A DNA stretch of 64,000 bases from a virus, in the IMG/VR virus record IMGVR_UViG_3300037200_000158, positions 1-64,000 of that record, one strand, 5' to 3'. How positions within the stretch are numbered: position 1 is the stretch's first letter; every line of letters starts with the position of its first letter. A program made the position numbers and the translations under genes. Below, one piece after another: positions 1 through 64,000 of the stretch. The notes below the pieces were generated by a model that ran no database searches, had not been told where the DNA came from, and saw only the letters and a list, made by a program, of their open reading frames with translations.

Positions 1-542
1 GCCTTCGCAATCTTATCTTCCAGTCGCTCCGTAGCGTTAGCATCTCCCGCCATGATCGGACGCCATTCTGGATGCAGCGCTTTCAGAATGGCGTCTTTGG
101 CCCGCGGCAGAAACTCGATAAGCTCCGTTCGTCTCGCATCGACTACGCGGTTACGCTTTTCCATCCGGCGAGCCGGGAAGTTCGATGGTCCCGCGATCAT
201 CGTTGAGTACGTGCGGCTCTGGCTGCTGAGATAAGCCGCATACCGCTTACGATAGCCTGCGCGAAGCCGCGTAAACTCCTCATCGAGCGTTGCCAGTTTC
301 TCCGGTGTATCGGCGTGGCTCAGCAGTACATCATACAGGCCGGTCAACTCCAGCACGTAACCAGAGCGGACCTGTTCGCCGCGTTTCTCCGGGCTGAAAC
401 TGGTACCGGAGTGCGCGGAGATCGCAAGGCTGAGTGGAATATCCGCCATGAAGCCGTGCGGGTCTTCGACCGGCGATTCGTCGCGGGGATTGTCACGTGC
501 TCCCATGACCCCGCAGAAGGCGTTTACGATTCCGGTACTCAT
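1..542 (-). CDS. hypothetical protein (partial; 3' end lies beyond window start)
   Basis: Minus-strand frame is open from ATG 542-540 to the window edge (about 180 codons, MSTGIVNAFCGVMG...LEDKIAK). Its ATG shares a base with the TAA of the upstream gene (TAATG). It is absent from the ORF track only because no stop lies in the window. Confidence 0.6.
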   Translation of the reverse strand, partial: MSTGIVNAFCGVMGARDNPRDESPVEDPHGFMADIPLSLAISAHSGTSFSPEKRGEQVRSGYVLELTGLYDVLLSHADTPEKLATLDEEFTRLRAGYRKRYAAYLSSQSRTYSTMIAGPSNFPARRMEKRNRVVDARRTELIEFLPRAKDAILKALHPEWRPIMAGDANATERLEDKIAK

Positions 543-1057
543 TACAGATCCTCCCCGGTAAGCGGATCGTGTGTCTGCGCGATGCGAAAACCGCCGCGCT
601 CCGGCGTCACTTTACCGGCGGGATGCCGATCCATAGCCAAGCACCGCTCTAGGTGCGCGCCCTCGCGATCACCGGCCCCGATAGCCACCAGCCAGTTAAC
701 GCCGGCCGCTTCCGCCTTGTCTTCGAAGTCCGTCTCATATCGCGGATCGCAGGACGTGTATCGGGAAACCTTGCAGGTCATCCCCGGCGTGCTGCTCTCC
801 GAGGGGATCATCGACGGGTCCGGCTCGATGGCCTGCGCTTGCGGGCACACCCGGAGCCAGCGTGAAGCGCCGGAGAGAACGAAGCCGCGCAGTGTGCGCT
901 TGCCTTTCTCCATGTACTTCACCTGCACCGCGTCATTATACTGCGCGTACTTCACATCGAACGTAACTTCGATGCTCTTGCAGTCGAGCTTATGGATGCC
1001 GCCGAGGAACTCTCCGGTTCGGTACATCGTCACGTTTTCAAATGTCTTCGTTTCCAT
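542..1057 (-). CDS. hypothetical protein
   Basis: 171-aa track ORF (METKTFENVTMYRTGEF...). Its stop overlaps the next start and the composition is protein-like. No family recognised. Confidence 0.6.
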   Translation of the reverse strand: METKTFENVTMYRTGEFLGGIHKLDCKSIEVTFDVKYAQYNDAVQVKYMEKGKRTLRGFVLSGASRWLRVCPQAQAIEPDPSMIPSESSTPGMTCKVSRYTSCDPRYETDFEDKAEAAGVNWLVAIGAGDREGAHLERCLAMDRHPAGKVTPERGGFRIAQTHDPLTGEDL

Positions 1058-1507
1058 TTCGTTTTCTCCTATCGTTGGTACGATCCTGCAATCGTCAGCA
1101 TTACCCGGTGACGCGACGTGGACGCCGATTGCTTGTCACCATACCGGGAAGCTCCGTTTCCCGGCTTCGTTGTGGCCGTCTTTACCGGGCTGAGTGCATA
1201 GGCACCTCCTTGCTTCTCTTCGCTACGCCTGCCATTCGATTGTCGCTCCGGACACACCATGCGCATGACCGAAAGAAAACCCGCGACCCTGCGATTTCTT
1301 CCAGCCCGCCACGAACGCTTTCTCCGGTACACGCGGGCCGTTGGTTCATCCGGGAAGCGTTCGAAGAGTTGAAAGGTGGAAACGGTAGAGCGCGACATTT
1401 ATCGCGCTCCTTGTGGCAAAGGGGCCTCCGCTATTCGCGGAGGAAAGTTAAAGCTCGCCGTAATGTCCGGGGAAGAAACGTAGCTTTCATAGGGCCGCCG
1501 AACGAGA

Positions 1508-1732
1508 TCAGTATACATCTTTCTGCTTCTCTACCCACGCCGCAAGGCGATCAGAGGCAGCGCGAAAACGCTGTGGCGCATAGAACGCCTGGAGCGCGGC
1601 GTGAGGGGTGCGACACCACAGCCAGTAATTATCGTCTTTGGGTTGGACTCGGTACAGGGTCCTGCCTCCGATTTCGGTCTCCTGAATTTGCCTCCCGTTC
1701 GCGGTCAGAGCGTACACTACAAATTCGCTCAT
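1508..1732 (-). CDS. hypothetical small protein
   Basis: 74-aa track ORF. Its ATG overlaps the stop of the upstream gene (ATGA at 1729-1732). Confidence 0.55.
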   Translation of the reverse strand: MSEFVVYALTANGRQIQETEIGGRTLYRVQPKDDNYWLWCRTPHAALQAFYAPQRFRAASDRLAAWVEKQKDVY

Positions 1733-2112
1733 GCCTCACTCCGTTCCCAGCGCCGAAAAGCGGTCGCTGTAGCTCTCTTTGCCTTTGCCTCACGCGGCGA
1801 AATGTAGGTGGCCATAGCGTTCTCGCCGACGACCGTGGCGCTGGCATCCTGAATTTTTACGTCCTGATGACCGCTGATCTGGCTGTAGATTTCCAGCGCA
1901 CCCTGTTTGAGCGCCGCCGTCTCTGGCGTCTCATAGCCGCTATTTGACCGATTGTGGGCCACACGATAGTTTGTGGCGGCCACATTGTAGCGAGCTACCA
2001 AAACCTGAATCGCCGCACTCTTGCCGCGCAGCGCGAGCGCTTTATCCAGCGCCAAGCGCTGGAGCACTTGGCAGTGAATGAAGCCGTCTGCCAAGTATTT
2101 TTCATATGTCAT
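1729..2112 (-). CDS. hypothetical protein
   Basis: Track ORF 1729..2325 trimmed to ATG 2112, which has GGAGG about 8 nt upstream (MTYEKYLADGFIHCQ...). Confidence 0.55.
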   Translation of the reverse strand: MTYEKYLADGFIHCQVLQRLALDKALALRGKSAAIQVLVARYNVAATNYRVAHNRSNSGYETPETAALKQGALEIYSQISGHQDVKIQDASATVVGENAMATYISPREAKAKRATATAFRRWERSEA

Positions 2113-2313
2113 GTGTGTTGCCTCCATGATTTTTCGACCAGCCGCCCGAATCCCGCCGGAAACACTGCGCACTCGCTCTCGCAGAAGCCTCGGCTCGCCC
2201 TGAACGGCTGATCTGTTGTGATTATGAGCCTTGCGCTCGGGTCCGCACAATCGGGGAAATCCGAGATTCAACGCTTTTTTCATAGGATTTATACGGATGA
2301 TAACGCTATACGA

Positions 2314-2322
2314 TGTAATACG
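2314..2322. promoter_or_regulatory. TGTAWTACA-family palindrome (8/9 match; reads CGTATTACA on minus strand)
   Basis: Member of the recurrent motif family. Lies in the spacer upstream of minus-strand gene 1729..2112. Confidence 0.35.
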
Positions 2323-2385
2323 CAAGCGGTTTGACGGACGATGCGGAGGTCTAACTGCAAGTAGCTATCTTTATATAGCGTTAGC

Positions 2386-2880
2386 TTACGCAGTGCGGCG
2401 GCTGGAGCGTGGTGCGCTAACGGGTGCTTTTGTCATGAGGTCCCTGTACAGGTGGCCGTCTTGTAGCGCAACGTTCCTGACCTCTGGGTGTTCGAGGTCG
2501 GTCGCCGTGCCGAACACAGGCGAAAGGAGGATATATTTGCCGCGCTGGTGACCTTTACTGATCGCTTTGATGTGATCCGCTTTCGCGAGATCCTTCAGGC
2601 CGGATTGCACTGTTTCAACGCTCAAGCCCAGCGCTTCGGCGATCGCGCGAATACCCCGTTGCACCTGGTTGGACTTGCCGAATTGCCACTGGACAAGCTC
2701 TACGTAGACGAGCCGCGCGGCAGGACTCAGGCTCTTGTCGCGGGCTACCGAAGCCGGCACTTTGCCGTATTGGCGTGTTCGGAATTTCCGTACACCTTCG
2801 GGGGGTACCTGTGTTCGGAATTTCCGCTCACGTACAGACTTAAAACCTTCAGACGTGGATTTACGCTCTTTGCGCGTCAT
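2386..2880 (-). CDS. winged-helix/HTH DNA-binding protein (regulator or replication-initiator-like)
   Basis: Track ORF trimmed to MTRKERK (ATG 2880, ATGA overlap with upstream gene). SPAARLVYVELVQW...IRAIAEALGLSVETVQSGLKDL looks like a wHTH. Contains a 16-bp direct repeat. Confidence 0.65.
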   Translation of the reverse strand: MTRKERKSTSEGFKSVRERKFRTQVPPEGVRKFRTRQYGKVPASVARDKSLSPAARLVYVELVQWQFGKSNQVQRGIRAIAEALGLSVETVQSGLKDLAKADHIKAISKGHQRGKYILLSPVFGTATDLEHPEVRNVALQDGHLYRDLMTKAPVSAPRSSRRTA

Positions 2881-3242
2881 CCGCGGGTCCGCTCCAGCCG
2901 CTTCATTTGCGCGTCCCCGGCCCGTCGACAGGGCAGGCAGGTTGAACCTTGGTTCGTGATTCCCTCGCGCCAGCGCTTCGCGATGCACTCAACACCGAAC
3001 GGTGTGATCTCGTGCAGCCGCCCGCAGCATGAGCACTTTGCGCTCACGGTACCGTCTGGCCTGTGGAGTAAGAGCAACATCCTGTCCTGTATTGTACAGC
3101 ACGGATTATTGTCCTTGTCCTTCACGCACTCTTGGGACTTTGGGCCGAACAGCAAAGCCCTTCGTGTTCGCGCCCCACGGCACCGTCCGCCCTCACACAT
3201 TGCAATCTGTCGCGCACGCGCGATGTGTGGTTCAAAAGCCAC
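2877..3242 (-). CDS. Cys-rich small protein, start uncertain
   Basis: 121-aa track ORF with a GTG start (alternative ATG at 3200). KCSCCGRLHEITPFGVEC. Its stop overlaps the next ATG. Confidence 0.4.
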   Translation of the reverse strand: MAFEPHIARARQIAMCEGGRCRGARTRRALLFGPKSQECVKDKDNNPCCTIQDRMLLLLHRPDGTVSAKCSCCGRLHEITPFGVECIAKRWREGITNQGSTCLPCRRAGDAQMKRLERTRG

Positions 3243-3409
3243 ACTTTGAACACTTTCTGTATCGAATAAGCCACACCGGAACGAATTGACCCATTTGCAT
3301 AGTCCGAATCGGACGTGCTATGCTTCGTGCGTCAAAGCCGGACAGCAATTCCCCGTCCCCACGTGGACGCGGAGCCGGACTACCGCGAGGGTCTTTCAGT
3401 CCCGCGGCA

Positions 3410-3436
3410 ATAAAAAAGCCCGACCGAAGCCGGGCT
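3410..3436 (-). terminator. intrinsic terminator of recombinase operon
   Basis: On the minus strand AGCCCGGC-UUCG-GUCGGGCU is followed by a U run, immediately after the stop of 3453..3719. Confidence 0.75.
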
Positions 3437-3452
3437 GTCAATGTTATGGGTC

Positions 3453-3719
3453 TTACTTCTTCGGATCGTAGTGTTTCGCGAGATCATCGCCAGATAGCAC
3501 GAAGATATCGGTTTTCCAGTTGCCGGTCCAGGCGAGTAACAGAAGATCGTCCAGTTCGGCCCTCTTCACGATTGCATCCTTGCCTGTTCGGTCGTGCGCG
3601 TATTCCGCGTCACCGTTGACCGTGACGAGGATTAGTGTCATTTTGGCGTTGTTGCGGATGCCAGAAGGCGGTACGGAGTCGCCACCCAACACCCTGAAGT
3701 TCTTCGGATTGAAGATCAT
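3453..3719 (-). CDS. hypothetical protein
   Basis: Track ORF 3453..3725 trimmed to ATG 3719, which forms an ATGA overlap with the recombinase stop. Confidence 0.6.
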   Translation of the reverse strand: MIFNPKNFRVLGGDSVPPSGIRNNAKMTLILVTVNGDAEYAHDRTGKDAIVKRAELDDLLLLAWTGNWKTDIFVLSGDDLAKHYDPKK

Positions 3720-4291
3720 TTCCACCCCTTCAAGCGCTTGCCGGTGCTGTCGCGGCGCTTGTTCGTGATCTTCGCGTAGATCGCAGTATTGGCAATATTC
3801 GCGTGTCCAAGGTGATCCTGCACATCCGCAATGTCCTCGCCATGTTCGAGTAGCGAGGTTGCACAGCTGTGCCGCAGCGCGTGGAAGTGTGCCTTATCCG
3901 GCTGGATTCGAGCGGCCGCACAATACCGCTTCATCAGCACATCCAGCATTTGCTGGCTGATCGGCTGTCGGAAGCGAGACAGGAAGATCGGGCCCTCTGC
4001 TTCGCCACGCTCCCGCAACCAGGCGCGCAACGATTTCGTTTCGGCCTCGGTGAGGATATATTCCCCGCTGGTGTCAACGGCTCCGCACTTCAGCCGGTGG
4101 ACATACAGGCGCCCGACAGCCGGCCTATAGTCACCCATCTGTAGCAATCCAACCTCGGATGCACGCAACCCGCGGTGATAGGCCAGCCGGAAGATTGCGC
4201 GATCCCGCGGCGCTTCGATGACCGCGAAGAGCCGGTTAAGCTCCTCGTCGGTCAGATATTTGATGTTGCGCTTGCTTAATAGCCGAGCCAT
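3716..4291 (-). CDS. tyrosine recombinase, catalytic domain only (191 aa)
   Basis: Catalytic signature visible: AYHRGLRASE (Arg), HALRHSCAT (H-x-x-R), LGHANIANTAIYAKI (His...Tyr). No N-terminal core-binding domain; the size resembles FimB/FimE-type recombinases. Confidence 0.9.
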   Translation of the reverse strand: MARLLSKRNIKYLTDEELNRLFAVIEAPRDRAIFRLAYHRGLRASEVGLLQMGDYRPAVGRLYVHRLKCGAVDTSGEYILTEAETKSLRAWLRERGEAEGPIFLSRFRQPISQQMLDVLMKRYCAAARIQPDKAHFHALRHSCATSLLEHGEDIADVQDHLGHANIANTAIYAKITNKRRDSTGKRLKGWK

Positions 4292-4479
4292 TCGTACACC
4301 TCCTGAATGGTCGCGCCCGCGTTAAAGCGCTTCGCGTGCGTGTGGATCTTGCCGTTAGCGGCAATGACGACATCAGCCACTCCGATGCTATAGGGGCGTT
4401 CGCCTAGGATTCTAATGCCGTGGTCAGCTAAGATGCGCCGGATCAGCGCCTCATGTGCCCTGCTCTGCTGTGATCTCAT
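4276..4479 (-). CDS. hypothetical protein upstream of recombinase
   Basis: The track ORF starts at TTG 4548. The first ATG at 4479 has GAAAGGA upstream. Overlaps the recombinase start by 16 nt. Confidence 0.5.
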   Translation of the reverse strand: MRSQQSRAHEALIRRILADHGIRILGERPYSIGVADVVIAANGKIHTHAKRFNAGATIQEVYEWLGY

Positions 4480-4516
4480 CTCGGTTGCGGTCCTTTCCAC
4501 CGCATCCCGATCATAA

Positions 4517-4652
4517 CGCCAATTGGTTAATTTAGTCAATATCACCAATTGAGATTATCGAAAATAGTTTCTGTTGGTGCAAGTACATATAGTTAGTGCC
4601 AATCGGCGAAATCGGCTTCTGGCGCTGAATAGTGCTAATTTCACCAATTGGG
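4517..4652. promoter_or_regulatory. divergent control region with CCAATTGG-type operator candidates
   Basis: CCAATTGG at 4519-4526 and 4644-4651, CCAATTG at 4545-4551, CCAATCGG at 4599-4606. Direct repeat AAT(A/T)TCACCAATTG at 4538-4551 and 4637-4650. Lies between oppositely oriented gene sets. Confidence 0.5.
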
Positions 4653-4714
4653 AAGCGAATACAGCCCCGCCAACGCATCGCCGCGGCCTTCCTGAACCCT
4701 CAGCACCCCTCAAA

Positions 4715-4921
4715 ATGTCCGCTAACCGTCCTATTCTCAATCAGATCGAGTTGCGCCGCCTATCGGCCCTCTGCGACCTCGGCACAGCTTTGCAGCGCGG
4801 CAAAGCAGACAATGCGGCCGTCACTGTCGATGGCGTCGAGCTCGCCAGCCTGCCGGCTATCGAGCAATGGGCCGTTGGCCTCGGCCGCCGCGAGGCGCTC
4901 TACCGCACCGGCAGCAATTGA
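4715..4921 (+). CDS. hypothetical small protein (first plus-strand gene)
   Basis: Track ORF 4574..4921 trimmed to its first ATG (MSANRPILNQIELRRLS...). Confidence 0.5.
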   Translation: MSANRPILNQIELRRLSALCDLGTALQRGKADNAAVTVDGVELASLPAIEQWAVGLGRREALYRTGSN

Positions 4922-4941
4922 GCGAGCGAGAGTCCTCAGCG

Positions 4942-5112
4942 ATGCGACGCCAGCGGAGATCATATCGACCTGTCGACCTGCTCACGCTCGCCGCTATCAC
5001 CATCGGGTTCCTGCTGCTGCGTGGATGCAGCGCCGCGGTAGGTGATCGACCGCAGCGACCAGCAGCCGAGACGCCGGCCAACCTCGAGCGGCACCCTCGA
5101 GCGGTGGCCTGA
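4942..5112 (+). CDS. possible small membrane/lipoprotein-like peptide
   Basis: ATG-initiated part of track ORF 4867..5112: MRRQRRSYRPVDLLTLAAITIGFLLLRGCSAAV. Weak call. Confidence 0.3.
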   Translation: MRRQRRSYRPVDLLTLAAITIGFLLLRGCSAAVGDRPQRPAAETPANLERHPRAVA

Positions 5113-5228
5113 ACCCCAGCCGGGTCGACCCCACCCACTAGGGGGTATACCGGGCTTTGGCTGCGCGGTCTGGGAGTAGTCAGGCTCCGTTCAGGGCGGG
5201 AAAAACAAACCCGATAATTCTCGAACTT

Positions 5229-5237
5229 TGTATTACA
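5229..5237. promoter_or_regulatory. TGTATTACA palindrome
   Basis: Perfect 9-mer. Its last base lies 9 nt before ATG 5246. Confidence 0.55.
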
Positions 5238-5245
5238 CTGAGTTC

Positions 5246-5464
5246 ATGAAAATATTTGGCCGCACCACCGAACGAACGCAAATCGAACTCTCCGGTGTTC
5301 GCCTTGCGAGCGCGCTGCTCTGGCTGAAAGCAGGAGGGTGGTTCATCCAGATACGTGACGGCGTCGAGATTGAGATCTCCGAGGATCAGTACGACCGGCT
5401 CGCGGAGGAACTGAAGCATCTGACGCGGGAGGCCGGGACGAAGAAGAAGGCGGCGCAGCCGTGA
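5246..5464 (+). CDS. hypothetical small protein
   Basis: ATG 5246 within track ORF 5228..5464 (MKIFGRTTERTQ...). Confidence 0.6.
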   Translation: MKIFGRTTERTQIELSGVRLASALLWLKAGGWFIQIRDGVEIEISEDQYDRLAEELKHLTREAGTKKKAAQP

Positions 5465-5676
5465 ACCACACGCCGACACAGGCACAGCGGATAAATGCCG
5501 AGACGCTTTGGGTGATCTCGGATCCGTCCGGGCTCTATTCCATCGAAGATATCTACGGACTGCTCAAGCAGGCGGCCGGGCGTGGCATTAGTCTGGGATG
5601 CGATTCTCCACTTGAGCACCTTACGCTTGGCGAACTCGACACGATGCTGAACGGCAGGCCTCGATATGCGGTATGA
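5461..5676 (+). CDS. hypothetical small protein
   Basis: 71-aa track ORF. GTGA overlap with the preceding stop. Confidence 0.55.
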   Translation: MNHTPTQAQRINAETLWVISDPSGLYSIEDIYGLLKQAAGRGISLGCDSPLEHLTLGELDTMLNGRPRYAV

Positions 5677-5888
5677 GAATGTTCCGCCGCTTTCTGCACT
5701 CCCAGAGAACTTCCATGAGCGACGCTGAACTCGACGGGCGAATGCGGAAGATCGACGAGATGTCTCGCTTGCTCGCTGCCCACATCGAACATCTGCCGGC
5801 AGACGAGCGGGATTTTGTTCGTGCGCATGTTCTCGCTCTGCTGGCTCCGCCGCAGAAGGCGCTTACGAAGTCAGCTACTGCGGGGTAG
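5673..5888 (+). CDS. hypothetical small protein
   Basis: 71-aa track ORF. ATGA overlap with the preceding stop. Confidence 0.55.
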   Translation: MRMFRRFLHSQRTSMSDAELDGRMRKIDEMSRLLAAHIEHLPADERDFVRAHVLALLAPPQKALTKSATAG

Positions 5889-5897
5889 AATGCTTTT

Positions 5898-6089
5898 ATG
5901 GCGAACGCGGGCAAGTGGCTGGCGAGGGATCTGGGTTCGTTCGACCCGCCGGCGTTTCCGGCTGAACCGGAACCCGTCACTCCGAAGGTCTTCCCGCTTG
6001 CCGAGCGGCTGACTGCGCAGGAACTGATTCTGCTCTACGGCTTTCGTGCTTCGCTTCCGCCCGGAAAGGTAGTACAATTTCCGGCATGA
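5898..6089 (+). CDS. hypothetical small protein
   Basis: 63-aa track ORF. The next gene starts by ATGA overlap at 6086. Confidence 0.5.
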   Translation: MANAGKWLARDLGSFDPPAFPAEPEPVTPKVFPLAERLTAQELILLYGFRASLPPGKVVQFPA

Positions 6090-6751
6090 GCAATACGAAG
6101 AGCGTTCCGCTTCCTCCGATACAGGCGCCGACTCAGGATCAGCTCAACGCGGCAATCAACCTGATCAACGCGATGTGGCAAGGACATCTCGCGTTGCCCT
6201 CAAACTTCCCTGCCGCTCCAGGCTTCGCCCCGCCGGGCTCGAAGATCGGCCAGACGATCAATATCCGACGACCGATGCTGTTCAACTCGGCCCATTCGAC
6301 TCTCGCAATGGATTGTGCTCGCTACATCGCGCAGTACTTCGGCGAGATGCTGAATGAACTCGGCATTACTGTTCATCGTTCCTACCGCAAGATCGATCAC
6401 GTCCTAAATTTCCAGTACATCAACATCATCGACGAAACGATGTCGGAGCCTCACGTTATCGAGGCGGACCTGATTCTGGATTCCGCGGCCTGCCGTGAAA
6501 CCGCTGAGTTCTTCGTCGACTCAATTCTGCGCCGGATACGCGGACATGGGTCGCTGATAGCGCTGGTTCCAGTGAGACCGCGCGGTGGTGATCTGGCAGA
6601 ATCTCCCATCGGGGTCTGCGTTTACGTGCGCGTGACTGGACCGGGCCGGTATGCCGCCACTACGGCGTATCGACTGCAGGAGCGTGGTTGGCTTTCATTC
6701 GACGCAATCAGAGCAGCAGACTCGATAACCTTCACCCACGAGTACGTGTGA
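6086..6751 (+). CDS. hypothetical protein with coat-N-arm-like motif
   Basis: 221-aa track ORF. KIGQTINIRRPMLF resembles the G-D-T-x-T-I-R-K-P strand of P22-type coat proteins (consensus from memory). Confidence 0.65.
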   Translation: MSNTKSVPLPPIQAPTQDQLNAAINLINAMWQGHLALPSNFPAAPGFAPPGSKIGQTINIRRPMLFNSAHSTLAMDCARYIAQYFGEMLNELGITVHRSYRKIDHVLNFQYINIIDETMSEPHVIEADLILDSAACRETAEFFVDSILRRIRGHGSLIALVPVRPRGGDLAESPIGVCVYVRVTGPGRYAATTAYRLQERGWLSFDAIRAADSITFTHEYV

Positions 6752-6757
6752 GGCCGC

Positions 6758-7288
6758 GTGGCGAACAAGCTCATTGATGGCGCGATCATCGCGCAGGCTC
6801 TCACCTGGCTGATCCTGCAGGAACTCAAACTGCGCGGCGTCAGGATGTCGGCGGGCGCTCCGGATGGCGAGGCGCACCTCCTGCGCTGGGAGTTGCCGCC
6901 GATAGCCAATCAGGACCTGGCGCTCACCATCGATAACTTCATAGATAAATTCTGTGCCACATCGGCGAGGGAGATTGCTTCGGTTCTAGCCGAACGCATT
7001 GGAACCGGCGTGGCGTCGTTTGAAGAACTGGGGCTGCCCGGCGCTTACGACATTTCGGAACGCCAGCGCGATCAGGCGACCGGCTTCGTGATGAATGTCG
7101 AGCGCTATTACGACATCATGACGGACACGATGGTCTGGCAGGTGCGAATCGCTTACCGGGTGCGGAAGATGCGCGGCATGTTCGACCCGTTCATAGCGGA
7201 GCAGTGGAACCGCAGCCGCCCTTCCTTCGACGGAACCTTCAAATGGTTCTTCGACGATATTGTCCCGGTGACACCCGCTATTCCGTAG
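6758..7288 (+). CDS. hypothetical protein resembling the N terminus of this phage's coat protein
   Basis: 176-aa track ORF with a GTG start. MANKLIDGAIIAQALTWLILQELKL compares with coat MANELINPVAVAQDSLIRWENNLTA, and DLALTIDNFIDKF with DLTMTIDRFGERY. Confidence 0.65.
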   Translation: MANKLIDGAIIAQALTWLILQELKLRGVRMSAGAPDGEAHLLRWELPPIANQDLALTIDNFIDKFCATSAREIASVLAERIGTGVASFEELGLPGAYDISERQRDQATGFVMNVERYYDIMTDTMVWQVRIAYRVRKMRGMFDPFIAEQWNRSRPSFDGTFKWFFDDIVPVTPAIP

Positions 7289-7805
7289 GAATCCCGAACG
7301 CTCCGAGCACAGCCCTGCGGACCGACTCCATCAGATTCGGTGCCATCGTCAGGTTGCGCTTCGCGTCCCAGTTCTGGCCGGCGGAGTGGTAATTGGCGAC
7401 CAGTTCCCGAGTACGGCCGTTGTAGGTGATCTGGAACGAAGACTTATCGGGATCGCGCGCCAGATCGGCCTTGATCGCGGCGATTTGCTCTTTCGTCACT
7501 TCGACGATCACTCTCGCTTCCGTATCCGAACCCACGTTCTTCCCGATGTTGATCTCGCCCGAGGCAACGGCCTTCATCACTTCGGCGCGTACATCCTGCC
7601 GAATGCTTTCGATGTAGATGCGCTCCGCGTCGGCAACGGCATTGCGAGCGAGTTCCATGAACGCCTTCTGCTTCTCGGCGATGCCGAGGATGCCTTGCTG
7701 GGCGACTTTCTGCACGGTGTTATCGCGGGAAAGCAACTCGACAACGGCTTCGTCGAGCAGGTTGACGAGCTGATCGTCCGAGAGTTGGGAGAGGCCGAGG
7801 TCCAT
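7278..7805 (-). CDS. hypothetical protein (last gene of RHH-vWA operon)
   Basis: Track ORF 7278..7952 trimmed to MDLGLSQLSDDQ (ATG 7805, TAATG junction with the upstream gene). Confidence 0.6.
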   Translation of the reverse strand: MDLGLSQLSDDQLVNLLDEAVVELLSRDNTVQKVAQQGILGIAEKQKAFMELARNAVADAERIYIESIRQDVRAEVMKAVASGEINIGKNVGSDTEARVIVEVTKEQIAAIKADLARDPDKSSFQITYNGRTRELVANYHSAGQNWDAKRNLTMAPNLMESVRRAVLGAFGIPTE

Positions 7806-7996
7806 TAGCGCTTTCGGCTTACGATTGCCTCGTAAATCACCGCCATAAATCCGAAGAAGGGGCAGGCGAAGCTCAGGATTGCGGCGAACCACATCGGACA
7901 TGTCTTGCGGCCGAGTCGCGTCCGTTCGAGATATTGGCTGAAACAGCCGCACATAGCGCCGGAGACCAGGAAAGAGAGCGCCAGGAAGGTCTTCAT
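7805..7996 (-). CDS. small membrane protein
   Basis: 63-aa track ORF with two hydrophobic stretches (FLALSFLVSGAMCGCF; WFAAILSFACPFFGFMAVIY). ATGA overlap with the vWA gene stop. Confidence 0.55.
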   Translation of the reverse strand: MKTFLALSFLVSGAMCGCFSQYLERTRLGRKTCPMWFAAILSFACPFFGFMAVIYEAIVSRKR

Positions 7997-8580
7997 GCCA
8001 GCAGCCCCCGAATCATAGGACTGAGTTCTTTGCAGCCGTCGAACGTCATCTGTTCGCCGCCGCCCTTTCGCGCAAGGCTCTGCAGGTAGGCAACTGCCGG
8101 ATGTCCGTCGGGCCCGCAGTACACGCAGTCGATACGGCCTGTCATCTGTTCGACCATCTCTGCCGGAGTATCGGCGTTGTCCGGCAACCCGTCGGAGATA
8201 ATCACCGTTCGCCGCGGCTTCAACTTCGCGGCCTCTTCAAGAGCCGCCGTCAGGTTCGTGCTGCCCATCAGGTGGAACCAGTCCGGGATGTCTTCCGGCC
8301 CGCGCAGCGTCTTCGCGTAGGAACCGAACGCGATGATGATCGTCTTCGGGCGGAACTCGATCAGGTCCTTCAGCGCGATCCGCGCGTGTTCGATCTTGCG
8401 GATGTCGAGCGACCCGATTTCGTCCGCCATGGAGTGAGAGCAGTCCACCAGAACGACTTCGACATGCGAGGCGTTTTCGTAGCGCTTGCGCAGCCGGGCA
8501 ACCTCGCCTGAATCGCCGATCGGCACCCTCGCAGCTTTACCGACGATGTTCCGAAGGACAGAAGAGAGCTCAGCGGACAC
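7993..8580 (-). CDS. von Willebrand factor A (vWA) domain protein
   Basis: MIDAS-like VVLVDCSHSM, then GSTNL and VIISDG. GTG start with GGAGGG 7 nt upstream. Confidence 0.8.
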   Translation of the reverse strand: MSAELSSVLRNIVGKAARVPIGDSGEVARLRKRYENASHVEVVLVDCSHSMADEIGSLDIRKIEHARIALKDLIEFRPKTIIIAFGSYAKTLRGPEDIPDWFHLMGSTNLTAALEEAAKLKPRRTVIISDGLPDNADTPAEMVEQMTGRIDCVYCGPDGHPAVAYLQSLARKGGGEQMTFDGCKELSPMIRGLLA

Positions 8581-8733
8581 CTACTTGCCCTCCTTCAGGT
8601 GAAAGAAGCGCCGGAGGATGTTGCGGATTGCGAGCGACGCGTTGCCTTCGGTTTTCTCTGTCGCGTAGTTCAGCACTTTTTCGTGCAGCGCGTCTTCCAT
8701 GCGAAGGATTACCGTCGTGGAGTTCTTGGGCAT
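8581..8733 (-). CDS. ribbon-helix-helix (CopG/Arc-like) protein
   Basis: Track ORF trimmed to MPKNSTTVILRMEDALHEKVLNYATEK...: a beta-strand plus two helices. First gene of the operon. Confidence 0.6.
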   Translation of the reverse strand: MPKNSTTVILRMEDALHEKVLNYATEKTEGNASLAIRNILRRFFHLKEGK

Positions 8734-8763
8734 GAAATATTTGTACCATGAATCGGCCTGTTG

Positions 8764-8772
8764 TGTATTACA
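8764..8772. promoter_or_regulatory. TGTATTACA palindrome
   Basis: Perfect 9-mer in the divergent spacer, 9 nt before ATG 8781. Followed by CAATTG. Confidence 0.55.
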
Positions 8773-8780
8773 ATTGGCCA

Positions 8781-9722
8781 ATGTCGGTAAGTCACGAGTT
8801 CAGGCAGGGCGATGTAATCGAACGGCTTCGCGAGATGCCAGACGAGAGTATCTATTGCTGTGTGACCTCGCCGCCATATTGGGGACTGCGGGATTACGGC
8901 GTTGAAGGGCAGATCGGGCTCGAAGCGACGCCACAGGAATACGTCGCGAAGATGGTCGAGGTATTCAGCGAAGTGCGCCGGGTGCTCCGCAGCGACGGGA
9001 CACTGTGGCTGAACCTCGGCGACTCTTTCAGTGGTGGCAAGATGGGGCGCGCGGATGGCGACCGTAACGGGGTGGACGGCTTCACTGGGGGCCAGAAGTT
9101 CAAGGGCGAAGAGTTTCGGCAGCGCGGCGTACCTGATGGCCTGAAGCCAAAAGACCTCGTTGGAATTCCGTGGCGCGTTGCCTTCGCCCTTCAGGACTCT
9201 GGCTGGTGGCTGCGATCAGACATCATTTGGGCGAAGCCCGCGCCGATGCCCGAGAGCGTCACAGATCGGCCGACGCGGAGCCATGAATACATTTTTCTTC
9301 TGGCAAAGTCAGAGAAGTACCACTGCGACATGCAGGCAATCGCAGAGCCTGCCGTGCGCGGCGCTGCCGGTTCGCTTTTCAATGCAGGCAAGACCGCCAT
9401 TCGCCAACTTGGACGGTCGAGCGATAAAGAGCGCGTAGAATCAGAAACCCGCAACAGGCGCGACGTGTGGACCGTAAACGGCGATCCATTCCCCGAAGCC
9501 CACTTCGCCACCTTTCCGCCTGCGCTAATTCTGCCCTGTATTCTCGCGGGTTGCCCCGCTGGCGGCACAGTGCTCGATCCTTTCAGCGGTGCAGGCACAA
9601 CGGCGCTGGTGGCGACCGAGAATGGCCGCAACGCGGTGGGCATTGAGTTGAATCCGGATTACATTGCCATCGCCGAGCGCCGCCTGGCACAGCAACCGCT
9701 TCCGCTGGAGGCTTCCGCATGA
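8781..9722 (+). CDS. DNA methyltransferase (N6A/N4C family, SPPY motif)
   Basis: CVTSPPYWGLRDY (motif IV), then the C-terminal SAM motif VLDPFSGAGTT. Track ORF trimmed to MSVSHEF. Confidence 0.9.
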   Translation: MSVSHEFRQGDVIERLREMPDESIYCCVTSPPYWGLRDYGVEGQIGLEATPQEYVAKMVEVFSEVRRVLRSDGTLWLNLGDSFSGGKMGRADGDRNGVDGFTGGQKFKGEEFRQRGVPDGLKPKDLVGIPWRVAFALQDSGWWLRSDIIWAKPAPMPESVTDRPTRSHEYIFLLAKSEKYHCDMQAIAEPAVRGAAGSLFNAGKTAIRQLGRSSDKERVESETRNRRDVWTVNGDPFPEAHFATFPPALILPCILAGCPAGGTVLDPFSGAGTTALVATENGRNAVGIELNPDYIAIAERRLAQQPLPLEASA

Positions 9723-9871
9723 CCGGCGTCTCCCGCTCCACCGCGCACTTCACCTTCGACCCGCGCGTAGCCGCCCTGGCGCTCGCGGCATTGCGGCTGA
9801 ATCTTCACCTGCCCGCGCCGCGACCAAAGCCTGTGCAGCCGAAGCAGGCAGAACTTCTGGAGGCGGCATGA
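9719..9871 (+). CDS. hypothetical small protein (50 aa, below track cutoff)
   Basis: ATGA overlaps at both ends (9719 with the methylase stop, 9868 with the next start). MTGVSRSTAHFTFDPRVAALAL... Confidence 0.45.
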   Translation: MTGVSRSTAHFTFDPRVAALALAALRLNLHLPAPRPKPVQPKQAELLEAA

Positions 9872-10179
9872 AAAGACTTCCGGCTATCTTCTGCTTCGTA
9901 CTTGCGCTGGCCCTGTTCGCGCAGGAGCGTCAGGACGCGCCACCACCTGAAGCACCGGCCGACGGCCCGACGTGCAATAACTACGTAGGCAATGAGCACC
10001 CCTGCCACTGCAACGTGGCGATGAAGTGTAAGGGGCGTGTCGACGAGCCGCCGGACAAAGAGGCGATGTCGACATGGTGCGTGCGCGGTTATTGCCGGAA
10101 GGATAAATGCAAGTGCATCGGGCCGTGCGTCACACGGCTTACGCCCGCAAAAGCGTGCGATATCCACGCGGGCCTGTAA
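9868..10179 (+). CDS. secreted Cys-rich small protein
   Basis: ATG 9868 with GGAGG 5 nt upstream. Signal-like MKRLPAIFCFVLALALFAQE, then 12 Cys. Confidence 0.6.
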   Translation: MKRLPAIFCFVLALALFAQERQDAPPPEAPADGPTCNNYVGNEHPCHCNVAMKCKGRVDEPPDKEAMSTWCVRGYCRKDKCKCIGPCVTRLTPAKACDIHAGL

Positions 10180-10180
10180 G

Positions 10181-10366
10181 ATGCGTCCACATGCCATCTA
10201 CACCGCAACTTGCACATGCGGCGCACAGATTGAGTCCGAGACCCGTGAAGGCGTGTGCCGTTGCGGTATCTTCTTCGTCCTCGAATGGCCCTGCGTCGCC
10301 GGAGTTGATTCCGCCCCATCAGGTGTAATACAATCATCGGCATGCCTCGCACGACCCACATCATGA
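10181..10366 (+). CDS. possible zinc-ribbon peptide
   Basis: ATG-initiated part of track ORF 10037..10366 (MRPHAIYTATCTCG...CRCG). Overlaps the next gene start. Confidence 0.4.
   Translation: MRPHAIYTATCTCGAQIESETREGVCRCGIFFVLEWPCVAGVDSAPSGVIQSSACLARPTS
10324..10332. promoter_or_regulatory. TGTAATACA palindrome
   Basis: Perfect 9-mer, 10 nt before ATG 10342. Confidence 0.55.
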
Positions 10367-10719
10367 CCCACGGGCACCAGGCGGTCCCGAACCGACCGGA
10401 CTTCCCAATGCCGACGGCGTCACTTTATAGGGCTTCGGATGGAATGAAAATCGCCCAGGCGAATGACACGCTGGTCGGTTTCGGGGAAGACCCGCAGCAT
10501 TCGCCGATGCGGAACTTCATGGATCACTCCTACGCCATTAAGTTCCTGCGGACGCTGGCGGATCGGGATTGGGCCGTCGAAAACGGCGTCGACCCGACGC
10601 ACAAAGACTTCCTGAAGATCGTCGCCACTGGGTACTCTGCCGACATAGAGGAGCGTGACTCGGAATCACGTATTCTGAGAGCCAGCAACATGGCGCAGGC
10701 CGCGATTCTGAAGCACTAA
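10342..10719 (+). CDS. hypothetical protein
   Basis: 125-aa track ORF. Confidence 0.6.
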   Translation: MPRTTHIMTHGHQAVPNRPDFPMPTASLYRASDGMKIAQANDTLVGFGEDPQHSPMRNFMDHSYAIKFLRTLADRDWAVENGVDPTHKDFLKIVATGYSADIEERDSESRILRASNMAQAAILKH

Positions 10720-10729
10720 GGACACGAAC

Positions 10730-11167
10730 ATGGACAACGAAATCATCGGCGGCATGGCTGCCACGGACGCGCCGGCGACGAGCGGTAATCTCGATACAAC
10801 CCAGCAGTTGGACCCGATGGCACAGGCCGAAGCGATGCTCCGGCGTATTGAGACGAACGTCGTTGACACGACAGCCGAAGCGCCTGCAGGTGCGGTCGTC
10901 GTAAACGATCCCTTCGCTTTGCAGCCCATTCCGGCGCAGGAAGCCGTGACGAAGTCCGCAGAACCAGTAATCACCGCCGGAATCCCCGATACTCCGACCG
11001 ATCCCGCTCCCGACGTGATCGAGCAGGGCTTCGACTGGAAAGCCCTCTACCATGCCGAGCGCCTCGCGCATCTCGCTACACAAGCGAAACTGAAGGGCTC
11101 CGAAGCGTTCGAAAAGAGCGCGCGAGCAATGGGATTCTCTGGCGCCGGGATTCATACCGGAGCGTAA
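10730..11167 (+). CDS. hypothetical protein
   Basis: 145-aa track ORF. Confidence 0.6.
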   Translation: MDNEIIGGMAATDAPATSGNLDTTQQLDPMAQAEAMLRRIETNVVDTTAEAPAGAVVVNDPFALQPIPAQEAVTKSAEPVITAGIPDTPTDPAPDVIEQGFDWKALYHAERLAHLATQAKLKGSEAFEKSARAMGFSGAGIHTGA

Positions 11168-11326
11168 ATGGAGCAATTCTTCGTCCCGGAGTCAATCTGG
11201 CGCAAGCGGAGACGGTTCTTTATGAGTTTCTGGGGCGGCGACGAGAAATTCGTTACATTCTCCGAAATGGTCGCCATGCTCTACGCGCATAGCGGACGCG
11301 GCCACTACATCGTTCGAGGTATATGA
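11168..11326 (+). CDS. hypothetical small protein (52 aa)
   Basis: ATG directly after the previous stop, and an ATGA overlap with the next gene. MEQFFVPESIWRKRRRFF... Confidence 0.45.
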   Translation: MEQFFVPESIWRKRRRFFMSFWGGDEKFVTFSEMVAMLYAHSGRGHYIVRGI

Positions 11327-11541
11327 ATCACCTGCTCGGCCTCGCGAAGACGCAGCAGGAACTCCTGTTCATCGCCAGCCTGCTGGCCGCTTCGCCCTTC
11401 GGTAACAAGGGCGGTCCCGAGACTGCGCGCCTGATTCGCGAGCAACTCGCTCACTTCCGCGCTCTGCCGCGGCATGTCGATTCCTACGAAGACGAAGAAG
11501 ACGAATGTCTCAGGCCCACTGGAGCGACCCCGCCGCTGTAA
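11323..11541 (+). CDS. hypothetical small protein upstream of terminase
   Basis: 72-aa track ORF. Its position suggests a possible small-terminase-like role, but no motif supports this. Confidence 0.5.
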   Translation: MNHLLGLAKTQQELLFIASLLAASPFGNKGGPETARLIREQLAHFRALPRHVDSYEDEEDECLRPTGATPPL

Positions 11542-12338
11542 TTAGTCCCGTCGATGCGCTAGCTGAGATCGATCGGGAATTGAAGGGGGTTGAGGATGAG
11601 CGGAAGCGGCGGAGCCTAAACCGGATAGAGACATTCTTCAATGCGACGGGACCGCACCGTCGGGAACTCTACCCGCGCCATATGGCGTTCTTCCGCGCGG
11701 GGAAGTATTACCGTGCCCGCTGCTTCTCGGCCGGCAATCGCACGGGGAAAACTATTGCCGGTAGTTTTGAACTCACGTTACACCTCACGGGCCGGTACCC
11801 GGATTGGTGGCCCGGTAGAAGGTTCGACACCGCTGGACTCTACTGGGCATGCGGCACCACCAATGAGACCACCAAGAACATTCTCCAGGCTGAATTGCTC
11901 GGTCGTCTTGAAAAGGATACATCGGTCGGCGAGGACGTAATCGGAATGGGGACAGGGATGATCCCGGCTGCCGATATCGCGGGCGTTGAGTTCCACGCGC
12001 AGATCAGGGGCGCAATTAAGACGGCCTGGATAAGGCATGTGAGCGGCAAGCGCAGCGAGTTGGGGTTTCGCTCCTTCGAAGCTGGCCAGCCCGCCTTCGA
12101 GGGCGTTGCGAGGCAGGGAATACTTTTGGACGAGGAGCCGCCCCTTGATGTCTACACTGAGTGCCTCATGAGGCTTATGACGACCGGGGGCTGTCTCATG
12201 TTGACTTCCACCCCGCTCAAGGGACTCACTGATGTCGTAGCTCAGTTCATGCCCGATGGCGTTGTGCCAGAGTGGCAGACATGCAAAGTCTGCGGTAAGC
12301 AACTGATGGACTTTGATCACGCCTGCCCCGTGGAATGA
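11505..12338 (+). CDS. terL: terminase large subunit, N-terminal ATPase part only
   Basis: Walker A FSAGNRTGKT, Walker B GILLDEEPP, coupling motif LTSTPL. Ends after a CxxC...C tail with no nuclease domain. Confidence 0.85.
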   Translation: MSQAHWSDPAAVISPVDALAEIDRELKGVEDERKRRSLNRIETFFNATGPHRRELYPRHMAFFRAGKYYRARCFSAGNRTGKTIAGSFELTLHLTGRYPDWWPGRRFDTAGLYWACGTTNETTKNILQAELLGRLEKDTSVGEDVIGMGTGMIPAADIAGVEFHAQIRGAIKTAWIRHVSGKRSELGFRSFEAGQPAFEGVARQGILLDEEPPLDVYTECLMRLMTTGGCLMLTSTPLKGLTDVVAQFMPDGVVPEWQTCKVCGKQLMDFDHACPVE

Positions 12339-12680
12339 GGTAAAAGGGTGTCCTACCCCTTCTCATCTGGCTCGCCAAGCGCGCGGCCCGCGAGCGCAAG
12401 AACCCCTGGAAGCCCGACGGCGCAGTCCCCGAAACCCAAATCCCGGTTTAACCCGAAAGCAGGCCCACCACGAAGAGACTCCTTCTTCTCGGTGCCCTGC
12501 TGGTCCCCCTGTCGCGCCCGGCAGCAGCGCCCGAGCAATTCACCTTTATCGACCACTGGAACCGTTTCGTCGATCCGATGAACGAATACATGGACGGCGT
12601 TAACCGCGGCGTGTTTCGCGCGGACAAACTGAAGCAGGCGCTGCAAGCATGGCGCCGCCTCGAAAAAGAGCAGAACTGGA

Positions 12681-13226
12681 ATGACCTCCGTTAGAACAAT
12701 CCTTGCCGCTTTCGCCTTCACCGCGATCGCAGCCGCTCAAGCCGTCTTCCCGACCACCACGCTCAAGGTGGCCCTGACCGGCTGGCCGTCCGCAACGCAG
12801 CCGCAGTTGGTCGTCTACCTGACCTCGACTGCGGCCTATGTGCCCGGGCAACTTCCGGTCTCGAACTCCGGCATCGGGGATCCATCCGGCCATACTTCGC
12901 AGATCCTCATGGTGGACCGCGAGGCGATGTGCATCGACGGCCCAATCCAGCCCGACGGCGGATTGCCCGTAGAGCGCGGCTGTCAGGGTTCGTACATGCA
13001 GGGGCATGCGGCCGGCGCAACGGTCTACGTCGGTTTCCCGAGTTACTACGCATGGACAGTGCCTTCGGGGGCCTGCAATGCTCCGACGCTGCCGGTGCTG
13101 CCGACGGTCTACATCCAGAATGCGGGCGTGTACAACTGCATCGGCGGGACGTGGGTCTATACCGGGCAGGTATCTGGCGCTGGGCCGTGGTATTCGCGGT
13201 TCGGGCATTGGGTCGTAGGTCATTAA
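12681..13226 (+). CDS. secreted protein (cassette inside split terL)
   Basis: 181-aa track ORF. Signal-like MTSVRTILAAFAFTAIAAAQA. Confidence 0.65.
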   Translation: MTSVRTILAAFAFTAIAAAQAVFPTTTLKVALTGWPSATQPQLVVYLTSTAAYVPGQLPVSNSGIGDPSGHTSQILMVDREAMCIDGPIQPDGGLPVERGCQGSYMQGHAAGATVYVGFPSYYAWTVPSGACNAPTLPVLPTVYIQNAGVYNCIGGTWVYTGQVSGAGPWYSRFGHWVVGH

Positions 13227-13227
13227 T

Positions 13228-13473
13228 ATGAGAGATCACGCGAACATCATCGCTTCACTGGTTGCCCTGAGCCTCGTCATCGCGACGATTCTGGCGCTGA
13301 CCTACCACGGACTCAAGGACGAAACGCTGGTCGCTATTCTGGCCACCGGCGCGGTCGGAATCGCGAACAGCATCGCAGGCGTGAAATCCGGCGCACCGCC
13401 TCCGCCCGCGAATGGCAACGGCAACTCCCCGGGTCAGTACGCGGTTTCCCAGCAGAATCAACCACCGGCGTAG
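13228..13473 (+). CDS. small membrane protein (two TM segments, holin-like topology)
   Basis: 81-aa track ORF. IIASLVALSLVIATILAL and LVAILATGAVGIANSIAGV. Confidence 0.55.
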   Translation: MRDHANIIASLVALSLVIATILALTYHGLKDETLVAILATGAVGIANSIAGVKSGAPPPPANGNGNSPGQYAVSQQNQPPA

Positions 13474-13501
13474 GCCGCATCCCAATTTCAAAGGAAAAGC
13501 A

Positions 13502-13894
13502 ATGGCAGAACGCGAGAGCAAATCGAAATCGGCCGCCGGAATGGTGACGGCCTCAGCAACGAAGATGGGACCGATGAAGCATAACTTCGCCCGCATCGAG
13601 ATCCATCCTGCGGCGAACGGCTTCACGGTCATGCACCACAAGCCGGCGCCCGAAGGCAAGAAGGGCGAGATGGGCTGGATGCCACCGCCCGAACCCGAAC
13701 AGAGCGTCTTCGGCGGCGAAGATGCGCAGGGGCAGATGCTGAAGCACATCGGGATGCTCGTCGGTAACGGCAAAGCACCCGGCAACAAGGACGACAAGAC
13801 CAAGTCCGGTAAGATGGAAGGCGCGGACAAGAAGGACATGGGCAAGAACGACTCGCCCAAAGCCGATGACGAAGGCGACGAGGAAGACGAATAG
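13502..13894 (+). CDS. hypothetical charged protein
   Basis: ATG 13502 with AAGGAAAAG upstream (MAERESKSKS...). Acidic C terminus. Confidence 0.55.
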   Translation: MAERESKSKSAAGMVTASATKMGPMKHNFARIEIHPAANGFTVMHHKPAPEGKKGEMGWMPPPEPEQSVFGGEDAQGQMLKHIGMLVGNGKAPGNKDDKTKSGKMEGADKKDMGKNDSPKADDEGDEEDE

Positions 13895-13995
13895 CCTTCT
13901 GACGATTCAGGTGCCGAGGTAAGTCGCCGGTAATCGGCGCATCGGTGCCGGGCGCTCGCAGCATCCGGGTTTCCCTCCTTACCTCGGATTCCTTC

Positions 13996-14037
13996 GGCTG
14001 TCGGCCGAACGGTTCGCCGCGAGCGCCTTTTTTCTCT
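13996..14037 (+). terminator. probable intrinsic terminator
   Basis: Imperfect GC-rich hairpin (GGCTGTCGGCCGAAC/GGTTCGCCGCGAGCGCC) followed by TTTTTTCTCT. Confidence 0.45.
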
Positions 14038-14128
14038 GAATCTGCGCGGTATAGAGCGGCGGGAAATCCGCCGACGGGGCTCTGACGATTCTTCCCTTCA
14101 TTGATTCCGCGCGGATTTGGAGGTAGAG

Positions 14129-14137
14129 TGTATTACA
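14129..14137. promoter_or_regulatory. TGTATTACA palindrome
   Basis: Perfect 9-mer, 12 nt before ATG 14149. Also overlaps the alternative ATG at 14137. Confidence 0.55.
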
Positions 14138-14148
14138 TGGAAAACACG

Positions 14149-14706
14149 ATGAAGCGCCGCGCATTCTTCAGCTTGTTCGGGGCCGCACCGCTGGCCGTTG
14201 CCGCGGTGCCGGAGTCTGTGCCGGCAAAGCCGCTGTCCACTCGCCGCGCTCTGCTGCCCGAGGAGATCGTCCAGGCTGCGCTCGTTCGCATGGGTTCACT
14301 CCAAATTGGTCGTTATCCGGCTCCGGAAGAGGTGACGTTCGCCCTTATGCGCCTTATGCCGGGCATGGACGATGCCGACCTGGCCAAGGTGCTTGCGCCG
14401 TACTATCCGACTACCGCGGATTTGGCCGTGACCCAGCCGGTACAGTACGGCACCACGATCCCGCAGATGTGCGTGAAGTGCGGCGGCGCGCTGATGGCCA
14501 TGTCATTCCGCTTTCCTGATGCCCGCCGGATCATGCAGTGCTCTGGTCCAGGATGCGAAAATCATCATCCATGGGTTCAGAACGGATATGCTCTATCTGG
14601 TCCCGCGTGCAAGCCTGTCGGCCAGGTAATAGTCAATAGCCGTGGCGAATTCTGGGTGTGCGCTATCGCGGATAGCTGGAAAGTCAACGCCCCGGTGGCG
14701 CGATGA
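14149..14706 (+). CDS. exported protein with twin-arginine-like signal
   Basis: MKRRAFFSLFGAAPLAVAA..., with Cys pairs later in the sequence. Track ORF trimmed (alternative start 14137). Confidence 0.6.
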   Translation: MKRRAFFSLFGAAPLAVAAVPESVPAKPLSTRRALLPEEIVQAALVRMGSLQIGRYPAPEEVTFALMRLMPGMDDADLAKVLAPYYPTTADLAVTQPVQYGTTIPQMCVKCGGALMAMSFRFPDARRIMQCSGPGCENHHPWVQNGYALSGPACKPVGQVIVNSRGEFWVCAIADSWKVNAPVAR

Positions 14707-14921
14707 CCCGGACCCCGCTCGATAGTTCCCTGGTGCAGGCCGTTTCGCACGATCCCGCGACGAACACCGCGCAGGTAGAGCTCCTGCACAAAGGCACCTA
14801 TGCCTACCACGACGTACCGCCCGAGGACGTACAGGCGCTGATCGGCGCTAAATCAGCGGGCGCGCACTTTAACGGCGTGTTTAAGGCCGCGCACGGGCAT
14901 AAGGCGAGGAAAGTCGCATGA
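14703..14921 (+). CDS. KTSC domain protein
   Basis: 72 aa. SSLVQAVSHDPATNTAQVELLHKGTYAYHDVPPEDVQALIGAKSAGAHF matches the KTSC pattern. ATGA overlap. Confidence 0.65.
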   Translation: MTRTPLDSSLVQAVSHDPATNTAQVELLHKGTYAYHDVPPEDVQALIGAKSAGAHFNGVFKAAHGHKARKVA

Positions 14922-15157
14922 AATATCAGGGAAATCCCGTCATCGTCGATGCGGAAGTAATCGAAAAGGTTGACTCGCCAGATGGATCTGGGTACCGACT
15001 CATCCTGCACACCGGAGGGTCAATGTTCGCGTCCGCCGGGATGTGCGCCAGAATGGTGCCGGTTCCCGGCGATTATGTAGTCACGCAGGCGGATGGATAC
15101 GTCTACCTGAACCCGAAGGATGTCTTCGAGCGCAAGTACAGCCCGGTGACCGAATGA
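14918..15157 (+). CDS. hypothetical small protein
   Basis: 79-aa track ORF. ATGA overlap. Confidence 0.55.
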   Translation: MKYQGNPVIVDAEVIEKVDSPDGSGYRLILHTGGSMFASAGMCARMVPVPGDYVVTQADGYVYLNPKDVFERKYSPVTE

Positions 15158-15408
15158 GATCAACGCATACCTACGTCGTCATGGAACTCAGCCCGGCGGC
15201 GCATGCCGAGATTAAGGCGAAGATGCTGGCGGCTGGGTACCAGCACGCGATTGACGGCGATACGATTGACATGCACGGGATCGCGGTTGAGCCCAAGAAA
15301 AAGATCTTCAGTCGCCGAGAGCAGTTAGTCGCCGTTGTTATTGCCGCTCCGCTCTCGCTTATGGCCGCTTACATACTTCTCCACTTAACGAAAATCCCAC
15401 TCTGGTAG
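15154..15408 (+). CDS. hypothetical protein with C-terminal TM segment
   Basis: ATG 15154 (ATGA overlap) within track ORF 15043..15408. LVAVVIAAPLSLMAAYILLHL. Confidence 0.55.
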   Translation: MRSTHTYVVMELSPAAHAEIKAKMLAAGYQHAIDGDTIDMHGIAVEPKKKIFSRREQLVAVVIAAPLSLMAAYILLHLTKIPLW

Positions 15409-15504
15409 TCGTCAGTCAGGCGGTAAGGCTCCGGAACCTCTCAGGCCTGAAACTCTCGGTCAGATGATGACCGCTTATGGGCCCGGCGCACGACTAAAAC
15501 TCAC

Positions 15505-16266
15505 ATGGCTTACAGTTATCTCGGGCAACGCTACGTCGTCCAGGCTTCGTGGGAGGACGCCGCTGCCCACTTGACCCAGGAAGCGCGAGAGGAATTGTGG
15601 TCCTCGATCCCCGAATACCAGCGTGATGCTCGCTCAAAGGGTATTCCGCAGTTGGGCGCAGGTGCCATTTTTGCAATTCCGGAATCTGAGATCGTCGTCG
15701 AGCCGCTAAAGGGCGGCATCCCGGCGCACTGGCCGCGCGGGTTCGGCATGGACCCTCACTGGTCGTTCACTTCGGTCACCTGGTGGGCGCAGGACCCTGA
15801 GTCCCTGACCTGCTACATGTACGACGAATACCAGCGCGAGAAGCAGCCTGTCGGCGTCCATGCGGCTTCGATCAAAGCCCGCGGCGACTGGATCGTCGGC
15901 GTGATCGACAAGGCAGCCGATCAGACCGAAGGCGACGGCGAGAAGTTGCTCGAAATGTATCTGCGCGCAGGACTGCATGTCGTGAAGTCTTCGGCCAGCA
16001 AGGGCGTTGACGCCGGGCTACAGGACATGCTCGACGCGATGCACGAAGGGCGCTTCAAAGTCTTCAGCACCTGTCAGAAGTGGATCAAGGAATTCAGGAT
16101 CTACCGGCGCAACGACAAGGGCGTGATCGTTAAGAAGGCTGATCATCTTTTAGACTCGTCACGCTATTTCTGGAACGATGGTCGCGCGTTGATGCGCGTC
16201 AAGCCGAAGCAGGCGAACTTCCGTCCTTCCGCCCCAATCGCATCTCCCCGCGCATGGATGGCCTGA
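15505..16266 (+). CDS. terL: terminase large subunit, C-terminal nuclease part only
   Basis: YVVQASWEDAAAHL...DARSKGIPQLGAGAIF...GFGMDPHW...VIDKAAD...DHLLDSSRYF is collinear with the post-ATPase linker and RNase-H-like nuclease of TerL proteins. Confidence 0.85.
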   Translation: MAYSYLGQRYVVQASWEDAAAHLTQEAREELWSSIPEYQRDARSKGIPQLGAGAIFAIPESEIVVEPLKGGIPAHWPRGFGMDPHWSFTSVTWWAQDPESLTCYMYDEYQREKQPVGVHAASIKARGDWIVGVIDKAADQTEGDGEKLLEMYLRAGLHVVKSSASKGVDAGLQDMLDAMHEGRFKVFSTCQKWIKEFRIYRRNDKGVIVKKADHLLDSSRYFWNDGRALMRVKPKQANFRPSAPIASPRAWMA

Positions 16267-16268
16267 CC

Positions 16269-16277
16269 TGTATTACA
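16269..16277. promoter_or_regulatory. TGTATTACA palindrome
   Basis: Perfect 9-mer, 10 nt before ATG 16287. Confidence 0.55.
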
Positions 16278-16286
16278 ATGGACGGC

Positions 16287-16799
16287 ATGAGAATTTCCGA
16301 CATCCGCTTGCTCGGCGACCAGGTTTTAGTTAAATGCCTCGGCACGGCCAACATGCAGGGCCGCATCCACATTCCGATGTCCGCCCAGCAAGCCCGGCAG
16401 ATCCATCAGTCAGGCGGCGACTACGTTCATCGAGGCGAAGTGCTGGCGGTTGGCCCCGGCGACCGCATGGACTGGTTCTGGTGCCGCGCCAGCGAGGAAG
16501 TCACGCCGCGCCTCGTCGATTCCATCTTCAAGATCGTCGGCGGCGACACGAAGCAGGTTGTCGCAAGCAATCCGAAGTGCCACACATGTGGCGGAAAGTT
16601 GACCCGGCGCAATCTGGCTCCGAGCCGTTCGCCGATGCCGGTCAAGGTCGGCGACGTGGTGCTGTACGAGCGGCGGCGCGATGCAGTGCTTCAGATTCAG
16701 CGGTTCCCATCGCTCGATCTGGAGGACGATATGCTCGTGATTCTGCTCGCTGAGCAGCACGTATTGGCCGTCCTGGAGTCCGAAGCTAAAGCTGCATGA
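16287..16799 (+). CDS. GroES-like co-chaperonin with internal insertion
   Basis: MRISDIRLLGDQVLVK...GEVLAVGPGDR...VKVGDVVLYE...MLVILLAEQHVLAVLE follows the GroES pattern. A ~55-aa Cys/His-containing insert sits in the middle. Confidence 0.6.
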   Translation: MRISDIRLLGDQVLVKCLGTANMQGRIHIPMSAQQARQIHQSGGDYVHRGEVLAVGPGDRMDWFWCRASEEVTPRLVDSIFKIVGGDTKQVVASNPKCHTCGGKLTRRNLAPSRSPMPVKVGDVVLYERRRDAVLQIQRFPSLDLEDDMLVILLAEQHVLAVLESEAKAA

Positions 16800-17056
16800 C
16801 CCGCACGCTCGACAAGACGATCTTCATCCTGGCCTACTGGCCGATGCTTCTCTGGCTGATGGCGATCCCCCACGAATCCGCGCGTCAGTTCTGGGCGAAC
16901 GTCAGCATGGCTTTTAACGAGCACATGCCGGGCTTCCGATCTCCGCGGCTGTGCAAGATTAGGATGGCGATCTGGCTTATGGGCGTCAGCGGGTGCGTGG
17001 CGACTGGCGCTATCTTTGGCGCGCTGGTACGGCTGGCCTGGCACATCGCCAGGTAG
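16796..17056 (+). CDS. small membrane protein
   Basis: 86-aa track ORF with an ATGA overlap and hydrophobic segments. Confidence 0.55.
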   Translation: MTRTLDKTIFILAYWPMLLWLMAIPHESARQFWANVSMAFNEHMPGFRSPRLCKIRMAIWLMGVSGCVATGAIFGALVRLAWHIAR

Positions 17057-17062
17057 GGACCG

Positions 17063-17407
17063 ATGGACCTCATCCGACGCCTGTTCGCGGTTCTTCGCAT
17101 CCTCTGGTTGCGGTGGCGCAACCCTCCGCCGACGCTTGAAGAATTACAACGTGAGCGAGAGGCGCGGCTGCGGCGGATCGATCAGGAGCACAAGGCCGCA
17201 CTCGCGGAGTTCGATGCGGAACTTGAGCCGATCACCACCCGTCAGGAAGTCAAGCAGGCCTGGGCGGTGCTGAGTCAGGCCCAACGCGCCATCGAGCGCG
17301 CGGATTTGATCGTATCCGGGCAGCCGTATGTAGACCGCTGGGCCGACCATGTTCGCGTGTACGCCGACGGAACCAGAACGCCAATTCCCGGCGACCGGCA
17401 ATTCTAA
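17063..17407 (+). CDS. hypothetical protein
   Basis: 114-aa track ORF. Confidence 0.55.
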   Translation: MDLIRRLFAVLRILWLRWRNPPPTLEELQREREARLRRIDQEHKAALAEFDAELEPITTRQEVKQAWAVLSQAQRAIERADLIVSGQPYVDRWADHVRVYADGTRTPIPGDRQF

Positions 17408-17410
17408 GTC

Positions 17411-17845
17411 ATGAAAATCAACCTTACGCCCCGCTGGCTTCACGATCTTCTGACCAGGAACACCCGGGCCGAACTCGTTGCAGAAATCGCCCTCCTTAAC
17501 AAGCAGTACGGCAAACTCACGGCCGCCTACGAGAGACTCTTTACAGACCTTGAAGTGTCCGAGAAGAACGTCGAGCAACTGCGCGAGCTTTGCACCCAGC
17601 AGCGCGAGGAAATCGCAATGCTTGAACCGCGCCGGGCTGAAGCCGAGAAAGAGCGCCGCGCTACTGAGGCGACGATTCGCCAGGAATTCCTCAACGATAC
17701 CGTGGTGCGCGGCACCCGCTGGGGAGATATGACAGAGGAGCAGCGAGCCGAGGTCGCCAAGCCCACGGAGACATCCCTGCGCGCCGCCATACGACTTCTG
17801 GAATCGCGTATATTAGCACTCGAATCCACGCAAGTGGAAGCGTAA
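17411..17845 (+). CDS. coiled-coil protein
   Basis: 144-aa track ORF with heptad-like charged repeats. Confidence 0.55.
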   Translation: MKINLTPRWLHDLLTRNTRAELVAEIALLNKQYGKLTAAYERLFTDLEVSEKNVEQLRELCTQQREEIAMLEPRRAEAEKERRATEATIRQEFLNDTVVRGTRWGDMTEEQRAEVAKPTETSLRAAIRLLESRILALESTQVEA

Positions 17846-17852
17846 TCGAAGC

Positions 17853-18149
17853 ATGGCTCTCTCGGTAACGCACCTCGGTAAAAACACCAATCGCGACCAC
17901 CACCTCGGACTCAATTCCCTGGATGTTGTGAATGAGATGGGTCGCGAGTTCGGAACCTACATCGTGGACAGTCCGGCGCATGGCAGCGGGGCGGGGCGTT
18001 TCTGGAATGTCCGCTGCAAGGTGTGCGGCGCGCTGACCACGATGCGTGGCGTGCAAATCCGCCGTGATATTGCAAAGCGTGGCGCAAAGCCGTGCAAGTC
18101 CTGCCTGGGAGAACCTACCATGTCTACCATGGTAGAGAATTCGACGTAA
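17853..18149 (+). CDS. zinc-ribbon protein
   Basis: 98-aa track ORF. CKVCG...CKSC. Confidence 0.55.
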   Translation: MALSVTHLGKNTNRDHHLGLNSLDVVNEMGREFGTYIVDSPAHGSGAGRFWNVRCKVCGALTTMRGVQIRRDIAKRGAKPCKSCLGEPTMSTMVENST

Positions 18150-18204
18150 TCACCACGCTATCTAACATTTACAGTAAAGTGCAGCGTCGCGACGACACAG
18201 CACA

Positions 18205-20478
18205 ATGGCACAACCCCTTTCGTCGGGACCGAACCGACACTCCACGAAGGCCACGGGCAAGGATCGTCCCGTCCATGACGCCAGTATTGCGCCGGTAATC
18301 CGAGACGGCGAATCCTCTTCTGTCCGCACCAGCCGCACGAACGATAAAGGACTGGTCATTGTTTCTGCGACCCGCCAGCCGGAAGTTATCGCCGATCCCG
18401 AAGAGGAATTCCTTTCGAAAGCCCGCGAGCGCTTCGCCCGGGTAGTTTCCTCTGAGAACGACTGGCGCCGGGACGCAAAAGAAGAACTCGACTTCACCGA
18501 CGGCCTGAAGCACTGGGACGAAACAATGCGCGCCGAGCGCACTGGCCGCCCCTGCCTCACCTTCGACCGCATCACCCCCGCCGTAAAGCAGGTCGTCAAC
18601 GAAGCGCGGCAGTCTCCGCCAGAACCGGAAGTAGCACCGGTCGGCGGCGGAGCGGATAAGGAAACCGCCCAGGTCATTCAGGGCCTGTTCCGCAACATCG
18701 ACAACGATTCAGGCTCCGACACTGTCTTCATGACGGCGTACGAGCACGCCTGCAAAATCGGGCGCGGCTGGTGGAGAATCCTGTTCGACTGGGAGACTGA
18801 CGATCCCACTTCGCAGGAAGCCTTCCTGCAGAAGCTGATGCTGAAGCGGATTCCGAATCCGTTTTCGATCTACGTCGACCCGGCCTGCCTCGAATTCGAC
18901 TACTCGGACATGGACTTCCTGTTCCATACCGAGGACATTGACCGCGACACGTTCAAGGAACTCTACGGCGAAGATGCCGAGCGCACGCTCGAATACTTCG
19001 GTGCCGGCGTCACCTTCGAGGCCACGGGAGACCGGATACGCAGCGACTGGTTCCCGAATGGGGCCATCCGCGTCGCCGAGTATTGGTACAAAGAACGCAC
19101 GAAGCGGACGATTCATCTTCTCGAGGGCGGCCGCGTCGTCGAGGATGCCGAGCTCTACGATGCCACGCCGGTAGCAACCCGCGAACTCTTCGAAACGAAG
19201 ATCTTCTGCTGCAAGATGACCGGCGGGGATGTAATCCGCCGGTGGGAGTGGCCCGGTAAGTGGATTCCGTTCGTTCCGGTCATCGGCGACGAGATCTGGA
19301 AGAACGGCAAGCGCACCGTCCGCGGCATGATTCGCCCGGCGATGGACGCCAACCTGTCTTACGACTTCATGCGGTCGAAGCAGGCGGAATCTATCGCGCT
19401 TGCTCCGATTTCCCCGGTAATGGCCGCAATCGGCTCCCTCGGGCAGTTCGAGAGCATGTGGGCAGATGCCAACCGCAAGGCCTATGCGGTGCTTCCGTAC
19501 CTTACTGAGGTCAACGGGAAGCCGGTACCTCCTCCGCAGCGCCTGAACACGGCTGACGCGCAAGTACAGGCCATTACGCTCGCGATCGCTCATGCCGAAA
19601 ACGACATCGAGGCGATGACGCAGACGTACAAGCCCGATCTCGGAGCTCCACAGGCCGAAGCGTCAGGACGGGCGATTCTTGCGCGACAGCGAGAGGGCGA
19701 CAACGCCCACTTCAACTACCACGACAACCTGGCGCGGTCGATTCGCCGTACTGGGCTGATCGAACTGGACCTCATTCCGGTCGTCTACAGCGAAGAGCGG
19801 GCGATTACGATCTTCGACCCGGACCAGAGCGTTCGTTCGGTAACGATCAACGCTATGACGCTCCACAAAGGCGCTCAGCGTATCTTCGACCTCGCGCAAA
19901 CGCACGGCGCGGCGCGGTACGACGTTGTCATGAAGTCGGGACCATCGTATGCAACCCGCCGGCAGGAAGGCGCGGCGGCCTTGATGGACCTCATCAAGTT
20001 CATCCCGGGTCCAATGTCACGAGCGCTGGACCTGCTCGTCGGCTACCTGGACATCCCGGATCAGGACGCACTCGCGGCGCGGTTGCGGCCTGCGGACATC
20101 CCGACCGATGATGGCCCGACCATCCAGCAGTTGACGCAGCAGAATCACCAGATGCAGCAGTTGATTCAACAACTGACGCAATCGGTGAACGCGCTAAGCG
20201 ACAAGACGGCGGCAGAGCGGCTGAAACTGGCATCGCAGGAGCGCACTGCGATCCACGGAGACTTTGCGGGTATCCTCGAAGCTCTCATCAAGGCGAAATC
20301 CAGTGGGGCGGAAGCGTTACTGTCCGAAGTGGCAGAGACGCTCCGCCAGCGAGAAGCGCAACTCGCGGCAAGCCAGGAAACGGCCAATCCAGACGCAGCG
20401 GGAAGTCAGCCGCAGGGGCAGCCAGCGGCACAACCGCAGGCCGCGCCGGGTCCGGCGGCACCTTCAGCCTCTTCGTAG
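18205..20478 (+). CDS. portal protein
   Basis: 757 aa, positioned after the terminase. WRRDAKEELDFTDGLKHWDE...RTGRPCLTFDRI...VVNEARQS...IQGLFRNI matches the conserved portal N-terminal pattern of P22/T7-like phages. Confidence 0.85.
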   Translation: MAQPLSSGPNRHSTKATGKDRPVHDASIAPVIRDGESSSVRTSRTNDKGLVIVSATRQPEVIADPEEEFLSKARERFARVVSSENDWRRDAKEELDFTDGLKHWDETMRAERTGRPCLTFDRITPAVKQVVNEARQSPPEPEVAPVGGGADKETAQVIQGLFRNIDNDSGSDTVFMTAYEHACKIGRGWWRILFDWETDDPTSQEAFLQKLMLKRIPNPFSIYVDPACLEFDYSDMDFLFHTEDIDRDTFKELYGEDAERTLEYFGAGVTFEATGDRIRSDWFPNGAIRVAEYWYKERTKRTIHLLEGGRVVEDAELYDATPVATRELFETKIFCCKMTGGDVIRRWEWPGKWIPFVPVIGDEIWKNGKRTVRGMIRPAMDANLSYDFMRSKQAESIALAPISPVMAAIGSLGQFESMWADANRKAYAVLPYLTEVNGKPVPPPQRLNTADAQVQAITLAIAHAENDIEAMTQTYKPDLGAPQAEASGRAILARQREGDNAHFNYHDNLARSIRRTGLIELDLIPVVYSEERAITIFDPDQSVRSVTINAMTLHKGAQRIFDLAQTHGAARYDVVMKSGPSYATRRQEGAAALMDLIKFIPGPMSRALDLLVGYLDIPDQDALAARLRPADIPTDDGPTIQQLTQQNHQMQQLIQQLTQSVNALSDKTAAERLKLASQERTAIHGDFAGILEALIKAKSSGAEALLSEVAETLRQREAQLAASQETANPDAAGSQPQGQPAAQPQAAPGPAAPSASS

Positions 20479-20693
20479 TCGGAATCAGTCACATACGACA
20501 GATCGCCGAAGCCGCATAGGCTGTAGCCAATCAGTTGAGCGAACTGGACCCTGTCTTCGCGAGTGAAGGGCAACACGGCCAGATGGTTCATGTCGAACTT
20601 GCCGTTGTCAAGAAGAAACTTCACGATGGCGTTTTGCTTAAATCTCTGGATGCCATCTACCGTCACGAGCGGTTGATGCGGATGCTTTGTCAT
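20406..20693 (-). CDS. conserved hypothetical protein, antisense to portal 3' end
   Basis: Track ORF trimmed to MTKHPHQPLVTVDGIQRFKQNAIVKFLLDN...FAQLIGYSLCGFGDLSYV. Its ATG lies 9 nt from the palindrome. Its last 72 nt overlap the portal gene. Confidence 0.55.
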   Translation of the reverse strand: MTKHPHQPLVTVDGIQRFKQNAIVKFLLDNGKFDMNHLAVLPFTREDRVQFAQLIGYSLCGFGDLSYVTDSDYEEAEGAAGPGAACGCAAGCPCG

Positions 20694-20701
20694 CCCACGA
20701 T

Positions 20702-20710
20702 TGTAATACA
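20702..20710. promoter_or_regulatory. TGTAATACA palindrome between divergent starts
   Basis: Perfect 9-mer, 11 nt before plus-strand ATG 20721 and 9 nt before minus-strand ATG 20693. Confidence 0.6.
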
Positions 20711-20720
20711 GATTAAACCT

Positions 20721-21185
20721 ATGAGAGTATCCCATCTGCCGGAAGTGACGCCCCTGAGTTTCGCTCAGAGCGCACTGCTCCGCCTAGAAGACGAACTATC
20801 GCGCAGGGGGATTGGCTCCCATAACGTATGCTTCCCGAATCTGGACGATGGTGGTTCCTCCCCAAAAGGCGTCGTTGCCGTAGATCTCGAAATCAGGGAA
20901 GCCGACCGCAGGTTGCCACTTAGCGATATCGAGGCCCGCTTCCTCGCGCCATGCGTAGCTGTGCTGGCAAATGAAATCGAGTCTAGGTATGATCCCCGCA
21001 AGGGACCATTCCGATGCCAGCCTATCGAATTACCGCCCGGCACGCTACCGTGGTCTGAGCTCGTGACCAGCAAAAGGCTCGCGGTACGTGTTTTGGCGCA
21101 GATCAAGTTGACGAAGCGCGGCACGGCACGCAAGCGTCGTCCGTTCCCATACCAGATCCGTATCGAAGTAGCGCAAGCCCAATGA
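20721..21185 (+). CDS. hypothetical protein
   Basis: Track ORF 20535..21185 trimmed to MRVSHLPEV. Confidence 0.55.
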   Translation: MRVSHLPEVTPLSFAQSALLRLEDELSRRGIGSHNVCFPNLDDGGSSPKGVVAVDLEIREADRRLPLSDIEARFLAPCVAVLANEIESRYDPRKGPFRCQPIELPPGTLPWSELVTSKRLAVRVLAQIKLTKRGTARKRRPFPYQIRIEVAQAQ

Positions 21186-21240
21186 ATTCAGTAACAAACC
21201 TCTGAGGCTGTCCTGACGGGCGGCGAGAGATGGAGAATAA

Positions 21241-21507
21241 ATGCACGCAGTAACGAATCTTCCGCTATTCGTGGGAGACATGGTTGAGATCGGCCGAGAA
21301 ACCTTTACGGTCAAGCAGATCATTGCCGATCCCGGTGCCTCGATGGCAATGGCTGGAAGCGCTGGCCCTGTCACCGCGGATCGTGGTGCCTATCTGGTCC
21401 ACGGCATCCTGGAAAAGGTATCCCCAAAACCGGACGACTATACCTGGCTCCCGGAGGCATCTGGCTGGCGCAAGGTTTCGCTGATGGAAGGTGAACCATG
21501 CCAGTAG
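21241..21507 (+). CDS. hypothetical small protein
   Basis: 88-aa track ORF. Confidence 0.55.
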   Translation: MHAVTNLPLFVGDMVEIGRETFTVKQIIADPGASMAMAGSAGPVTADRGAYLVHGILEKVSPKPDDYTWLPEASGWRKVSLMEGEPCQ

Positions 21508-22727
21508 CAGAATTGCCCGAGATCGTGGTTAACTCGAAATCGCCGGGTAACACGCCAGAGGTGGTCGCGGGAGTCATGCGCGACCTTGGGTACAACGTAG
21601 GTTCGGTGGAAGTGCAGGAAGCGCAGCCAACCCCCGAAGAAGAGGCGAACGCTGCCGCAACCGAACAGGCGGAAACTGAAGCCGCCGAGGCCGCTCTCGA
21701 AACCGAGCGCGTCGAAAAGGAAGAAAAGGAAAAGAAGTCCCGCAATGACCGCCGCCGCGAAGCTAAAGAGCGCGACCAGCAGGCCATCAAAGACGCGACC
21801 GAGCGCGCTGAACGGGTAGAGCGGGAATTCGCCGACTTCAAGGCTAAAACAACCTCCGAATTCGAAGATCTCCGCAAGAATCCTCCGAAGGCCGAAGTCG
21901 CCGCCCCCGAACTCGTTGCTCCGAAGCGCCCCACTCGCGCCGAGTTCTTCGAAGCAGCCGATCCCGAAGCGGCATACGAAGATGCGTTGCTCGATTACGG
22001 CGACGCCCGCCGCACCTACCAGCAGAAGCTCGAAGAGAGCAAGAAGCCGAAGGCATCGGAACCGGAAAAGCCCGCAGCCGCCGCGAAGCCCGACACTCAG
22101 GTCGCCACGCAGTCCTTCGACGACGTTCTGGCGACAACCAAAGATCCGACGTTGAAACGCTTCCTGACGAACGTCAAGGAAGTGTCTGGCAAGCATCCCG
22201 ATGCCGCGAAAGCCATCGAAGAGAACCTGCCGAACGTCAACCCAGCTATGATCTCCGCCATTCATCAGTTCGATGAACCGGCGCGAATCGCACTGTATCT
22301 CGCGAAGCATCCCGACGACTCGAAACGAATCAAGGGCCTCACGGACGGAAACGTCGCAGAGGATCCCCGCAAGATTCGCAACGCCCTGACGGAACTCGCG
22401 AAAATCGAGCAACTGGCAGCAGAAGAAGACGCAGCCAGCGGAGCCGCATCCGGCAGCGAAGAAGACGACGAGCAGCAGACGACACAGCCCGATCCCGAGG
22501 TTGACGCTGCGGCCGCCCGTATTTCCCCGCAGCCACAACGCCCCGCAGCAGCCCAGAAGCCGCCAGTCGCTCAAACCCCGCAACCTACAGGCAAGAAGAA
22601 AGCGACTCCGATCGATCCCATCGGCGCGCGCGGCGCACAGCACGAAAAGCGTTATGAAGATATGACGCCCGACGAGCAGCGCAAGCTCAGCCCCGATGAA
22701 GTTCGCAAGATGCGCGGGATGCTCTAG
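21498..22727 (+). CDS. scaffolding protein (putative)
   Basis: 409 aa, strongly charged, Ala/Glu/Lys-rich and helical. Lies between the portal and coat genes. Confidence 0.6.
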   Translation: MPVAELPEIVVNSKSPGNTPEVVAGVMRDLGYNVGSVEVQEAQPTPEEEANAAATEQAETEAAEAALETERVEKEEKEKKSRNDRRREAKERDQQAIKDATERAERVEREFADFKAKTTSEFEDLRKNPPKAEVAAPELVAPKRPTRAEFFEAADPEAAYEDALLDYGDARRTYQQKLEESKKPKASEPEKPAAAAKPDTQVATQSFDDVLATTKDPTLKRFLTNVKEVSGKHPDAAKAIEENLPNVNPAMISAIHQFDEPARIALYLAKHPDDSKRIKGLTDGNVAEDPRKIRNALTELAKIEQLAAEEDAASGAASGSEEDDEQQTTQPDPEVDAAAARISPQPQRPAAAQKPPVAQTPQPTGKKKATPIDPIGARGAQHEKRYEDMTPDEQRKLSPDEVRKMRGML

Positions 22728-22856
22728 CAGCGTCCGTTCTGCCTATTCAGCGCCTGATCAGCGCACGGTCCCGCTTTAGCTGTGAAGCGTCGGCGGGCCA
22801 ACCCTTAATCAAAACACGACCGCTGAGATAGCTGGTCGAAAGGAAAATTTACAGCA

Positions 22857-22953
22857 ATGGCGAACGAACTCATTAACCCGGTCGCGGTTGCACAGGATTC
22901 ATTAATACGCTGGGAGAACAATCTCACTGCCGCAAAGTACGTGAATCGCGAGT
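22857..22953 (+). CDS. major capsid (P22-type coat) protein, exon 1
   Basis: ATG with GAAAGGAAA upstream. MANELINPVAVAQDSLIRWENNLTAAKYVNRE is a typical coat N arm. Unspliced, it hits TAA at 22959-61. Confidence 0.7.
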
Positions 22954-23234
22954 CGGCGTAAGCCGGGCTCCTCGGTTGAGCAATCAGCCGCAGCAAACGG
23001 TGTGAAACGGGGAACCCCTAAAGCCGCAAGGCCATGGCAATCCCGTAGGAAGTCAGTTGTCCGCTCAAATCGGACAACTGGATGCCTCTAACGACCATTC
23101 CGCAAGGAAGTAGGCTCAAGCGAGCCGAAGCGCACCGCGCCCCATGAGGGCGATGATATGGTCTAACCTCACGACGAAAGCGTGAGCAGCCCGCAAGGGC
23201 GGATTCCGGCGGCGGTCGGAATCGAATATAAGTG
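22954..23234 (+). mobile_element. group I-like intron 1 (no ORF)
   Basis: P1-like hairpin GAGU|CGGC-GUAA-GCCG-G-GCUC with a U.G wobble. GNRA-capped helices and CCUAAAG/CAUGG receptor-like motifs. Homologous to intron 2. The 3' boundary is uncertain by 3 nt. Confidence 0.6.
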
Positions 23235-23273
23235 TCGATCCACAGTTTGCGCTGCCAGGTGACAAGATTGGGT
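23235..23273 (+). CDS. major capsid protein, micro-exon 2
   Basis: Encodes (F)DPQFALPGDKIG, the F-x3-G-D-x-I motif expected after the coat N arm. Flanked by intron-like RNA. Confidence 0.55.
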
Positions 23274-24339
23274 TCCCCTAACGGGGCAAGCCCCAGCGGA
23301 GAGAGATCTCCGTTTGCAAATCGGGTGAATTGCTGGAAACTCCTAAAGCCGCATACTGCGGATATCATGGACAATCAGCAGCCGAGCCTGATGTAATGGT
23401 TCAGTGGAAACCGAAGAAAGATCCTGTGTTCTTTGCGGCAGCAGCGGCCCGTTCTATCCGGGAGGCGGCATGCGTAAAGAGCGCTGCAAAAAGTGCATGT
23501 CGAAGTACGCTATTGAGCGCCGCGAAGCGAGAATCGCAGCGAATCCCAGCTTGTACGATGAGCACTTGGCATACGAGAAGGCGCGGAACGCGCGGCACGT
23601 CAAAATGGTCCTGGACTATTATGGCGCCGAGTGCGAGTGTTGCGGCGAAACCGAGCCGAAGTTCTTGACGGTTGACCACATAGAACCGATTGGCAGTTAC
23701 AAGAAAAGAGTCGAGAGGGGCCACAACCGGATGTACTCATGGCTCGTCTTGAATAGCTTTCCGCCGGGCTACCGGCTTCTCTGTTCAAACTGCAATCATG
23801 GACGCGCCCGCAATGGCGGGATATGTCCGCATCAGGAAGGTTCACAGGCCAGAGCGAAAGCTCGTAGCCGCAAGCGCGGCGAAGTCCCCGAGGTCCACCA
23901 GCAACATGTGGATCGTGATATGGTCGATCCTGCACTGAAAGGTGCAGCAGTTCCCGTAGGAAGCTGGGCGGATAATCCGTACTGGCCTTTCGACGGGCCG
24001 CGCTGAGTCCAGCGAACTCAGTGGAATACAAGAGACACGTTTAATGCCCGTCATTCTAAAGGAATAGCGGCCTGACCGAGTAATCGGCCAGTGAAGAACA
24101 TCGAGTAATCGGCGAATCCCGAAGGGCCGCAAGGCACCCGGCAACGCCGAGGTATTTCCGTTATGAGCGGAAGGACCGTAGAGGCCATCCCGCAAGGGAG
24201 TAGGAAGTAAGCGCTTCCGAAGTACGATGCAGCCGGGCAACCGGCTGGTGACATGGTCCGAACTCATGCGACAAGTATGAGCAGCCCGCAAGGGCGCGCG
24301 CAGGCATAAGCAGCCGGCGCGGAACACAATTGATTCCTG
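23274..24339 (+). mobile_element. group I-like intron 2 carrying an HNH ORF
   Basis: P1-like GGGU|U-CCCC-UAAC-GGGG-CAA-GCCC co-varies with intron 1. The 5' (23274-23400) and 3' (24180-24332) parts are homologous to intron 1. An alternative 3' end at G24332 is possible. Confidence 0.6.
23404..24006 (+). CDS. HNH homing endonuclease (intron-encoded)
   Basis: CECCG...LTVDHIEP...LLCSNCNHGR, with an N-terminal CxxC...CxxC. GTG start (alternative ATG 23470 with GGGAGG upstream). Confidence 0.85.
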   Translation: METEERSCVLCGSSGPFYPGGGMRKERCKKCMSKYAIERREARIAANPSLYDEHLAYEKARNARHVKMVLDYYGAECECCGETEPKFLTVDHIEPIGSYKKRVERGHNRMYSWLVLNSFPPGYRLLCSNCNHGRARNGGICPHQEGSQARAKARSRKRGEVPEVHQQHVDRDMVDPALKGAAVPVGSWADNPYWPFDGPR

Positions 24340-25421
24340 TGCGTTTCCGCGGTCGCATCGGCGACCAAATGCAGCCCGAGAGCATCCGCGAAACGGTTGT
24401 TCCGGTAACTGTCAACCAACTCTGGGGCCAGGATCTTCAGATCTCGGACCAGGACCTCACCATGACAATCGACCGCTTCGGCGAGCGATATGTCGAACCC
24501 GCCGTTCAGATCATTGCAAACATGATCGACACGGCGATCCTCAACCTCTACACCTCCGTCTACAACTTCTCGGGCACTCCCGGGGTGTTGCCGACTTCGC
24601 TGTCGACCTATACGGACGCCGGCGTAGTTCTGGCGGACAGCGCCATGCCGAAGGGCCGGATGACCTCGCTTCTGGTCAACCCGCGTTCCGAAGCGGCCGT
24701 GCTGGGCTTCGTCAACAACATCTTCAACCCGCCCAAAACTATCGGCGAGCAGTACCTGACCGGTAAGATGGGCGAGGCTGTTGGATTCAAGTGGTCGATG
24801 GACCAGAACATCCAGCGGCAGACGGTTGGACTCTGCACTGCCTCTCAGCCCGTCGTTAACGCGGCGAATCAGAGCGGTAACAGCATCACCACCTCCGGCT
24901 GGGCGAACAGCGTCCAGGTGCTGAATACCGGCGACATCGTGCAGTTCGGCGGATGCGATTCGGTCAACCCGATCAGCTACAACGATACGGGTTCGCTGCG
25001 CAGCTTCGTCGTTACGGCGCCTGTCGTGTCGAGCAATGCCGGTCTTGCGACGATTCCGATCTCTCCCGATCTGAATGCCGACGTTACCAGTTGCTTCCAG
25101 ACCGTTACTGCACTGCCCGCGAACAACGCGCAGGTGTATGTGTACGGCGTTGGATACCCCAACCTCGGCAACATCTCCGGCGTCAGTTCGGCGCAGAATC
25201 TGGCGTTCCACCGCGACGCGTTCACTCTCGTGATCGTGAAGCTCGAACTACCGGGCGGCATGGAGTGGTCGGAAGAAGTCTCGAACCCGCGAGTCGGAAT
25301 CTCGATTCGCCTGGTGCGCGGCTACTCGATCAAGGACAACCAGAAGTACACGCGGCTCGACGTTCTCGGCGGGGTCAAGACGATCCGTCCGGAATTTGCG
25401 GCACGCATCTGCTCGAACTAA
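24340..25421 (+). CDS. major capsid (P22-type coat) protein, exon 3
   Basis: Track ORF 24330..25421 has no credible start. RFRGRIGDQ...DLTMTIDRFGERYVEPAV...NLAFHRDAFTLVIVKLELP is collinear with P22 gp5-family coats. Exons 1-3 total 1218 nt, in frame. Confidence 0.8.
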
Positions 25422-25460
25422 CGAGCGCTGCACGCACAAAAGAAAACCACTTTAGGAGAA

Positions 25461-26474
25461 ATGACTACAAACATGATTACCCACAGCAAACTGGGCCGTC
25501 TCCTGTCGGTTCTTCTGATGGCGGCGGCGCTCAGCGCTTCCGCCTTCGGGGCCGCTCTTACGACCACAACTCTCACGGCCGCGATTCCCGCGGCCAACGG
25601 GAACCAGCAAACGGTTACCGTCATCAGCGTCGCAAGCAACAGCGGCATGGTGGCGCAGCCGACGCAACCGCAGTCGCAGGGCGGTCTCGGCGGGCCCTTC
25701 AGCGGGTCCGTCGCCACGTTCCTGTACGTCGACCACGAACTGATGTCGATCAATAACATCAACAGCACGTTCATCTCGGTCGGACGCGGCGTTCAGGGCA
25801 CTGTTGCCACTTCGCACAATTCTGGCGCAGTGGTCTATATCGCCACTGGCCGGCAGCTTGTGCCATCGAACAACAACGGCAACCCGCCGCTGTCCGGTTC
25901 CTGCAACTCGGCCTTCCAGCCGCCCGCTACCCCGTACATCGACATCTACACGGGAAACACGTGGGATTGCCCGAGTGTTGGGCCCTACGCCAGCACCTGG
26001 GTTATCAGCGGCAGCACCACCGGTTACCAGGGGTCGACCACGAATCTGAATCCCAATACGATTCAGTTCGTCTCGATTCCGCTGACGGCAGCTCAGATCA
26101 ATACGATCTACACCACGCCCATCCAGATCCTTCCGGCTCAGGGCGCCGGTACGCTGATCGAGGTTCAGTCCTGTACGCTCGATCTGAAGTACGGCTCTGC
26201 GGCCTTCACCAGCGGCGGAACTGTAACTATCGGGTACGGCACCACGCAGTCCACGGTCGCGGCCTCACCGGGCGCAGCCACTATCGCTTCTACGGTGCTG
26301 ACCACCTTCTCGGCCAGTCAGGCGATTAGCGTGGCCGGCGCGCTGGCGGTCACGGCCAACAGCCTCACCCTCAACAAGGCGCTGTCCATCACAAATGGTA
26401 CCGGCGTCTTCGCAACCGGCACCGGCGCTACTGCGGTGCTCGACTGCGCGTATCGCGTCCACAACGGATTCTAA
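25461..26474 (+). CDS. capsid-associated (decoration-like) protein, paralog A
   Basis: 337-aa track ORF directly after the coat gene. Signal-like N terminus. The C-terminal ~150 aa are similar to 26542..27357. Confidence 0.6.
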   Translation: MTTNMITHSKLGRLLSVLLMAAALSASAFGAALTTTTLTAAIPAANGNQQTVTVISVASNSGMVAQPTQPQSQGGLGGPFSGSVATFLYVDHELMSINNINSTFISVGRGVQGTVATSHNSGAVVYIATGRQLVPSNNNGNPPLSGSCNSAFQPPATPYIDIYTGNTWDCPSVGPYASTWVISGSTTGYQGSTTNLNPNTIQFVSIPLTAAQINTIYTTPIQILPAQGAGTLIEVQSCTLDLKYGSAAFTSGGTVTIGYGTTQSTVAASPGAATIASTVLTTFSASQAISVAGALAVTANSLTLNKALSITNGTGVFATGTGATAVLDCAYRVHNGF

Positions 26475-26486
26475 TCCGGGAGACTC

Positions 26487-26519
26487 AGGGCGGGGCTTCG
26501 GCTTCGCCCTTCGTTTCTC
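26487..26519 (+). terminator. intrinsic terminator
   Basis: AGGGCG-GGC-UUCG-GCU-CGCCCU hairpin followed by UCGUUUCUC. Confidence 0.65.
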
Positions 26520-26541
26520 ACTCAGGAGACCATTTCACGAA

Positions 26542-27357
26542 ATGACAAAACACAAATCTCTTTTGGCCGCCGTACTTATCGTCTGCCTCACGATGTCGAT
26601 GTCGTGGGCGCAGATCCAGACGCCCTACACCTACTCGAACAAGAACCCGTCGCCGAACGCGCCGGGCGGCAACTGCTTCACCAATACGCAGCCGGTCTAC
26701 AACTACCTGCTGAGCACGTACTGGTATTGCGTGCCGAACACATCACCTCCGACCAACCTTGGGACGTGGACCAGCTATTCGCTGCCGACCGGCATCCTGG
26801 CTATCAACTCGCTGGGGCAGCCAATCTCAGCGACCCTGAGCGGCACAGGAACCACGATCCCGACCGTCACGGGTCCTACTATTACGTCCGCTACGCTTGT
26901 CAGTCCCACGATCAGCGGTACGCCAACCGGGACAGCACAGTCCATCGTCATTCCGCTGACCCTCAGCCAACTGCAGACGCTGTTTACGGTAGGGGTTCAG
27001 ATTCTTCCGGTTCCCGCCGCGACGAGTATGTATGTGATGGGGCCATGCGTCCTTAACCTTACCTACGGTTCCGCAGCCTTCACCGGCGGCGGCGCTGTCT
27101 CAATAGGTTATGGGAACACTTACGCATCGACAACCCCAAGTCCGCTTACGCACGGGACTATTGCGGCGACGGTCTTCACGACCTTCTCGGCGAGTCACGG
27201 CGTTGTAGTAATACCAGCCGCAGTGGCCGTTACGGCAACCACCGGACTGGCCGGGAAGGCTGTCTTTATGAGCGCCGCCACGCAGGACTTCGCTGCCGGC
27301 ACTGGCGGCACCGGCCAGGTGTCCTGCCAGTACAGCGTCGTCACTGGCGTGTCGTAA
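26542..27357 (+). CDS. capsid-associated protein, paralog B
   Basis: ATG 26542 with GGAGA upstream. MTKHKSLLAAVLIVCLTMSMSWAQ. IVIPLTLSQLQTLFTVGVQILP...LTYGSAAFTGGGAVSIGYG parallels paralog A. Confidence 0.6.
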   Translation: MTKHKSLLAAVLIVCLTMSMSWAQIQTPYTYSNKNPSPNAPGGNCFTNTQPVYNYLLSTYWYCVPNTSPPTNLGTWTSYSLPTGILAINSLGQPISATLSGTGTTIPTVTGPTITSATLVSPTISGTPTGTAQSIVIPLTLSQLQTLFTVGVQILPVPAATSMYVMGPCVLNLTYGSAAFTGGGAVSIGYGNTYASTTPSPLTHGTIAATVFTTFSASHGVVVIPAAVAVTATTGLAGKAVFMSAATQDFAAGTGGTGQVSCQYSVVTGVS

Positions 27358-27369
27358 GAAGAAGGATCG

Positions 27370-27786
27370 ATGCGCGTAAACAAAACAATCACCGGAACGG
27401 CCTCCACGCCTGTCAATGCCGCCACTGGCCTCACCGCCGCTGGCGGCATGACCGGCTACGGGCGACTCGCACCTGTCTGGGTGCGGTCGATCTTCATCCA
27501 GATGCTGGTCGGCAGCCAATCATATGGGATCGTCATGGATGGCATTTACGGCGTACAGGCCGACGGCGTGTCGCCGCGCATCCCAAGCGCTCTCGGTGCG
27601 ACCAATGGCGACCTGACAGCGCAATTGGCACCCGCCGGGGTCAACAGCCCAGGCGGCACCTACGGCGACCAGTACGCCCTGGACAACCAACAGGCGTCTA
27701 TCGACGCTACGAAGATTTGGGTTGACTTCGCCCGAACGGGTGACCAGATGGTCATCTCCTACGATGTCGTCGAGTCCAAACTGTAG
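27370..27786 (+). CDS. hypothetical structural protein
   Basis: 138-aa track ORF. Confidence 0.55.
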   Translation: MRVNKTITGTASTPVNAATGLTAAGGMTGYGRLAPVWVRSIFIQMLVGSQSYGIVMDGIYGVQADGVSPRIPSALGATNGDLTAQLAPAGVNSPGGTYGDQYALDNQQASIDATKIWVDFARTGDQMVISYDVVESKL

Positions 27787-27821
27787 CCGCAGCGCAGCAC
27801 ATTACGAAAATCGAATCACCT

Positions 27822-28316
27822 ATGACAAAACCAGGACTTTCCACCGAACATCCCAAATGGCTGCACAAAGCAGGCCATCGCTCGATGCTGGCCCAGGGCC
27901 CCGAGCACGAAACCGAACTCCGCGATCAGGGCTTCAGCCACGAACAGCCAATCGTAGCGCCGTCGCCCAACTGGCAGAACCAGCAACTGACGGCGAACGC
28001 AGGCCTGGACTCGAAGCCCGCGCCCGGCACCGTGCCTACCTCCGTCATGGATGCGGAGATCGAGAATCTGAAGACGCGCTTCGATGCCGCATGGGACCGG
28101 AAGTGCAAGGAACTCGACGGCGTCACCGAGCAGTTGAAGGACGCAAACGACGCGCTTCACAATCTGAAGATCGACCACGATAAGCTCGTCTCGGACCACG
28201 CCACGCTCATCGGCGAGCACGCGAAGCTCCTGACCGAGCAGAACGCCCTGCTGGCCGCACAGAAGGATTCCGCGAAGCCCGCGCCGGTTAAACCGCCGGT
28301 TGCCGCGAAGGCGTAA
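27822..28316 (+). CDS. coiled-coil protein
   Basis: 164-aa track ORF. Confidence 0.55.
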   Translation: MTKPGLSTEHPKWLHKAGHRSMLAQGPEHETELRDQGFSHEQPIVAPSPNWQNQQLTANAGLDSKPAPGTVPTSVMDAEIENLKTRFDAAWDRKCKELDGVTEQLKDANDALHNLKIDHDKLVSDHATLIGEHAKLLTEQNALLAAQKDSAKPAPVKPPVAAKA

Positions 28317-28317
28317 C

Positions 28318-28782
28318 GTGTTCCGTCTTGCCTTCCACGATTCTTCCTTCGATCAGACCTCTGCCAACGGCGCGCTATTCGACCGGCTCATCGCCTGGCG
28401 AACCGGCTCGCCGCTGGTCCACGTTGAGTTCGTGATGTCCGAAGGTAACGACAAGGCCGCGACGACCTACTCATCCGTCCCCGGTGCCGGAGTGCGCTAC
28501 GCGCAGATCGACATCACGCAGCCATGGTGGAAGGTTGTGCCGCTCCCGCCGCTCAAGGATGGCGTCAGCGCGGCAGCAGCGCGCTATCTCGGGCAGAAGT
28601 ACGACTGGATGGGGATCATCGGCTTCGTCGCCCCGTTCGGCGAGCACGACGATAACGACAAGTTCTGCTCGGAAGTCTGCACGGATCTTTTGCAGGCGGC
28701 TGGGCTGTTCCCGTTCGTGAAGCCGTGGTGCGTGTCGCCGGGCGACCTGTTCAGGATGGTCAGCAGTCTAAAAACGGCATAA
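28318..28782 (+). CDS. papain-like (YiiX/NlpC-P60-type) cysteine peptidase, putative
   Basis: GTG 28318 right after the previous stop. KYDWMGIIGF...DNDKFCSEVCTDLL...VSPGDL resembles the permuted papain fold. Confidence 0.5.
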   Translation: MFRLAFHDSSFDQTSANGALFDRLIAWRTGSPLVHVEFVMSEGNDKAATTYSSVPGAGVRYAQIDITQPWWKVVPLPPLKDGVSAAAARYLGQKYDWMGIIGFVAPFGEHDDNDKFCSEVCTDLLQAAGLFPFVKPWCVSPGDLFRMVSSLKTA

Positions 28783-28795
28783 CTAAGGCATTCTT

Positions 28796-28978
28796 ATGGC
28801 ATTCCCAAAGGGTCTTTTCACTCCTAACATCGTCCGCGTGCAGAACCCAAAGCCGGCGACACGCCCGTTCTCCCAGGAAGCAGTACGCGTTTCCGGCATG
28901 CAGGGACCGCGCGGTTACTTCCGTGCGCCGCGGGAACCGGAGATCCCGAAGCCGCAGACGCTGAAGCCGACAGGGTAG
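28796..28978 (+). CDS. hypothetical small protein
   Basis: 60-aa track ORF. Confidence 0.4.
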   Translation: MAFPKGLFTPNIVRVQNPKPATRPFSQEAVRVSGMQGPRGYFRAPREPEIPKPQTLKPTG

Positions 28979-28982
28979 TTCT

Positions 28983-29198
28983 ATGCCGCGCACCGTTCCC
29001 GAACTCGAAGCTGCCGCGCGATCACTCAAGCACGGCGAGAAGTTCGTCCTTTCGACGGCGGAAGCGCAGGCGCTCGTCACGCACCATCAGAATGCGGCCG
29101 TAGCGCGCGGCAAGAAGCGGCCTGACACGCAGTACCTGATGAAGAAGGCGGCCTCCGGGAAGGCGAGTATGTTCGGGCATTTGCTGGAGGTAAAGTAG
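28983..29198 (+). CDS. hypothetical small protein
   Basis: 71-aa track ORF. Confidence 0.5.
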   Translation: MPRTVPELEAAARSLKHGEKFVLSTAEAQALVTHHQNAAVARGKKRPDTQYLMKKAASGKASMFGHLLEVK

Positions 29199-29199
29199 T

Positions 29200-29406
29200 A
29201 TGCCGTGGGAGCCGAAAGAAGCTAAAGCACACACCGTTAAGGCGAATACCGCACCGAAGCAGAAGCAGTGGGCCGACGTGGCGGACAAGGTACTCGCGCA
29301 GTCCGGCGACGAGAAGAAGGCCATCGTCATTGCGAACGGAGTGGTAAAGAATCACCCGGCGCGGCGCATGCACGGGGATGGCGTCGGCCATTTCTCGGGC
29401 CATTGA
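29200..29406 (+). CDS. hypothetical small protein
   Basis: 68-aa track ORF. Confidence 0.5.
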   Translation: MPWEPKEAKAHTVKANTAPKQKQWADVADKVLAQSGDEKKAIVIANGVVKNHPARRMHGDGVGHFSGH

Positions 29407-29417
29407 AGGAGAAAGCC

Positions 29418-29648
29418 GTGAAGTTAAGCAAAGAGAAGCGCGCATCCCTGCCGAAGTCGGATTTCCTCGGGCCCGGACGCTCATTCCCAGGTAACGACGC
29501 GGAGCATTTACGCAAGGCGATCCAGCTCGCGCCACGCTCCGAGCACGCCGGCAACATCTCGAAGGCAACCGAAGAACGAATTGTGTCGGCAGCGAAACGC
29601 CGGCTCTATCACGGAGACGGCGACGGCAGTCATTGGTCAGGAAAGTAG
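29418..29648 (+). CDS. hypothetical small protein
   Basis: GTG 29418 with GAAGGAGAAAG upstream, within track ORF 29268..29648. Confidence 0.5.
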   Translation: MKLSKEKRASLPKSDFLGPGRSFPGNDAEHLRKAIQLAPRSEHAGNISKATEERIVSAAKRRLYHGDGDGSHWSGK

Positions 29649-29660
29649 AAGGAGAAAACG

Positions 29661-29864
29661 ATGAAACAGATGCTCAAAGACGCGATGGACAAGATGTTGC
29701 CGCACAGCACCTCCGACGGCAAAATGATGGAGCATGAAATGCCCATGCACGCCGAAGACAACGTGATGGGGATGCACAACTTCAAGAAGGGCAAGATGCA
29801 CGAAGATTCGAAGGCGACCGGGCATCAGCACGGCGACGGCAAAGGGAATTGGACCGGGCACTAA
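29661..29864 (+). CDS. His/Met-rich small protein
   Basis: 67 aa with GAAGGAGAAAA upstream. About 11 Met and 8 His (MMEHEMPMHAEDNVMGMH). Confidence 0.55.
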   Translation: MKQMLKDAMDKMLPHSTSDGKMMEHEMPMHAEDNVMGMHNFKKGKMHEDSKATGHQHGDGKGNWTGH

Positions 29865-30002
29865 AGCGGCGCCTCCACGACTGGCTCTGGCTGGCGCTCC
29901 TGCTGCTGGCCTCCGGCTGGTACGTGAACTGGCGGGTCTCGGCGCATGCTCACTGCGCCTGTCCGTACTGCACGTGTGCGCGGGATGGCCGCTCTTGCGG
30001 TT

Positions 30003-30061
30003 GCGGGATGCGGTAGATTCTAAATCGGTACACGGCGGTTCGAATCCGGATTCCCGCACCA
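30003..30061 (+). ncRNA. tRNA-like mini-element (acceptor helix + T-loop + CCA), imperfect
   Basis: GCGGGA(30003-08)/UCCCGC(30052-57) helix, GGTTCGAATCC T-loop motif at 30037-47 with only a 3-bp stem, then A-CCA. No D or anticodon arm could be drawn. Confidence 0.35.
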
Positions 30062-30091
30062 TTCTTTTCCGGTTGCAAAGTTGATCCGAGC

Positions 30092-30100
30092 CGTATTACA
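30092..30100. promoter_or_regulatory. CGTATTACA (8/9 palindrome family)
   Basis: Ends 8 nt before the 5' end of the tRNA-like gene. Confidence 0.45.
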
Positions 30101-30107
30101 CTGTGGC

Positions 30108-30180
30108 TTCGGTGTGGCGCAGCGGTCAGCGCGTCGGCCTCATAAGCCGAAGGTCGTGGGTTCGAGTCCCTCCACCGTTA
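30108..30180 (+). tRNA. tRNA-Met-like (CAU anticodon), imperfect stems
   Basis: Hand fold: D arm GCGC-AGCGGTCA-GCGC, anticodon arm TCGGC-CTCATAA-GCCGA, variable loop AGGTC, T arm GTGGG-TTCGAGT-CCCTC (one U.U mismatch). The acceptor pairs only 5 of 7 positions. No encoded CCA. Confidence 0.55.
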
Positions 30181-30387
30181 TAGTTTCAGCAAAGATCGGC
30201 GCGGCTGGTAAGGCGACAGCGACCTCACTGAGCGAGGTTCCGAAAGTTCGGGTGAGCCAGTCAATCCCCGGCGCAAACGACATACCCACAACCATGAGAG
30301 CGAGAGCCGGTAACCGTCAGCAGTCCGCGAGGTCCTTCGGGAAGAGCGGGGCGGTGAAGGGTGAAGAAGTGGCAATCGCGTAGAAAG
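30181..30387 (+). ncRNA. ORF-poor structured region downstream of tRNA (candidate ncRNA)
   Basis: No credible CDS. Hairpins GACCUC-ACUGAGC-GAGGUU, GGCUGG...CCAGUC and UCC-UUCG-GGA. Bounded by the tRNA-like gene and a terminator. Confidence 0.35.
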
Positions 30388-30428
30388 CGCCGGAAGTCCG
30401 AAATGGCCTCCGGCGTTTCTATTTCACT
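30388..30428 (+). terminator. intrinsic terminator
   Basis: CGCCGGA(A)G...CUCCGGCG stem followed by UUUCUAUUU. Confidence 0.65.
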
Positions 30429-30615
30429 CCGACTTGTGATACAGTCTTAATACTTTCCGTTTGCTCCGTACCCATGAGCATGCGGCACCCAAGAACTTTA
30501 CCTCTCCTGATGCGGCCGCTTCTTTAGGCGGGGGCGGCCGCAACGGTTTCTTCGCTTGCGAGACTCCCGCAAAATATGGATCGACTCGACGCACGGCGAG
30601 GTTCCTCACGTCGGA

Positions 30616-30822
30616 ATGTACCTCGTCACCCTTGGCAAGCGTAGCGTCGGCACGGTCTACCTCATCACGTCCTGGAGGCAGATCAAACGCCGCGATCCGC
30701 TGGCTTCCCCTCGATTCGGCCTGACCGTTCAGCCCGGCCATACGTTCGACGACGCCCGCGCTTCCGGCGATTACTGGCACATGCGTTGGAATCCACGTAA
30801 CAAGAAAAGTCAACACCCATGA
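30616..30822 (+). CDS. hypothetical small protein
   Basis: ATG 30616 within track ORF 30556..30822 (TTG 30556 is also possible). Its stop forms an ATGA overlap with the next gene. Confidence 0.5.
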   Translation: MYLVTLGKRSVGTVYLITSWRQIKRRDPLASPRFGLTVQPGHTFDDARASGDYWHMRWNPRNKKSQHP

Positions 30823-31265
30823 AAATCCTCTTCACGCTCGCGCTTCTCTGCGCCCCCGCATCCTTCGCTCAGGGTCTGTCCGTAGACCTCCTGAAGACCG
30901 GCCACGCCATTAAGGCGCTGCACGGGCATGTCACGTCTGCCGTCGCATGGCGGCGCGCTACAGGGCTTATGCTGGCCTCTGCCGATATCATCGACTGGCG
31001 TACAACCTACATCGGAGTCGTAAACGGCCCGAACTGCGAAGAGAATCCGGTCTTCCAGAACGCCGGCGGCTGCAAAATCAACAAGCCGAGGTTCAACGTT
31101 GTCAAAGGCGCGATCCTTGGGGTCGTTCTGGCCGAGGAACTCACACCGAAGCTGCCGCATCAGGATTTCTGGAACCGCACGTTCATCATTGGGAACGTGG
31201 CAGGCTCGATTGCCCTCGGGATTGTCGATGGCAGCAACATCCATGTGTTGGTGACCCAGAAATGA
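30819..31265 (+). CDS. secreted protein
   Basis: 148-aa track ORF. MKILFTLALLCAPASFAQG. Confidence 0.6.
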   Translation: MKILFTLALLCAPASFAQGLSVDLLKTGHAIKALHGHVTSAVAWRRATGLMLASADIIDWRTTYIGVVNGPNCEENPVFQNAGGCKINKPRFNVVKGAILGVVLAEELTPKLPHQDFWNRTFIIGNVAGSIALGIVDGSNIHVLVTQK

Positions 31266-31636
31266 GCACCGTTTTTGCGAGTCCGATCGCTGGATTACTC
31301 CCGGGATGCGAGTTCGTTCGGATCGGGCAGGCAGATCCTACCGAGTTCGAACAGGTGGGCGACAGGATCTATAAAGGCGAGCGCGGCATGTCTCAGGTGG
31401 TGGTCAAGCCTGCGGCTGGCTACCGCTTCCTGTTCGACATCCTGAACAATTGCTATGCGCCGGTGAGGGATCTCCCGGCGAAGAAGTCGTTTGTCATCCG
31501 CTTCGAAGCTGAAGACGAATGGGGCCTGAAGAGGCTCTATCAGATCGGGCAGGTGCTGGGCGTGGTCAGCATCACGGAAGAAGAAGCATCTGCTCCCGTT
31601 GTGCCAATTCCCGACGCGCCAGCGCCCGCCGCTTAG
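31262..31636 (+). CDS. hypothetical protein
   Basis: ATG 31262 (ATGA overlap) within track ORF 30947..31636. Confidence 0.55.
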   Translation: MSTVFASPIAGLLPGCEFVRIGQADPTEFEQVGDRIYKGERGMSQVVVKPAAGYRFLFDILNNCYAPVRDLPAKKSFVIRFEAEDEWGLKRLYQIGQVLGVVSITEEEASAPVVPIPDAPAPAA

Positions 31637-31763
31637 CGAGCGCCGCAGTCTCCTTCAGGTGGCAGGCGTGGCACAAAGCCCGTAGGTTGCTTCGGTCGCC
31701 TGTGCCGCCCTCGACTACCGGAACGATGTGATCGACCTCGCAGGCATGATTATTTTCGCACGG
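31572..31763 (-). pseudogene. HNH endonuclease core without a start codon (remnant?)
   Basis: Minus-strand open frame PCENNHACEVDHIVPVVEGGTGDRSNLRALCHACHLKET.... It is in the same frame as 31791..32057 but separated from it by TGA, TGA and TAA. No ATG/GTG/TTG start. Confidence 0.5.
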
Positions 31764-31790
31764 TTACCTTCATGGCGGTCTGTAGGTTCT

Positions 31791-32057
31791 TCACTTGCCT
31801 GCTGGCTCGCCAATCAGACCTTCCGATTCGAGTTGGTTACATACCTCTACTGCTTGCCGAAGCGGAATACCAAGGCGATCCGAGATATCATCGTAAAATA
31901 ACGGAGAAGCGCCGGACTCACCGAACAAGGCGACGATTCGATCACGCGCCGCCTCATTGCTGATCTCCTCGATTTCAATATCAGCACCTGCGTCTGGGCT
32001 ATGCGAAATACACGACAGGATCTTTTCAAGCATTTCCTGCTGATCGCTCATGGCCAT
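31791..32057 (-). CDS. winged-helix-like small protein
   Basis: 88-aa track ORF. DISDRLGIPLRQAVEVCNQLESEGLI. Confidence 0.55.
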   Translation of the reverse strand: MAMSDQQEMLEKILSCISHSPDAGADIEIEEISNEAARDRIVALFGESGASPLFYDDISDRLGIPLRQAVEVCNQLESEGLIGEPAGK

Positions 32058-32081
32058 CCTGATCTTCTGTCATTCCGTCAT

Positions 32082-32090
32082 TGTAATACA
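32082..32090. promoter_or_regulatory. TGTAATACA palindrome
   Basis: Perfect 9-mer, 15 nt before ATG 32105 and 25 nt from minus-strand ATG 32057. Confidence 0.5.
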
Positions 32091-32104
32091 AACCACAACC
32101 CAAA

Positions 32105-32836
32105 ATGGCAACCTGTTTAGATCTCTGCACCGACGCGATGATTCTCTGCGGAGAATTGGCTCAAGGTCAGACTCCTTCTCCTGAAGACGCGCAATTCCTG
32201 TTCACCCGCATTAACTCCGTCCTCGATAACCTAAGCCAGGACGAGGCCTGGATCTTCTCGCGCACGATCCAGACCTACCAACTGACGTCCGGCATCGCCA
32301 GTTACGCCATTGGCCCCACAGCGCCAGCGCCCTTCAACACGCCGCGCCCGAACAAGATCGACTTCGCCCGCATCCTGATCCAGATCGCCGGAGCGTACGT
32401 CGGCGTGAAGGACCTGGACATCATCGACTATGCGCGGTACGTCGAGTACTCGGACAAGACGACTTCGGGGCGAACGGCTGAAAGCCTCTACTACGACAAT
32501 TCCGTTCTGACTGGGAACGTTATCCTGTACCCTGTCCCGACGTGCGCCGCGCCCACGCAGTTGGAACTCACTTTCTGGACGCAGTTGCCGCAATTCGCCT
32601 CGCTGGTCTCGGTGTTCAACTTCCCGCCCGGCTACTACGAAGCGCTTGTGCTCCTGCTCGCGGTCGCGATCATGCCTGCGTACAACAAGCCGCTCGATCA
32701 GGTGACTATCGGTCGCGCCGAACAGTGCGTGCAGCGCATCAAGACCATCAACAAGATGATCCTTATGCCCGGCTTACCGCCCGCGGCGTATCTCCCGCCG
32801 CAAGCTCCACCAGCACCACAGCAGGCCCAGCAGTAA
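32105..32836 (+). CDS. virion structural protein (tail adaptor/tubular-like), paralog 1
   Basis: 243-aa track ORF. Shares an architecture with 34622..35500 (LN...L...E; RP..I; LYPVP/LWPVP; PPGYYEAL/PPAYQELL). Confidence 0.6.
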   Translation: MATCLDLCTDAMILCGELAQGQTPSPEDAQFLFTRINSVLDNLSQDEAWIFSRTIQTYQLTSGIASYAIGPTAPAPFNTPRPNKIDFARILIQIAGAYVGVKDLDIIDYARYVEYSDKTTSGRTAESLYYDNSVLTGNVILYPVPTCAAPTQLELTFWTQLPQFASLVSVFNFPPGYYEALVLLLAVAIMPAYNKPLDQVTIGRAEQCVQRIKTINKMILMPGLPPAAYLPPQAPPAPQQAQQ

Positions 32837-32842
32837 AACTCC

Positions 32843-33151
32843 ATGTCACAGGGACGAACAGACACGATGCCTGACGCCGCGCACTCTAACCCGCTCGAAT
32901 TCACGCTGGGCGACCACGACCGAATCCTGAAATGCGCCTCGGGCGTAGATCAGATTATTGAGAAACTGACCGCCTTCGACAAGCGCATCGACGTGATCGA
33001 GACTTCATTCGCCACGCGAGTCCTCGCTCTTGAAGACCGCGTCAAAAGCGTGGAGGACTGGAAGCTCCGCGTTATGGCGATTGTCTCGCTCGCGGCCTTC
33101 GTAGTAGGCGCAATGGCGCACTCGGCAACGGCTTCATTCTTCGGAAAGTAA
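32843..33151 (+). CDS. hypothetical protein with C-terminal TM segment
   Basis: 102-aa track ORF. VMAIVSLAAFVVGAMAH. Confidence 0.55.
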   Translation: MSQGRTDTMPDAAHSNPLEFTLGDHDRILKCASGVDQIIEKLTAFDKRIDVIETSFATRVLALEDRVKSVEDWKLRVMAIVSLAAFVVGAMAHSATASFFGK

Positions 33152-33162
33152 CAACGACCCTG

Positions 33163-34617
33163 ATGAAACGCTATCTTCTCAATCTCGCCTCCGTTCTCGC
33201 CATAGGCGCGCTGTCCTGCGCGGCCCAGACCGCCGTCTACCCGTCTTCGATATCTACGCTCGCCAATCTGAAGTACGCGGTGAACGGCGTTTCGACGCTG
33301 TTGACCGCGAACATCAACTCCAGCCAGACCACGTTCGGGATCTCTGCATGCGCCGGCATCGTAGCGAATGTGCTCATCACGATTGATTCCGAGATCATGC
33401 CGGTAACTGGCTGCAGCGGCACGGTGCTGGTGGTTGGCTCCCGCGGCTTCGACGGAACGACAGCGGCGGCTCACACGGCGCCCGACACAATCTACGCCTT
33501 CGTGGACGCGTGGAACATCAACTCCCCGAATGCGGAGATCATAGCCATCGAGACCGCTCTCGGCGCGAATCTTTCGAACGTGCTCGCAAACGGATCCAGT
33601 CCGTCGCTGGTTAATCTGACGCTCAGCGGCACGCTCGCGGTAACCAGCGGCACGCTTAGCGGAACCCACCTGCAGAACGTCGGCAGCGGCGATAGTCCGA
33701 CGTTCACGGGCCTGACGCTCAGCGGTATACCGACGCTCCCGACGCAGACCGCGAACTACTTCTTTGCCGGGCCAGCCTCGGGTTCTGCCGCTGCTCCGGC
33801 ATTCCGCGCTATAGTGGCGGCCGATATTCCGGTACCGCTCGCGCTGAGCGGCTCGGTAGCGTCCGCGCTCGTCTCGCTTACGCAATCGAACGCCTCGAAT
33901 TACGCCTTGACGCTTTCGGCGGTAGGACCCGGCCTCGGCATCACAACGTCCGGCAATGGTACAGCGCTCTCGGTCTCTATGGGCGGCTCAACAGGGCATG
34001 CTCTGAGTTTGGCGCAGACAAGTTCCGCCGGTACGGCCACTGCGATCATTGGCAACAACGGCAGCGACAATGCTCTGACGGTAACCGGCAACACGACGGT
34101 AACTGGCAACTTCACCGTAACTGGCACTTGCACCGGATGCAGTTCCGTCAGCACCGAGACGGCAAACTACGTCTATGCGGGACCAGTCTCCGGCGGCGCT
34201 TCCGATCCGACCTTCCGTGCGCTGGTCTCAGCAGACCTCCCAGCACCCTTCAGCATCACGCAGTCATCCTCGACAGCAACGGCCACAATCGCAAACGGAT
34301 CCATCTCCGGCTATGCCGCGATCTTCAACGGTGTCGGGCCGACGGTAGATATCGCGAGCTCGGGGAACGGCACTGTCCTCAACGTGACAATGGGCGGGAG
34401 CACTGGCCACGCTTTGAACGTTAGTCAGACGAGTTCGGCTGGAACAGCTACGGCTATTATCGGGAACGGCGGATCGGACAACGCCCTGCGTGTCGCGGGC
34501 ACCAGCACCTTCACCGGCAATATCGTCTTCGACGGCACGCTGACCAGCGGTTCGAGCGTAGGCGTTACCTCGACGACCTGCACCGTCTGGACGAACGGTC
34601 TCTGCACGCACAACTAA
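33163..34617 (+). CDS. tail fibre protein
   Basis: 484 aa, Gly/Thr/Ser/Ala-rich. Repeated ANY(F/V)(F/Y)AGP.SG....P.FRA(I/L)V.AD(I/L)P motif and SPTFTGLTLSG. Signal-like N terminus. Confidence 0.65.
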   Translation: MKRYLLNLASVLAIGALSCAAQTAVYPSSISTLANLKYAVNGVSTLLTANINSSQTTFGISACAGIVANVLITIDSEIMPVTGCSGTVLVVGSRGFDGTTAAAHTAPDTIYAFVDAWNINSPNAEIIAIETALGANLSNVLANGSSPSLVNLTLSGTLAVTSGTLSGTHLQNVGSGDSPTFTGLTLSGIPTLPTQTANYFFAGPASGSAAAPAFRAIVAADIPVPLALSGSVASALVSLTQSNASNYALTLSAVGPGLGITTSGNGTALSVSMGGSTGHALSLAQTSSAGTATAIIGNNGSDNALTVTGNTTVTGNFTVTGTCTGCSSVSTETANYVYAGPVSGGASDPTFRALVSADLPAPFSITQSSSTATATIANGSISGYAAIFNGVGPTVDIASSGNGTVLNVTMGGSTGHALNVSQTSSAGTATAIIGNGGSDNALRVAGTSTFTGNIVFDGTLTSGSSVGVTSTTCTVWTNGLCTHN

Positions 34618-34621
34618 TCCT

Positions 34622-35500
34622 ATGGGTGCTCTCGGCGCGCAATTCAATCAGGCACAATTCGGACAGGCTCAACCGGGCTACGGGCCTGCTCTGCCCGGCG
34701 CGCTGTTCGCGGCAAACCTCGCCTATACGGCGTACCGGATCGCGGGCATTTTGCCGGAGCCTGGGCGCGGGTATAGTCAGTCCGAAGGCTGGGATGCGCT
34801 CAATGTTCTGAATTCGATTCTGAACAGCTTCCAGGCGGAACGCTTACTCGTTTATGCGTTTCTGCGCAGCGTCTTTGAGATCACGCCGAACCAGCAGGAA
34901 TACAAGATCGGGAACACGCCGATAATCGTCAATGGCGTCGCAACGATGCCGGACTGGACAGGCATTCCGAGGCCGGAAACCCTTCAACTCGCTGGATATA
35001 TCTTCTCGAATTCTTACCCCAACGTTGAAAATCCCATGCGGATTCTCAGCTATCAGGAATGGGCCGCGCTCTCTCCAAAAGATCTGACGAGCCCGATTGA
35101 GTACTACCTCTACTTTCAGCCCGATATCCCCAACGCCACGGCCTTTCTGTGGCCTGTCCCGACCGATCCTTCGGTTCTCGTGGCTCTCTACACCTGGCAG
35201 AACATCCAGACCGTTCCGTCGCTCGGTACCGCCATGATCCTGCCTCCGGCCTACCAGGAACTGCTGGAATACGGACTAGCGATCAGACTAGCCGGAATGT
35301 TCCCGCGCCGTTCGAAACTCGATCCGAACGCCGGGGCGACGTACTACACCGCGAAGACGAAGGTTATGGCCGCGAACACCGACATGCTGGCGCTAAAAGC
35401 CCAGTGTGAGTTGGGAAGCGGCGGTGCCCGGCAGGCCAAGGGGATCTTCAATATCATTTCTGGGACCTATGTTGGCGGTATCGGCGGCACGATGCCCTGA
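34622..35500 (+). CDS. virion structural protein, paralog 2
   Basis: 292-aa track ORF. See 32105..32836. Confidence 0.6.
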   Translation: MGALGAQFNQAQFGQAQPGYGPALPGALFAANLAYTAYRIAGILPEPGRGYSQSEGWDALNVLNSILNSFQAERLLVYAFLRSVFEITPNQQEYKIGNTPIIVNGVATMPDWTGIPRPETLQLAGYIFSNSYPNVENPMRILSYQEWAALSPKDLTSPIEYYLYFQPDIPNATAFLWPVPTDPSVLVALYTWQNIQTVPSLGTAMILPPAYQELLEYGLAIRLAGMFPRRSKLDPNAGATYYTAKTKVMAANTDMLALKAQCELGSGGARQAKGIFNIISGTYVGGIGGTMP

Positions 35501-36247
35501 TGGTGGCGTAAGCGGGGCAATCTCAACCCTACGCCAACTTCTACCGAGAACAATGCTTGATATCGTTCCCTGGTCGATCCCCAAGGAGCGACCGACTGCT
35601 ACCTGTCTCTCTCCAGCGGAGACCCGGCGCTTGACTTCGGCAGCAATCGCATCGTTCAATTTTGCGTTCCAATGCTGCTCTCCGAACTGGGTTCTATCCT
35701 TTTCCATCGCGTCGCGCATGTTGTCTGTATGGCTGCCAGCGAATAGGTGGACGGGGCGAACGCAAATCCTTGTATCGCAACGATGGCAGACGAACAGCCC
35801 CTCGGGGACGGGCCCTTTCGCAATTTCGTAGGATTTTCGGTGAGCATAAACCAATCCGTCACCTTCGTTGACAAATCCGTATCCAGCCTTTCCTGGAGGG
35901 TACGGGAAAATCAGGCAGGGGTATTTCGACCATAGTTGAGACAGGTCGTCCGTCAGCGTTGCCAGTGTTGATTGGAGCCAATACATTCGATTCATCCTCG
36001 GACGGATATGAATCGGCCTAAAGCAGAGCGGCCTTCGGCAGTGCGAAGACAGGTCATGATGCGCCGGGATCTCCCCGAAAACATGGCGGAATGCGGTGAT
36101 TCTGAAGTGCTGCTTGAAGCCGACATACCGCGCGTTTGGGTGCGGCCACTCCAAGCACGGGTAGTCGCTCCACGGGCGCGAAAGATCGTCGTCCAGCGCG
36201 GTCACTTGCTGAATCAGCCACTGAAGTCTGGTAATCTTGTTCTGCAT
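35393..36247 (-). CDS. free-standing HNH (HNH_3-type) homing endonuclease with HTH
   Basis: ATG 36247 with GGAAAGGA upstream. GYGFVNEGDGLVYAHRKSYEIAKGPVPEGLFVCHRCDTRICVRPVHLFAGSHTDNMRD, plus a degenerate first copy and the HTH GRSLGIDQGTISSIV. Its 3' end overlaps 34622..35500. Confidence 0.8.
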   Translation of the reverse strand: MQNKITRLQWLIQQVTALDDDLSRPWSDYPCLEWPHPNARYVGFKQHFRITAFRHVFGEIPAHHDLSSHCRRPLCFRPIHIRPRMNRMYWLQSTLATLTDDLSQLWSKYPCLIFPYPPGKAGYGFVNEGDGLVYAHRKSYEIAKGPVPEGLFVCHRCDTRICVRPVHLFAGSHTDNMRDAMEKDRTQFGEQHWNAKLNDAIAAEVKRRVSAGERQVAVGRSLGIDQGTISSIVLGRSWRRVEIAPLTPPSGHRAADTANIGPRNDIEDPLGLPGTAASQLTLGF

Positions 36248-36324
36248 CTGGTGTCCTTTCCACCTCTTGCGGAGCCTCACGTTTAGCCGTTAGAGCGGCT
36301 GTGAGGCTCTTTCTATTTTAACCC

Positions 36325-36828
36325 ATGCCCAACTTCTACACCACGGTTATTCAGGCCGATCCACGCTTCACATCAACCGCCGACTGCCGAGACATCGCGC
36401 TTCTCGAACCAAACTTCCGCGCAGCCGTCCAGTCCGTCATCGCCGATGCCGCCGCGCAGGGCATCACGCTTCAGGTCACCGAAACTTTCCGCAGTGCAGC
36501 GCGCCAGCAGATGCTATTCGCGCAGGGCGCAACACAACTCGACGGCCAGACGCCCGCGACTATCGGCGTCCACCACTTCGGTCTGGCGGTCGATCTTGTC
36601 CGCGTGCAGAACGGTAAAGCAGATTGGGCCACGGCGGATTATACCTTCCTCCAAGCACTCGCGGAAAAGTACGGCTTGACGTGGGGTGGTGACTGGGGCA
36701 TCCCAGCCAAACTGCACCAGCCGGGTTTTCACGATTGGGACCACCTGCAGGGTTGCACGGTCGCACAGCAGGATGCGCTTTTCGCGGGCGACTGGTACCC
36801 GGATGATTCGCCCGCCGTCGCCACATGA
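36325..36828 (+). CDS. peptidase M15 (VanY/L-Ala-D-Glu endopeptidase-type) endolysin
   Basis: ETFRSAARQQMLF...IGVHHFGLAVDL...GLTWGGDWG...HDWDHLQ shows the zinc ligands H, D, H in the M15 arrangement. Confidence 0.85.
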   Translation: MPNFYTTVIQADPRFTSTADCRDIALLEPNFRAAVQSVIADAAAQGITLQVTETFRSAARQQMLFAQGATQLDGQTPATIGVHHFGLAVDLVRVQNGKADWATADYTFLQALAEKYGLTWGGDWGIPAKLHQPGFHDWDHLQGCTVAQQDALFAGDWYPDDSPAVAT

Positions 36829-37385
36829 CCCCCGCCGATCTCAACAACGTCGATCCGCCGCCGTGGCAAAGCCCCTTCGTCGATATCCGCCTCAAGGACG
36901 GTTCGCTCGTGCAGGGGGTCGTGTCGGAAGCCTGGCTCTGGTACTTCCTGCAACTACGCTCGGTTGTGCCGGACGGGCAGGGCACCGATACGCTGGCAGT
37001 CGCGCTCTCAGGACTCCCGAACCGCGTAGCAAGATCCGATTCCGAACTCGGCGCTGTCCTTGGCCTTATGCAATTGCTTCAGGGCGCGACTTCCCGGATT
37101 CTCCGTCTTGAATCGGAACTGGGCAGCGCGCTCGCACTCCTGCTTAGTGTGGCGACAAGGCGGCAGCCCGCGGTGTTGCCGGCGAACTCGATCTTTACCG
37201 CATCGTGGACGGCGCAGACGAACTTCGTCGCGATTCACAACCTCGGCACCACAGCAGTGCTTGTGCAGGTCTACGACGCGAACGGCATACTTCGAAACAT
37301 CCCCAGCATCGTGATAACGAATTCAAACGAAGTGACGCTCGGCTTTGGCGCGGCATTCACCGGATCGGTGGTGATCTTTGGGTAG
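36825..37385 (+). CDS. hypothetical tail-region protein
   Basis: 186-aa track ORF. ATGA overlap. Confidence 0.55.
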   Translation: MTPADLNNVDPPPWQSPFVDIRLKDGSLVQGVVSEAWLWYFLQLRSVVPDGQGTDTLAVALSGLPNRVARSDSELGAVLGLMQLLQGATSRILRLESELGSALALLLSVATRRQPAVLPANSIFTASWTAQTNFVAIHNLGTTAVLVQVYDANGILRNIPSIVITNSNEVTLGFGAAFTGSVVIFG

Positions 37386-37983
37386 AATCGCCCGCCGAGT
37401 CGGAATGCTCGCAGTCCTTTGCGCTCTGCTTCTCTTCGGTCAGGTTGTTCTGAACTACGAGGACTGGAACACGGCGTCGGCACCCGGCAGTGATCCAGCC
37501 AGCGGCTTTGTGCGCGTCTGGGCCGATACTTCCTCCGGCCTGTTCAAGTGCATCACCAGTTCCGGTGCGGCCTGTTATTTTGCCTCTTCGCCAAGCGCCG
37601 GATCTCAGCATGCGCTCGCATTTCCTATAGGGTCCCCGGGCAGCGGGACGGCCCTGACGACTTCCTCAGTCAGCGGCGCGCTTGTTGTTCCGTTCGGCTG
37701 CACGATTGGCTCCTACGGGAGTTGGTCGCTTGCTCTCGGAACTGGCGACTCCGGCACGCTGACGGTCAAGTACTGGAAGATCGCAACCGGCACGGCGATC
37801 CCGACCTCTGCCAACTCGATCAGTACGAGCGGCCTTTCGCTCTCCACCGGGACCCTGGTAGAATCCTCCACCTTTACCGACTTCACGACCACGACCGTCA
37901 CGGCGGGAGACGCGATTATTATGGCGGTGACAGCCATCAGCGGGACGATTGACAGCGTTACAGGGATATTGCCGTGCCAGTGA
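37378..37983 (+). CDS. secreted/tail-region protein
   Basis: 201-aa track ORF (TTG start; alternative ATG 37405). MLAVLCALLLFGQV. Confidence 0.55.
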   Translation: MGRIARRVGMLAVLCALLLFGQVVLNYEDWNTASAPGSDPASGFVRVWADTSSGLFKCITSSGAACYFASSPSAGSQHALAFPIGSPGSGTALTTSSVSGALVVPFGCTIGSYGSWSLALGTGDSGTLTVKYWKIATGTAIPTSANSISTSGLSLSTGTLVESSTFTDFTTTTVTAGDAIIMAVTAISGTIDSVTGILPCQ

Positions 37984-38918
37984 TCGCTCGCGCGTTACTG
38001 TTCGCTTCCCTCGCTCCTATCCTAGTCGCACAGTCGATTTACATTCGTACGAGTCCGGACATCATCTACGGGTACGCGTTGCCGTACGGAACGCTTCCGG
38101 TTGCAGCAACCTCGACCTGGACCAATTCCAGTCTGGTGAGCGGGAACTTTGGCGTAGCGGAGGACTCGTCGGGCAATGCTTATGCGATAGGAACCACAAC
38201 CTCAACGGGAGACACAATCCTCAAGTTCGCCGCCGGCACTGGAACGGGTACGGGCAGTCCCACATCCTTTGCGGTGCTCAGCAGCGGAACGTCCTTTACC
38301 GGACCCATGGCGATAGATTCCTCCGGGAATGTTTACGCCGCAGTGGATGTGGCCGGAACTGGCGACTTCATTTACGCTTACACTTCGAGCGGCGGCGGAC
38401 CGACTACGATACCCGGCTCGGGAAGTCTGGTGCCGGGTGCGTTGGCGGTGGACGGATCTGGCAATCTATGGGAGGGGGAGGTCGGCAGTCCCTACCACAT
38501 CAACAAAATCATCCCATCGAGCGGCGCTGTCACCTTGTTCGCCAGCCTCGGCGGCTCCCACAGCCCGAAGGGTATAACATTCGATAACTCCGGCAATCTG
38601 TACATATCGGCGGTTTCGTTCAGCAGCACGCTGATCTACAAACTGGCGGCTTGCGGCGGGGCGATCAGCACCTTCTCCACAATTTCCACGAATGTCCTCG
38701 GCTGGGTTGCCTTTGATCCGGTTGCCAGTAATGTGTACTACTCAGGGCAAGGAGCCTCCAGCGCCGTTAATCATTCCTACATTTACAACCTGGGTGGAAC
38801 GCAGAGTACATTCGCCTCAACGGTTTCCACCGGCGTCTTCGATCAGGTCGCAGGTCCGGTTCCAACCGGAACACCCGCCTGCCATGCGGTGGTGGGCCAC
38901 GGTCCTTTCATCTTCTGA
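37974..38918 (+). CDS. beta-propeller (NHL-like repeat) protein
   Basis: 314 aa. Recurrent SSGN(A/V)Y.., GSGNLW, NSGNLYIS blades. Signal-like MPVIARALLFASLAPILVAQS. Confidence 0.6.
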   Translation: MPVIARALLFASLAPILVAQSIYIRTSPDIIYGYALPYGTLPVAATSTWTNSSLVSGNFGVAEDSSGNAYAIGTTTSTGDTILKFAAGTGTGTGSPTSFAVLSSGTSFTGPMAIDSSGNVYAAVDVAGTGDFIYAYTSSGGGPTTIPGSGSLVPGALAVDGSGNLWEGEVGSPYHINKIIPSSGAVTLFASLGGSHSPKGITFDNSGNLYISAVSFSSTLIYKLAACGGAISTFSTISTNVLGWVAFDPVASNVYYSGQGASSAVNHSYIYNLGGTQSTFASTVSTGVFDQVAGPVPTGTPACHAVVGHGPFIF

Positions 38919-38919
38919 C

Positions 38920-40134
38920 ATGCTTAAAACCAGTCTTCTAGCCGCGCTTCTGGCGCTTCCGCTCGGCGCACAAACCGCCAACACGGCAAACGCAATGCCG
39001 AACCCGCTGTTCGTCGGTCTCGATCAGAACGGGAATGTGGTTAGCCTCGGTAAGCTCTGCCAATACCAGGCCGGGACTACGGCTCTTGCCACGACATACT
39101 CGAACGCGCAAGGCACGGTCGCCAACTCGAACCCGCTGTTCCTGAACGGTGGAGGCCAGGCGATCATTTACGGCAGCGGCAACTACAAGTTCGTGTTGCA
39201 GGCGGCTGGCGGTGACTCGAACTGCCCCGGCACCGGCGCTGTTATCTGGACGTTCGATAACTATCAGGCTCCGCCCTCGCAAACGCCGACGTTCTCCACG
39301 GTTACGGCGACTACCTTCAACTCCACGGCCACAGGCAGCACAGCGGCCTTCCAGCAGTACCAGGGCGCGTTCTACATCGACGGCAACGGTGACGCGGGCT
39401 TCCAACTCATGACGGCGAATACCATCACGCTGTCGGGCACCGGCGTAACGAACGTCATTGGCGACACGGGCGGGAACTTCTCGATCACTGGCGCCGGAAA
39501 CGCGACCTTTCTTTCGGCGACCGGCAACACGCTCGGATTGAGCGGACTCGCCTCCGCACCATCCACAGTTGCGGCCGGCACGGCGGTCCTCTACTACGAC
39601 ACGACGCTCGGGCAGCTGCTCTACAATATCGCCGGAAACGGCTGGGTGCCTTTCTCGGTACCGGGCGCAAGCAGTCAGGTCATCTACAACCAGAGCGGCG
39701 GCTTCGCGGCAAGCCCGAACATGATCTTCGACGGCTCTAACCTTACGCTGGGCGGCGGTGTAGGAACCGGCGTTGTCGCGTCGACGTTCAACTCGCTGAA
39801 CACCGGGACGAACAATGCGTTCCAGACGAACAGCGGAGACTTCTACGTACAGGGGAATGGGAACCTTGCGGCGCAGCAGGTCACTGTGGGGCCTGCGGGC
39901 TTCGGGATCGGGACGAACTCGAACACGGATACATCGGGCACTATCACGCTGAGCGGCGGAACCTACACGCTGGGGTGGCCATCAGGGCACGTCTATACGA
40001 CAGCGCCGCGGTGCTTCACGAACGACGTGACGGGGCTGCACGCGTCTATCGCCGGAGCGACGAGTACGAACATCGTTTTCCTCGGCAATGGATCAGACAT
40101 GATCCAATATCTCTGCGTGTTCGCCACTTACTGA
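38920..40134 (+). CDS. tail fibre/spike-like protein
   Basis: Track ORF 38692..40134 trimmed to MLKTSLLAALLALPLGAQTA. LCQYQAGTTALATTYSNAQGTVANSNPLFLNGGGQAIIYGSGNYKFVL resembles fibre N-terminal domains. Confidence 0.6.
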   Translation: MLKTSLLAALLALPLGAQTANTANAMPNPLFVGLDQNGNVVSLGKLCQYQAGTTALATTYSNAQGTVANSNPLFLNGGGQAIIYGSGNYKFVLQAAGGDSNCPGTGAVIWTFDNYQAPPSQTPTFSTVTATTFNSTATGSTAAFQQYQGAFYIDGNGDAGFQLMTANTITLSGTGVTNVIGDTGGNFSITGAGNATFLSATGNTLGLSGLASAPSTVAAGTAVLYYDTTLGQLLYNIAGNGWVPFSVPGASSQVIYNQSGGFAASPNMIFDGSNLTLGGGVGTGVVASTFNSLNTGTNNAFQTNSGDFYVQGNGNLAAQQVTVGPAGFGIGTNSNTDTSGTITLSGGTYTLGWPSGHVYTTAPRCFTNDVTGLHASIAGATSTNIVFLGNGSDMIQYLCVFATY

Positions 40135-40139
40135 CATCC

Positions 40140-40148
40140 CGTATTACA
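40140..40148. promoter_or_regulatory. CGTATTACA (8/9 palindrome family)
   Basis: 12 nt before ATG 40160. Confidence 0.45.
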
Positions 40149-40159
40149 CTCAGGAATAT

Positions 40160-40519
40160 ATGAGAACACTACTTCTCGCAACGCTTCTCGCGGTCTCGGC
40201 GCTCGCTTCGCCGCCGCACACTCAAATCTGGCCCTCTGGCCCATGGCCGCTCTGCGAAGCTGTCCCTGAACTTCCGATGTGCGCTGACTTCGCGCCCGGC
40301 AACGAGCAATACATGCTCGGCCTCGAAGGGACCGAACCGACGGTCGTCGGATATCAGTGGACGGCGACTGCCACTATGAAGGACGGCACGACGAAAGTGC
40401 TCTCCGGCCTCGCGCAGCGGGCGGATAACGCCAATGGCTGGACATGGCTGACGGTCGGCTTCGGCGGCGTGCCGGCAGCGATCGCGCTCAGCGTGCAGAA
40501 CGTGGGGGTGATCGAATAA
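40160..40519 (+). CDS. secreted small protein
   Basis: 119-aa track ORF. MRTLLLATLLAVSALASP. Confidence 0.6.
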   Translation: MRTLLLATLLAVSALASPPHTQIWPSGPWPLCEAVPELPMCADFAPGNEQYMLGLEGTEPTVVGYQWTATATMKDGTTKVLSGLAQRADNANGWTWLTVGFGGVPAAIALSVQNVGVIE

Positions 40520-40873
40520 ATGGTGAGATCACTCATGCGTCTTGCGGCGGTCGCGTCCCTCGTATTGGCGAACGCGGCACAGGAACTTCCCAAGCCGGAG
40601 AAACCGCCGGAACTCAGTAAGGACCAGAAACTTCTGATCCGCGATGCCCAACTCAGCTACGTGCAGACGATGGCGGAGAAAACCGCCCTCGAATCGCGGC
40701 TGAAGGACATCAACGCCGCTGTCCCGGTCGCGCAGAAGCAACTCGAAGAGGTCATGAAGAACGCCTCGCCGCCGGGCTACACCGCGCAGCCTGACCTGAC
40801 GCTAAAGAAGAACCCGGAACCGCCGCCAGCACCGAAGGCTGAAGCACCGGCAGCACCCGCCCCCGCCAAATGA
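40520..40873 (+). CDS. secreted small protein, Pro/Ala-rich tail
   Basis: 117-aa track ORF. MVRSLMRLAAVASLVLANAAQ. Confidence 0.6.
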   Translation: MVRSLMRLAAVASLVLANAAQELPKPEKPPELSKDQKLLIRDAQLSYVQTMAEKTALESRLKDINAAVPVAQKQLEEVMKNASPPGYTAQPDLTLKKNPEPPPAPKAEAPAAPAPAK

Positions 40874-41223
40874 ACATCTCCCTCCAGACCCTGCTTGAAC
40901 CGTCGTACGTGCCAGCTGCCAACGCGGCGATCTTCACGAATACCACGGGGCAGTCTGTATTGCTGCAAAAGGTCACGTTCACGAACAACTCGAATGCTGC
41001 CGTCACGCTCTCGCTGAACTGGGTTCCTTCCGGCGGAGCGGCAGGCGCGGCGAACCTGATCGTCAACGCTACTTCGGTTTCCCCGAAGGGCCCGACGAAC
41101 GACGGGATCTACGAGTGCATCGGGCTGGAGGGGCATATTCTTGCGCCGGGAGATTCGCTTTGGGCGGTCGCAGGCACGGCGGATACGCTTGTTGCGGCGA
41201 TCTCAGGGTCGCTTATCAGTTAG
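40870..41223 (+). CDS. hypothetical protein
   Basis: 117-aa track ORF. ATGA overlap. Confidence 0.55.
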   Translation: MNISLQTLLEPSYVPAANAAIFTNTTGQSVLLQKVTFTNNSNAAVTLSLNWVPSGGAAGAANLIVNATSVSPKGPTNDGIYECIGLEGHILAPGDSLWAVAGTADTLVAAISGSLIS

Positions 41224-41874
41224 GCGTCGAAAATCGATCACCCAGACCCAAGGATTTTCTGCCCACGAGCTTGTGCCGTTGATCTGGTTCCACAGGCATT
41301 CGTAGCACTGCTTGGCCGTGTCGAACCCACCGCCTTCTATCTTATCCGGACTACCCCAGTAATAGACCGAACCAGCGGGTAATCCATATTGAGCTTCGTA
41401 CGTCTTTCCGAAGATTCCTTCCGATATTGCGTCCGTTTCATTGATATCCTGCAATCGCTCCACGCGCACGCCGGTTACCTCAAGATTGATGCGGCTGGCC
41501 CAGCGGGGCATGTGGATGGAGGTACGCCATGCTCCGTCGTAATCATCGTTGCGGCCAAGGTATCCAGCCCGATACTGAACCGCAAATGACCACGGATTCG
41601 CGACGTGGTAATATCCCCTGGAAAGGGACCCCGTAATCGCCTCGTACGATCCGTGAACCGCAGCCGCCCACGTTTCGCGCACCCATAGCCGATCACCAGG
41701 CGCTCCGTAGGGGCAGCAATCCCGCGCAAACTGCGTTTTGTTCCGCCAAAGATCGCATTTCGAGTCTCGCCACGAAGCGTCATTCGGCGTAGTGATCGAA
41801 GGTTGCGGCTTCACGATGCGCCGCGTCTGAGTCTTGCGCCCGTCCAGAATCGCGCGGACCATCGGGCCGCTCAT
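41203..41874 (-). CDS. ASCH/PUA-like domain protein (long form)
   Basis: Track ORF trimmed to MSGPMVRAILDGRKTQTRR...GAPGDRLWVRETW...SIHMPRWASRINLEVTGVRVERLQDI. Confidence 0.6.
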   Translation of the reverse strand: MSGPMVRAILDGRKTQTRRIVKPQPSITTPNDASWRDSKCDLWRNKTQFARDCCPYGAPGDRLWVRETWAAAVHGSYEAITGSLSRGYYHVANPWSFAVQYRAGYLGRNDDYDGAWRTSIHMPRWASRINLEVTGVRVERLQDINETDAISEGIFGKTYEAQYGLPAGSVYYWGSPDKIEGGGFDTAKQCYECLWNQINGTSSWAENPWVWVIDFRRLTDKRP

Positions 41875-41891
41875 TAAAATCGGTCGCTCTT

Positions 41892-42317
41892 TCACTTCAG
41901 CCCATCTGGCAACGGCATATTGACTTCGAACAGACCCTGTGCGCCCTTGAACGGAATCGGCTCCGGGAAGTAGATGACAGTGCCGCTCCGCTGCCACGCA
42001 TAGCGCGTAGGATGCCAGTCTCCCCATCGCCGCTCCGTTTCAGATGGCTCCGGCATGCGGCTCATTTGCGAACAGCCGATCACGTCAACAATCCCGATCA
42101 GTGCGCCGAACGGGAGCGCATTGAGAAGCCCGGCGTGATTGAGATCCTGCACGAGTTCCTCGTTCATCAAAGCTGCGCGCACGTCGCCGTCCCTCTTCTT
42201 CGCGGCGTGAATGAGTAGGGGTCCCCGATGGGCGGTATACCAACTTCTGGTCTCGAACTCCTTTAACGTCGTCATCCACGCACTCGCCCACGGCTGCCAC
42301 AGCGATATCGCTTTCAT
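41892..42317 (-). CDS. ASCH domain protein
   Basis: Track ORF trimmed to MKAISLWQPWASAWMTTLKEFETRSW.... ATG lies 10 nt from the palindrome. Confidence 0.65.
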   Translation of the reverse strand: MKAISLWQPWASAWMTTLKEFETRSWYTAHRGPLLIHAAKKRDGDVRAALMNEELVQDLNHAGLLNALPFGALIGIVDVIGCSQMSRMPEPSETERRWGDWHPTRYAWQRSGTVIYFPEPIPFKGAQGLFEVNMPLPDGLK

Positions 42318-42326
42318 ACAAAGGAT

Positions 42327-42335
42327 TGTAATACA
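42327..42335. promoter_or_regulatory. TGTAATACA palindrome between divergent starts
   Basis: Perfect 9-mer centred in a 27-nt spacer, 10 nt from ATG 42345 (+) and 10 nt from ATG 42317 (-). Confidence 0.6.
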
Positions 42336-42344
42336 AAACCACCT

Positions 42345-43796
42345 ATGCCCCTGTGGGAAAGTTTCTGCGGACCCTCGTACCAAAGCAGGTCCCGAACAGT
42401 TTCTACGGACCAACTCCGTAACATGTACCCGGAATCCGTGGAGAGCGGAACCGGTAAGGGCCGCTATGCCCTTTACGGCCGCCCCGGCAACGCGCTCTTC
42501 TCCACGCTATCGCTCGCCAATTCCGGCGCAGGCTCCGGCCAGGGACTTCTCGAGGTCCAAAACCGCTGCTTCGCGGTCGCGGGCGGGAACGTCTACGAGG
42601 TCGCGGCATCCGGCGACTTCTCCCTCATCGGCCCGGTAGGCACCCTGAACCCTGTTTCGATGGCGTGCAGCGCCACACAGGTCATCATCGTGTCGCCCGA
42701 CGGCGGCGGCTGGATCATTCCGCTTGCGAACACGGCAGGCTACGCCCAGATTAATTCGGCCGGCTTCCCGCTCAATCCGACGTACGTCACCTATCAGGAC
42801 ACGTACTTTCTGGTCGCGGCGGGCGGCACGCAGGAATTCTTCATCTCGGCGAACAACGACGGCACAAGTTGGAACGCGCTCGACTTCGGATCGAAGGAAG
42901 GCGCATCGGACTTCATCCTTGCGGTTCAGATGGTCCGGCGCCAGCTCTGGGTGTTCGGGACCGAGACCTCGGAAATCTGGTGGAACAGCGGCGCGGCGAA
43001 CTTCCCGTTCCAGCCTATTCAGGGCGCGCTGGTGGAAGTGGGACTTGCGGCGGTGCTGTCCCCTGCCGTTGTAGGAAATGGTCTGTTCTGGCTCGGAAGA
43101 AACAGCCGCGGCGAAGCTGTAGCATTTGCGGAGCAGAACTTCGCTCCGATCCGAGTCTCGAACCACGCAGTGGAGTCGGCGTGGGGGCAATATCCGAAGA
43201 TCTCGGACGCAATCGGCTACGGCTACGAAGAGAACGGGCATACGTTCTACGTGCTGAGTTTCCCGTCGGCCAATGCAACATGGGTGCTCGACACGAAGAC
43301 GGGCTTCTGGCATGAATGGGACTGGTGGAATACCGATCTCGGTGTATCGGAGGCGGCGCTTGCCCGCTTCCACTGCTTCTGCTTCGGCCAGCACCTGACG
43401 CTCGACTGGAAGATCGGGAATGTCTTCGCTCAGTCGCTGAACACCTATACCGATAACGGTGGAATCATTCGGCGGGTCCGGCGTTCGCCTCATGTGGATC
43501 AGGCGAAGCATCGCAATCGGCATGTACGCCTCCAACTCGATATGGAGGTGGGCGCTGTTCCGGCCGGGACGAACCCGGCTTATTCCATGCGGTTCTCGGA
43601 CGACGGCGGATTCACCTGGTCGAACGAACTCATCCGCTACATCGGAAAAACCGGCAAGTACGCGAATCAGGTTGTGTGGCGGCAACTCGGCAGTTCGCGA
43701 GACCGCGTTTACGAAGTGGTGGATACGAATTCTGACTTCAGCGTCGCATGGGCGGCGGCATATTTAGAAATCGCTCCCGGCACGGAACTCCAATAA
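42345..43796 (+). CDS. P22 gp10-like tail hub / packaged-DNA stabilisation protein
   Basis: 483 aa. LWVFGTETSEIWWNSG and the C-terminal RFSDDGGFTWSNE...VVWRQLGSSRDRVYEV parallel P22 gp10 (from memory). Confidence 0.65.
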   Translation: MPLWESFCGPSYQSRSRTVSTDQLRNMYPESVESGTGKGRYALYGRPGNALFSTLSLANSGAGSGQGLLEVQNRCFAVAGGNVYEVAASGDFSLIGPVGTLNPVSMACSATQVIIVSPDGGGWIIPLANTAGYAQINSAGFPLNPTYVTYQDTYFLVAAGGTQEFFISANNDGTSWNALDFGSKEGASDFILAVQMVRRQLWVFGTETSEIWWNSGAANFPFQPIQGALVEVGLAAVLSPAVVGNGLFWLGRNSRGEAVAFAEQNFAPIRVSNHAVESAWGQYPKISDAIGYGYEENGHTFYVLSFPSANATWVLDTKTGFWHEWDWWNTDLGVSEAALARFHCFCFGQHLTLDWKIGNVFAQSLNTYTDNGGIIRRVRRSPHVDQAKHRNRHVRLQLDMEVGAVPAGTNPAYSMRFSDDGGFTWSNELIRYIGKTGKYANQVVWRQLGSSRDRVYEVVDTNSDFSVAWAAAYLEIAPGTELQ

Positions 43797-43802
43797 ACCC
43801 CT

Positions 43803-45122
43803 ATGCAGAAACAACTCTTTATCCTCGCGGCCCTTCTTTCGGGCGCGGCCTTAAACGCGCAGGTCGTCAATCCGCCGTTGCCTGGTCTCCAGATCCAGAC
43901 TGTTCTCGTCGCCCCGTCCGGGTCCTGCACGAACCCAACTATCGCTTATCTGACGCCAGCGGGTTCGCTCTATACCTGCGTGAACGGGACATGGGCGCTT
44001 ACGGCTGGTGGCGGCGCGGCCTTCCCCTCCGGTACCGGCATAGTCGAGGTAACCAGCGGAGTGCCAGGGCTTTGCTCCAGCACAGTACCATGCACCATCA
44101 CCGGCTCAGGCAGTACGACGCCCTTTACGGTAGCCAATGGAACCAATACAGCACCAGGGATTTCTATTACCGGGACGGGGCCAAGTCTGTCAGCTTCATC
44201 AACTATCTCTACGGCAGGAACGATTACATCGGGAGTTGGCTCTGGTATCGCGGGCGCTCTCGACCTCGCGCAGGGAACGCTTCCGTCACTCGGCAACACA
44301 GCCGTTACACTGATGGCCCCGACGAGCGTGACTAGCTACGGGCTACTTTATCCGGGCGTGGCCCCATCGGCGGGACAGGCTCTGGTGTGGGGTACGCCTT
44401 CGAGTGGGGTATCGACAGGCGCGTTTACGGCAGTCCTGACAAGCGTGGCGACTGCCAGTCCGATCACCGGAGGTCCAATCACGGGCACCGGTACCATCTC
44501 CTGTGCGACGTGCGTAACAAGCGCAGCATCTCTAACAAGCCTGGGGGCAATGGTTGGAGCAGGCGGGCAAGCCGCGCAGGTGTCTGCGCAAATGATTGTA
44601 GCCAACCTGGGGACGGCAGGAACGGAGACCTGGACGCTGGTTAACACGGGACTGGCTACAACGCCCGCTGGTGGCTTCGGTCTATCAAACACAACAGCAT
44701 CGACGGCAGGCACAACGGTGCAGGTCAGCCCCCCGGAAACTTTGTGCGGGACTGCGTATAACTCTGTTAGCGTCCTTTCGGAGACGAACTGTTGGAAATT
44801 TTACGTGAGTCCGAGTAGTCAGGCAGGAACAACCAACGGGGCGCTGATCATCCAAAAAAGCAATGGTGGCGGGGCTTACTCAACCGCCGCTACTTTTACC
44901 AGCGGCGGTTCTCTCGTTCTTGGAAACAATATCACCGCCAACACCGGAACATTTACGGGCACGATCCTGACCAGTGCCGCGCCCACTGTGGCAGCGGCCC
45001 AAGTTGGATTTGGCTCAACAACAGCCGCGCTATCCAATTGCGGAGCTGCGATTCTTACGACCGCAACGGCCTGTTTGGTATTTAATGTGGCTGGCACGAC
45101 CCGCTACATTCCTTATTTCTAA
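43803..45122 (+). CDS. tail fibre-like protein
   Basis: 439 aa, Gly/Thr/Ser/Ala-rich. MQKQLFILAALLSGAALNAQV. Confidence 0.6.
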   Translation: MQKQLFILAALLSGAALNAQVVNPPLPGLQIQTVLVAPSGSCTNPTIAYLTPAGSLYTCVNGTWALTAGGGAAFPSGTGIVEVTSGVPGLCSSTVPCTITGSGSTTPFTVANGTNTAPGISITGTGPSLSASSTISTAGTITSGVGSGIAGALDLAQGTLPSLGNTAVTLMAPTSVTSYGLLYPGVAPSAGQALVWGTPSSGVSTGAFTAVLTSVATASPITGGPITGTGTISCATCVTSAASLTSLGAMVGAGGQAAQVSAQMIVANLGTAGTETWTLVNTGLATTPAGGFGLSNTTASTAGTTVQVSPPETLCGTAYNSVSVLSETNCWKFYVSPSSQAGTTNGALIIQKSNGGGAYSTAATFTSGGSLVLGNNITANTGTFTGTILTSAAPTVAAAQVGFGSTTAALSNCGAAILTTATACLVFNVAGTTRYIPYF

Positions 45123-45126
45123 CCTC

Positions 45127-46614
45127 ATGCTCAAGATATTCATCATTGTTTTGTTTCCTGTGCTCTTGGCAAGTGCTGTCATCACTACCGCCCACTACGA
45201 CAACACTCAGCAGGGCGTAAATAATACAGAAACCACGCTCACTCCCACGAATGTGGCGATGAGCGGCTTTGGTTTTCTCTGGAAGTCAAACCTTAACAAT
45301 TCCCCCACGACCCAACCTCTTTATGTTCCTTCAAGTCTTAACGGGACAAGTCATGATCTGATGTTTGAGGGAACCGCGTCAGGTTATCTTTATGGTTTGG
45401 ACGCCCACTCTGGTTCAATTGTCTGGAGCGGCAATTTCGGAGCAACGCCATGCTCCGGCTCCTACGCGCCGATCATCCTCGGAACTCCTGTCATAGACGT
45501 GCCAAATGGGTGGATCTTCTTCGTTTCGACGGCCTCCATCACGGGCACGTGTACGGCAACAATTTACAAGGTTAACCTGTCAACGGGGGCCGCAATAGCT
45601 TCGACGGTAATCGGTGGCTCCTACCCAGGCACCGGAGCCGGAACGATTGGCGGCTGCACGGATGTTGTGAGTGGCGGAAATGTGATCTTTGATCTGTCTC
45701 AGGCCAGCCAATACCAACATACCCCTATCAAAATCATCAACGGAAACATCTATTTTGGCTTCGGCTCCGGCGCTGCAAGTGAGACATCCTGCACTTTTCA
45801 TGGTTGGGTGTTCGGCTACGATGAGGCCACATTGACCCAGCAGGCTATCCTGAACACGAGCCCAAACAGCAATGGTTCCGGGGTGTGGGGCTCGGCCAGT
45901 GGAACGGGATCAGACGGAACGTACTTGTATTTCGCAACCGGCAACGGAACTGCGGCTAGTTCCACTGACCTTCCTATGTCGATGATAAAAACTGACCTCA
46001 GCCTGAACGTGCTAGCCTCTTACACGTTGTCAAACTGGAGCACCCTATCAGCTTCCGATTCAGATTTCAATTCGGGCCGGGTAATGCTGCTTGGGAATGG
46101 TTCGCTTGTGATCGGCAGTAAGGATGGATATGTGAGAGTGTTTGCGGACTCAACGCTGACCTTGACACAATCATTCGCAGCTTACTCAGTTACCCCTGGC
46201 GGCTCAACCGGGATATTCGGGGGGTTGATATTCCAGGGGGCTGGGTACTTCCCGAACCATGCAAATCCTACGTGCAGTTTCGCGCTTACCGGCTCTACTT
46301 TCGCAACATCTTCGAGTGCTTGCACATCTGGAAATTTTTCACAAAACGGACTCGCTGGTACGAGTAATGATGGGGCTAATCGAATCGTGTGGTCCCTGAG
46401 CAGCGCGGGCGTTGCGGCGGCGTATAATGCGTCCACCCTTGGAATTTTATGGAGCTACGCGACCGGGCAAGTTGCGTCCCCTCTTATATCTCCATCCATC
46501 GTTGATGGGCTGGTGTTTATGCCAACCAAGGGCGGGGTATTTGCATTCGGACTCTTGCCTTCAGGAGGCATTCGAGGGGCTGTCGCAATGAGAGGGAGCG
46601 CCACGCTGAGATGA
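45127..46614 (+). CDS. PQQ-like beta-propeller protein
   Basis: Track ORF trimmed to MLKIFIIVLFPVLLASAV. GYLYGLDAHSGSIVWS-type repeats. Visibly lower GC than the flanks. Confidence 0.6.
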   Translation: MLKIFIIVLFPVLLASAVITTAHYDNTQQGVNNTETTLTPTNVAMSGFGFLWKSNLNNSPTTQPLYVPSSLNGTSHDLMFEGTASGYLYGLDAHSGSIVWSGNFGATPCSGSYAPIILGTPVIDVPNGWIFFVSTASITGTCTATIYKVNLSTGAAIASTVIGGSYPGTGAGTIGGCTDVVSGGNVIFDLSQASQYQHTPIKIINGNIYFGFGSGAASETSCTFHGWVFGYDEATLTQQAILNTSPNSNGSGVWGSASGTGSDGTYLYFATGNGTAASSTDLPMSMIKTDLSLNVLASYTLSNWSTLSASDSDFNSGRVMLLGNGSLVIGSKDGYVRVFADSTLTLTQSFAAYSVTPGGSTGIFGGLIFQGAGYFPNHANPTCSFALTGSTFATSSSACTSGNFSQNGLAGTSNDGANRIVWSLSSAGVAAAYNASTLGILWSYATGQVASPLISPSIVDGLVFMPTKGGVFAFGLLPSGGIRGAVAMRGSATLR

Positions 46615-46696
46615 CCCACGCAATAAGTTACAATCAGGATCGGGACCGGGGCTTGTCTCCCGGCCCGCGATCCACACCAGCCCGTAAGGAGGGCCA

Positions 46697-47335
46697 ATGC
46701 TACGAACGATTATCGCAACTCTTCTCTTTGGCGCGGCTTTGAGCGCGCAAATTATCACCAGCTATCAGATTCCCTGTCCAGCGCCAAAGGGCGGCACGGA
46801 TGGCTTCGCGTGCGTCAATGGCGCAGCAATCCAGACCACGGACCCGATCCTGACGAATGGACTCAAGGAATCGGCAGCAATGGATGAATCCGCGGCGGTC
46901 ACTCCTAAACCTATTGACAACCCAGCGAAGACGAGCGCAACGGCATTCCTCGCTTTCAACTTGCTGGATAAAACCTGTGATCCTAACTGCTCACCTTTCG
47001 CTGTTCAAAATTCTCCTTGCGTTCAGTTCTCGTGGTTAGCGTGGAATTCCAGCAGTGTAGCAGCAGAAGCGGATTCTGTGAAAGCATGTTTTGTCCCCGC
47101 GATCACCAGCGTGGCCGACAATCTGCGGCTAATCGATTTGACGCCCGCCATCACCAACTCCCGTTTCGAGGTCAGTGAGAACAGCAGAGTCTTCTTCACC
47201 ATCGAGGGCAACGGCTCGATCACGGACGGCAAAGGCCACGATCTGATCGACAAAGACGGACACATGCTATGCAGGCCAGACGAGTTTAAGGCGATCATGC
47301 AGCGCGTGGCTAAGGGCACAGGGGCAAGCAAATGA
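46697..47335 (+). CDS. secreted protein
   Basis: 212-aa track ORF. MLRTIIATLLFGAALSAQ. Confidence 0.6.
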   Translation: MLRTIIATLLFGAALSAQIITSYQIPCPAPKGGTDGFACVNGAAIQTTDPILTNGLKESAAMDESAAVTPKPIDNPAKTSATAFLAFNLLDKTCDPNCSPFAVQNSPCVQFSWLAWNSSSVAAEADSVKACFVPAITSVADNLRLIDLTPAITNSRFEVSENSRVFFTIEGNGSITDGKGHDLIDKDGHMLCRPDEFKAIMQRVAKGTGASK

Positions 47336-47466
47336 CCAACCCGTACCGCCCCCACTGGGCCGCTACCTTTGCGTTGTACGCGATGCTGGCTATCTCCGTG
47401 ACATCTCTCGCGTTGCACGCCGCCGATCCGCCGAAGGTTCCAACGCTGACCGTCACGCTCCGCTAG
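47332..47466 (+). CDS. small membrane peptide (44 aa, below track cutoff)
   Basis: ATGA overlap. MTNPYRPHWAATFALYAMLAISVTSLAL.... Confidence 0.45.
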   Translation: MTNPYRPHWAATFALYAMLAISVTSLALHAADPPKVPTLTVTLR

Positions 47467-47471
47467 CCCTA

Positions 47472-47927
47472 ATGCCCATTACCTACGCTGTAGAGCGCCT
47501 TCCCGCCGTCAAAGCCGAAATCGAAGCCTGGGCACCCGCGCACTGGTGGGAGATCGCGATCTTCAAAGACAAAATCAAGCTCGATGTGGACTGGCCGCGT
47601 TACCAGGCAATCGACGACTCCGGCATCCTTCGCATTATCACCGCTCGCGACGACGGCAAACTGATCGGCTATTTCGTCGGCTTCCTTGCCGAGAATCCGC
47701 GCTACAAGGGCTTGCTCCGCATGCAGGCCGACATCTACTACGTTGCGCGGCAGTACCGCGGCAAGCACGTCGGTAGCGGCATGTTCCGCTTTATGGAGCA
47801 GGTCTCGCGCGATCTCGGCGCGGTGGAGATCGTGGTTGGCCACAAAGCCCATAGCGACAATAGCAAGTTCCTCGAACATCTCGGGTACGAACTGATCGAA
47901 CGAACGCACGGCAAGTTGCTCATCTAA
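47472..47927 (+). CDS. GNAT family N-acetyltransferase
   Basis: LIGYFVGF...ARQYRGKHVGSGMFRFMEQ matches the (Q/R)-x-x-G-x-(G/A) acetyl-CoA motif and its context. Confidence 0.75.
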   Translation: MPITYAVERLPAVKAEIEAWAPAHWWEIAIFKDKIKLDVDWPRYQAIDDSGILRIITARDDGKLIGYFVGFLAENPRYKGLLRMQADIYYVARQYRGKHVGSGMFRFMEQVSRDLGAVEIVVGHKAHSDNSKFLEHLGYELIERTHGKLLI

Positions 47928-47942
47928 CCGGCACCATCCCAA

Positions 47943-48938
47943 ATGCCTATTTCCATACCAACAGCCCTCCTGATCGGAGCGGGCGTATCGGGCGGAGCCT
48001 CGCTCGCCTCCGGCATCATTGGCTCGTCTGCCGCCAGTTCTGCAGCCAATAAAGAAGTCACCGCCGCCCAGCAGGCCGAGCAGACTCTCCAGACTGCCGG
48101 GCAGACGGCGAATTCCACGCTTCAGGGCGTCGAACAGTCGCAACTCGCCGGATACTCGCCCTACGTACAGGCCGGGACCGCCGGACTTACGAACCTGACA
48201 GCGGCGCTGGCGCCGGGCGGTTCGCTCTCTCAGCAGTTTTCGTTCAATCCCTCGACGGTTTCGCAGGACCCGGCGTATCAGTTCCAGCTCCAGCAAGGCT
48301 TGCAGGCTGTACAGCGCGCCGCGGCTGCTGGCGGCACTCTTAACTCCGGCGGCACGCTGAAGGCCCTCACGCAGTACGGGCAAGGCGTAGCGGCGTCGTA
48401 CGAGAACCAGGACTACACGCAGGCGCTGAACACCTACAACACGAATCGCTCGACCAACCTCGGGAATATCCAGACGCAGTTGAACGCGGGAACCTACGGC
48501 CAGAACGGGACTTCCTCGGCGCTCCAGAACTACGGCAACCTGTTCTCGTCGAACACGCTGGGGGTTGGAAGTGCTATCGCAAACCAGCAGACCAATATCG
48601 GCAATGAGCAGGCGGCGGGAATTATCGGCGGAGCAAACGCGTGGTCCGGCGCGCTGGGAGGCATCGCCGGCGCCGCAAACGCATACGTCGGAGGCACCGC
48701 TCAGTTGCAGCAACTACAGCAGTTACTCGGCGCGCTCAACGGTGGCTCAGGTGGCGCGGGGAACAGCACAAATGTACCGGCCGGAGCAAGTGGACCATAC
48801 TCCGGTAACAATCCCGGTGGATATCTGCCGTCTGCGGCACCGTCGGTCGTGCAGACCGCCCCGAGCGCTTTCAATCTCGCTGGCTATGGCGGTTCGCCGG
48901 TGAATACGTCCTACGGGGCACCGGGGGTTGGATACTAG
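47943..48938 (+). CDS. internal virion/ejection protein (putative)
   Basis: 331 aa, Gly/Ala/Gln/Ser-rich. DPAYQFQLQQGLQAVQRAAAAGGTLNSGGTLKAL is a motif seen in podovirus internal proteins (from memory). Confidence 0.55.
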   Translation: MPISIPTALLIGAGVSGGASLASGIIGSSAASSAANKEVTAAQQAEQTLQTAGQTANSTLQGVEQSQLAGYSPYVQAGTAGLTNLTAALAPGGSLSQQFSFNPSTVSQDPAYQFQLQQGLQAVQRAAAAGGTLNSGGTLKALTQYGQGVAASYENQDYTQALNTYNTNRSTNLGNIQTQLNAGTYGQNGTSSALQNYGNLFSSNTLGVGSAIANQQTNIGNEQAAGIIGGANAWSGALGGIAGAANAYVGGTAQLQQLQQLLGALNGGSGGAGNSTNVPAGASGPYSGNNPGGYLPSAAPSVVQTAPSAFNLAGYGGSPVNTSYGAPGVGY

Positions 48939-48941
48939 ATC

Positions 48942-50567
48942 ATGGCCGCAGATCCCAACATCATCCTCGACTACAAGCCCGCGCAGATCGCCCCGCCGGA
49001 ATCTCCCCTGGCTGCCTACGGGCAGGTGCTCGGCGTCGCAAATGCCGCGCAGAATCTTCAGGCTGGCCAGCAGAAACTACAATCGAACGCGCTCGAACTC
49101 CAGCAGCAGCAGCGGGCGGTTGATTACCAGAAGGCGTTTACCGGGTCCGTTCAAAAGCACACGACCCAGAACGCCGACGGTTCGCTGTCAACCGACTGGA
49201 GCGGAATCCAGGGCGACATCACCAACGCCGGGTACGGGCCGGAAGCGCTCGCGCTCAACAAGAACATCCTCGAAGCTAAGGAGGCTGGGCTCAAACTCAT
49301 TGAAACGCAGCATCTGGCGGATCAGGCCAAAGTCGCAGGCTTCGCGAGCGCATTGAATTCACTCCCACCGGTGGATCCGAAAGCGCCCGGTGCCAGCGAC
49401 CAGATTGCGGCATTCAACGGCGCATTTCCGAACGTTCTTGCCAACTCAGTCCAGAAGGGCGTCATCACGCCCCAGCAAGCACAGCAGTACGGCGCGATGT
49501 TCCAGCAGGGCGGCAATACCTGGACGCCGCAACTCCAGATGCAGATCGATGGCGCGAAGAACGGCGCGCTGACAGCCCAACAGGCGATTGAGCATGGCTC
49601 TAAGTTAATCGACCAGGCGCGGGAGCAGACGCAGGTTGATTCGGTAGTGACCCATAACAAAGCCGAAACGGCTAAGATCAACGCCGAGATGGCAGATAAG
49701 GCGAAGTCTGACGCCGCGGCGCTCCTGTCTAATGCGACCTCCGCCGCAGACTACGATGCGAAGAAGGCGACGGTCGACCCGAAGGTGGCCGCGCAGTTGC
49801 CGGATTCGAAGGGGCTCGATTTCTCTGATGACGGAATTGAAGGCACGCGCGACAAAATCCTCAAGTCCGGCATGAACGCCGAACAGGTCGCCAACTACGA
49901 GCAGAAGAAAATCAGCGTAGCATCCCTCGCAGCGGCTCGCGAAGCGAATTCGATTGCGCGGCAGACCTCAAATGATATCCGCCTTCAGATGCTTCAGGGG
50001 AAGCCGAATCCCGCGCAGGTTCAGGCCTCGAAAGAAATCGACAAACTACAAACGCAAGAAAACCCGCTTTGGAGCAAACTCGCTCAACTGAACTCCGCGC
50101 TGGGCGACGGTTCGAAGTCCGCGGATCTGTTCATCCCTGAAAAGGGAGAGCAGCCGGTAAAGATGTCCGTGAAGTCCGGCGGCGATGACGACACAGCTAA
50201 ACAATTGACGGCGGACATGGTCGCTCGCCGGAACGCGATTGCCAGCCAACTGAAGGGCTTTGTGAAGCAGAAGTATGACCTCGGCGCGAAGAACGGCGCT
50301 GAGCCCACCGTGCCGCTTCAGGACGTGCTGGATAAGATCGATGCAGCGGTGCCGGGCCAGAAAGCCGATCCGGTTGACGGGCAGACGCAGGAGCCGAATC
50401 CGGGCCCAGCGAAAACACCAAGGACACTTAATCCGGCGGCGAATCCGGCGGATGCTGTAACGCTTCAGGGATATCTCAAGCAGGCAGGCTGGACTGGTGG
50501 CGCACCGACCGCGCAGCAGAAGGCAAAAGCAGCACAACTGGCAAAAGCTGATAACTATCAGTTCTGA
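48942..50567 (+). CDS. internal virion/ejection protein (putative)
   Basis: 541 aa, Gln/Ala/Lys-rich and helical. Assigned by position. Confidence 0.55.
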   Translation: MAADPNIILDYKPAQIAPPESPLAAYGQVLGVANAAQNLQAGQQKLQSNALELQQQQRAVDYQKAFTGSVQKHTTQNADGSLSTDWSGIQGDITNAGYGPEALALNKNILEAKEAGLKLIETQHLADQAKVAGFASALNSLPPVDPKAPGASDQIAAFNGAFPNVLANSVQKGVITPQQAQQYGAMFQQGGNTWTPQLQMQIDGAKNGALTAQQAIEHGSKLIDQAREQTQVDSVVTHNKAETAKINAEMADKAKSDAAALLSNATSAADYDAKKATVDPKVAAQLPDSKGLDFSDDGIEGTRDKILKSGMNAEQVANYEQKKISVASLAAAREANSIARQTSNDIRLQMLQGKPNPAQVQASKEIDKLQTQENPLWSKLAQLNSALGDGSKSADLFIPEKGEQPVKMSVKSGGDDDTAKQLTADMVARRNAIASQLKGFVKQKYDLGAKNGAEPTVPLQDVLDKIDAAVPGQKADPVDGQTQEPNPGPAKTPRTLNPAANPADAVTLQGYLKQAGWTGGAPTAQQKAKAAQLAKADNYQF

Positions 50568-50934
50568 CTTTCAGACAATACCCCTCCTTTGGTCTTTCAG
50601 ACCACGCTGCTCTATTAGCAGTTCTTTGAAAGAGAGAATGGTGACCATCTTCCTGCCTTTGCCCGGACCATTTTCGGGAAGGCCGCAGCTCTTTAACCTG
50701 AGTCGCTATCTCAGGTGACTGCCCGCGCCGTCTCCGCGCGTACGATGAAAGTCTGCCGGTGAACCGAAGTGTCCCGGATTCCATCTGGGTTGATGACCGC
50801 CCATAAACTCAACTGGCAGTGGGATTTTTAGCTCCTGCATCTACTCGTATTAGTCCCCACCAAACGCCCCGAGGATCTCCGTGAGGCGCAACTTCAGCGC
50901 AGGTTTGCCGCCTGCCCGGCTGAAGTGTGGGCTT

Positions 50935-50943
50935 TGTAATACA
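50935..50943. promoter_or_regulatory. TGTAATACA palindrome
   Basis: Perfect 9-mer, 8 nt before ATG 50951 of a 26-codon ORF. Confidence 0.55.
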
Positions 50944-50950
50944 ATTGCGG

Positions 50951-51031
50951 ATGAAGTTCCGCCATCAATCACTTCGTCAGTATGATACCATGGGTTCGTC
51001 AATCACTATTCCGCCCGCCAGTCCGGCCTGA
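50951..51031 (+). CDS. possible 26-codon leader peptide
   Basis: MKFRHQSLRQYDTMGSSITIPPASPA. Its 3' end lies inside the terminator stem. Very tentative. Confidence 0.25.
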   Translation: MKFRHQSLRQYDTMGSSITIPPASPA

Positions 51032-51066
51032 AGAACCGGAGTCCACTGGCGGGCTTTTTCGTTTTT
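51014..51066 (+). terminator. intrinsic terminator/attenuator directly upstream of the giant ORF
   Basis: CCCGCCAGU...ACUGGCGGG (9 bp, with inner CCGG/CCGG) followed by CUUUUUCGUUUUUCG. It ends 5 nt before ATG 51071. Confidence 0.6.
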
Positions 51067-51070
51067 CGAA

Positions 51071-54000
51071 ATGCCCGACACTGATATTTGGGATATAGCG
51101 GCAGCCGCGAAGAGCGCGCCGCCCCCCTCCGCTGACATCTGGGATATTGCCGCGTCTACGCCAGGGTACCGCTCGCCCTACAGTCGTGAGGCGATGGAGG
51201 CTAACGCGCCCGGCGTGCCGAAAGCACCGTTGCCATATGAACTGCAGAAGCCGGATGAGCAGGCGGAAACAAATCGCGCCGGCGGGTCCACGTTCCAAAA
51301 TCCACGAACTGGGAGAATCTATCCGCGCCAGCAGCCCGGCAGTGAGAGTGGCCCATTGTCGGCGTTGGATCTCCCGATTCAGGCACCGGGCCACGCAGCG
51401 GAAGCTGTCGAGGCACTGGCGACACCAGCCGAAGACGCCGCGATGCAGATTGCTGCCGGTGTTCCACCTGCGCAGGTCGCCCTAAGTCCCGAATCTCTCA
51501 AGGCCGGAGCTCGCGGTGTCGCAAAGGGCATTCAGGCGGGATTAGAGGCCGCAACGCCATTACTCGCTGGTGGAGCTGCAGCCGCGCCGCTCGAAACAGC
51601 CGCCACGCTCGCGTCCGCCGCATTTGCCCAAGCGAAGACCGAAGATCTCCTGAAGCAGGTCGGGGTAGCGCCGGAGTACTCGGAACTCGCCGGAAGTGTC
51701 GCCGGGCTGCTCGCTGGTTACGCCGCCGGGAAGATTCGGCTGAGCCCCGAACAGGCATCGCTGATCGAGACTCTGCAAGGCAAGGATGCGCAGACACCGG
51801 AAGGGCAAGCCGCGCGAGTCCATAAACTTCAGGCTATGGCCAGCGACCCCGGAGCATCGCAGGGAGAGCGCGATGTAGCGTCGGCACTCCTGAAGCGAAA
51901 CCACGGCATCGAGTTCGAGCCGTTTCGGCCTGCGGAAGCGCCCGCTGCGCCCGAGAGCGCCGCTAGTACCCCAGCGACCGCTGAAACGCCACAGGCCGCG
52001 CCTGAGACGCCAGCGGCCCAACCTGAAGCGAACGCCGCTCCGGCTGAGACGAACGTTCCCGGTTTCGAGACGCGCGAGATCCTTCCCGAAGACGTGAAGC
52101 CCGGCGCAATCCTTCGGGACGCCAACGGACGAACAGGCGTTGTCACCGAACTTCGGCAGGGGAAGAATGTCAAATGGACGGACGATACCGGCGCCGAACG
52201 CACGACTACGCTGCCGAAGTTTCTCCAGCGGATGACAGCGATCGCGCAGACTCCCGCAGCGTCGGCACAGCCAGAAGCGCCCGTTAGCCCGCCGGTCGGC
52301 ACCGCCCCTCCGACTGAGCAGAATCAGCAACCCGCAGCGCCGCAGGTACAGGAAACGCCCACTTTAGGCGCCAACCTCCCGCCGGAGCAAATGCCCGGCC
52401 CGGCAGTCACGCAGGCTGGCGCGGAGAATACGGAGCACGTCGAGAAAGAGGTTCAGGCTGCGGAAGCGGTCGCGCCGCCTGCAACGGCGGTTGAAGCGCC
52501 AGCAACTCCGGTTGTAGCCGCACCGCCGCCCGAGCTCCCGCACACGGTCGAAGCACTCCCTCCCAACGAGGAACCGAAGGAAGCCGAAGCGCCCTACAAG
52601 TTCTCGTCCGCGCAAGTCAATCTGCCGACAGCCTATCACCGCGCGTTCACGGATGCGGTTGCCGGGATTCCAGACTCCGAACTCGCCGAGGACGGACGTG
52701 AAGACGATCCCCACATTACCGCTCTCTACGGGATTCATTCCACGTCAGCCGAACCCGTCAAGAAGCTCCTGAAGGATCAGGGGCCTATCACGGCGACCAT
52801 TGGCCCGATCTCGATCTTCAAAGGCGAAGACGGAAAGCCGGATGTCGTCAAACTCGATATCGACTCGCCCGCACTCCACGATCTGAATGGAAAACTCCGC
52901 ACGTTGGAGCACACGAATAACGTCCCGGACTACACGCCACATCTGACCTTGGCCTATTTGAAGCCGGGCGAAGGCGCAAAGTACGTCGGGAAGGTCGTGC
53001 CGGGGCTTACCGGGCAGCAGGTTACGTTCAACCGTCTGATGTTCAGCGGCAAGGACCAGGCACGCACGGATATCCCGCTCGCAGGCCAAACGAAGCCGGA
53101 GCGTCCGCGCGCCATCGAAGAGTCCGCGCCCGAAGCGCCCTCCGGTGAATTCGGCAAGTCCTCCCTTTCCCGCCTGAGCGACAAGGAAATCCGCGCAGCC
53201 GCAGCGAAAGACGGTATCGACCCGGAACCATACCTCGCGGAGCGCGCCGGCCCCGGCGGCAACCGCACCGGGCGGAACAAGTTAGAGCACGCGATTTTTG
53301 AAGCGGGAGAAGCCCGCAAGGCGAAGGGGGTGATCCAGCCGAACGCAGAAGCGCCGGCAGCCGCGCCAGTGGAGGCGGCTCCGGGGAAGACGAAGGCAGA
53401 GCAGATTGCGGCGAATGAGGCGCGCATCCGCGAACTGGAGTCGAAACTCGGCGCATCCGGCACCGTTCCGGCCACGAAGCCAAATCCGACGACAACGAAG
53501 ACGGTCCAGCAGTTGCGCGGCATCGCCGACACGCTCGACAAGCAAATCGAGGCGAAGCGGAATCCCGCGATAGCGCAGCAGAACCCGACGAGGCGACGCG
53601 CAGACATCGCCGCCGGTATGGCGAAAGAGGCCGACGCGATGGAGTTGGTCCAGTCCACGCTCCGCAATCTCGCCGACGCCCACGAGAACGGCTCTATTCC
53701 ATCGGTTCTGACGAACGTAAAGACGCGACCGCTTCTCGAGGACCTTCTCAGCCGCGACAAATTCCCGCAGGCGTGGCTGCACAGCGCGACCGTTACTCAC
53801 ATCACCACCGCGCTGAAGGGCAAGCCGAACACCAAGGAAGCAGTTGATCTCTTGACGCGCCGAAATGGTGGCGATGGCGTGCGCCTGACGGGCATGAAAG
53901 AGATAACGCTCGTCAGAGACCTGCTGGATAAGGCTGACGCCGCCGGGATCGGCCCAGCGAAGTACGCGAAGGAGGAACTCGCTCGGGCGACACGCGCATA

Positions 54001-57000
54001 CGGCGCAGGGTTGACGCCAGAGAATTGGCTCCAGGCTCATCAGGCGCTGAAGCCGTACGCAACCACAAAATCCGTTATACCTCCGAAAGAGCGCCAGATC
54101 GCAGAACTTGAACGTGGTCTGATCGGACGCAAGATCGAAGGTTTCTTCCCGACACCGAAAGCGCTCGCCGACAGAATGGTCGAGGAAGCGGACATCAAGC
54201 CCGGTATGCGAGTACTCGAACCGAGCGCCGGAAATGGAAGGCTTGCCGACGCTATCGCGAAAAAGACGGATGAACTCACCGCCATAGAGCCGGTGTCCGA
54301 CCTGCGCGCCATCCTCGACCTGAAGGGACACGCAGTTTCTGAGGACCGCGACTTTCTTGCGCACCGCGGCGAATACGACCGTGTCGTGATGAACCCGCCG
54401 TTCGAGAACGGGCAGGATATGGACCACGTCCGCCACGCTTTCGACCTCCTGAAGCCGGGCGGGAAGTTGGTCGCCATCATGGGCGAAGGTGGTTTCTTTC
54501 GCGGCGACAAGAAGGCGACGGCGTTCCGTGAATGGCTCCAGGCTCACGGGGGCACGAGTGAAAAACTGCCAGAAGGCACGTTCAAAGAGAGCGGCACTGG
54601 CGTAGCCACGCGTCTGGTAACGGTCACGAAAGCGGCCGCCACGAAGGAAGCGCCCGCAATAGCCCGAGCGCCGGCCGAAACGCCGAAGCCGAAAACCGCG
54701 CCGCTTCCCGAGGCGGACTACGCCGAAGTTGAGACCAAACTGGCGAATTCCGAAGCGGACCTCCGGGCCGCACGCCAGAACTACGAACGCCTGGACGATC
54801 TCTTCCGCGTCGTCAAAGATGCCACGGAGCGCGAACTCTCCGGCATCGACCTTCAGGAGTTCTCACGCGTTAAAAACTTAGACGAGGTAGAGGAAGATGT
54901 CCGCAAGCAACTGATTCTCGCGGGCCGCAAGTACGAGGCGGCAATGACGGCGCACGACCAAGCCCTTAATGCGGCCGCTGCGGTAAATCCGCTCCTGACG
55001 CCGCAGGCAAAGCCGATAGGTCCCGGCGTGCCGGTGCCCGAGGCTAAGGAAGCGAATAGCTCGCTTGGCGGAACAATCGACGAGGTGTCCGACCAGATCA
55101 AACTCATGGCGCGGCGTGGCGCTGATGATGCCGAGTATGACCCGCGCGACGATGTCCCTGATCTGAAAAGCAGCCTGAAGTTCCTCGATGAAGATATCCG
55201 CGATCTGGAGCACGCCGATCCTGCCTTGATGGCAACTGCGAAAGAGACTGCCGCGACCGCACGCAAGGTCATCGAGAGCGCGGAATCGTATACCGTTCCG
55301 CCGCCGAAGCCGGAACCGTCAGCCGACAGATACCGCGAACTCGACGCGCAGGTTAAGGCGATGCACAAGAACCCGGCGTATGCCGAGGACACGCCCGAAG
55401 GGCGACGGTTGCGCAATCAGGCGCTGGAGCTCAGCGACGAAAAGGAAATCCACCGTCCGGCATTCGTTGAAGAAGTGAATGCGGAGAGTATTGCCAAAGC
55501 CAAAGCGGAGCCGAAGGGACTTCCCGCGCCAGCACAGCGCGCCGTTGACGAGTTGAAGGACCTGGAGGCGGACGCACAGAAACTTCGCTCCACTGACTTC
55601 TCAAAGATTGACGCCAAAGACCCGGTAGCGAAAGAGGTTTCTGAAGACGCGCTGAAGACTGCCAAGCTCAAGGTCGATATGCGGAAGTTGCCCGGCTCCG
55701 CGCCGAATGCGCCGGAGCGAGTGGGCGAGTTCGATGCCTATCCGAAAACTGGGACCGTCACGATTCCCGCTGCGACCGCGAAGCAGATTGTCCCGCCTCT
55801 AAAGAAGGTAATCGAGGCCAAATCGACCATCCCGATCCTGAAGAACGTCTCCGTCATCAGCCAGAAAGGCAAGACGAAGATCACGGCGACCGATCTGGAG
55901 CAGGCAGTCACGTTCACGATCCCGACGAAGGCCCCGAACAGCGCAGTCACCATCCCGGTATCGGCTCTCGACCAGGCGATGAAGGCGAAGAACAAGGGCG
56001 ACCTGAAGATTGACTTCCAGCCCGGTACGGTCCCATCGCAAAACGGAAAGGCATCACTATCGGTCGGCCCGGCAGAGTCCAGCGCGGCTACGCTCGACAT
56101 CTCGAATTACCCCGAGATCCCCACGGCCACTGAGAAGGTGGGTAAGATTCCGGCGGAGAAGCTGCTGGACGCCATCAAAAAGACGTTCTACGCAATCTCC
56201 GCAGAAGAATCACGGTTCACCCTCAACGGCGCATTGTTAGAGGTTAAGGGCGGCAAAGCGAACATGGTGGCAACTGACGGCCATCGGCTCTCGGCTCAAT
56301 CGTTCGACGTTCCTGGTATTGAAGGTGACCATCGCTTCCTACTGCCGCGCCGGACACTCGACACGATGACAAAGTTGTACGCGAAGCATGCGGGAGACCT
56401 GACGGTTAACGCTGGCACTGGCGCAAGTAAGAAGTTCCTGACATTCGACACGCCCGACGGCACAACCTCGCTCTACACGATGCAGTTGGATGGGAACTTC
56501 CCCGACTACCAGCGCGTACTGCCGAACCCGCGCAACTACACGCATACGGCCACGGTGGACCGCGAAGAACTGCTCGACCTCATGAAGCGTATTATCGCCA
56601 TGAAGGAGCGCAGCAACAACGTTCTCCTGTCGTTCCGCCCCGATCAGGTGATTGGGTTCAAGTCGGCAGACGGCGCGGAAGTCAGGGGATCGGCACCGGC
56701 CACGCTGAAGACGCTTCCTGTGCCTAAACCTGAAAAGGACGAGGTTCAGCAAAATACCGAGCGCCGCCCGAACCCGCGCGAGAACTTCAACGCAAAGTAC
56801 ATCGCTGACGCCATTGCGCCGCTCGAAGGCAAGAACGTCGAGATCAACCTTCAGGATTCCAGCACCGCGCGCAATATGGGCGCGATGACCATCAGAGATC
56901 CACAAGACCCGAACCACACGGCAATCATTATGCCGATGCGGGACGACGTGGGGAACTGGGACGACGGGCTACCGCCGGTGAATCCGGTAAAAGAAGAGGG

Positions 57001-59509
57001 TAAGAAACTCGGCCCCGAAGCCGGAACCGCGCCTGCCCTCAGCGACGTAATCGCGCACGCCGCAACCCGTATCGACCAGGTCCGCGACTTCTTCGACGAC
57101 AAAGGAGCATCTGCCGACAGGCTCACGCGCAACCTGAACTTCGTCAGCCGCATTTCGCCGGAACTCGACACCGCCGCGCTCAAGGCCTCCGGCTGGAAGG
57201 GACTCGCGGCGGCCATCATGTACACAACGACGCCCGCTATGGACAAGGCGCTCGAAGGTTCGATGTCGCATGCCACGGTCGAGGAAGTCTTCAAGATCTT
57301 ACAGGAAGGACGCCTGCGCGGCATCCGTACCGGACTCTGGCTGCGCAACGCGGCGGAAGTGGCCGACGCTACCGACGAGGAGATCGTTAACGCTTTCCCC
57401 GGTTACAGCCGACTGCTCGACGCGGTTCAGGGGCGTCAGGGTCTACCGGGTGATCTGTCGCAGGCGGCTGCCGCGCGCCTCGAACGCAACGAGATCGACG
57501 AACTGCGGGACTTCCTGATTGACACCTTCGACACGACCGCCGATCTGGTAGCCCATGTCATGCTGCCGGGGCGATTCAACGAGATGCTTTCGGATCCATC
57601 AGTCCGCCGCGCAATCGACATCTACAAGCAGAATGCCGAACCGGCCATGCGCGACCTGCACGAAGAGCACGAAGGCATCCTGTCCCAGCATCTCGGGCCG
57701 GTTATGGGCGGAACTTACTTTCCGCTGATTCCGCTGGCCGATGAAGAGCAACACCCGGGCGGACCCGGGATCAAGACCCCGTACATCAAGCCGCGCAACG
57801 CGAATAAGCTCGCGACCGGCCTGTCGAGTGACTACGATCCGACGCTGAAGACATTCCGGTCTACGTTGGAACGCCGCGTCCATGCCAGCGTTAAGTTCGA
57901 TCTGCTGCGCGCTGCCGAAGCAACCGGCTGGCTCACGCCCGTTGGCGCCGATGACGATCCGCGTGTGTTTGTGGACCCGAATGGCAACGAATGGCCCGCA
58001 GCCGTTCGCGAGATGGCACCCGGCAAGACGCTGATTCGTCCCGGCCAGAAGCCGATTCCTGTCGGCAAACGCTTCGGTGTGATGCCCAAGGTACTCGCGA
58101 ACGAACTCGATATCATCCTCGAGGGCCCGAACTACGACGAAGCGCCGAACGCCCTGAACGGAATTCTGCACTTGCTGAATCGCTCCGCGCTGGCCGGCGC
58201 GGCCGTTATGGAATCCGTCTTCCACGGCAAGAACCTCGCGGGCGGCATCGTCCAGAACATGCCGGCGGTTCTGGCCACGCTCGGAAAGGGAGGGTATGCG
58301 GGCTTCCTGAAGGACTCAAACGGCATTGCGGCCGTCCTGAATGCCGCGCCATCGCCTACTGAGTTCGCCGCCGACCTTATCAAAATGGGACGGCTGGGAA
58401 TCCTTGGAGATCGCTTTGGGCAGTCGAGCTACAGCAAGAGAATGTCCGAACTGCTCGGAGAAGACGGCTCGCTCGCGCACCGGATCTCGCTCGCACCGCT
58501 TCTGTTCGGGCCGCAAGGTCTCGACGTATTGGCGCGCTGGATGCTTTTCAAAGCGAAAGAGACGCTCGATCCCGGCTATACGCCGCGCGAGATGGTGGAT
58601 TTCGTCAACCAACTGGGCATCTACGTCAACGGCCAGCAGAGCCGGATGGTGCGGTTTCTCCGCGCGCAGGGCCTAAATCCGTTCGCAGTTGCCGGAGTCG
58701 CCGGACTGGGGCGCGGCTTACGCTCGCTGACGGGAGGCGTTTCGCCGGTCGCCGGGTCTCTCGGTTGGAAGCTCGCGAACTGGCTGACCATCGGTATCGG
58801 TGGCTCGCTGCTCATGTGGTACCTGACCCACAAGGCCGTTACCGGCAAATCCCCGCTGGGGGACCCGACCGCGAAGCCGGGCAAAATTCCCCTCCCGTCG
58901 AAGTTCCGGCGGTCTACGTTCGCGCAAGCCCTTGCGCCGGGCGGGGGAACGCTCTATCTCGACATGCAGTACGGAAATCCCGATGTGGCCCGCGGGCTAC
59001 GCGCCACCGGCCTCGATGCTGCCTTCAGGACCGCCAACGCAGGCGGGAGCACCCAGCAGACGGCTGAAGCGGCACTGGCGCAGATGCTCGATTCCTGGAG
59101 CACCCCTCTCACCGGTCCAGCCACGCGGGCTATGATCGCCGGCCTCGGCGGGGTAGAGCCGCATGTGAACAGTCTGATCGACTCGCATGGAAAGAACGCC
59201 GTTAGCCTGCTCGGCTCGTTACCCGAGAAGCAAACGCCATTCACCACGTTCGGCCAGAAGTTGACCGGCCTGCCAGCGAACGCCGGATGGCGAACCCGCG
59301 CCGCTGTGATGGAGTTGAATCAGATGTTCGGGATAGGCCTTGAGGACATCGGCGTTATGCCGAAGCTGCCGCAAGCCACCGGACAGCAGCCGGAGACGCT
59401 GCCGCGCGGCGCTGTCGATATCCTGCTGCCGAGCCTGGTCTCGGGACCGTCCAATCCATACGGAGCCGCTGCGCACGTCCGCCAGCAGCGCGCCGCTATG
59501 GGTCAGTAA
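51071..59509 (+). CDS. 2,812-aa polyvalent (multi-domain) virion/ejection protein
   Basis: A single uninterrupted track ORF at the end of the ejection-gene block. Domains are listed as separate features. N-terminal DIWDIAA repeat, long Pro/Ala/Glu linkers, and a C-terminal TM-like segment WKLANWLTIGIGGSLLMWYL. Confidence 0.9.
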   Translation: MPDTDIWDIAAAAKSAPPPSADIWDIAASTPGYRSPYSREAMEANAPGVPKAPLPYELQKPDEQAETNRAGGSTFQNPRTGRIYPRQQPGSESGPLSALDLPIQAPGHAAEAVEALATPAEDAAMQIAAGVPPAQVALSPESLKAGARGVAKGIQAGLEAATPLLAGGAAAAPLETAATLASAAFAQAKTEDLLKQVGVAPEYSELAGSVAGLLAGYAAGKIRLSPEQASLIETLQGKDAQTPEGQAARVHKLQAMASDPGASQGERDVASALLKRNHGIEFEPFRPAEAPAAPESAASTPATAETPQAAPETPAAQPEANAAPAETNVPGFETREILPEDVKPGAILRDANGRTGVVTELRQGKNVKWTDDTGAERTTTLPKFLQRMTAIAQTPAASAQPEAPVSPPVGTAPPTEQNQQPAAPQVQETPTLGANLPPEQMPGPAVTQAGAENTEHVEKEVQAAEAVAPPATAVEAPATPVVAAPPPELPHTVEALPPNEEPKEAEAPYKFSSAQVNLPTAYHRAFTDAVAGIPDSELAEDGREDDPHITALYGIHSTSAEPVKKLLKDQGPITATIGPISIFKGEDGKPDVVKLDIDSPALHDLNGKLRTLEHTNNVPDYTPHLTLAYLKPGEGAKYVGKVVPGLTGQQVTFNRLMFSGKDQARTDIPLAGQTKPERPRAIEESAPEAPSGEFGKSSLSRLSDKEIRAAAAKDGIDPEPYLAERAGPGGNRTGRNKLEHAIFEAGEARKAKGVIQPNAEAPAAAPVEAAPGKTKAEQIAANEARIRELESKLGASGTVPATKPNPTTTKTVQQLRGIADTLDKQIEAKRNPAIAQQNPTRRRADIAAGMAKEADAMELVQSTLRNLADAHENGSIPSVLTNVKTRPLLEDLLSRDKFPQAWLHSATVTHITTALKGKPNTKEAVDLLTRRNGGDGVRLTGMKEITLVRDLLDKADAAGIGPAKYAKEELARATRAYGAGLTPENWLQAHQALKPYATTKSVIPPKERQIAELERGLIGRKIEGFFPTPKALADRMVEEADIKPGMRVLEPSAGNGRLADAIAKKTDELTAIEPVSDLRAILDLKGHAVSEDRDFLAHRGEYDRVVMNPPFENGQDMDHVRHAFDLLKPGGKLVAIMGEGGFFRGDKKATAFREWLQAHGGTSEKLPEGTFKESGTGVATRLVTVTKAAATKEAPAIARAPAETPKPKTAPLPEADYAEVETKLANSEADLRAARQNYERLDDLFRVVKDATERELSGIDLQEFSRVKNLDEVEEDVRKQLILAGRKYEAAMTAHDQALNAAAAVNPLLTPQAKPIGPGVPVPEAKEANSSLGGTIDEVSDQIKLMARRGADDAEYDPRDDVPDLKSSLKFLDEDIRDLEHADPALMATAKETAATARKVIESAESYTVPPPKPEPSADRYRELDAQVKAMHKNPAYAEDTPEGRRLRNQALELSDEKEIHRPAFVEEVNAESIAKAKAEPKGLPAPAQRAVDELKDLEADAQKLRSTDFSKIDAKDPVAKEVSEDALKTAKLKVDMRKLPGSAPNAPERVGEFDAYPKTGTVTIPAATAKQIVPPLKKVIEAKSTIPILKNVSVISQKGKTKITATDLEQAVTFTIPTKAPNSAVTIPVSALDQAMKAKNKGDLKIDFQPGTVPSQNGKASLSVGPAESSAATLDISNYPEIPTATEKVGKIPAEKLLDAIKKTFYAISAEESRFTLNGALLEVKGGKANMVATDGHRLSAQSFDVPGIEGDHRFLLPRRTLDTMTKLYAKHAGDLTVNAGTGASKKFLTFDTPDGTTSLYTMQLDGNFPDYQRVLPNPRNYTHTATVDREELLDLMKRIIAMKERSNNVLLSFRPDQVIGFKSADGAEVRGSAPATLKTLPVPKPEKDEVQQNTERRPNPRENFNAKYIADAIAPLEGKNVEINLQDSSTARNMGAMTIRDPQDPNHTAIIMPMRDDVGNWDDGLPPVNPVKEEGKKLGPEAGTAPALSDVIAHAATRIDQVRDFFDDKGASADRLTRNLNFVSRISPELDTAALKASGWKGLAAAIMYTTTPAMDKALEGSMSHATVEEVFKILQEGRLRGIRTGLWLRNAAEVADATDEEIVNAFPGYSRLLDAVQGRQGLPGDLSQAAAARLERNEIDELRDFLIDTFDTTADLVAHVMLPGRFNEMLSDPSVRRAIDIYKQNAEPAMRDLHEEHEGILSQHLGPVMGGTYFPLIPLADEEQHPGGPGIKTPYIKPRNANKLATGLSSDYDPTLKTFRSTLERRVHASVKFDLLRAAEATGWLTPVGADDDPRVFVDPNGNEWPAAVREMAPGKTLIRPGQKPIPVGKRFGVMPKVLANELDIILEGPNYDEAPNALNGILHLLNRSALAGAAVMESVFHGKNLAGGIVQNMPAVLATLGKGGYAGFLKDSNGIAAVLNAAPSPTEFAADLIKMGRLGILGDRFGQSSYSKRMSELLGEDGSLAHRISLAPLLFGPQGLDVLARWMLFKAKETLDPGYTPREMVDFVNQLGIYVNGQQSRMVRFLRAQGLNPFAVAGVAGLGRGLRSLTGGVSPVAGSLGWKLANWLTIGIGGSLLMWYLTHKAVTGKSPLGDPTAKPGKIPLPSKFRRSTFAQALAPGGGTLYLDMQYGNPDVARGLRATGLDAAFRTANAGGSTQQTAEAALAQMLDSWSTPLTGPATRAMIAGLGGVEPHVNSLIDSHGKNAVSLLGSLPEKQTPFTTFGQKLTGLPANAGWRTRAAVMELNQMFGIGLEDIGVMPKLPQATGQQPETLPRGAVDILLPSLVSGPSNPYGAAAHVRQQRAAMGQ
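52583..53080 (+). other. 2H phosphoesterase (LigT-like) domain of giant protein (aa ~505-670)
   Basis: Two H-x-T/S motifs with the usual spacing: DPHITALYG and TPHLTLAYL. Confidence 0.65.
54098..54640 (+). other. SAM-dependent N6-adenine methyltransferase domain (aa ~1010-1190)
   Basis: FFPTPKALADRM, VLEPSAGNGRL (motif I), VVMNPPF (motif IV). Confidence 0.8.
55754..56944 (+). other. DNA polymerase III beta sliding clamp (DnaN)-like module (aa ~1562-1958)
   Basis: Collinear with full-length DnaN: STIPILKNVSV..KITATDLE; VTIPVSAL; EESRFTLNGALLEVKGG.ANMVATDGHRLS; FLLPRRTL; LDGNFPDYQRVLP; NFNAKYIADAI; AIIMPMRD. Confidence 0.75.
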
Positions 59510-59688
59510 TGTTCCTGCTCGATGAAAACGGTCGCGTATGGGCGCATGTTACGCCGCGCCGGGACACCGGATTCCCAACCGACTCCGACATCGAAGAGAT
59601 GCTCCGCGCCTACAAGCCAGAAAACGACCCGCAGGTACGAGCCATTCTGGCGGCAATCGGGCAGGCCGAGAAAGAAGAAAAACCATGA
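59509..59688 (+). CDS. hypothetical small protein (59 aa, below track cutoff)
   Basis: TAATG junction with the giant ORF and an ATGA junction with the next gene. MFLLDENGRVWAHVTPRRD.... Confidence 0.55.
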   Translation: MFLLDENGRVWAHVTPRRDTGFPTDSDIEEMLRAYKPENDPQVRAILAAIGQAEKEEKP

Positions 59689-60296
59689 AAATCATCGCCA
59701 CTATCCTCTGCCTCTCCGCCGCCCTGCACGGTCAGTCCCTGCACATAACGGCTTCCACGCTCAGTCCCGCCGACGTTCACGCCCTATTCGGCCCCCTGCG
59801 CAAGAACTACGGCGCCGCCCGCGTCGACATCTGCTCGTCCTCGCCCGATGCCGTCACGATCCCGCTCGGGAAGATCCGCCAGCAGGTCAAACTGACGAAC
59901 GGCGTCGCTATCCTGTCGAACACCGAAGCGCTATCGGTCATCGCCCGCGCCCAGAGCACGACGAAGGTCGCAATTGGACTTCGTTACGGACTCGCGGCTG
60001 TGCAGCTCGCAGCAATCGCGTCGACATGGAGCGGACTGAGTGCGACGATCAAGAACACGCTCACATCCTCGGCTGTCGCAGGCGGCGGACTACTGACGGT
60101 CGTCGGCAATGCGGCTACCGTGAACTCCATGGTGTCGTATTCTTCCGTAGCGCTGCCGGAGACGCTGCAAATTCTGCCGCAAGGCTGCGCGCCAACCGCC
60201 ATCGAACTGTTAGAATTCTCCAAAAGTGGGATAATGGAGCCTGCATCTATCGACTTTCTGTACCCGCTTCAATCCTCGAAAGGAACAACCCCATGA
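59685..60296 (+). CDS. secreted protein
   Basis: Track ORF 59538..60296 trimmed to MKIIATILCLSAALHGQS. Confidence 0.6.
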   Translation: MKIIATILCLSAALHGQSLHITASTLSPADVHALFGPLRKNYGAARVDICSSSPDAVTIPLGKIRQQVKLTNGVAILSNTEALSVIARAQSTTKVAIGLRYGLAAVQLAAIASTWSGLSATIKNTLTSSAVAGGGLLTVVGNAATVNSMVSYSSVALPETLQILPQGCAPTAIELLEFSKSGIMEPASIDFLYPLQSSKGTTP

Positions 60297-60460
60297 ACCA
60301 AACCGAACTGTTTCTGATTACGATGGGCCTCACTTATGCCCAGATGGTACTCGCAACGAACAAAACGCTCCCAGCCGCGCAGGTCGCGGCGCTTCAGGCA
60401 TTCGTAGCCGCCGGCGAAGGCGTTTCGGCCGCATTCACGACAAGCCCCGCTGTGGCGTAA
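60293..60460 (+). CDS. hypothetical small protein (55 aa)
   Basis: ATGA overlap. MNQTELFLITMGLTYAQMVLA.... This is the tail of the spurious 312-aa track ORF. Confidence 0.5.
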   Translation: MNQTELFLITMGLTYAQMVLATNKTLPAAQVAALQAFVAAGEGVSAAFTTSPAVA

Positions 60461-60493
60461 AACACTTCGGCAGTACCCGACAATTCGAACCCC

Positions 60494-60544
60494 GCGCCCT
60501 GCGGATGAGGCTTCTGCCTTGTCTTCAGGGCGCTTTTTTATTTT
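60494..60544 (+). terminator. intrinsic terminator ending the late/ejection operon
   Basis: GCGCCCUG...CAGGGCGC stem with an inner AGGC-UUCU-GCCU, followed by UUUUUUAUUUU. Confidence 0.8.
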
Positions 60545-60559
60545 GTGTGTAAATATGCA

Positions 60560-60587
60560 TTGACAGCAATGTGCCGCATCGGATAAT
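60560..60587 (+). promoter_or_regulatory. sigma70-type promoter
   Basis: TTGACA (60560-65), a 16-nt spacer, then GATAAT (60582-87). AT-rich upstream region. Confidence 0.65.
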
Positions 60588-60659
60588 CTGAATCAGTCAC
60601 GCCGCCTGAAAGGACAACCGAGTAAGGCGGCTCCATGAAAATTCAGAGTCAGGATAACT

Positions 60660-61424
60660 ATGCCCAAGTTACACAAGTTACACGAATTGCTTGCCGTCGA
60701 TGGGAATCTCAAAGCCCAGGCCGACAAGACGCGAACCGAACTCATGGGAACGTTCGAGAAGAAGACGCACCTATTCTCGGAAAAGACCGTTTCCTACAAA
60801 CCCTACGAAGAGAACTCACAAACAACCGTTGAGAGCCAGCTCGACATCCAGACCACAGTTCCGAAGGAACTGAAATGGCTGTCGGAATTCATCGTCAAGT
60901 CGCTGGACGTGTCCTATCAGGTAGCCGAGGCGAATACAATCGCCCGTGCCGACGTGGTGCTGGAGAACGGAACCGTCCTGCTTTCCCAACTGCCTGCCAC
61001 GTCCCTGCTCGAACTCGAAAAGCGTGCCAAGGAGATGCACGACTTCGTGGCCTCCATCCCGACGCTGGACCCGGCGAAAGGCTTCCGGCTCGATCCCGAC
61101 AAAGGCAGCGACGGAATTTTCAAGGCGCGCGAAGACCGAAAGACGCGCACGAAGAAGATGAATAAGGTTCTGACTCTCGCGCCGCCGACCGACAAGCACC
61201 CGGCGCAAGTTCAGGTGGTTGTGGAAGACGTTCCAGTCGGCGACATTCTTACACTGGAATGGTCTGGACTCATCACTACGGCCGCCAAGGGAGACATGCT
61301 GTCCCGCGTTGAGGACTTCGCTCGTGCGGTTAAGAAGGCCCGCGCCAGGGCCAACGAAGCGGAGATCGCAAAGAACGACACCAGGATCGGAGCCGTAATC
61401 GTCGGCTACGTCTTCGGCCTGTAA
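60660..61424 (+). CDS. conserved hypothetical protein (first gene after sigma70-type promoter)
   Basis: 254-aa track ORF with AGGA upstream. MPKLHKLHELLAVDGNLKAQ...LPATSLLELEKR...IPTLDP...HPAQVQ. I recall similar uncharacterised phage/actinobacterial proteins but cannot name a family. Confidence 0.7.
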   Translation: MPKLHKLHELLAVDGNLKAQADKTRTELMGTFEKKTHLFSEKTVSYKPYEENSQTTVESQLDIQTTVPKELKWLSEFIVKSLDVSYQVAEANTIARADVVLENGTVLLSQLPATSLLELEKRAKEMHDFVASIPTLDPAKGFRLDPDKGSDGIFKAREDRKTRTKKMNKVLTLAPPTDKHPAQVQVVVEDVPVGDILTLEWSGLITTAAKGDMLSRVEDFARAVKKARARANEAEIAKNDTRIGAVIVGYVFGL

Positions 61425-61430
61425 CAAAAG

Positions 61431-61750
61431 TTCGGGTAGGCGGGAAACCGTCGATCCAGGCTCAAGGTCAGAATCAGGATCATTTAACAGATTCAGGTTT
61501 TAACCCGAAGGCTCACACTCAGAAAGGAAGATGCACAATGGACGCGACAAACAAACCGGGAACGCTGGTTCAAATCCAGCCGGGCTCTCCAATAAAACAT
61601 ACGAGCCCGTGGTCTAGCGGTAAGGCATCGGGATTAGGCTCAAGGTCGCGGGCGCGGAGTGCGGAAGGCTCACTGAGTACAGTCGCTGACTTCAAATCAG
61701 CACCAGACTGCTAATCTGGACGCCCCCGGCATAGGATACTTGCCGGGGGC
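61431..61750 (+). ncRNA. tandem tRNA-like units with circularly permuted acceptor/T-arm/D-arm module
   Basis: T arm GCTGG-TTCAAAT-CCAGC + CGGGCTC-T-CCA (61564-91), then after 11 nt GAGCCCG-TG-GTC-TAGCGGTAA-GGC (61603-26). Repeated blocks AGGCTCAAGGTC (61458-69, 61636-47) and GAAGGCTCAC (61507-16, 61664-73). No ORF. Confidence 0.45.
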
Positions 61751-61763
61751 ACTAAAAAACACA

Positions 61764-61916
61764 ATGGCTAAAAACCAGACACATTCCGACCTTCACCGAG
61801 CGACGATCAGGGTACCCCATTCGCTCTGGAAGCGCATCAAGCAAGCCGCGCTGAATGCAGACAAAACGATCCAGGAGTACGTGACTCTTGTGATGGACAA
61901 GGCGACGCCGAAATGA
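61764..61916 (+). CDS. ribbon-helix-helix protein (50 aa, below track cutoff)
   Basis: MAKNQTHSDLHRATIRVPHSLWKRIKQAALNADKTIQEYVTLVMDKATPK. ATGA overlap with the nuclease gene. Confidence 0.6.
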   Translation: MAKNQTHSDLHRATIRVPHSLWKRIKQAALNADKTIQEYVTLVMDKATPK

Positions 61917-62554
61917 GTCCCGATTTCAACGCCGAAACGCATACCTACGCCGAACCGGGAACCGGGCGGCGGATTGAGAGCGTCACGCAGGTTTTAGAGA
62001 GGGCCGGGATCTCTGATTGGTCCAATGTGCCGGACGAGGTCCTCTGGGAAGCGCAACAGCGCGGAACGATGGTGCATCGCGCGATCCACTTCGCAAACCA
62101 GCGCAATCTCGACCCCGAGAGTGTAGACGAACGCATTAGCGGCTACCTGGAGGCGTGGAAGGCCTTCGCTTCGGATCACCAATTGATCGTCCGGCGTAGC
62201 GAGATGCTCCTTTATAGGCGCATCACGATTACGGATCAGGAAGTCATTGTGCCGGCAGAGAGTGACCTTGAGATTGTCGGAACGGGCGACGCCGAAGGAA
62301 ATATTATCAGGCAGGGAGAAATCGTCCTCGACGTGAAGACTGGCGACCCTACTGACGCTTGGGCGCCGCAGTTGGCCGCATACGTGAGAGCACTCAGCCC
62401 GACCGCGCGGCACACGCACAAGCGCGTGAATGTGCAGTTGTCCAGAGATGGAAAATACCGCCTTTGGTGGTGGCCGATCAGAACCTTCGATGAGCACTGG
62501 GGCGTCTTCCGCAACGCTTTGATCGAAGGTAAGCGAAAGCAGGTAGCGGCGTGA
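61913..62554 (+). CDS. PD-(D/E)XK (RecB/Cas4-like) nuclease
   Basis: ETHTY...SVTQVL...RGTMVHRAI...GTGDAEG...IVLDVKTG...QLAAY follows the nuclease motif order. Confidence 0.75.
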   Translation: MSPDFNAETHTYAEPGTGRRIESVTQVLERAGISDWSNVPDEVLWEAQQRGTMVHRAIHFANQRNLDPESVDERISGYLEAWKAFASDHQLIVRRSEMLLYRRITITDQEVIVPAESDLEIVGTGDAEGNIIRQGEIVLDVKTGDPTDAWAPQLAAYVRALSPTARHTHKRVNVQLSRDGKYRLWWWPIRTFDEHWGVFRNALIEGKRKQVAA

Positions 62555-62772
62555 ATTTCCTCAAGCGTCTGTTCTGCTGGCACCGAGGACCACTCCGCTT
62601 CGAGCGCAGCATCTACGGCGACGAGATCAACTACTCGGGCGGCAGTCGCTCGCTCTGGACATGCGTGCGCTGTCAGGGTCTGGTGGCGAAGAAGCATTTG
62701 CGGACGCCCACGGAGCCGGTGTTAGTTTGTGGAAATAGAGAGCTTTGGGCGCGGGAAGTAACATCCCCATGA
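62551..62772 (+). CDS. zinc-ribbon-like small protein
   Basis: 73-aa track ORF. GTGA overlap. CWH...CVRC. Confidence 0.5.
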   Translation: MNFLKRLFCWHRGPLRFERSIYGDEINYSGGSRSLWTCVRCQGLVAKKHLRTPTEPVLVCGNRELWAREVTSP

Positions 62773-62852
62773 AGCGTTACTCGAAGAACAGATGGCGGTC
62801 GGGGCCGTGGTCGCGGTCGCGGTCGCGGTCGGGGTCGCGGTCGTGGTCTTAA
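62769..62852 (+). CDS. 27-aa Arg/Ser/Trp repeat peptide (tentative)
   Basis: ATGA overlap with the previous stop. MKRYSKNRWRSGPWSRSRSRSGSRSWS is encoded by the hexamer repeat. Confidence 0.35.
   Translation: MKRYSKNRWRSGPWSRSRSRSGSRSWS
62797..62848. repeat. GGTCGN hexanucleotide tandem repeat (about 8.7 copies)
   Basis: ggtcgg ggccgt ggtcgc ggtcgc ggtcgc ggtcgg ggtcgc ggtcgt ggtc. Confidence 0.9.
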
Positions 62853-62868
62853 ATAACAGGAGCGGAAT

Positions 62869-63123
62869 ATGGGGAAAATCATCGCAGTTATCGAAGATAC
62901 GGGAGAGCGGCGCTTGCCGGTCGACAAGGAATATTGGACTCACGACTTCCAGGTACGCAGGGCACTGGAGAAGGGGGAATATCCGGTAAAAATATCGCTA
63001 CTGCGTCCATGTGGTAGGATTGCGGAATGGCTTGGCTCGGCGAACTATGGAAAGACATCAGAGGAAACGTCAAGTACGATATTCTCAAAACCGCCCTTTA
63101 GACCGTCGGGAGTGCAGGTATGA
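62869..63123 (+). CDS. hypothetical small protein
   Basis: 84-aa track ORF with AGGAG 7 nt upstream. Confidence 0.6.
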   Translation: MGKIIAVIEDTGERRLPVDKEYWTHDFQVRRALEKGEYPVKISLLRPCGRIAEWLGSANYGKTSEETSSTIFSKPPFRPSGVQV

Positions 63124-63881
63124 TCGGTGCGGCGGGCGCTTTCGTGCATCTCATCAGTGGCGTCAATCTTGTTTGGGTTGAGTTCGGTGGCATCTTTTCG
63201 TTTTCCGCTGTCTTATTCTTCATAGGTACGAGAAAACCATCAAGGTATGACCAACTTCTAGGCTCCGCTAGACACTGGGAGTCACGATCTAACGTAGTCG
63301 AGCAGATGCTAGAGCGGGAACGAGAGGAAAAGAAGAGTCTAATTAACCATCTGATCGAGAATTCTGACACAGGTAATAAACTTCTGCCTCTTCCCATTTC
63401 AGTATCGGCTATGACTAGCTCTGGCCTCCTGACGCTCAAGGAGCGGATCGAACTGATTCAGCTTCGGAAATTTCACTCCGCCGTCACAAAAGCGCAGAAG
63501 GACTGCCCGGCACCAAGTGAAGATCCTGCCGCCGTGCTCGTTGATCTCGAACGCATGTCGGAGCGGCTGATCTTCATGCAAAGCGAGATCGAAGGTGCCA
63601 TCGGGCTGCTGAACATGCCGAGCGAGCATTTCGATGCCGCCTTGGTCGCGCTATCTGAGCGTGACGCCACGGAGGCGACGGGCGACGTGGCGACTCAGGC
63701 GGAAGCCGAACAGGCGGTTGCTTTTGCTGCGGGACCGCAGGTGGTTAAGGAGTTCGCTCCATCCGACCTGCGTTTCCAGCCTCCCGCAGACTACCTGTCT
63801 CGCGAAGTTGCAGCGACCGCGGGCTGCGGCGCGGCTCCGATCCCGGTTCCCCAACCGTTCGAGACGGAGGAAGAAGCGTGA
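63120..63881 (+). CDS. membrane-anchored coiled-coil protein
   Basis: 253-aa track ORF with an ATGA overlap. N-terminal TM segments. Lower GC in the 5' half. Confidence 0.6.
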   Translation: MIGAAGAFVHLISGVNLVWVEFGGIFSFSAVLFFIGTRKPSRYDQLLGSARHWESRSNVVEQMLEREREEKKSLINHLIENSDTGNKLLPLPISVSAMTSSGLLTLKERIELIQLRKFHSAVTKAQKDCPAPSEDPAAVLVDLERMSERLIFMQSEIEGAIGLLNMPSEHFDAALVALSERDATEATGDVATQAEAEQAVAFAAGPQVVKEFAPSDLRFQPPADYLSREVAATAGCGAAPIPVPQPFETEEEA

Positions 63882-64000
63882 GGTTCACTTTCAAAGGCGC
63901 TACTTATCGAGTGGTCTTTCGCCACGAGCGAAGCCGCCTGCTCGCGGACCACATCGGCCATCCGGTCAGCGTCGTGCTGACGAAGACGCGCCGGCCCGAC
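63878..64000 (+). CDS. hypothetical protein (partial, continues beyond window)
   Basis: GTG 63878 with GGAGG 7 nt upstream and a GTGA overlap. VRFTFKGATYRVVFRHERSR... is open to the window end. Confidence 0.5.
   Translation, partial: MRFTFKGATYRVVFRHERSRLLADHIGHPVSVVLTKTRRPD

Follow-up and report, generated by a model that had tools for sequence, protein, structure and literature searches.

A recurrent nine-base palindrome in a phage assigned to soil Acidobacteria: a putative leaderless extended -10 promoter that may double as a phage operator

The 64,000-nucleotide stretch of viral DNA analysed here (the window) carries a genuine repeated palindrome, TGTAWTACA. Nine perfect copies are found in the window against 0.07 expected, none of 100 shuffled controls reached nine, and 14 sites are present, where 2.7 would be expected, if up to one mismatch is allowed. 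In an unbiased scan of 8- to 10-mers, the word and its 8- and 10-base sub- and superstrings were the most over-represented in the window. All nine perfect copies and the variants at 30092 and 40140 are intergenic, in a gene-called region of which only 11.7% is intergenic. The original prediction, which had expected fewer than one perfect copy by chance and had placed the copies outside coding regions, is borne out on both points; all nine of its coordinates were recovered exactly and its motif-to-ATG distances agree on recheck. Its variants at 2314, 30092 and 40140 are likewise real one-mismatch copies, but the set was incomplete, as 24022 and 30435 also differ by one base.

Several of the copies face genes on the plus strand. 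TGTATTACACT (5229-5239) is the 9-mer followed by CT, which gives the hexamer TACACT, and lies 6 nt before ATG 5246 of a 72-aa gene, a start also picked by an independent gene caller. TGTATTACAAT is found at 8764-8774, 6 nt before ATG 8781 of an N6/N4 DNA methyltransferase gene, and at 16269-16279, 7 nt before ATG 16287 of a GroES-like gene, where the start (MRIS...) is homologous in the relatives. The palindrome at 8764 is also 30 nt upstream of the divergent start (8733) of a minus-strand gene for a 50-aa ribbon-helix-helix (RHH) protein (8581-8733). TGTAATACAAT occurs at 10324-10334, 7 nt before ATG 10342 (125 aa) and with a -35-like TTGATT at 10305-10310 (18-nt spacer), and again at 50935-50945, 5 nt before ATG 50951. 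The latter opens an ORF of only 26 codons, which ends in a terminator-like hairpin and T-run 3 nt short of the giant-gene ATG at 51071. The variant CGTATTACACT at 30092-30102 has its hexamer end 5 nt before the 5' end of a tRNA-Met(CAU) at 30108, with a possible -35 (TTGCAA) 18 nt upstream; the 8 nt given earlier between this copy and the tRNA is correct. The same variant at 40140-40150 is followed by a 9-nt gap containing AGGA and then by ATG 40160 of a 119-aa secreted-looking protein.

Other copies face leftward. TGTATTACAAT at 20700-20710 is 6 nt from ATG 20693 of a 95-aa minus-strand gene inserted after the portal gene, and at 42325-42335 it is 7 nt from ATG 42317 of a two-gene minus-strand insertion (41203-42317) which is missing from relatives L017-L019. 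A further TGTATTACAAT at 32080-32090 faces a minus-strand gene of 86-88 aa (start 32051/32057, ~16-nt leader). The gaps of 27 nt reported between the divergent ATGs at 20702 and 42327 are correct. On the plus side of these sites, the gene at 32105 begins 14 nt from the palindrome behind TACAAA, and TACAAA is followed by 7 nt and ATG 42345, a start confirmed by eight full-length homologs; the plus-strand ORF after 20702 (20721-21185) was missed by the independent gene caller and failed the GC3 filter. A different arrangement is seen at the site designated 'a' (14101-14139, plus strand), a conventional promoter with TTGATT (14101-14106), a 17-nt spacer, TAGAGT (14124-14129), 7 nt and ATG 14137. 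There the 9-mer (14129-14137) covers roughly -7 to +2 of the plus-strand promoter; read leftward it forms the perfect 11-mer TGTAATACACT (14127-14137, minus strand), with the nearest minus-strand ORF (13979-14101, 40 aa) 25 nt off. At 14129 and 16269 another in-frame ATG overlaps or abuts the motif.

Two further sites look like real members of the set. TGTGATACAGT at 30435-30445 (plus strand) has the canonical TGTGn extension and is followed about 65 nt on by a 13-bp hairpin (30511-30542), with which it could form a short non-coding unit. The degenerate GGTAGTACAAT at 6068-6078 (plus strand) is 7 nt from ATG 6086 of a 221-aa gene. The one-mismatch copies at 2314-2322 (TGTAATACG, to which no strand was assigned) and 24022 are probably chance matches, as neither has a -10-like extension in either direction; at 2314 no TAnnnT is present either way.

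The flanking bases give the palindrome a direction. Each of the nine perfect copies reads TACA[A/C]T in exactly one orientation (P ~4e-7), and in eight of the nine an ATG follows this hexamer after 5-7 nt. A one-sided TAnnnT hexamer at a gap of 5-7 nt from an ATG or tRNA implies an extended -10 promoter in which the 9-mer would fill positions -17 to -9. Leaderless genes of bacteria are marked, according to published work, by a TANNNT whose first T precedes the start codon by about 12 nt, and such genes were predicted in all three Acidobacteria genomes surveyed, at 9.7-19.4% of genes (PMC3160421); the motif-to-start geometry seen here is that of leaderless genes. In the extended -10 element, T-17 R-16 T-15 G-14 form the extension, which a single nucleotide separates from the hexamer, and the consensus is TGTGcTATAAT (PMC6212719). 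The original prediction held that the motif does not match sigma70; this fails once two flanking bases are included, since TGTAwTACAAT shares 9 of 11 positions with the canonical TGTGnTATAAT and keeps both A-11 and T-7, even if that consensus may not be that of the acidobacterial host. The likeness is to the extended -10 (TRTGn) leaderless promoters of sigma70 type known in Actinobacteria and Deinococcus-Thermus and predicted in Acidobacteria, in T-17 G-16 T-15 one base before TAnnnT, in A-11 and T-7, in the usual lack of a -35 (none is seen at most sites here) and in the 5-7 nt to the ATG. Unlike those host promoters, which are degenerate at -10 to -8, the phage element always has A at -14 and C at -10 (12 of 12 sites), and its nine invariant bases form a perfect palindrome. 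In model organisms G-14 is the base that matters most for sigma region 3 contacts, and the A found there counts against a promoter reading.

This reading is nevertheless well supported in silico, because relatives retain TAnnnT-N6-7-ATG where the same genes begin, while the words upstream of it differ. Among phages with 76-81% portal identity, this arrangement precedes the homologous GroES-like gene in six of six, the promoters being TGTAG-TACAAT, TGTCG-TACAAT, CGTAT-TACACT, TGTGT-TAAGAT and gcg-TAAGAT, and other homologous starts agree. For example, the L002 and L011 homologs of the 10342 gene begin at the corresponding position, with TAAGAT or TACGCT, 7 nt and ATG, and the -35/-10/ATG layout of site 'a' is kept in five of six related phages. 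The earlier proposal of a -10-like promoter giving leaderless or near-leaderless transcripts thus gains from the polar TACA[AC]T, the 5-7 nt gap and the same geometry in five relatives. The prophage relatives are located in Bryobacteraceae and Ca. Sulfopaludibacter contigs, which identify the virus as a phage of soil Acidobacteria and place its host most likely in the Bryobacterales (Acidobacteriota).

It had also been suggested that the promoter is bidirectional because it is palindromic, which does not hold as a general rule, given that each site has T-7 in one orientation and not in the other. At three divergent sites the T-7 orientation faces short minus-strand genes and the plus side reads TACAAA or TACAGA, so that a promoter model leaves the expression of the plus-strand genes unaccounted for. 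Symmetric bidirectional bacterial promoters (Warman et al., 2021; PMC10268837) are similar in that polymerase can bind them either way round, owing to a dyad at the -10 region, and the palindrome of relative L009 (CGTAATACG) does have TAnnnT on both sides. In that class, however, the -10 boxes overlap and the start sites are separated by 18 bp (PMC10268837), whereas in the window the hexamers do not overlap, the divergent starts are 28 bp apart and T-7 is on one side only.

Recognition by something other than the host polymerase has to be considered. The absence of Shine-Dalgarno (SD) sequences upstream of motif genes, pointed out earlier, is seen but is not peculiar to them, as an SD-like 4-mer precedes only 29 of 85 genes in the window. 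The low use of SD sequences, the position of the motif where an SD would lie and its identity in transcripts of both strands would suit an RNA-level signal, either for SD-replacing translation initiation or for processing that trims messages to leaderless form. This is the least credible explanation: one copy precedes a tRNA, other SD-less phage genes do without the motif, and a 3-bp stem with a 3-nt loop makes no stable RNA structure. Moreover, the one-sided T at -7 and the keeping of TAnnnT without the upstream word point to DNA recognition by polymerase. A promoter for a phage-encoded sigma factor or RNA polymerase, of T7 type or like the T4 late TATAAATA box, is scarcely more plausible. 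The T4 late and Streptomyces phage phiC31 early promoters do reuse a near-invariant -10-region word genome-wide without a -35, as here; the former depend on a phage sigma (gp55) and the latter on an unidentified form of holoenzyme. The short, strictly conserved, lineage-specific word, mostly without a -35, agrees with such a factor; some 30 kb of the ~94-kb genome fall beyond the window and could encode it; and the giant ORF holds a sliding-clamp module, a clamp being used in T4 late transcription. Yet no sigma or RNA-polymerase domain was found in precomputed Pfam matches of the called window genes or in further scans, and with its A-11 and T-7 the element conforms to host sigma70 architecture, so the term 'phage-specific promoter' is not upheld in the phage-polymerase sense. 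In addition, the relatives have ordinary TAnnnT promoters at the homologous places, in some cases with TTGATT as the -35, and the window sites precede early-looking and structural-region genes alike.

A simpler possibility is that the element is a near-consensus extended -10 for host RNA polymerase with no regulator, the palindrome being a by-product of TGTA meeting TACA. Every window copy fits one register if read in the TAnnnT direction, TACAAT and TACACT hexamers are also frequent in relatives without the full 9-mer, and T-17 G-16 is recognised as a functional partial motif (PMC6212719). The window copies alone, including site 'a' read leftward, are all explicable in this way. Phage promoters are often far nearer one consensus than host promoters. 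This explanation has a real but minority claim, as it gives no reason why A-14 and C-10 are invariant when in relatives -14 may be G or C and -10/-9 may be A or G. The element departs from the extended -10 consensus at two positions only, by G-14 to A and T-10 to C, and it is precisely these changes that complete the palindrome. Of the 13 matches to this consensus in the window, eight have one identical word out of 405 possible two-mismatch variants, a uniformity likewise left without a reason. Nor does it explain the sister lineage (L002/L016, L012), which has a different, non-palindromic 9-mer, TGTAAAGCA, found three times in each of two loci where 0.05 copies would be expected. Relative to homologous leaderless promoters this word takes three registers: -7 to +2, -28 to -20 and, on the opposite strand, -17 to -9; it is because of the sister lineage, not the window, that the 9-mer can be argued to be an independent unit.

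The unusually strict symmetry suggests that a small phage regulator also binds the palindrome, and the prime candidate is the RHH protein at 8581-8733. Pfam alone gave no match for it, but a profile built with four positional homologs matches solved RHH regulators, namely AvtR (E=4.2e-5), the CopG family, ArtA and NikR. The RHH assignment originally made at 8581 therefore stands with viral AvtR as the match, while sequence searches gave no confirmation of the second candidate, at 61764. A TGTnnnnCA-type 9-mer adjoins the RHH gene in all five lineages, each with a different RHH beta-strand. The earlier idea of an operator for a dimeric regulator is strengthened by the profile match and by each relative having its own 9-mer beside the RHH gene, the binding itself being putative. 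Relative L009 counts against simple co-variation, having a 9-mer near-identical to that of the window with an RHH protein only ~30% identical and with different beta-strand residues. As with the operators of P22 Arc/Mnt, CopG, MetJ and archaeal-virus AvtR, a small RHH gene lies beside a dyad site overlapping divergent promoters, and the site size suits one RHH dimer (the MetJ box is 8 bp), in line with the profile similarity to AvtR and CopG. RHH proteins usually bind arrays of at least two subsites at one or a few loci, and in this respect about a dozen solitary 9-bp sites across the genome, with putative binding, are atypical.

Scattered repressor sites are also known as 'stoperators', which silence the genome of mycobacteriophage L5, and the palindrome could be an operator of this kind with no promoter role. 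The copies, about a dozen in number, are spread over short gaps between genes in early and structural regions, the phage carries an integrase, and related lineages own distinct cognate words, as in Cluster A phages (PMC6550527). The parallel with Cluster A (L5 gp71, Bxb1) extends to many intergenic copies of a lineage-specific short word in a temperate-type phage, related but distinct words in related phages and one copy adjoining the presumed regulator gene. Stoperators, however, are asymmetric and 13 bp long, follow the direction of transcription and for the most part are not associated with promoters (PMC6550527); they are bound by a monomer and act on elongation. Here the 9-bp palindrome lies within promoters and its candidate binder is an RHH protein, not an L5-type repressor. 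All sites are promoter-shaped and four face leftward; neither the conserved one-sided [AC]T, nor the 5-7 nt gap to start codons, which stays fixed even where the intergenic region is long, nor the tRNA site would be expected of an elongation block. A purely stoperator role is accordingly improbable.

The best model, to which a probability of about 0.6 may be given, is a promoter serving at the same time as operator for a phage regulator. TGTAW followed by TACA[A/C]T would form a polar 11-bp extended -10-type sigma70 promoter with the 9-mer as its -17 to -9, most likely read by the RNA polymerase of the Bryobacterales host without need of a -35 box. Transcription would start on the ATG or within a few bases of it, or at the tRNA 5' end, and would yield leaderless messages. 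About 13 such units may drive small accessory genes, the minus-strand inserted genes, the methyltransferase, the GroES-like gene, the tRNA and two short terminator-bounded units. The same nine base pairs are probably also bound by a phage-encoded dimeric regulator, with the RHH protein as prime suspect, and a regulator occupying -17 to -9 would shut off all these promoters together.

The palindrome TGTAWTACA occurs nine times in the window, exactly at the positions that the original prediction gave for it (5229, 8764, 10324, 14129, 16269, 20702, 32082, 42327 and 50935), against 0.07 copies expected from dinucleotide-preserving shuffles; allowing one mismatch raises the count to 14 sites, where 2.7 are expected. 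When all 7-10-mers were scanned without bias under a second-order background, the word and its substrings and superstrings took the top rank. A second enriched word, CTTCAGGA, lies within genes and was dropped. Intergenic sequence makes up only 11.7% of the gene-called region, yet every perfect copy is intergenic, as had been claimed, and so are the variants at 30092 and 40140. The distances to the ATG codons, the two 27-nt gaps between divergent genes and the 8 nt between the 30092 variant and a tRNA gene were also reproduced on re-measurement. Three gene starts were corrected by geometry and homologs to 10342, 16287 and 42345 (the automatic caller had 10444, 16254 and 42423): the start at 10342 yields the length of its family, 16287 is the homologous start (MRIS...), and from 42345 eight homologs align over the full 483 aa. 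A literature search for the word returned nothing beyond incidental primer or sequence matches.

When both flanks are read, continuation by [A/C]T produces TACAAT or TACACT (TAnnnT) in exactly one orientation at all nine perfect sites; the probability that every site would carry at least one such side by chance is about 4e-7. In this orientation an ATG follows 5-7 nt on in eight of the nine copies. Conservation is confined to the resulting 11 bp (TGTAW plus TACA[A/C]T, with the 9-mer at -17 to -9), and the flanks are unrelated among copies. TACA[AC]T in exactly one orientation, as a -10 hexamer with A-11 and T-7, is also present at the variants 30092 (tRNA) and 40140, which read CGTATTACACT, and at two further members, 30435 (TGTGATACAGT) and 6068 (GGTAGTACAAT). 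The sites at 2314 and 24022 are without the TAnnnT extension and probably belong to the 2-3 one-mismatch matches due to chance. At the divergent sites 20702, 32082 and 42327 the TACAAT side is directed toward short minus-strand genes and the plus side reads TACAGA or TACAAA. Hence the proposal that the element is bidirectional because it is palindromic does not apply generally, as only one orientation per site gives TAnnnT; true bidirectionality is plausible at one site of the related phage locus L009, where TAnnnT is read on both flanks.

The first T of the hexamer lies 11-13 nt before the ATG, as in leaderless genes, at 5246, 8781, 10342, 16287, 20693 (minus strand), 42317 (minus strand) and 50951, and the TAnnnT-N5-8-ATG geometry accompanies 8 of 85 called starts, compared with 2.2% of all ATGs. 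A signal acting at the RNA level is extremely improbable, being at odds with both the tRNA site and the polarity given by T-7; a MazF-type or other RNA cleavage site agrees with neither feature and was rejected. The missing Shine-Dalgarno sequence, once considered a trait of the motif genes, is not peculiar to them, given that any SD-like 4-mer is present at just 29 of 85 genes. Throughout the window, start codons often lie behind C/A-rich, G-poor stretches and SD-like 4-mers are limited to about one third of the genes, which suggests that initiation in the phage and its host is largely SD-independent.

The extended -10 element (T-17 R-16 T-15 G-14) lies one nucleotide upstream of the hexamer and is read by sigma domain 3, and promoters that have it can do without a -35 box; the perfect consensus reads TGTGcTATAAT, and T-17 G-16 by itself counts as a partial motif (PMC6212719). 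TGTAwTACAAT is identical to this consensus at 9 of 11 positions, so that the earlier statement of no sigma70 match is right for the bare 9-mer and fails once the flanking bases are included. The element has T-17, G-16 and T-15 correctly spaced from the hexamer, but A at -14 everywhere except at 30435 (TGTGA); homologous promoters of relatives show TGTGT and TGTGA extensions. A -35-like hexamer occurs only at 10324 (TTGATT, 18-nt spacer) and perhaps at 30092 (TTGCAA, 18-nt spacer), a scarcity expected of the extended -10 class, and a generic sigma70 -35/-10 scan showed no excess relative to shuffled sequence, whichever third of the window was taken. Leaderless genes of bacteria are marked by a TANNNT whose first T precedes the start codon by about 12 nt, a signature found in all three Acidobacteria genomes analysed, at 9.7-19.4% of genes (PMC3160421). 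Symmetric bidirectional promoters have overlapping -10 elements and divergent starts 18 bp apart (PMC10268837), whereas the hexamers of the phage element do not overlap and the divergent ATGs at 20702 and 42327 are 28 bp apart. T7-like promoters come with their own RNA polymerase gene and about 20 bp conserved across the start site, and the phage element shows neither within the window. No RNA polymerase domain was found in the genes of the window (64 kb, with about 30 kb of the genome lying outside), and a promoter dedicated to a phage sigma factor or polymerase is very improbable, as none was found in this stretch.

The behaviour of the element in relatives was compared over the portal-centred loci of five relatives (L002/L016 and L009-L012) and over three loci from the right arm (L017-L019). 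In all six phages TAnnnT-N6-7-ATG is present where the GroES-like gene starts, with TGTAT-TACAAT in the window, TGTAG-TACAAT in L010, TGTCG-TACAAT in L011, CGTAT-TACACT in L009, TGTGT-TAAGAT in L012 and gcg-TAAGAT in L002. The family of the 10342 gene starts with TACAAT, TAAGAT or TACGCT plus 7 nt and ATG in three phages. Similarly, at site 'a', the copy at 14129 overlapping a conventional promoter (TTGATT-17-TAGAGT-7-ATG, with the ATG at 14137), the arrangement TTGATT-17/18-TAnnnT-7-ATG is found in five of six phages. The conservation of position and leaderless geometry with a drifting upstream word is promoter-like behaviour. In L008, L013 and L014, which are more remote (39-49% portal identity), there is no comparable start-associated word. 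The right arms of L017-L019 lack the window sites 32082, 40140, 42327 and 50935 because the minus-strand insertions are absent there. Window sites 20702, 32082 and 42327 each coincide with inserted minus-strand genes that relatives do not have; these genes resemble moron-type units with a leftward promoter of their own, either carried in or acquired.

A 60.6-kb Logan contig matches the window, and a 94.5-kb JGI contig carries its portal as well; the phage is further present in SRR11577221 and in two assemblies at ENA. The phage combines a P22-like portal and coat with an integrase. It is without an annotated relative, as megablast of 22 kb against GenBank phages gave one 77-bp match, and PHROGs and Pfam recognised almost nothing (30 small proteins); this near-absence of annotation makes function-based reasoning on regulators impossible. 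About ten portal relatives have 76-89% identity, and since several of them sit on 87-94-kb contigs a genome of around 90 kb is probable. Contigs of 311 kb and 446 kb from a Bryobacteraceae MAG and Candidatus Sulfopaludibacter (Bryobacterales, Acidobacteriota) contain more distant portals (39-49% identity), which makes an acidobacterium of Bryobacterales the most likely host. A small inverted repeat, ACGTC-gtgat-GACGT, is located 15-25 nt upstream of the portal ATG in all six phages (L002, L009-L012 and the window, where it reads CGTCGCGACG at about 18170-18200) and may be a translational operator or processing signal. The large terminase is split into Terminase_6N (11505-12338) and Terminase_6C (15505-16266), separated by about 3.2 kb that hold 8-9 small genes, one of them encoding a KTSC domain; the same split is seen in all five close relatives. 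Immediately ahead of the VanY-type endolysin gene, a minus-strand HNH endonuclease gene (35393-36247) overlaps the 34622-35500 gene at its 3' end and may be a homing-endonuclease insertion.

Several units next to copies of the element have features of their own. The tRNA-Met(CAU) at 30108-30180 scores well (59.9 bits), but the acceptor stem opens with two U:U mismatches. As the predicted transcription start falls at about positions 2-3 of this tRNA, its transcript may lack a 5' leader, or the gene may not encode a standard tRNA. At 30435-30552, TGTGATACAGT is followed about 65 nt on by a 13-bp GC-rich hairpin, possibly marking a non-coding transcript of about 95 nt; an Rfam search of this unit gave no match. 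The stretch 50935-51070 holds a promoter-like 11-mer, a 26-codon ORF and a strong hairpin with a T-run ending 3 nt before the ATG of a giant gene, and could be a small RNA, leader peptide or attenuator controlling that gene. The giant ORF itself (51071-59509; 2,812 aa) joins all three DNA polymerase III beta-clamp domains to a methyltransferase and a 2'-5' RNA ligase/Acb1-like domain. Relatives have ORFs of 3,974 aa, 3,458 aa and >2,333 aa at its position with other enzyme sets (helicases, SNF2), and these giant ORFs resemble injected 'polyvalent' proteins.

The element departs from the promoter consensus only by G-14 to A and T-10 to C, and precisely these two changes turn TGTGnTATA into a perfect palindrome. 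The window has 13 matches to the consensus at two or fewer mismatches, no more than shuffles have, and 8 of the 13 are one word where 405 two-mismatch variants are possible. TGTAWTACA was not found in the sister lineage (L002/L016 and L012), which has its own, non-palindromic 9-mer, TGTAAAGCA, with three copies in each of two loci against 0.05 expected. This word is at -7 to +2 of homologous promoters (TAAGAT-gtaaagc-ATG, sites a, b and d), at -17 to -9 on the opposite strand of the post-portal site (TGCTT-TACAAT-6-ATG) and at -28 to -20 of the promoter of a ribbon-helix-helix (RHH) gene. A constant word that slides across the core promoter resembles a protein-binding site. A promoter with no second role would explain why each window copy fits the -17 to -9 register, but this is unlikely considering that both departures create the palindrome, one word is reused and the sister word takes several registers. 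The reverse complement of TGTAAAGCA includes TGCTTTA, the core sequence of the T4 MotA box, but with another position and orientation, and the match was treated as coincidence.

Conversely, every window copy can be read as a -17 to -9 promoter, site 'a' being a perfect TGTAATACACT leftward. L5-type stoperators are 13-bp, asymmetric, oriented with transcription and mostly outside promoters, whereas the phage site is a 9-bp palindrome with all copies promoter-shaped and four facing leftward, which makes a pure operator or stoperator quite improbable. No homolog of the L5 gp71-family repressor appeared among Pfam/PHROG matches, from libraries that recognise almost nothing of this phage. Methylation was also rejected as the main explanation, as the N6/N4 methyltransferase has no homolog in L002, L009 and L011, all of which keep a 9-mer next to the RHH gene.

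Each of the five lineages has a small RHH gene at the same map position with a TGTnnnnCA-type 9-mer 19-60 nt upstream, and this 9-mer is the word recurring elsewhere in that phage: TGTAATACA in the window, CGTATTACG in L009, the inverted pair TGTATCACA / TGTGATACA, 14 nt apart, in L010, TGTAACACA in L011 and TGTAAAGCA in L002. A profile of the five proteins matches solved RHH regulators (AvtR with E=4.2e-5, then the CopG family, ArtA and NikR), which supports the RHH gene predicted at 8581 (8581-8733, minus strand, 50 aa). The other predicted one, at 61764-61916, was unconfirmed by the profile and by PDB sequences; by eye it is RHH-like, with the beta-strand ATIRVP followed by two helices. The predicted DNA-reading beta-strands are different in all five proteins, a sample of five all-different lineages that allows no statistical test of a word-RHH association, and L009 has the window's word yet a quite different RHH. 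RHH operators consist of two or more adjacent subsites with cooperative dimer-dimer binding; the window sites are solitary, which is unusual for RHH, and adjacent paired subsites occur at the L010 RHH gene only (the inverted pair).

The element is best explained as a composite, with a probability of about 0.6: an extended -10 leaderless promoter of the host polymerase, whose -17 to -9 segment would also serve a phage dimeric regulator, probably RHH, as its operator. On the sequence comparisons, the promoter layer is highly probable and the operator layer somewhat short of an even chance. G-14 to A and T-10 to C would make -17 to -9 a palindrome fit for one RHH dimer, and one small RHH protein would switch about a dozen leaderless promoters together, on or off. 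The switched units would be accessory genes, inserted minus-strand genes, the tRNA and small RNAs. Sister lineages would have swapped the word (TGTAAAGCA, TGTGATACA, CGTAWTACG) along with the RHH recognition strand. It is tentatively proposed that a promoter was made into an operator, and that swaps of word and RHH strand may have led to lineage-specific 'immunity-like' regulons in Acidobacteria phages.

Precedents exist for conserved phage promoters, leaderless -10-only promoters, RHH operators and genome-wide repressor sites. What is new is the setting in an uncultured Acidobacteria phage, the reuse a dozen times of palindrome-making deviations from the consensus and the lineage-specific word swaps. 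Almost nothing is known of gene expression in phages of Acidobacteria, a dominant and hard-to-culture soil phylum, and the element offers a concrete, testable architecture of extended -10 promoters without -35 and leaderless messages. The 11-bp module could also be a compact promoter, possibly repressible, for genetic tools in Acidobacteria. If the operator layer is true, the phage would have built a regulon by making the promoter core the site of its regulator, with a rewiring between lineages comparable to that of mycobacteriophage stoperators.

Follow-up and report, generated by a model that had tools for sequence, protein, structure and literature searches.

To our knowledge, every large terminase (TerL) that has been solved or characterised is a single chain. 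When the ATPase and nuclease domains of T4 gp17 are expressed apart, they keep partial activities without reconstituting translocation. Some other phage enzymes are divided between genes. Specifically, free-standing homing endonuclease genes have broken up Aeromonas phage Aeh1 nrdA, which is split by mobE, and T4 gp39/gp60, and the pieces of these enzymes reassemble non-covalently. In herpesviruses, the two terminase exons of UL15 flank UL16 and UL17. Phage morons and other accessory genes occupy hotspots between conserved core genes, the P2/P4 defence hotspots being one such case. Many phages have a terL interrupted by a group I intron, an intein, or a homing endonuclease gene (PMC12880540; PMC4246154), including the Jug phages (PMC12880540), Lelliottia phage phD2B (PMC4246154), and N4-like Vibrio phages (PMC3670811). 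Dassa et al. (2009) described fractured genes and naturally split inteins; the case known from a terminase concerns a gp17-like myovirus gene (PMC2677866). Adjacent two-gene terL is annotated in prophages and metagenomic phages, namely those of Azorhizobium caulinodans ORS571, Acidovorax sp. A1169, and GenBank entry MW202785.1, and we found no discussion of it in the literature. Likewise, we found no paper on the two-gene terminase with a cargo-filled gap that is described here.

The DNA analysed (the window) is 64 kb of a 94-kb contig and comes from a temperate phage of about 95 kb with portal and coat of the P22 type. All features given below are on the plus strand. The ORFs at 11505–12338 (terL-N, 277 aa) and 15505–16266 (terL-C, 253 aa), which an earlier note on this DNA had picked out as a split terL, are both present and are the ATPase core and the remainder of one P22-type TerL. 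terL-N matches Pfam Terminase_6N (E 2.7e-11) and phrog_31467 (E 1e-58; a PHROG of 261 positions, function unknown), and terL-C matches Terminase_6C (E 4.4e-10) and phrog_5653. Residues 50–244 of terL-C match the P22 nuclease domain structure 4DKW by sequence (E 3.5e-20), and 4DKW is also matched by fold (E 3e-16, TM 0.84). Full-length TerL homologues match the window at these two loci only, and their query ranges abut. Specifically, terL-N aligns with residues ~13–237 of fused homologues; in homologue P0071, residues 13–237 fall on 11571–12269 and residues 247–458 on 15523–16170. In EBPR podovirus 1, a single fused TerL gene underlies both abutting matches. terL-N and terL-C are complementary, abutting, and non-overlapping parts of one TerL, so the second ORF does resume where the first leaves off, as had been proposed, and the halves neither overlap nor come from different families. 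No second terL was found among the large ORFs scanned in the 64-kb window.

The window shares with single-chain P22/Sf6-type TerL (Terminase_6N plus Terminase_6C; P22 gp2 nuclease, 4DKW; D6E TerL, 5OE8) the fold, the catalytic motifs, a neighbourhood with P22-type portal and coat genes, and the conserved C-terminal ...WM tail, which is present in terL-C. It differs in having two genes with 3.2 kb of other genes between them, and in a chain broken between core and lid, such that the ATPase domain would be built from two polypeptides.

terL-N contains a Walker A motif, GNRTGKT (residues 77–83; 11733–11753), a Walker B motif with the catalytic glutamate, ILLDEE (residues 206–211; 12120–12137), and a coupling (C) motif, TSTP (residues 234–237; 12204–12215). 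Across 64 stand-alone N halves, no variation occurs at N78, R79, G81, or K82; D209 and E210, and T234 and P237, are likewise invariant. The protein ends in a W-x2-C-x2-C-x9-H-x-C tail (CCHC; 12273–12335), possibly zinc-binding, at a position occupied by a variable linker in fused relatives. The tail is kept with minor variants in homologues P0002–P0009, P0016, and P0019, and is missing from P0010–P0015 and from more distant split forms. In terL-C, YVVQASWED is at 15532–15558 and QRDARSKGIPQLGAGAIF at 15619–15672. Residues 1–49 (15505–15651) comprise the strand YVVQASW and the lid helices, which are part of the ATPase domain in single-chain TerL, and a profile of fused relatives aligns them to D6E TerL from residue 200. 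In D6E TerL, the lid includes Y213–R224 and contacts the P-loop arginine, and the linker spans residues 230–241 (PMC5727402). The nuclease domain follows (15652–16236; catalytic D83, D135, D213, and D217). A set of 64 stand-alone C halves shows no substitution of the catalytic aspartates or the lid residues, the invariant positions upstream of the nuclease domain being W16, H22, R43, K45, and G46; the lid segment QRDARSKGIPQLGAG, with the last three of these, is among the most conserved stretches. The break is thus between the ASCE ATPase core and the lid subdomain, ~45 residues upstream of the ATPase/nuclease boundary, and the C polypeptide carries the lid, the interdomain linker, and the nuclease. 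Walker A, Walker B, TSTP, the Cys tail, YVVQASWED, and the nuclease aspartates are all where the earlier note had placed them; its division into an ATPase ORF and a nuclease ORF is inexact, as the latter also encodes the lid and linker.

The AlphaFold2 (AF2) model of terL-N alone has a pLDDT of 88 (66–77 in the CCHC tail) and a pTM of 0.85, and its best PDB folds are D6E TerL and Sf6 TerL. Residues 1–50 of terL-C folded alone have low AF2 confidence (block means 48–85), as would be expected of a segment that requires a partner.

The region between the halves (12339–15504; 3,166 bp) contains seven or eight co-oriented genes, most of which overlap their neighbours or are tightly packed. Its G+C content resembles that of its surroundings, and no direct or inverted repeats flank it. 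Eight or more well-formed genes had been counted there; seven are clear ORFs, and the eighth (c0) is only a possible one, lacking a canonical start codon. From their sequences, c1 (12681–13226; 181 aa) is a predicted secreted protein with a Sec-type signal ending AAAQA, c2 (13228–13473; 81 aa) has two predicted membrane helices, c4 (14137–14706; 189 aa; its true start may be ATG 14149) has a putative twin-arginine (KRRAFF) signal, and c7 (15154–15408; 84 aa) has a predicted C-terminal membrane anchor and an ATGA overlap with c6. c3 (13502–13894; ~130 aa) has a Lys-rich and acidic C-terminus, c5 (14703–14921; 72 aa) is the KTSC-domain protein recognised earlier (PF13619, E 2e-14), and c6 (14918–15157; 79 aa), like c3, is supported by homologues.

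Between their terL halves, relatives L001 and L174 have homologues of c1, and L175 has one upstream of its terL-C (54–62% identical; pN/pS-type ratios 0.19–0.34). Homologues of c3 (40–57%) are found at the same places in these three relatives, and L002 also has one between its halves. The KTSC gene is one or two genes upstream of terL-C in five of five relatives (63–73%). In L001, L174, and L175, the gene just before terL-C encodes a protein whose first ~76 residues are 53–58% identical to c6, and a c6 homologue is also found upstream of fused terL in L014 and L089. The one match to c4, in L174, is weak and N-terminal (34% over 94 aa), and no homologue of c2, c7, or the possible c0 was detected in related loci. 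Four gap genes (secreted ~190 aa, acidic ~130 aa, KTSC, and c6-like) are therefore conserved at 40–73% identity in four to five relatives, with a divergence similar to that of the terL halves. The picture of a single freshly inserted cargo cassette does not fit these four genes, and the remaining ones have no homologue or only a weak match in the relatives.

The only sizeable non-coding gap of the region contains a weak terminator-like hairpin followed by a T run (14012–14037), and a copy of the motif TGTAWTACA, TGTATTACA, is at 14129–14137. Both had been taken as the cassette's own. The hairpin is no better than chance (7 sites in the pattern scan compared with 7.6 expected; fold z-score −0.12), and the motif is one of nine exact copies spread across the window, a count reached in 0 of 100 shuffles, each with an ATG 7–14 nt downstream. 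Another copy directly follows terL-C (16269–16277). The hairpin and TGTATTACA are not evidence of an autonomous unit. Downstream of terL-C is a Cpn10/GroES-like gene (16254–16799; PF00166, E 1e-5; likely start ATG 16287), which follows terL-C in L001–L004 as well (54–56% identical). Five small genes separate terL-C from the P22-type portal gene (18205–20478; phrog_156, E 2e-115), which is 76–80% identical in relatives.

Five independent relatives (N half 65–68% identical) have the same split layout. The shared order is terL-N, 2.5–4.2 kb of genes, the KTSC gene, a small ORF, terL-C, and, further downstream, the P22-type portal gene. The assemblies with this order are L001 (an NCBI MAG), L002–L004 (Logan), and L174; the L175 contig starts inside the cassette and shows only the downstream part. 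The window is a metagenomic contig, and nothing further favours an assembly chimera or a sequencing error, an explanation raised in the earlier note. The arrangement recurs in at least five independent assemblies from different sources and the exact protein is recorded by both JGI and Logan, so an artefact is hardly credible.

Among 168 related loci, 86 have a fused terL and 71 a terL split at the same junction, and in 11 only the N half is present (3 of them too near a contig end to judge). Intact terL and the same split thus both exist in related genomes, the split accounting for 71 of the 157 loci that have both halves. The gap ranges from overlapping stop and start codons up to 5.3 kb. The 150 best representatives (50% clustering) include 69 N-only proteins ending at the junction and 65 fused proteins, and the best homologues of either half are mostly stand-alone proteins of 220–285 aa. 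In adjacent-split relatives, the C ORF is in varying frames relative to the N ORF and has a conserved Met start (MPEIS.SKY..., MAYKYLG...), indicating that the halves are initiated separately and are not joined by frameshifting. Relatives keep the terL-C N-terminus, MAY[SK]YLG, and have a stop codon before it; no obvious Shine-Dalgarno sequence is upstream of terL-C. The annotated adjacent pairs share the family, the break point, and the separate C-half start with the window, but their genes overlap or are within ~130 bp, whereas those of the window lineage are 2.5–4.2 kb apart. MW202785.1 was deposited as the complete circular genome of a 40-kb podovirus; two of its CDSs, of 255 and 243 aa and 133 bp apart, are both annotated "large terminase protein". 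Two runs yielded a 97,953-bp contig with the split, each with a different start point, indicating a circular-mapping genome; the N half of this contig occurs on 24 contigs. These genomes, together with the mini-intein that close relatives keep in Walker A of the N half, point to live phages. Split examples are mostly prophages or metagenomic contigs; no isolated plaque-forming phage with the split was identified, and the cultured phages of this family that were checked (RHph_N3_2, KG853, JB8, Chlorobiaceae phage, and EBPR podovirus 1) are all fused. A neighbour-joining tree without support values suggests that fission, or its reversal, happened several times in the family.

Synonymous sites are saturated among cassette-bearing relatives (pS 0.6–0.86), with pN/pS of 0.19–0.52 for both terL halves. 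Where dS is estimable, dN/dS of the halves is 0.09–0.29, compared with 0.12–0.16 for portal. These ratios, derived from sequence comparison, show purifying selection on both halves.

These data bear on whether terL was destroyed by an insertion, leaving a defective prophage or one dependent on a helper terminase. The activity of the split terminase is something we infer, and decayed relatives do exist: the orphan N half among host genes in L007/L008 is clearly decayed, L052 resembles a frameshifted copy inside a fused clade, and the loci with only an N half may be read in the same way. However, the split and its cassette are kept across synonymous-saturated relatives with both halves under selection, the catalytic residues are invariant, and insertion scars are absent. 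The element also has integrase, portal, coat, and other virion genes, and the split is carried by circular-mapping genomes. Because the same break point is found in about half of the nearest relatives, a working two-piece motor is more likely than a broken gene. Of the two options in the earlier note, the comparative evidence favours a two-polypeptide enzyme and makes disruptive insertion or helper dependence improbable.

A third explanation invokes repair of the split beyond the DNA level, through a giant mRNA intron, split-intein trans-splicing, or site-specific cassette excision in lytic growth. The interrupted and fractured terL genes cited above are precedents, and Walker A inteins are abundant in this terminase family, three relatives having a mini-intein exactly at Walker A of the N half. 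However, no Rfam intron was found at gathering or E ≤ 1 thresholds, and only 6 residues of terL-C precede the part alignable to fused TerL, too few for an IntC. Many split relatives lack the 21-aa N tail, no repeats flank the gap, no recombinase or endonuclease domain was matched (Pfam or PHROGs) among the cassette ORFs scanned, and adjacent-split relatives have no extra sequence at all. Healing is therefore very improbable; with no Rfam intron, no split intein, and separate initiation, the exclusion of an intron, an intein, or a frameshift in the earlier note stands.

The locus also differs from described systems. As in the fractured genes, foreign ORFs separate two pieces of a phage gene, but the break has no intein halves, so no trans-splicing is expected. 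Like intron- or intein-interrupted terL, the locus consists of several ORFs in a family with Walker A inteins, but those genes are respliced at the RNA or protein level to one chain, and the window has no detectable splicing element. UL15 also has terminase ATPase and nuclease coding parts separated by other complete genes, but its exons are joined by spliceosomal splicing to give a single polypeptide, and UL16/UL17 are on the opposite strand. Aeh1 nrdA and T4 gp39/gp60 are likewise essential phage enzymes in two ORFs whose products are thought to associate unligated, and relative L086 has an HNH endonuclease gene in its gap. Unlike these, the window cassette has no detected endonuclease domain, its gap is many-gene and evolutionarily old, and its split, far from being limited to a single phage, is widespread.

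Alternatively, both genes might function without a stable TerL-like protomer, TerL-N alone translocating as in phi29 gp16-type motors and TerL-C being recruited separately to act as headful nuclease and portal adaptor. Confident folding of the N half by itself fits this view, and identity patterns differ between the halves (N 68% and C 80% with L174; N 66% and C 48% with L002), which suggests that they can be exchanged independently; if TGTAWTACA marks promoters, the halves may also be transcribed as separate units. However, the highly conserved lid travels with the C half, in D6E TerL this lid reaches the P-loop arginine, and the halves are paired in nearly all loci with room for both. A break inside what solved structures show as one ATPase domain argues for an intimate complex. 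We consider separate roles unlikely, if less so than a destroyed gene.

The locus thus probably encodes a functional two-chain terminase whose junction has turned into a cargo hotspot. TerL-N would provide the ASCE ATPase core, and TerL-C the lid subdomain, the interdomain linker, the RNase H-like nuclease, and the ...WM tail. The N-terminal ~49 residues of TerL-C would dock non-covalently on TerL-N and complete the ATPase domain, and within the portal-bound packaging ring the heterodimer would do the work of a normal TerL protomer. Fission would be tolerated at this site, which is a linker of variable length and sequence in single-chain relatives. Once terL consists of two genes, the junction would become an intergenic site flanked by conserved essential genes, where extra genes may gather. 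Consistent with this, gap content differs among lineages between conserved flanks. In the window lineage, a KTSC protein and small secreted or membrane proteins make up a block that is conserved in part and variable in part; elsewhere, the gap holds toxin-antitoxin modules, the candidate defence gene PDC-S33 (PADLOC), solute-binding proteins, or the HNH endonuclease. The junction would thus resemble hotspots of the P2/P4 type in holding variable cargo, with the difference that it is inside a normally single essential gene.

The large terminase subunit (TerL) of the window is encoded by two separate ORFs, each matching one half of the protein. The upstream ORF, terL-N (11505-12338, + strand, 277 aa), matches Pfam Terminase_6N (E = 2.7e-11) and phrog_31467 (E = 1e-58), a 261-position profile labelled 'unknown function'. 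It carries the Walker A motif at residues 77-83, the Walker B motif with the catalytic glutamate at residues 206-211 and the C-motif at residues 234-237. The downstream ORF, terL-C (15505-16266, + strand, 253 aa), matches Pfam Terminase_6C (E = 4.4e-10) and phrog_5653 (199 positions). The structure of the P22 nuclease domain (4DKW) matches residues 50-244 of terL-C in sequence (E = 3.5e-20) and in fold (E = 3e-16), and the acidic residues of the RNase H-like nuclease, D83, D135, D213 and D217, are present in terL-C and invariant across stand-alone C halves.

The two halves abut in single-chain (fused) homologues. In tblastn searches of phage records, both match the same TerL genes at abutting positions; specifically, in EBPR podovirus 1 the match to the N half (query 18-256) stops seven codons before the match to the C half (query 9-234). 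When two full-length relatives were searched against the window, residues 13-237 and 247-458 of P0071, and residues 8-238 and 235-465 of P0104, fell on the two loci. In the alignment of the halves with fused TerLs, the N half ends ...FMPDGVVPE and the C half begins MAYSYLGQRYVVQASWED, and at exactly this break point the fused proteins have a 10-20-residue linker of variable length and sequence. These contiguous query ranges define the break point and, together with the domain matches, bear out the earlier note, which had described terL as two ORFs carrying the named TerL motifs. The ORFs are separated by 3,166 bp, so the ATPase core, lid and nuclease are not all on one polypeptide. A full-length terL elsewhere, which the earlier note had weighed as a source of the function, was not found within the 64 kb of the 94,480-bp source contig that the window covers: fused homologues match only the two loci, and the other large ORFs scanned contain no terminase domain.

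The break does not coincide with the start of the nuclease, which begins at residue 50 of the C half. The segment just past the break (...atWDD...) aligns to residue 200 of D6E TerL when a profile of fused relatives is used; the profile was required, as the N half alone gave only chance matches to PDB sequences. The D6E ATPase domain consists of an ASCE subdomain and a lid subdomain, with a linker at residues 230-241; the lid contains Y213, M216 and R224, and Y213 hydrogen-bonds the P-loop arginine (PMC5727402). Judged from these alignments and domain definitions, the cut falls between the ASCE core and the lid, which leaves a strand and the lid, followed by linker and nuclease, to TerL-C. Several residues of the lid-bearing segment (W16, H22, R43, K45, G46 and G51) are among the best conserved in stand-alone C halves. 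AlphaFold2 models the N half alone with a pLDDT of 88 and a pTM of 0.85, and the best PDB folds for it are D6E and Sf6 TerL. In the model of the C half the nuclease is confident and residues 1-50 are not (block means 48-85), and Foldseek aligns 226-249 columns of this model to full-length D6E, more than the nuclease domain alone. The lid segment of TerL-C would dock on TerL-N and thereby complete the ATPase. At its C-terminus the N half has a tail of 21 aa (12273-12335) with a putative zinc-binding CCHC pattern, W-x2-C-x2-C-x9-H-x-C. About ten related clusters keep this tail, and other forms, split or fused, lack it; it may serve in docking or in binding DNA.

Several known routes to a gene in pieces were considered for the junction. 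An intron would be spliced out of the transcript; Rfam finds no relevant intron in the whole window at the gathering threshold, and positions 11400-16400 at E<=1 give a single chance miRNA match and no group I or group II ribozyme core. In a gene fractured at a split intein, IntN ends the N piece and IntC, ending in HN followed by Cys, Ser or Thr, starts the C piece. The C piece aligns with fused TerLs from about residue 7, and the six residues before it leave no space for IntC; moreover, the 21-aa N tail is missing in many split relatives. Programmed frameshifting or readthrough would join the two reading frames. The in-frame ORF after the terL-N stop (12348-12581) is Pro/Ser/Arg-rich and resembles high-GC noise. 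Among relatives whose halves are adjacent, the frame of the C ORF relative to the N ORF varies and the C ORF starts with a conserved Met-led peptide, which argues for separate initiation of the halves. These observations uphold the earlier exclusion of an intron, an intein and a simple frameshift. No obvious Shine-Dalgarno sequence precedes terL-C.

Mobile elements and assembly error were considered in the same way. Scans against Pfam and PHROGs detect no homing endonuclease (HNH, GIY-YIG or similar) in the clear cassette ORFs scanned, and no recombinase domain such as would mark a transposon or integrative element. A repeat search around the cassette gave short chance matches, with no repeats or target-site duplication at 12338/15505. 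A chimeric contig, which had been put forward as a way to refute the split, is contradicted by the recurrence of the same layout in at least five independent assemblies.

The interval between the halves contains seven clear + strand ORFs, mostly tightly packed and several with ATGA overlaps. Of the eight genes first counted there, these seven stand and the eighth is only possible: the product of an 80-codon open frame (12452-12694) would begin like a signal peptide, KRLLLLGALLVPLSRPAAA, and end in a helical tail, but none of ATG, GTG and TTG occurs ahead of its hydrophobic stretch. Either this gene uses a non-canonical start or it has decayed. Searches with PHROGs and PADLOC returned nothing useful on the function of the cassette proteins scanned.

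The same arrangement is found in relatives of the window. In L001 (an NCBI MAG), L002-L004 (Logan runs) and L174, terL-N is followed by 2.5-4.2 kb of small genes, then by a KTSC gene and a small ORF, and then by terL-C; a P22-type portal gene comes further downstream. As L175 begins within the cassette, only its downstream part is visible. Compared with the window, the N half is 65-68% identical, the C half 48-80% and the portal 76-80%. Four genes of the cassette recur in four or five genomes of this lineage, encoding a secreted protein of about 190 aa (52-62% identity), an acidic protein of about 130 aa (40-57%), the KTSC protein (58-73%) and a c6-like protein (49-58%). Two further cassette genes (c2 and c7) and the possible eighth are unique to the window among the related loci, and c4, which has a twin-arginine signal, has a sole match, weak and N-terminal, in L174. 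Because four genes are shared and others are unique, gene content indicates that the cassette is an old, co-diverging block with local turnover and not a fresh insertion. Directly after terL-C lies a Cpn10/GroES-like gene (16254-16799, likely start 16287), which also follows terL-C in L001-L004 (54-56% identity). Small genes also part terL-C from the portal in this lineage, unlike in the related loci L005 and L006, where terL-C adjoins the portal; by this gene order, the packaging module is 'loosened' as a whole.

The earlier note had given the cassette a terminator and a TGTAWTACA element of its own. The weak hairpin and T run at 14012-14037, upstream of c4, are no better than chance as a terminator, and the near-palindrome at 14129, which precedes c4, is one of nine exact copies across the window (5229, 8764, 10324, 14129, 16269, 20702, 32082, 42327 and 50935), with one-mismatch copies at 30092 and 40140. 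No shuffle out of 100 gave as many copies. An ATG lies 7-14 nt downstream of each copy, and tRNA-Met (30108-30180, + strand) starts 7 nt after a copy with one mismatch. L001 contains two copies; L002, L174 and L175 contain none. The element looks like a lineage-specific, -10-like promoter, which would give leaderless or short-leader transcripts.

The split is common in the family. Of the 120 best homologues of the N half, the majority have 220-285 aa and PF03237 only; those of the C half mostly have 235-260 aa and PF17289 only; and fused proteins of about 400-485 aa are a minority among the listed homologues of the halves. We fetched 168 related loci and scored them with our own tblastn script: 86 are fused, 71 are split at the same junction and 11 have the N half only. 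Similarly, among the best 150 representatives of an exhaustive 50%-identity library, 69 are N-only proteins ending at the junction and 65 are fused. The halves overlap at their stop and start codons in about 34 loci (e.g. Azorhizobium caulinodans ORS571 and Acidovorax sp. A1169); elsewhere they are 64-370 bp apart, 0.5-1.1 kb apart or, in loci that are mostly Mesorhizobium prophages, 1.3-2.7 kb apart, and the distance reaches 5.3 kb in Bradyrhizobium sp. dw_78 (L101). Neighbour joining of the N halves gives a tree, without support values, in which split forms occur in several clades, the clade of the window adjoins fused Bryobacteraceae proteins, and a fused trio is nested in a split clade. 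The scatter of split forms and the nested trio suggest repeated fission and/or re-fusion of TerL. Two loci (L007 8001-8750 and L008 3323-4072) have an orphan terL-N of 249 aa and no C half, with toxin-antitoxin genes and an adjoining cytochrome oxidase operon, and are probably prophage remnants.

The gap ORFs of related split loci were scanned with Pfam and PADLOC. The gap of L130 encodes, at 10646-11911, a protein with a RelA/SpoT domain that matches PDC-S33, a candidate defence family (E = 9e-102); those of L147, L154 and L161 encode periplasmic solute-binding proteins (SBP_bac_6), that of L101 encodes BrnA and HigA-like antitoxins at 10845-13220, and that of L150 an HTH protein. An HNH endonuclease is present in one relative only (L086). 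Gene content thus differs between the same conserved flanks, with gap sizes of 0-5.3 kb, and in the lineage of the window some gap genes are shared and some unique. By annotation, this cargo is the content expected of an accessory-gene (moron) hotspot.

Both halves carry the marks of selection on protein sequence. Between lineage genomes, non-synonymous change is far below synonymous change, with pN/pS of 0.19-0.52 for both terL halves at a saturated pS of 0.6-0.86; where dS could be estimated, dN/dS is 0.09-0.29 for the halves versus 0.12-0.16 for the portal. Across stand-alone proteins, 64 of each half, the catalytic residues are invariant. In addition, a mini-intein of about 137 residues is inserted exactly in Walker A (GNR|C...SHN|CGKT) of P0002, P0014 and P0015, which are 85%, 66% and 66% identical, respectively, to the N half of the window; the equivalent site there is 11733-11753. 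Intein-like insertions occur in 31 of the 150 representatives.

The invariant catalytic residues and the inteins kept in Walker A are read as signs that phages with a split terL are live, and so are split genes in apparently complete genomes. The phage represented by L002 and L004 is a 97,953-bp contig recovered from two runs that differ in start point and agree at 100% identity in the shared stretch, which indicates a circular-mapping genome; its N half is on 24 contigs. GenBank MW202785.1 comes from a metagenomic podovirus and was submitted as a full circular genome of 40 kb; its two CDSs annotated 'large terminase protein' encode 255 and 243 aa and lie 133 bp apart. Among the records opened, it is the sole complete genome with the split, and none is an isolated phage with it. 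The cultured phages checked, including EBPR podovirus 1, have fused genes, with the exception of Xanthomonas phage DES1 (L171, OK624832.1), which is split elsewhere. In DES1 (2387-4720), terL is broken inside the ATPase with a 165-aa ORF between the pieces, an interruption that is probably of the intron or homing endonuclease type. In T4, separate gp17 domains are not known to restore translocation when provided in trans.

The window itself encodes a tyrosine integrase (3716-4291, - strand), an N6/N4 DNA methylase (8748-9722, + strand), a portal, a P22-type coat protein and a giant polyvalent protein, and on this gene content is assigned to a temperate phage; related genomes are 91-98 kb. The giant protein is a 2,812-aa ORF (51071-59509) with DNA polymerase III beta-clamp, 2H-phosphoesterase/Acb1-like (anti-CBASS) and methyltransferase domains, and looks like a phage 'polyvalent' injected protein; the comparable protein of L006 has 2,385 aa with SLT and LPD domains.

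The earlier note had left open whether the motor works as two polypeptides or whether an insertion has left the element defective or helper-dependent. A functional two-polypeptide terminase, with the junction serving as a cargo site, is the most likely explanation, and we consider it reasonably probable on the genomic evidence. The halves are discordant in divergence: the window and L174 share 68% identity in N and 80% in C, and the window and L002 66% in N and 48% in C. Among the window, L001, L002, L174 and L175, the C halves form two deep groups and the N halves are star-like. The discordant identities and the different grouping hint that the halves may have been exchanged independently by recombination.

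TerL is the textbook example of a packaging motor with two domains on a single chain. Terminase genes in pieces have been reported in Jug phages (PMC12880540), phD2B (PMC4246154) and N4-like Vibrio phages (PMC3670811), among cases repaired by splicing or involving introns, inteins or homing endonucleases, and at a split-intein terminase locus (PMC2677866). Searches of the searchable full-text literature turned up neither a two-gene TerL with its cut at the core/lid boundary nor cargo carried between its two parts. Databases already carry such half genes, e.g. under the name 'terminase large subunit domain-containing protein'; the two-gene TerL is visible there and apparently unremarked in the literature. 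Pipelines that use terL as a marker for virus detection and phylogeny should be alert to half-length genes now labelled 'hypothetical' or 'domain-containing'. The junction also offers a previously unlisted hotspot in which to seek phage-borne defence and host-interaction genes.

The interest of the finding lies mainly in its wide spread and in a cut within the ATPase domain. We lean towards the view that natural two-chain motors, with the cut between core and lid, make up a large share of P22-type terminases that has so far gone undescribed. In such motors, the coupling of ATP hydrolysis to the lid would cross a protein-protein interface, the junction would be a recurrent hotspot for secreted proteins, toxin-antitoxin systems and defence genes, and the halves would recombine independently. 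To our knowledge, the T4 electrostatic inchworm model, the Sf6 lid/linker coupling model and the P74-26 and D6E lid rotation models all need covalent continuity from ATPase core through lid to nuclease. A TerL naturally cut between core and lid would provide a template for designing split or conditional terminases and a ready system to test which couplings require a continuous chain.

Follow-up and report, generated by a model that had tools for sequence, protein, structure and literature searches.

Organization of the coat gene

The stretch of DNA analyzed here, a 64,000-nucleotide window from an uncultivated high-GC phage, carries a P22-type major coat gene on the plus strand at 22857-25421. 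On sequence evidence, and with a probability that we put at about 0.88, three paralogous introns (group I, subgroup IA) interrupt the first 52 codons of this gene. They are referred to as I1, I2 and I3 and leave exons of 97, 39, 17 and 1089 nt (Table 1). Intact genes for the portal, scaffold and head-closure proteins lie nearby.

Table 1. Features of the interrupted coat gene (introns and the endonuclease are predictions; insertion sites are given as codon.phase)
Feature	Position	Strand	Length	Description or evidence
Exon 1	22857..22953	+	97 nt	Codons 1-32 and base 1 of codon 33; ATG at 22857
Intron I1, group I (IA type), site 33.1, no ORF	22954..23234	+	281 nt	Rfam, profile, fold, covariation
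Exon 2, micro-exon	23235..23273	+	39 nt	(F)DPQFALPGDKIG and base 1 of Tyr46
Intron I2, group I, site 46.1, HNH ORF in P6 loop	23274..24034	+	761 nt	
HNH-type homing-endonuclease ORF	23404..24006	+	200 aa from GTG	phrog_2255, E=8e-16
Exon 3, micro-exon	24035..24051	+	17 nt	ACACGTTTAATGCCCGT; finishes Tyr46, then TFNAR
Intron I3, group I, site 52.0, no ORF	24052..24332	+	281 nt	Foreign-intron profile, fold
Exon 4	24333..25421	+	1089 nt incl. stop codon	Begins at Ile52; ATT CCT GTG = IPV

The exons were located with a spliced-alignment program whose sole inputs were the family profile and the requirement that an exon end in T and an intron in G. Its output was exactly I1, I2 and I3, with exon 3 found unprompted. 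The T/G rule was imposed by the search, but the junctions are fixed independently by the continuous sequences of two related phages: the sequence across 22953|23235 is uninterrupted in L001 and L002, and exon 3 is uninterrupted with the downstream exon in L002. The program permits no indels, and 'introns' called in distant homologues (score below about 260, identity at most 45%) were disregarded as artefacts of indel-free alignment. Exon 2 residues align with the conserved FDxxFAxPxxKxG of the homologues, exon 3 restores the conserved Y[VT][FYV]NAR, and the IPVRFRGR at the start of exon 4 is in frame and conserved. Removal of the three introns yields 1242 nt encoding 413 aa, a product that contains the peptides EFDPQFALPGDK, IGYTFNAR and IPVR and can be aligned to the uninterrupted homologue P0001 at 91% identity and with 0 gaps. 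The coat scored 88.5 bits against PF11651, above the curated threshold (cut-off 24), and the 413-aa product 204.2 bits against phrog_283, with residues 1-412 on profile positions 1-383 of 385.

An initial annotation had arrived at a simpler model, and much of it holds. The N-terminal coat ORF ending at TAA 22959 is present as a 34-codon ORF (22857-22961), the 363-aa ORF at 24330-25421 indeed has no coat N-terminus, an HNH-like ORF lies between the two, and the 39-nt micro-exon aligns with conserved homologue residues; the central proposal, that related group I introns, one of them HNH-bearing, interrupt the coat gene and leave a micro-exon, is upheld. The annotation had, however, joined these pieces through two introns (22954-23234 and 23274-24339) and one micro-exon into a 1218-nt, 405-aa product, a model that we regard as almost certainly wrong. 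The joined sequence is in frame, base 24339 is a G, and the 405-aa product is still matched by phrog_283, but at 195.5 bits, below the score of the 413-aa product, and it lacks eight residues, YVFNARIP, that are present in every full-length homologue. The missing residues are encoded within the supposed second intron, (Y)TFNAR by exon 3 and IPV in frame at 24333-24341, immediately 5' of the proposed junction. L002 has just the equivalent of 23274-24034 and thereafter reads straight on, and profiles of introns from other contigs place a complete 3' half (23846-24032) and a complete 5' half (24059-24151) inside that intron, for a total of three halves of each kind. The junction 24339|24340 is therefore rejected in favor of a third intron and a second micro-exon. 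The reported similarity between 22954-23234 and the pair 23274-23400 plus 24180-24339 is real, but that pair is not one intron: its first block is the 5' half of I2, and its second is the 3' half of I3.

Group I architecture and covariation

Membership in group I was judged by Rfam RF00028 (Intron_gpI) and by the structural definition after Michel and Westhof. The Rfam comparison, proposed in the initial annotation, was only partly positive: I1 was matched at 22937-23186 (40.7 bits, E=1.7e-8) and I2 at 23251-23947 (27.8 bits, E=1.3e-4; 3' core at ~23883-23947), I3 gave no match at E<=10 even when searched by itself, and no intron was called at the gathering score of 50 bits. We read these sub-threshold scores as reflecting the limited sensitivity of a single model for every subgroup rather than as counter-evidence to group I. 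A set of 18 introns from other contigs, with no window sequences among them, supplied profiles that matched I1 with E=1.3e-36, the 5' half of I2 at 23288-23394 (E=9e-18) and its 3' half at 23831-24032 (E=1e-24), and I3 over core positions 4-269 (E=3.2e-23), in the order 5'-3', 5'-ORF-3', 5'-3' along the locus. The profile search gave no other convincing copy of the family in the 64-kb window; a weak 38-nt match at 43075-43112 lies inside the intact head-closure ORF and was judged to be chance. A blastn search of I1 against 50,697 phage records returned no long similarity, only core matches of 55-70 nt, located in unannotated parts of Aeromonas and Pectobacterium phages and of two Staphylococcus phages of ~153 kb that are probably Twort-like.

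The expected helices can be traced in each intron. In I1, for which the centroid fold shows P1-P9.2 (z=-4.3), the P1 guide is GCUC at 22967-22970, P3 pairs 22998-23004 with 23131-23137, and P7 pairs GACCA (23093-23097) with UGGUC (23159-23163), with P7.1 and P7.2 between P7 and P3'. I2 has the guide GCCC at 23290-23293, P3 formed by UCGGG (23321-23325) and CCCGA (23887-23891), P7 by GGCCA (23847-23851) and UGGUC (23921-23925), and a P6 of CCUGAUG (23387-23393) and CAUCAGG (23830-23836) that surrounds the ORF. In I3 (fold z=-4.3), the guide GCGG at 24067-24070 faces exon CCGU, P3 pairs CAUCG (24099-24103) with CGAUG (24225-24229), and P7 pairs GGCCA (24183-24187) with UGGUC (24254-24258). All three introns end in G (23234, 24034 and 24332). 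By-eye inspection for a P10 pairing in I2 and I3 found none that was clear.

Covariation was assessed in 11 ORF-less introns aligned by sequence only, using RNAalifold, with the P7 pseudoknot added by hand. The consensus recovered P2-P6, P7.1, P7.2, P8 and P9. Together with P7, it pairs in 93.7% of cells, compared with 31-44% when partners were slid, and both-sided (compensatory) change was found in 44 of 54 pairs, P7 included, a count matched by 0 of 500 shuffles. The consensus came from the same alignment that was used to count covariation, but the slid-partner control is strong evidence that the pairing is not an artefact. P7.1 (columns 167-182) is 100% paired with compensatory change in 3 of 4 pairs, and P7.2 (186-201) is 98% paired with 5 of 5; both helices are present in I1, I2 and I3, which places the introns in subgroup IA as a whole, like those of T4 and Twort.

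The 5' splice sites support the same boundaries. The co-varying pairs noted initially, GAGU/GCUC for I1 and GGGU/GCCC for I2, are joined by CCGU/GCGG for I3; each includes a U.G wobble, whose U in I1 is the final base of exon 1. The guide tracks the exon over the 21 introns tabulated at six sites (for example CCGU/GCGG in L018 and CCAU/GUGG in L019), and the exon part of P1 is just 4 bp in the window's introns. An in-frame stop occurs no more than 24 nt past the 5' splice site in 25 of 25 introns examined; in I1-I3 the distance is 6-24 nt (TAA at 22959-22961, TAA at 23279-23281 and TGA at 24073-24075).

The ORF within I2 displays the pattern CxxC...DH...N...CxxCNH, and this pattern together with its PHROG match suggests an HNH homing endonuclease that is presumed to be active. 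It scored 14.5 bits against Pfam HNH PF01844 (cut-off 21.4), and a PDB sequence search gave no match. Its start is uncertain because of a GGAGG-ATG at 23461-23472, and its last ~57 codons run through the I2 ribozyme core (P6' to P9.x). Homologous ORFs are found in the site-46.1 introns of L002, L004 and L005.

Distribution of the introns in related phages

Across the clade, at least six insertion sites are used (33.1, 46.1, 48.2, 52.0, 52.2 and 84.0), all within codons 33-84, with at most three occupied at once. L001 has no coat-gene intron, and L002 has a counterpart of I2 as its sole intron, with identical junctions. Introns occur at sites 33.1 and 52.0 in L003 and L072, providing same-site orthologues of I1 and I3, and at sites 33.1 and 46.1 in L004, L020 and L055. 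L078, from a different sample, has introns at all three sites in the same architecture, including orthologues of I1 and I3. The site-33.1 introns of L003 and L018 contain an HNH ORF.

The closest relative of I1 is the site-33.1 intron of L003 (66%), that of I2 is the site-46.1 intron of L002 (77%), and that of I3 is the site-52.0 intron of L003 (72%), whereas I1, I2 and I3 are 47-61% similar among themselves. Since each intron is most similar to the same-site intron of another phage, the recent duplication within the gene suggested initially is not supported and, judged by these similarities, the three are lineages of one intron family, each tied to its own site. The segment from P9 to the end is where I1 and I3 resemble each other most (69%), and it includes an identical CAGCCCGCAAGGGCG; exchange could account for this likeness, but the signal is too weak for a claim. 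Exon identity beside shared introns, in which co-conversion tracts were sought, showed small and inconsistent differences.

Relative to the orthologues in L078, P2 and P9 differ by compensatory changes, indicating selection on RNA structure. This bears on the possibility that the coat gene is dead, lying in a decaying prophage and interrupted by non-splicing intron relics or other mobile DNA, so that no full-length coat is made. The sub-threshold Rfam scores and the unrecognized I3 would fit such decay, and the relative L071 may be a prophage, as it is located in a 311-kb Bryobacteraceae contig. We nevertheless consider a dead gene very unlikely: the frame is intact through four exons at 91% identity to an uninterrupted homologue, the helices are intact in all three introns with compensatory changes relative to L078, a second phage from another sample retains the architecture, and the portal, scaffold and head-closure neighbors have not decayed.

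Predicted splicing and mobility

I1, I2 and I3 are predicted to be self-splicing. The late pre-mRNA would lose all three introns, joining the four exons into an mRNA for the 413-aa coat, and each intron would find its own 5' exon through the 4-bp guide pairing closed by the U.G wobble. The in-frame stops suggest that ribosomes on unspliced RNA should halt before reaching the ribozyme core. I2 is presumably mobile, by a homing route that would depend on its HNH endonuclease, and the ORF-less I1 and I3 were most likely kept or spread by co-conversion with an adjacent endonuclease-bearing intron, or derive from ORF-bearing ancestors, a descent to which the HNH ORFs in the site-33.1 introns of L003 and L018 point.

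Because the 17-nt exon has to serve both the 3' splice site of I2 and P1 of I3, splicing could be inefficient, or the exon could be skipped. It is conceivable, though improbable in our estimation, that the tandem introns serve regulated or alternative splicing, tuning the amount of coat or giving a minor variant. Skipping of exon 2 would keep the frame, since I1 and I2 are both phase 1, and skipping between similar tandem group I introns is reported around a 23-nt exon in Twort and a 34-nt exon in Coxiella, as outlined in PMC10136302. The guides GCUC, GCCC and GCGG differ, which should favor correct pairing, and every homologue conserves the residues that exons 2 and 3 encode, both of which speak against such a role. 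At the level of the product, skipping exon 2 would give a coat without 13 N-arm residues, and skipping exon 3 would give a frameshift.

A broader proposal, which we offer as speculative and improbable, is that the first ~85 codons of the coat gene serve one intron family as a landing pad, with site 46.1 used by at least two intron lineages and with packing that is not accidental. The ORF-less introns would be co-converted with the HNH-bearing intron, only 17-39 nt off, and the tandem might be functional, either through exon-2 skipping to an in-frame variant with the 13-residue N-arm deletion or by attacking relatives that lack the introns and infect the same cell. The latter would resemble the intron endonuclease of PhiPA3, which was shown to be a weapon against co-infecting relatives (PMC11620839).

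Complete splicing to a single full-length coat, our preferred reading, has consequences for annotation. Gene callers report three separate genes here: a stub of 34 aa, an HNH gene, and a coat that is truncated at its N-terminus. Among the 120 best database matches of the coat, 64 cover at most 90% of the query, and the short homologues that were checked lack the N-terminus because of introns, suggesting that a whole clade of soil-phage coats is mis-annotated. This clade provides 25 naturally occurring versions of a single ribozyme family, spread over six sites, some with an endonuclease ORF and some lacking one, and two of its phages combine three introns with a 17-nt exon. It is thus suited to the study of splice-site choice, exon skipping and the co-conversion-driven spread of ORF-less introns, and would bring into the range of T4/Twort-class group I introns the high-GC P22-like phages, whose host is probably a member of the Acidobacteriota.

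Comparison with known systems

The introns of T4 td, nrdB and nrdD (sunY) belong to IA2. They likewise have P7.1 and P7.2 situated between P7 and P3', a peripheral helix whose loop holds an endonuclease ORF, and an in-frame stop soon past the 5' splice site. In td and nrdB the endonuclease ORF lies in P6, as in I2. The T4 introns differ in occurring singly in genes of nucleotide metabolism and in having endonucleases that are GIY-YIG or defunct, not HNH, and they show no long stretch of sequence similarity to the present introns, for which blastn gave only the 55-70-nt core matches in other phages.

A capsid gene is also the host in mycobacteriophage LittleE, where a probable group I intron with an HNH endonuclease interrupts the major capsid gene and splicing was demonstrated by RT-PCR and N-terminal protein sequencing (PMC3706429, which also cites a capsid intron in lactococcal phage Tuc2009). 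LittleE differs from the present locus in having a single 819-bp intron with the HNH gene on the opposite strand, no micro-exons, and a capsid gene of the HK97 type with a delta domain. In Bastillevirinae, DNA-polymerase and terminase genes contain two or three group I introns (PMC11878797). The likeness lies in multiple introns per essential phage gene and in a content that varies among close relatives, and the difference in the host genes and the phage clade; a word search of that article turned up neither capsid genes nor short exons.

The closest precedent is Twort orf142, a gene with three IA2 introns, two of which flank an exon of just 23 nt (Landthaler and Shub 1999, as related in PMC10136302); a like role of exon skipping, in tuning or in producing a minor variant, has been proposed for it. 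As far as that account goes, both systems have three related IA-class introns in one phage protein gene and a very short internal exon. The present locus differs in that the host is a P22-type major coat gene, there are two micro-exons, of which the shorter, at 17 nt, is below the 23 nt of Twort, one intron carries an HNH ORF, and splicing is predicted from sequence, with exon skipping conjectural. The initial annotation had called the arrangement unusual, which is fair, although Twort provides a precedent: a phage gene with multiple introns is of a known kind, and the present example is unusually dense.

Three-intron model of the coat gene

The coat region is part of a phage head module encoded on the window's + strand. 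The 5' stub, the HNH-like ORF and the coat-like ORF lacking an N-terminus were all present as described in the initial annotation, which had joined the stub, a 39-nt micro-exon and the coat-like ORF across two introns into a 405-aa product. Searching a protein database with this product returned 273 homologues, and the full-length ones are 413 aa; alignment revealed an 8-residue gap in the query at Y[VT][FYV]NAR[IV]P, a motif found in every homologue. The missing residues are supplied by IPV, encoded in frame at 24333-24341 immediately upstream of the proposed 24339/24340 junction, and by (Y)TFNAR, encoded by ACACGTTTAATGCCCGT in the 17-nt exon, so the single second intron fails and three introns (I1, I2 and I3) are indicated. 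Joining the four exons gives 1242 nt encoding 413 aa, 91% identical to the uninterrupted homologue P0001 without a gap, and the phrog_283 score rises from 195.5 bits (405 aa) to 204.2 bits. The two blocks of the former second intron do resemble I1, because the 5' half of I2 had been joined to the 3' half of I3. We consider the three-intron, four-exon model very probably correct (roughly 0.88, from sequence comparison); it replaces an interpretation supported in part, on observations confirmed in part. Splicing of the three introns is predicted, and homing presumed.

Features of the coat locus and of other parts of the window (window coordinates)
Feature	Position	Strand	Details
P22-type portal	18205-20478	+	PF16510, 463.8 bits
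ORF in scaffold position	21498-22727	+	409 aa; no family match
34-codon ORF	ATG 22857 to TAA 22959	+	coat 5' stub
Predicted exons	22857-22953, 23235-23273, 24035-24051, 24333-25421	+	97, 39, 17, 1089 nt
I1 (predicted)	22954-23234	+	281 nt; no ORF
I2 (predicted)	23274-24034	+	761 nt; HNH ORF in P6 loop
I3 (predicted)	24052-24332	+	281 nt; no ORF
200-codon ORF	23404-24006	+	PHROG HNH-endonuclease families; best phrog_2255, E=8e-16
363-aa ORF	24330-25421	+	PF11651; without coat N-terminus
In-frame stops	22959-22961, 23279-23281, 24073-24075	+	TAA (I1), TAA (I2), TGA (I3)
5' halves, foreign-intron profiles	22967-23044, 23288-23393, 24059-24151	+	
3' halves, foreign-intron profiles	23090-23234, 23846-24032, 24182-24331	+	
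tRNA gene	30108-30180	+	59.9 bits; anticodon loop CUCAUAA, anticodon CAU
Giant ORF	51071-59509	+	2812 aa

Independent tests of the boundaries

A purpose-written spliced-alignment program scored codons against a profile drawn from columns 1-120 of the family alignment and permitted introns only after T and ending in G; it returned exactly I1, I2 and I3, at sites 33.1, 46.1 and 52.0 (codon.phase of the coat gene). Each junction is supported by natural alleles in related loci from other contigs. In the comparison with relatives, proposed at the outset, L001 proved to have no introns. L002 carries the I2 equivalent only (760 nt, with HNH ORF), and its GAGTTTGAC and GCCCGCGTGCCC read uninterrupted across sites 33.1 and 52.0. 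Introns occur at 33.1 and 52.0 in L003 and L072, at 33.1 and 46.1 in L004, L020 and L055, and at all three sites in L078 (262, 271 and 280 nt). Profiles built solely from 18 introns of other contigs recovered three 5' and three 3' halves in the window. A weak match to the P7'-P9 part of the profile at 43075-43112 (+; E about 0.003-0.009) lies inside an intact head-closure ORF (42345-43796, phrog_578) and was judged chance.

Predicted group I ribozyme structure

The suggested search with Rfam Intron_gpI matched the I1 and I2 regions (22937-23186, 40.7 bits, E=1.7e-8; 23251-23947, 27.8 bits, E=1.3e-4), both under the gathering score of 50, and gave no match to I3, although the profile of foreign introns detects I3 at E=3e-23. 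RNAalifold on a MAFFT alignment of 11 ORF-less introns, made by sequence alone, recovered P2, P3 enclosing P4/P5/P6, P8, P9 and two hairpins between P7 and P3', with compensatory change in 41 of 49 predicted pairs. The P7 pseudoknot was entered by hand; its strands are GACCA/UGGUC (I1), GGCCA/UGGUC (I3), GACUA/UAGUC (the majority of relatives) and GGUCA/UGACC (L004). Standard pairs then fill 93.7% of 587 cells, versus 31-44% with partners slid 1-3 columns; both sides change in 44 of 54 pairs, and none of 500 shuffles attained the observed values. Both the MFE and the centroid fold of I1 display P1 through P9.2 directly, and fold z is -4.3 for I1 as well as I3. In P1, a four-base exon segment with terminal U pairs with a guide starting in G, and guide and exon change together across all sites (GAGU/GCUC, GGGU/GCCC, GGAU/GUCC, CCGU/GCGG, CCAU/GUGG). 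We take the hairpin pair between P7 and P3' to be the P7.1/P7.2 hallmark of subgroup IA in the Michel and Westhof classification, to which the T4 and Twort introns also belong, and I1-I3 are accordingly assigned to this subgroup.

The CCUAAAG...CAUGG receptor-like motifs noticed initially are borne out: across the family, the introns with this motif in P5 also cap P9 with a GAAA loop, and the site-52.0 lineage (I3, L003, L078) shows neither, carrying a GCGACAAGU-type loop instead (I1 23017-23045/23169-23187 versus I3 24121-24147/24264-24282). Since the two elements are present or absent together, they suggest a co-varying L9-P5 tertiary contact that would have been swapped in the site-52.0 lineage.

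The I2 ORF lies in the P6 loop (CCUGAUG 23387-23393 pairs with CAUCAGG 23830-23836) and continues through P7, P7.1, P7.2, P3', P8 and P9 to a stop at 24004-24006. Conservation with L002 covers its N-terminal ~150 residues and does not extend into the C-terminal part of the protein, which the ribozyme core encodes. An in-frame stop occurs at most 24 nt after the 5' splice site in all 25 introns examined (3 in the window, 22 in related loci), in many relatives as a conserved UAG directly 5' of the guide, which fits a role in releasing ribosomes ahead of the ribozyme core.

Distribution and turnover

At coat identities of ~55% or more, introns are present in 15 distinct related loci and missing from about 11; more distant homologues (at most 45%) are uninterrupted by tblastn. 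Six insertion sites occur in the clade, the window's three plus 48.2 (L018, L019), 52.2 (L006) and 84.0 (L067:4020-4313), all in the coat N-terminal region and occupied by the same intron family; two of these further sites lie as close as 2-11 nt to sites used in the window. The closest introns to I1, I2 and I3 are same-site introns of other phages (66%, 77% and 72%), versus 47-61% among themselves, which argues for paralogous, site-specific lineages and against a fresh duplication within the gene.

L078:2511-3570, on a 34.9-kb Logan contig from a different sequencing run (SRR29078248), encodes an 84% identical coat and shares the three introns and two micro-exons, none of its introns having an ORF. 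I1 and I3 are orthologous between the two, with compensatory differences in P2 and P9. The 271-nt site-46.1 intron of L078 is unalignable with I2; site 46.1 thus hosts two lineages, so a site stays fixed while its introns are replaced. Site-33.1 introns of L003 and L018 contain an HNH ORF different from that of I2, so ORF-less I1 probably descended from an ORF-bearing form. Hints at the host come from one relative on a 311-kb MAG contig of Bryobacteraceae and from a second protein, which derives from an Acidobacteria MAG.

Among the best 120 of the 273 homologues (hit list P0007-P0118), 64 cover at most 90% of the query, and those short ones inspected have their first residue at Ile52 or shortly behind it. 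It appears that, owing to the introns, gene callers regularly cut the coat protein short in this clade. Separately, in the deposited genome of Podoviridae sp. ctn9Y15 (L079:501-2016; MW202674.1, 16569-18084), a distant coat gene (36% identity) is entered as a pair of 'P22 coat protein' CDSs, with the break about 100 codons in. Its ~220-nt insert has a GACUA...UAGUC P7-like pair and is probably a further unannotated intron, although it escapes the family profile.

Other features of the window

The tRNA gene lies within the structural region. The giant ORF has PHROG matches to an RNA-ligase-like segment (residues 541-634), DNA-methyltransferase-like large proteins (~890-1200) and, at 1563-1958, a family carrying the annotation 'DNA polymerase processivity factor'; its product may be a virion or injected protein of several domains. 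The stretch just before the portal (14000-18200, +) has no terminase-size ORF, only ORFs of 85-253 aa, and no intron-profile match; the gene for the large terminase may be located in another region or interrupted in some other way.

Comparison with known systems

The literature searched yielded no description of this clade. The initial annotation called two related introns about 40 nt apart in an essential structural gene unusual, which is fair, though their count is three and the kind is documented. The LittleE capsid-gene intron was established by RT-PCR and protein sequencing, and Tuc2009 likewise has one (PMC3706429); Bastillevirinae polymerase and terminase genes contain up to three introns (PMC11878797); and PMC10136302 describes three group I introns, a 23-nt exon and exon skipping in Twort orf142. 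Given these precedents, the arrangement is a dense variant of a known phenomenon and no new principle; it is of use for annotation and offers natural material on how tandem introns are spliced in an essential, highly expressed structural gene. Like Twort orf142, the coat gene would have three introns, its shortest exon being 17 nt versus 23 nt in Twort; as predicted, it is unusually dense, with three IA-type introns within 20 codons and two micro-exons, an arrangement conserved in at least two phages (window and L078).
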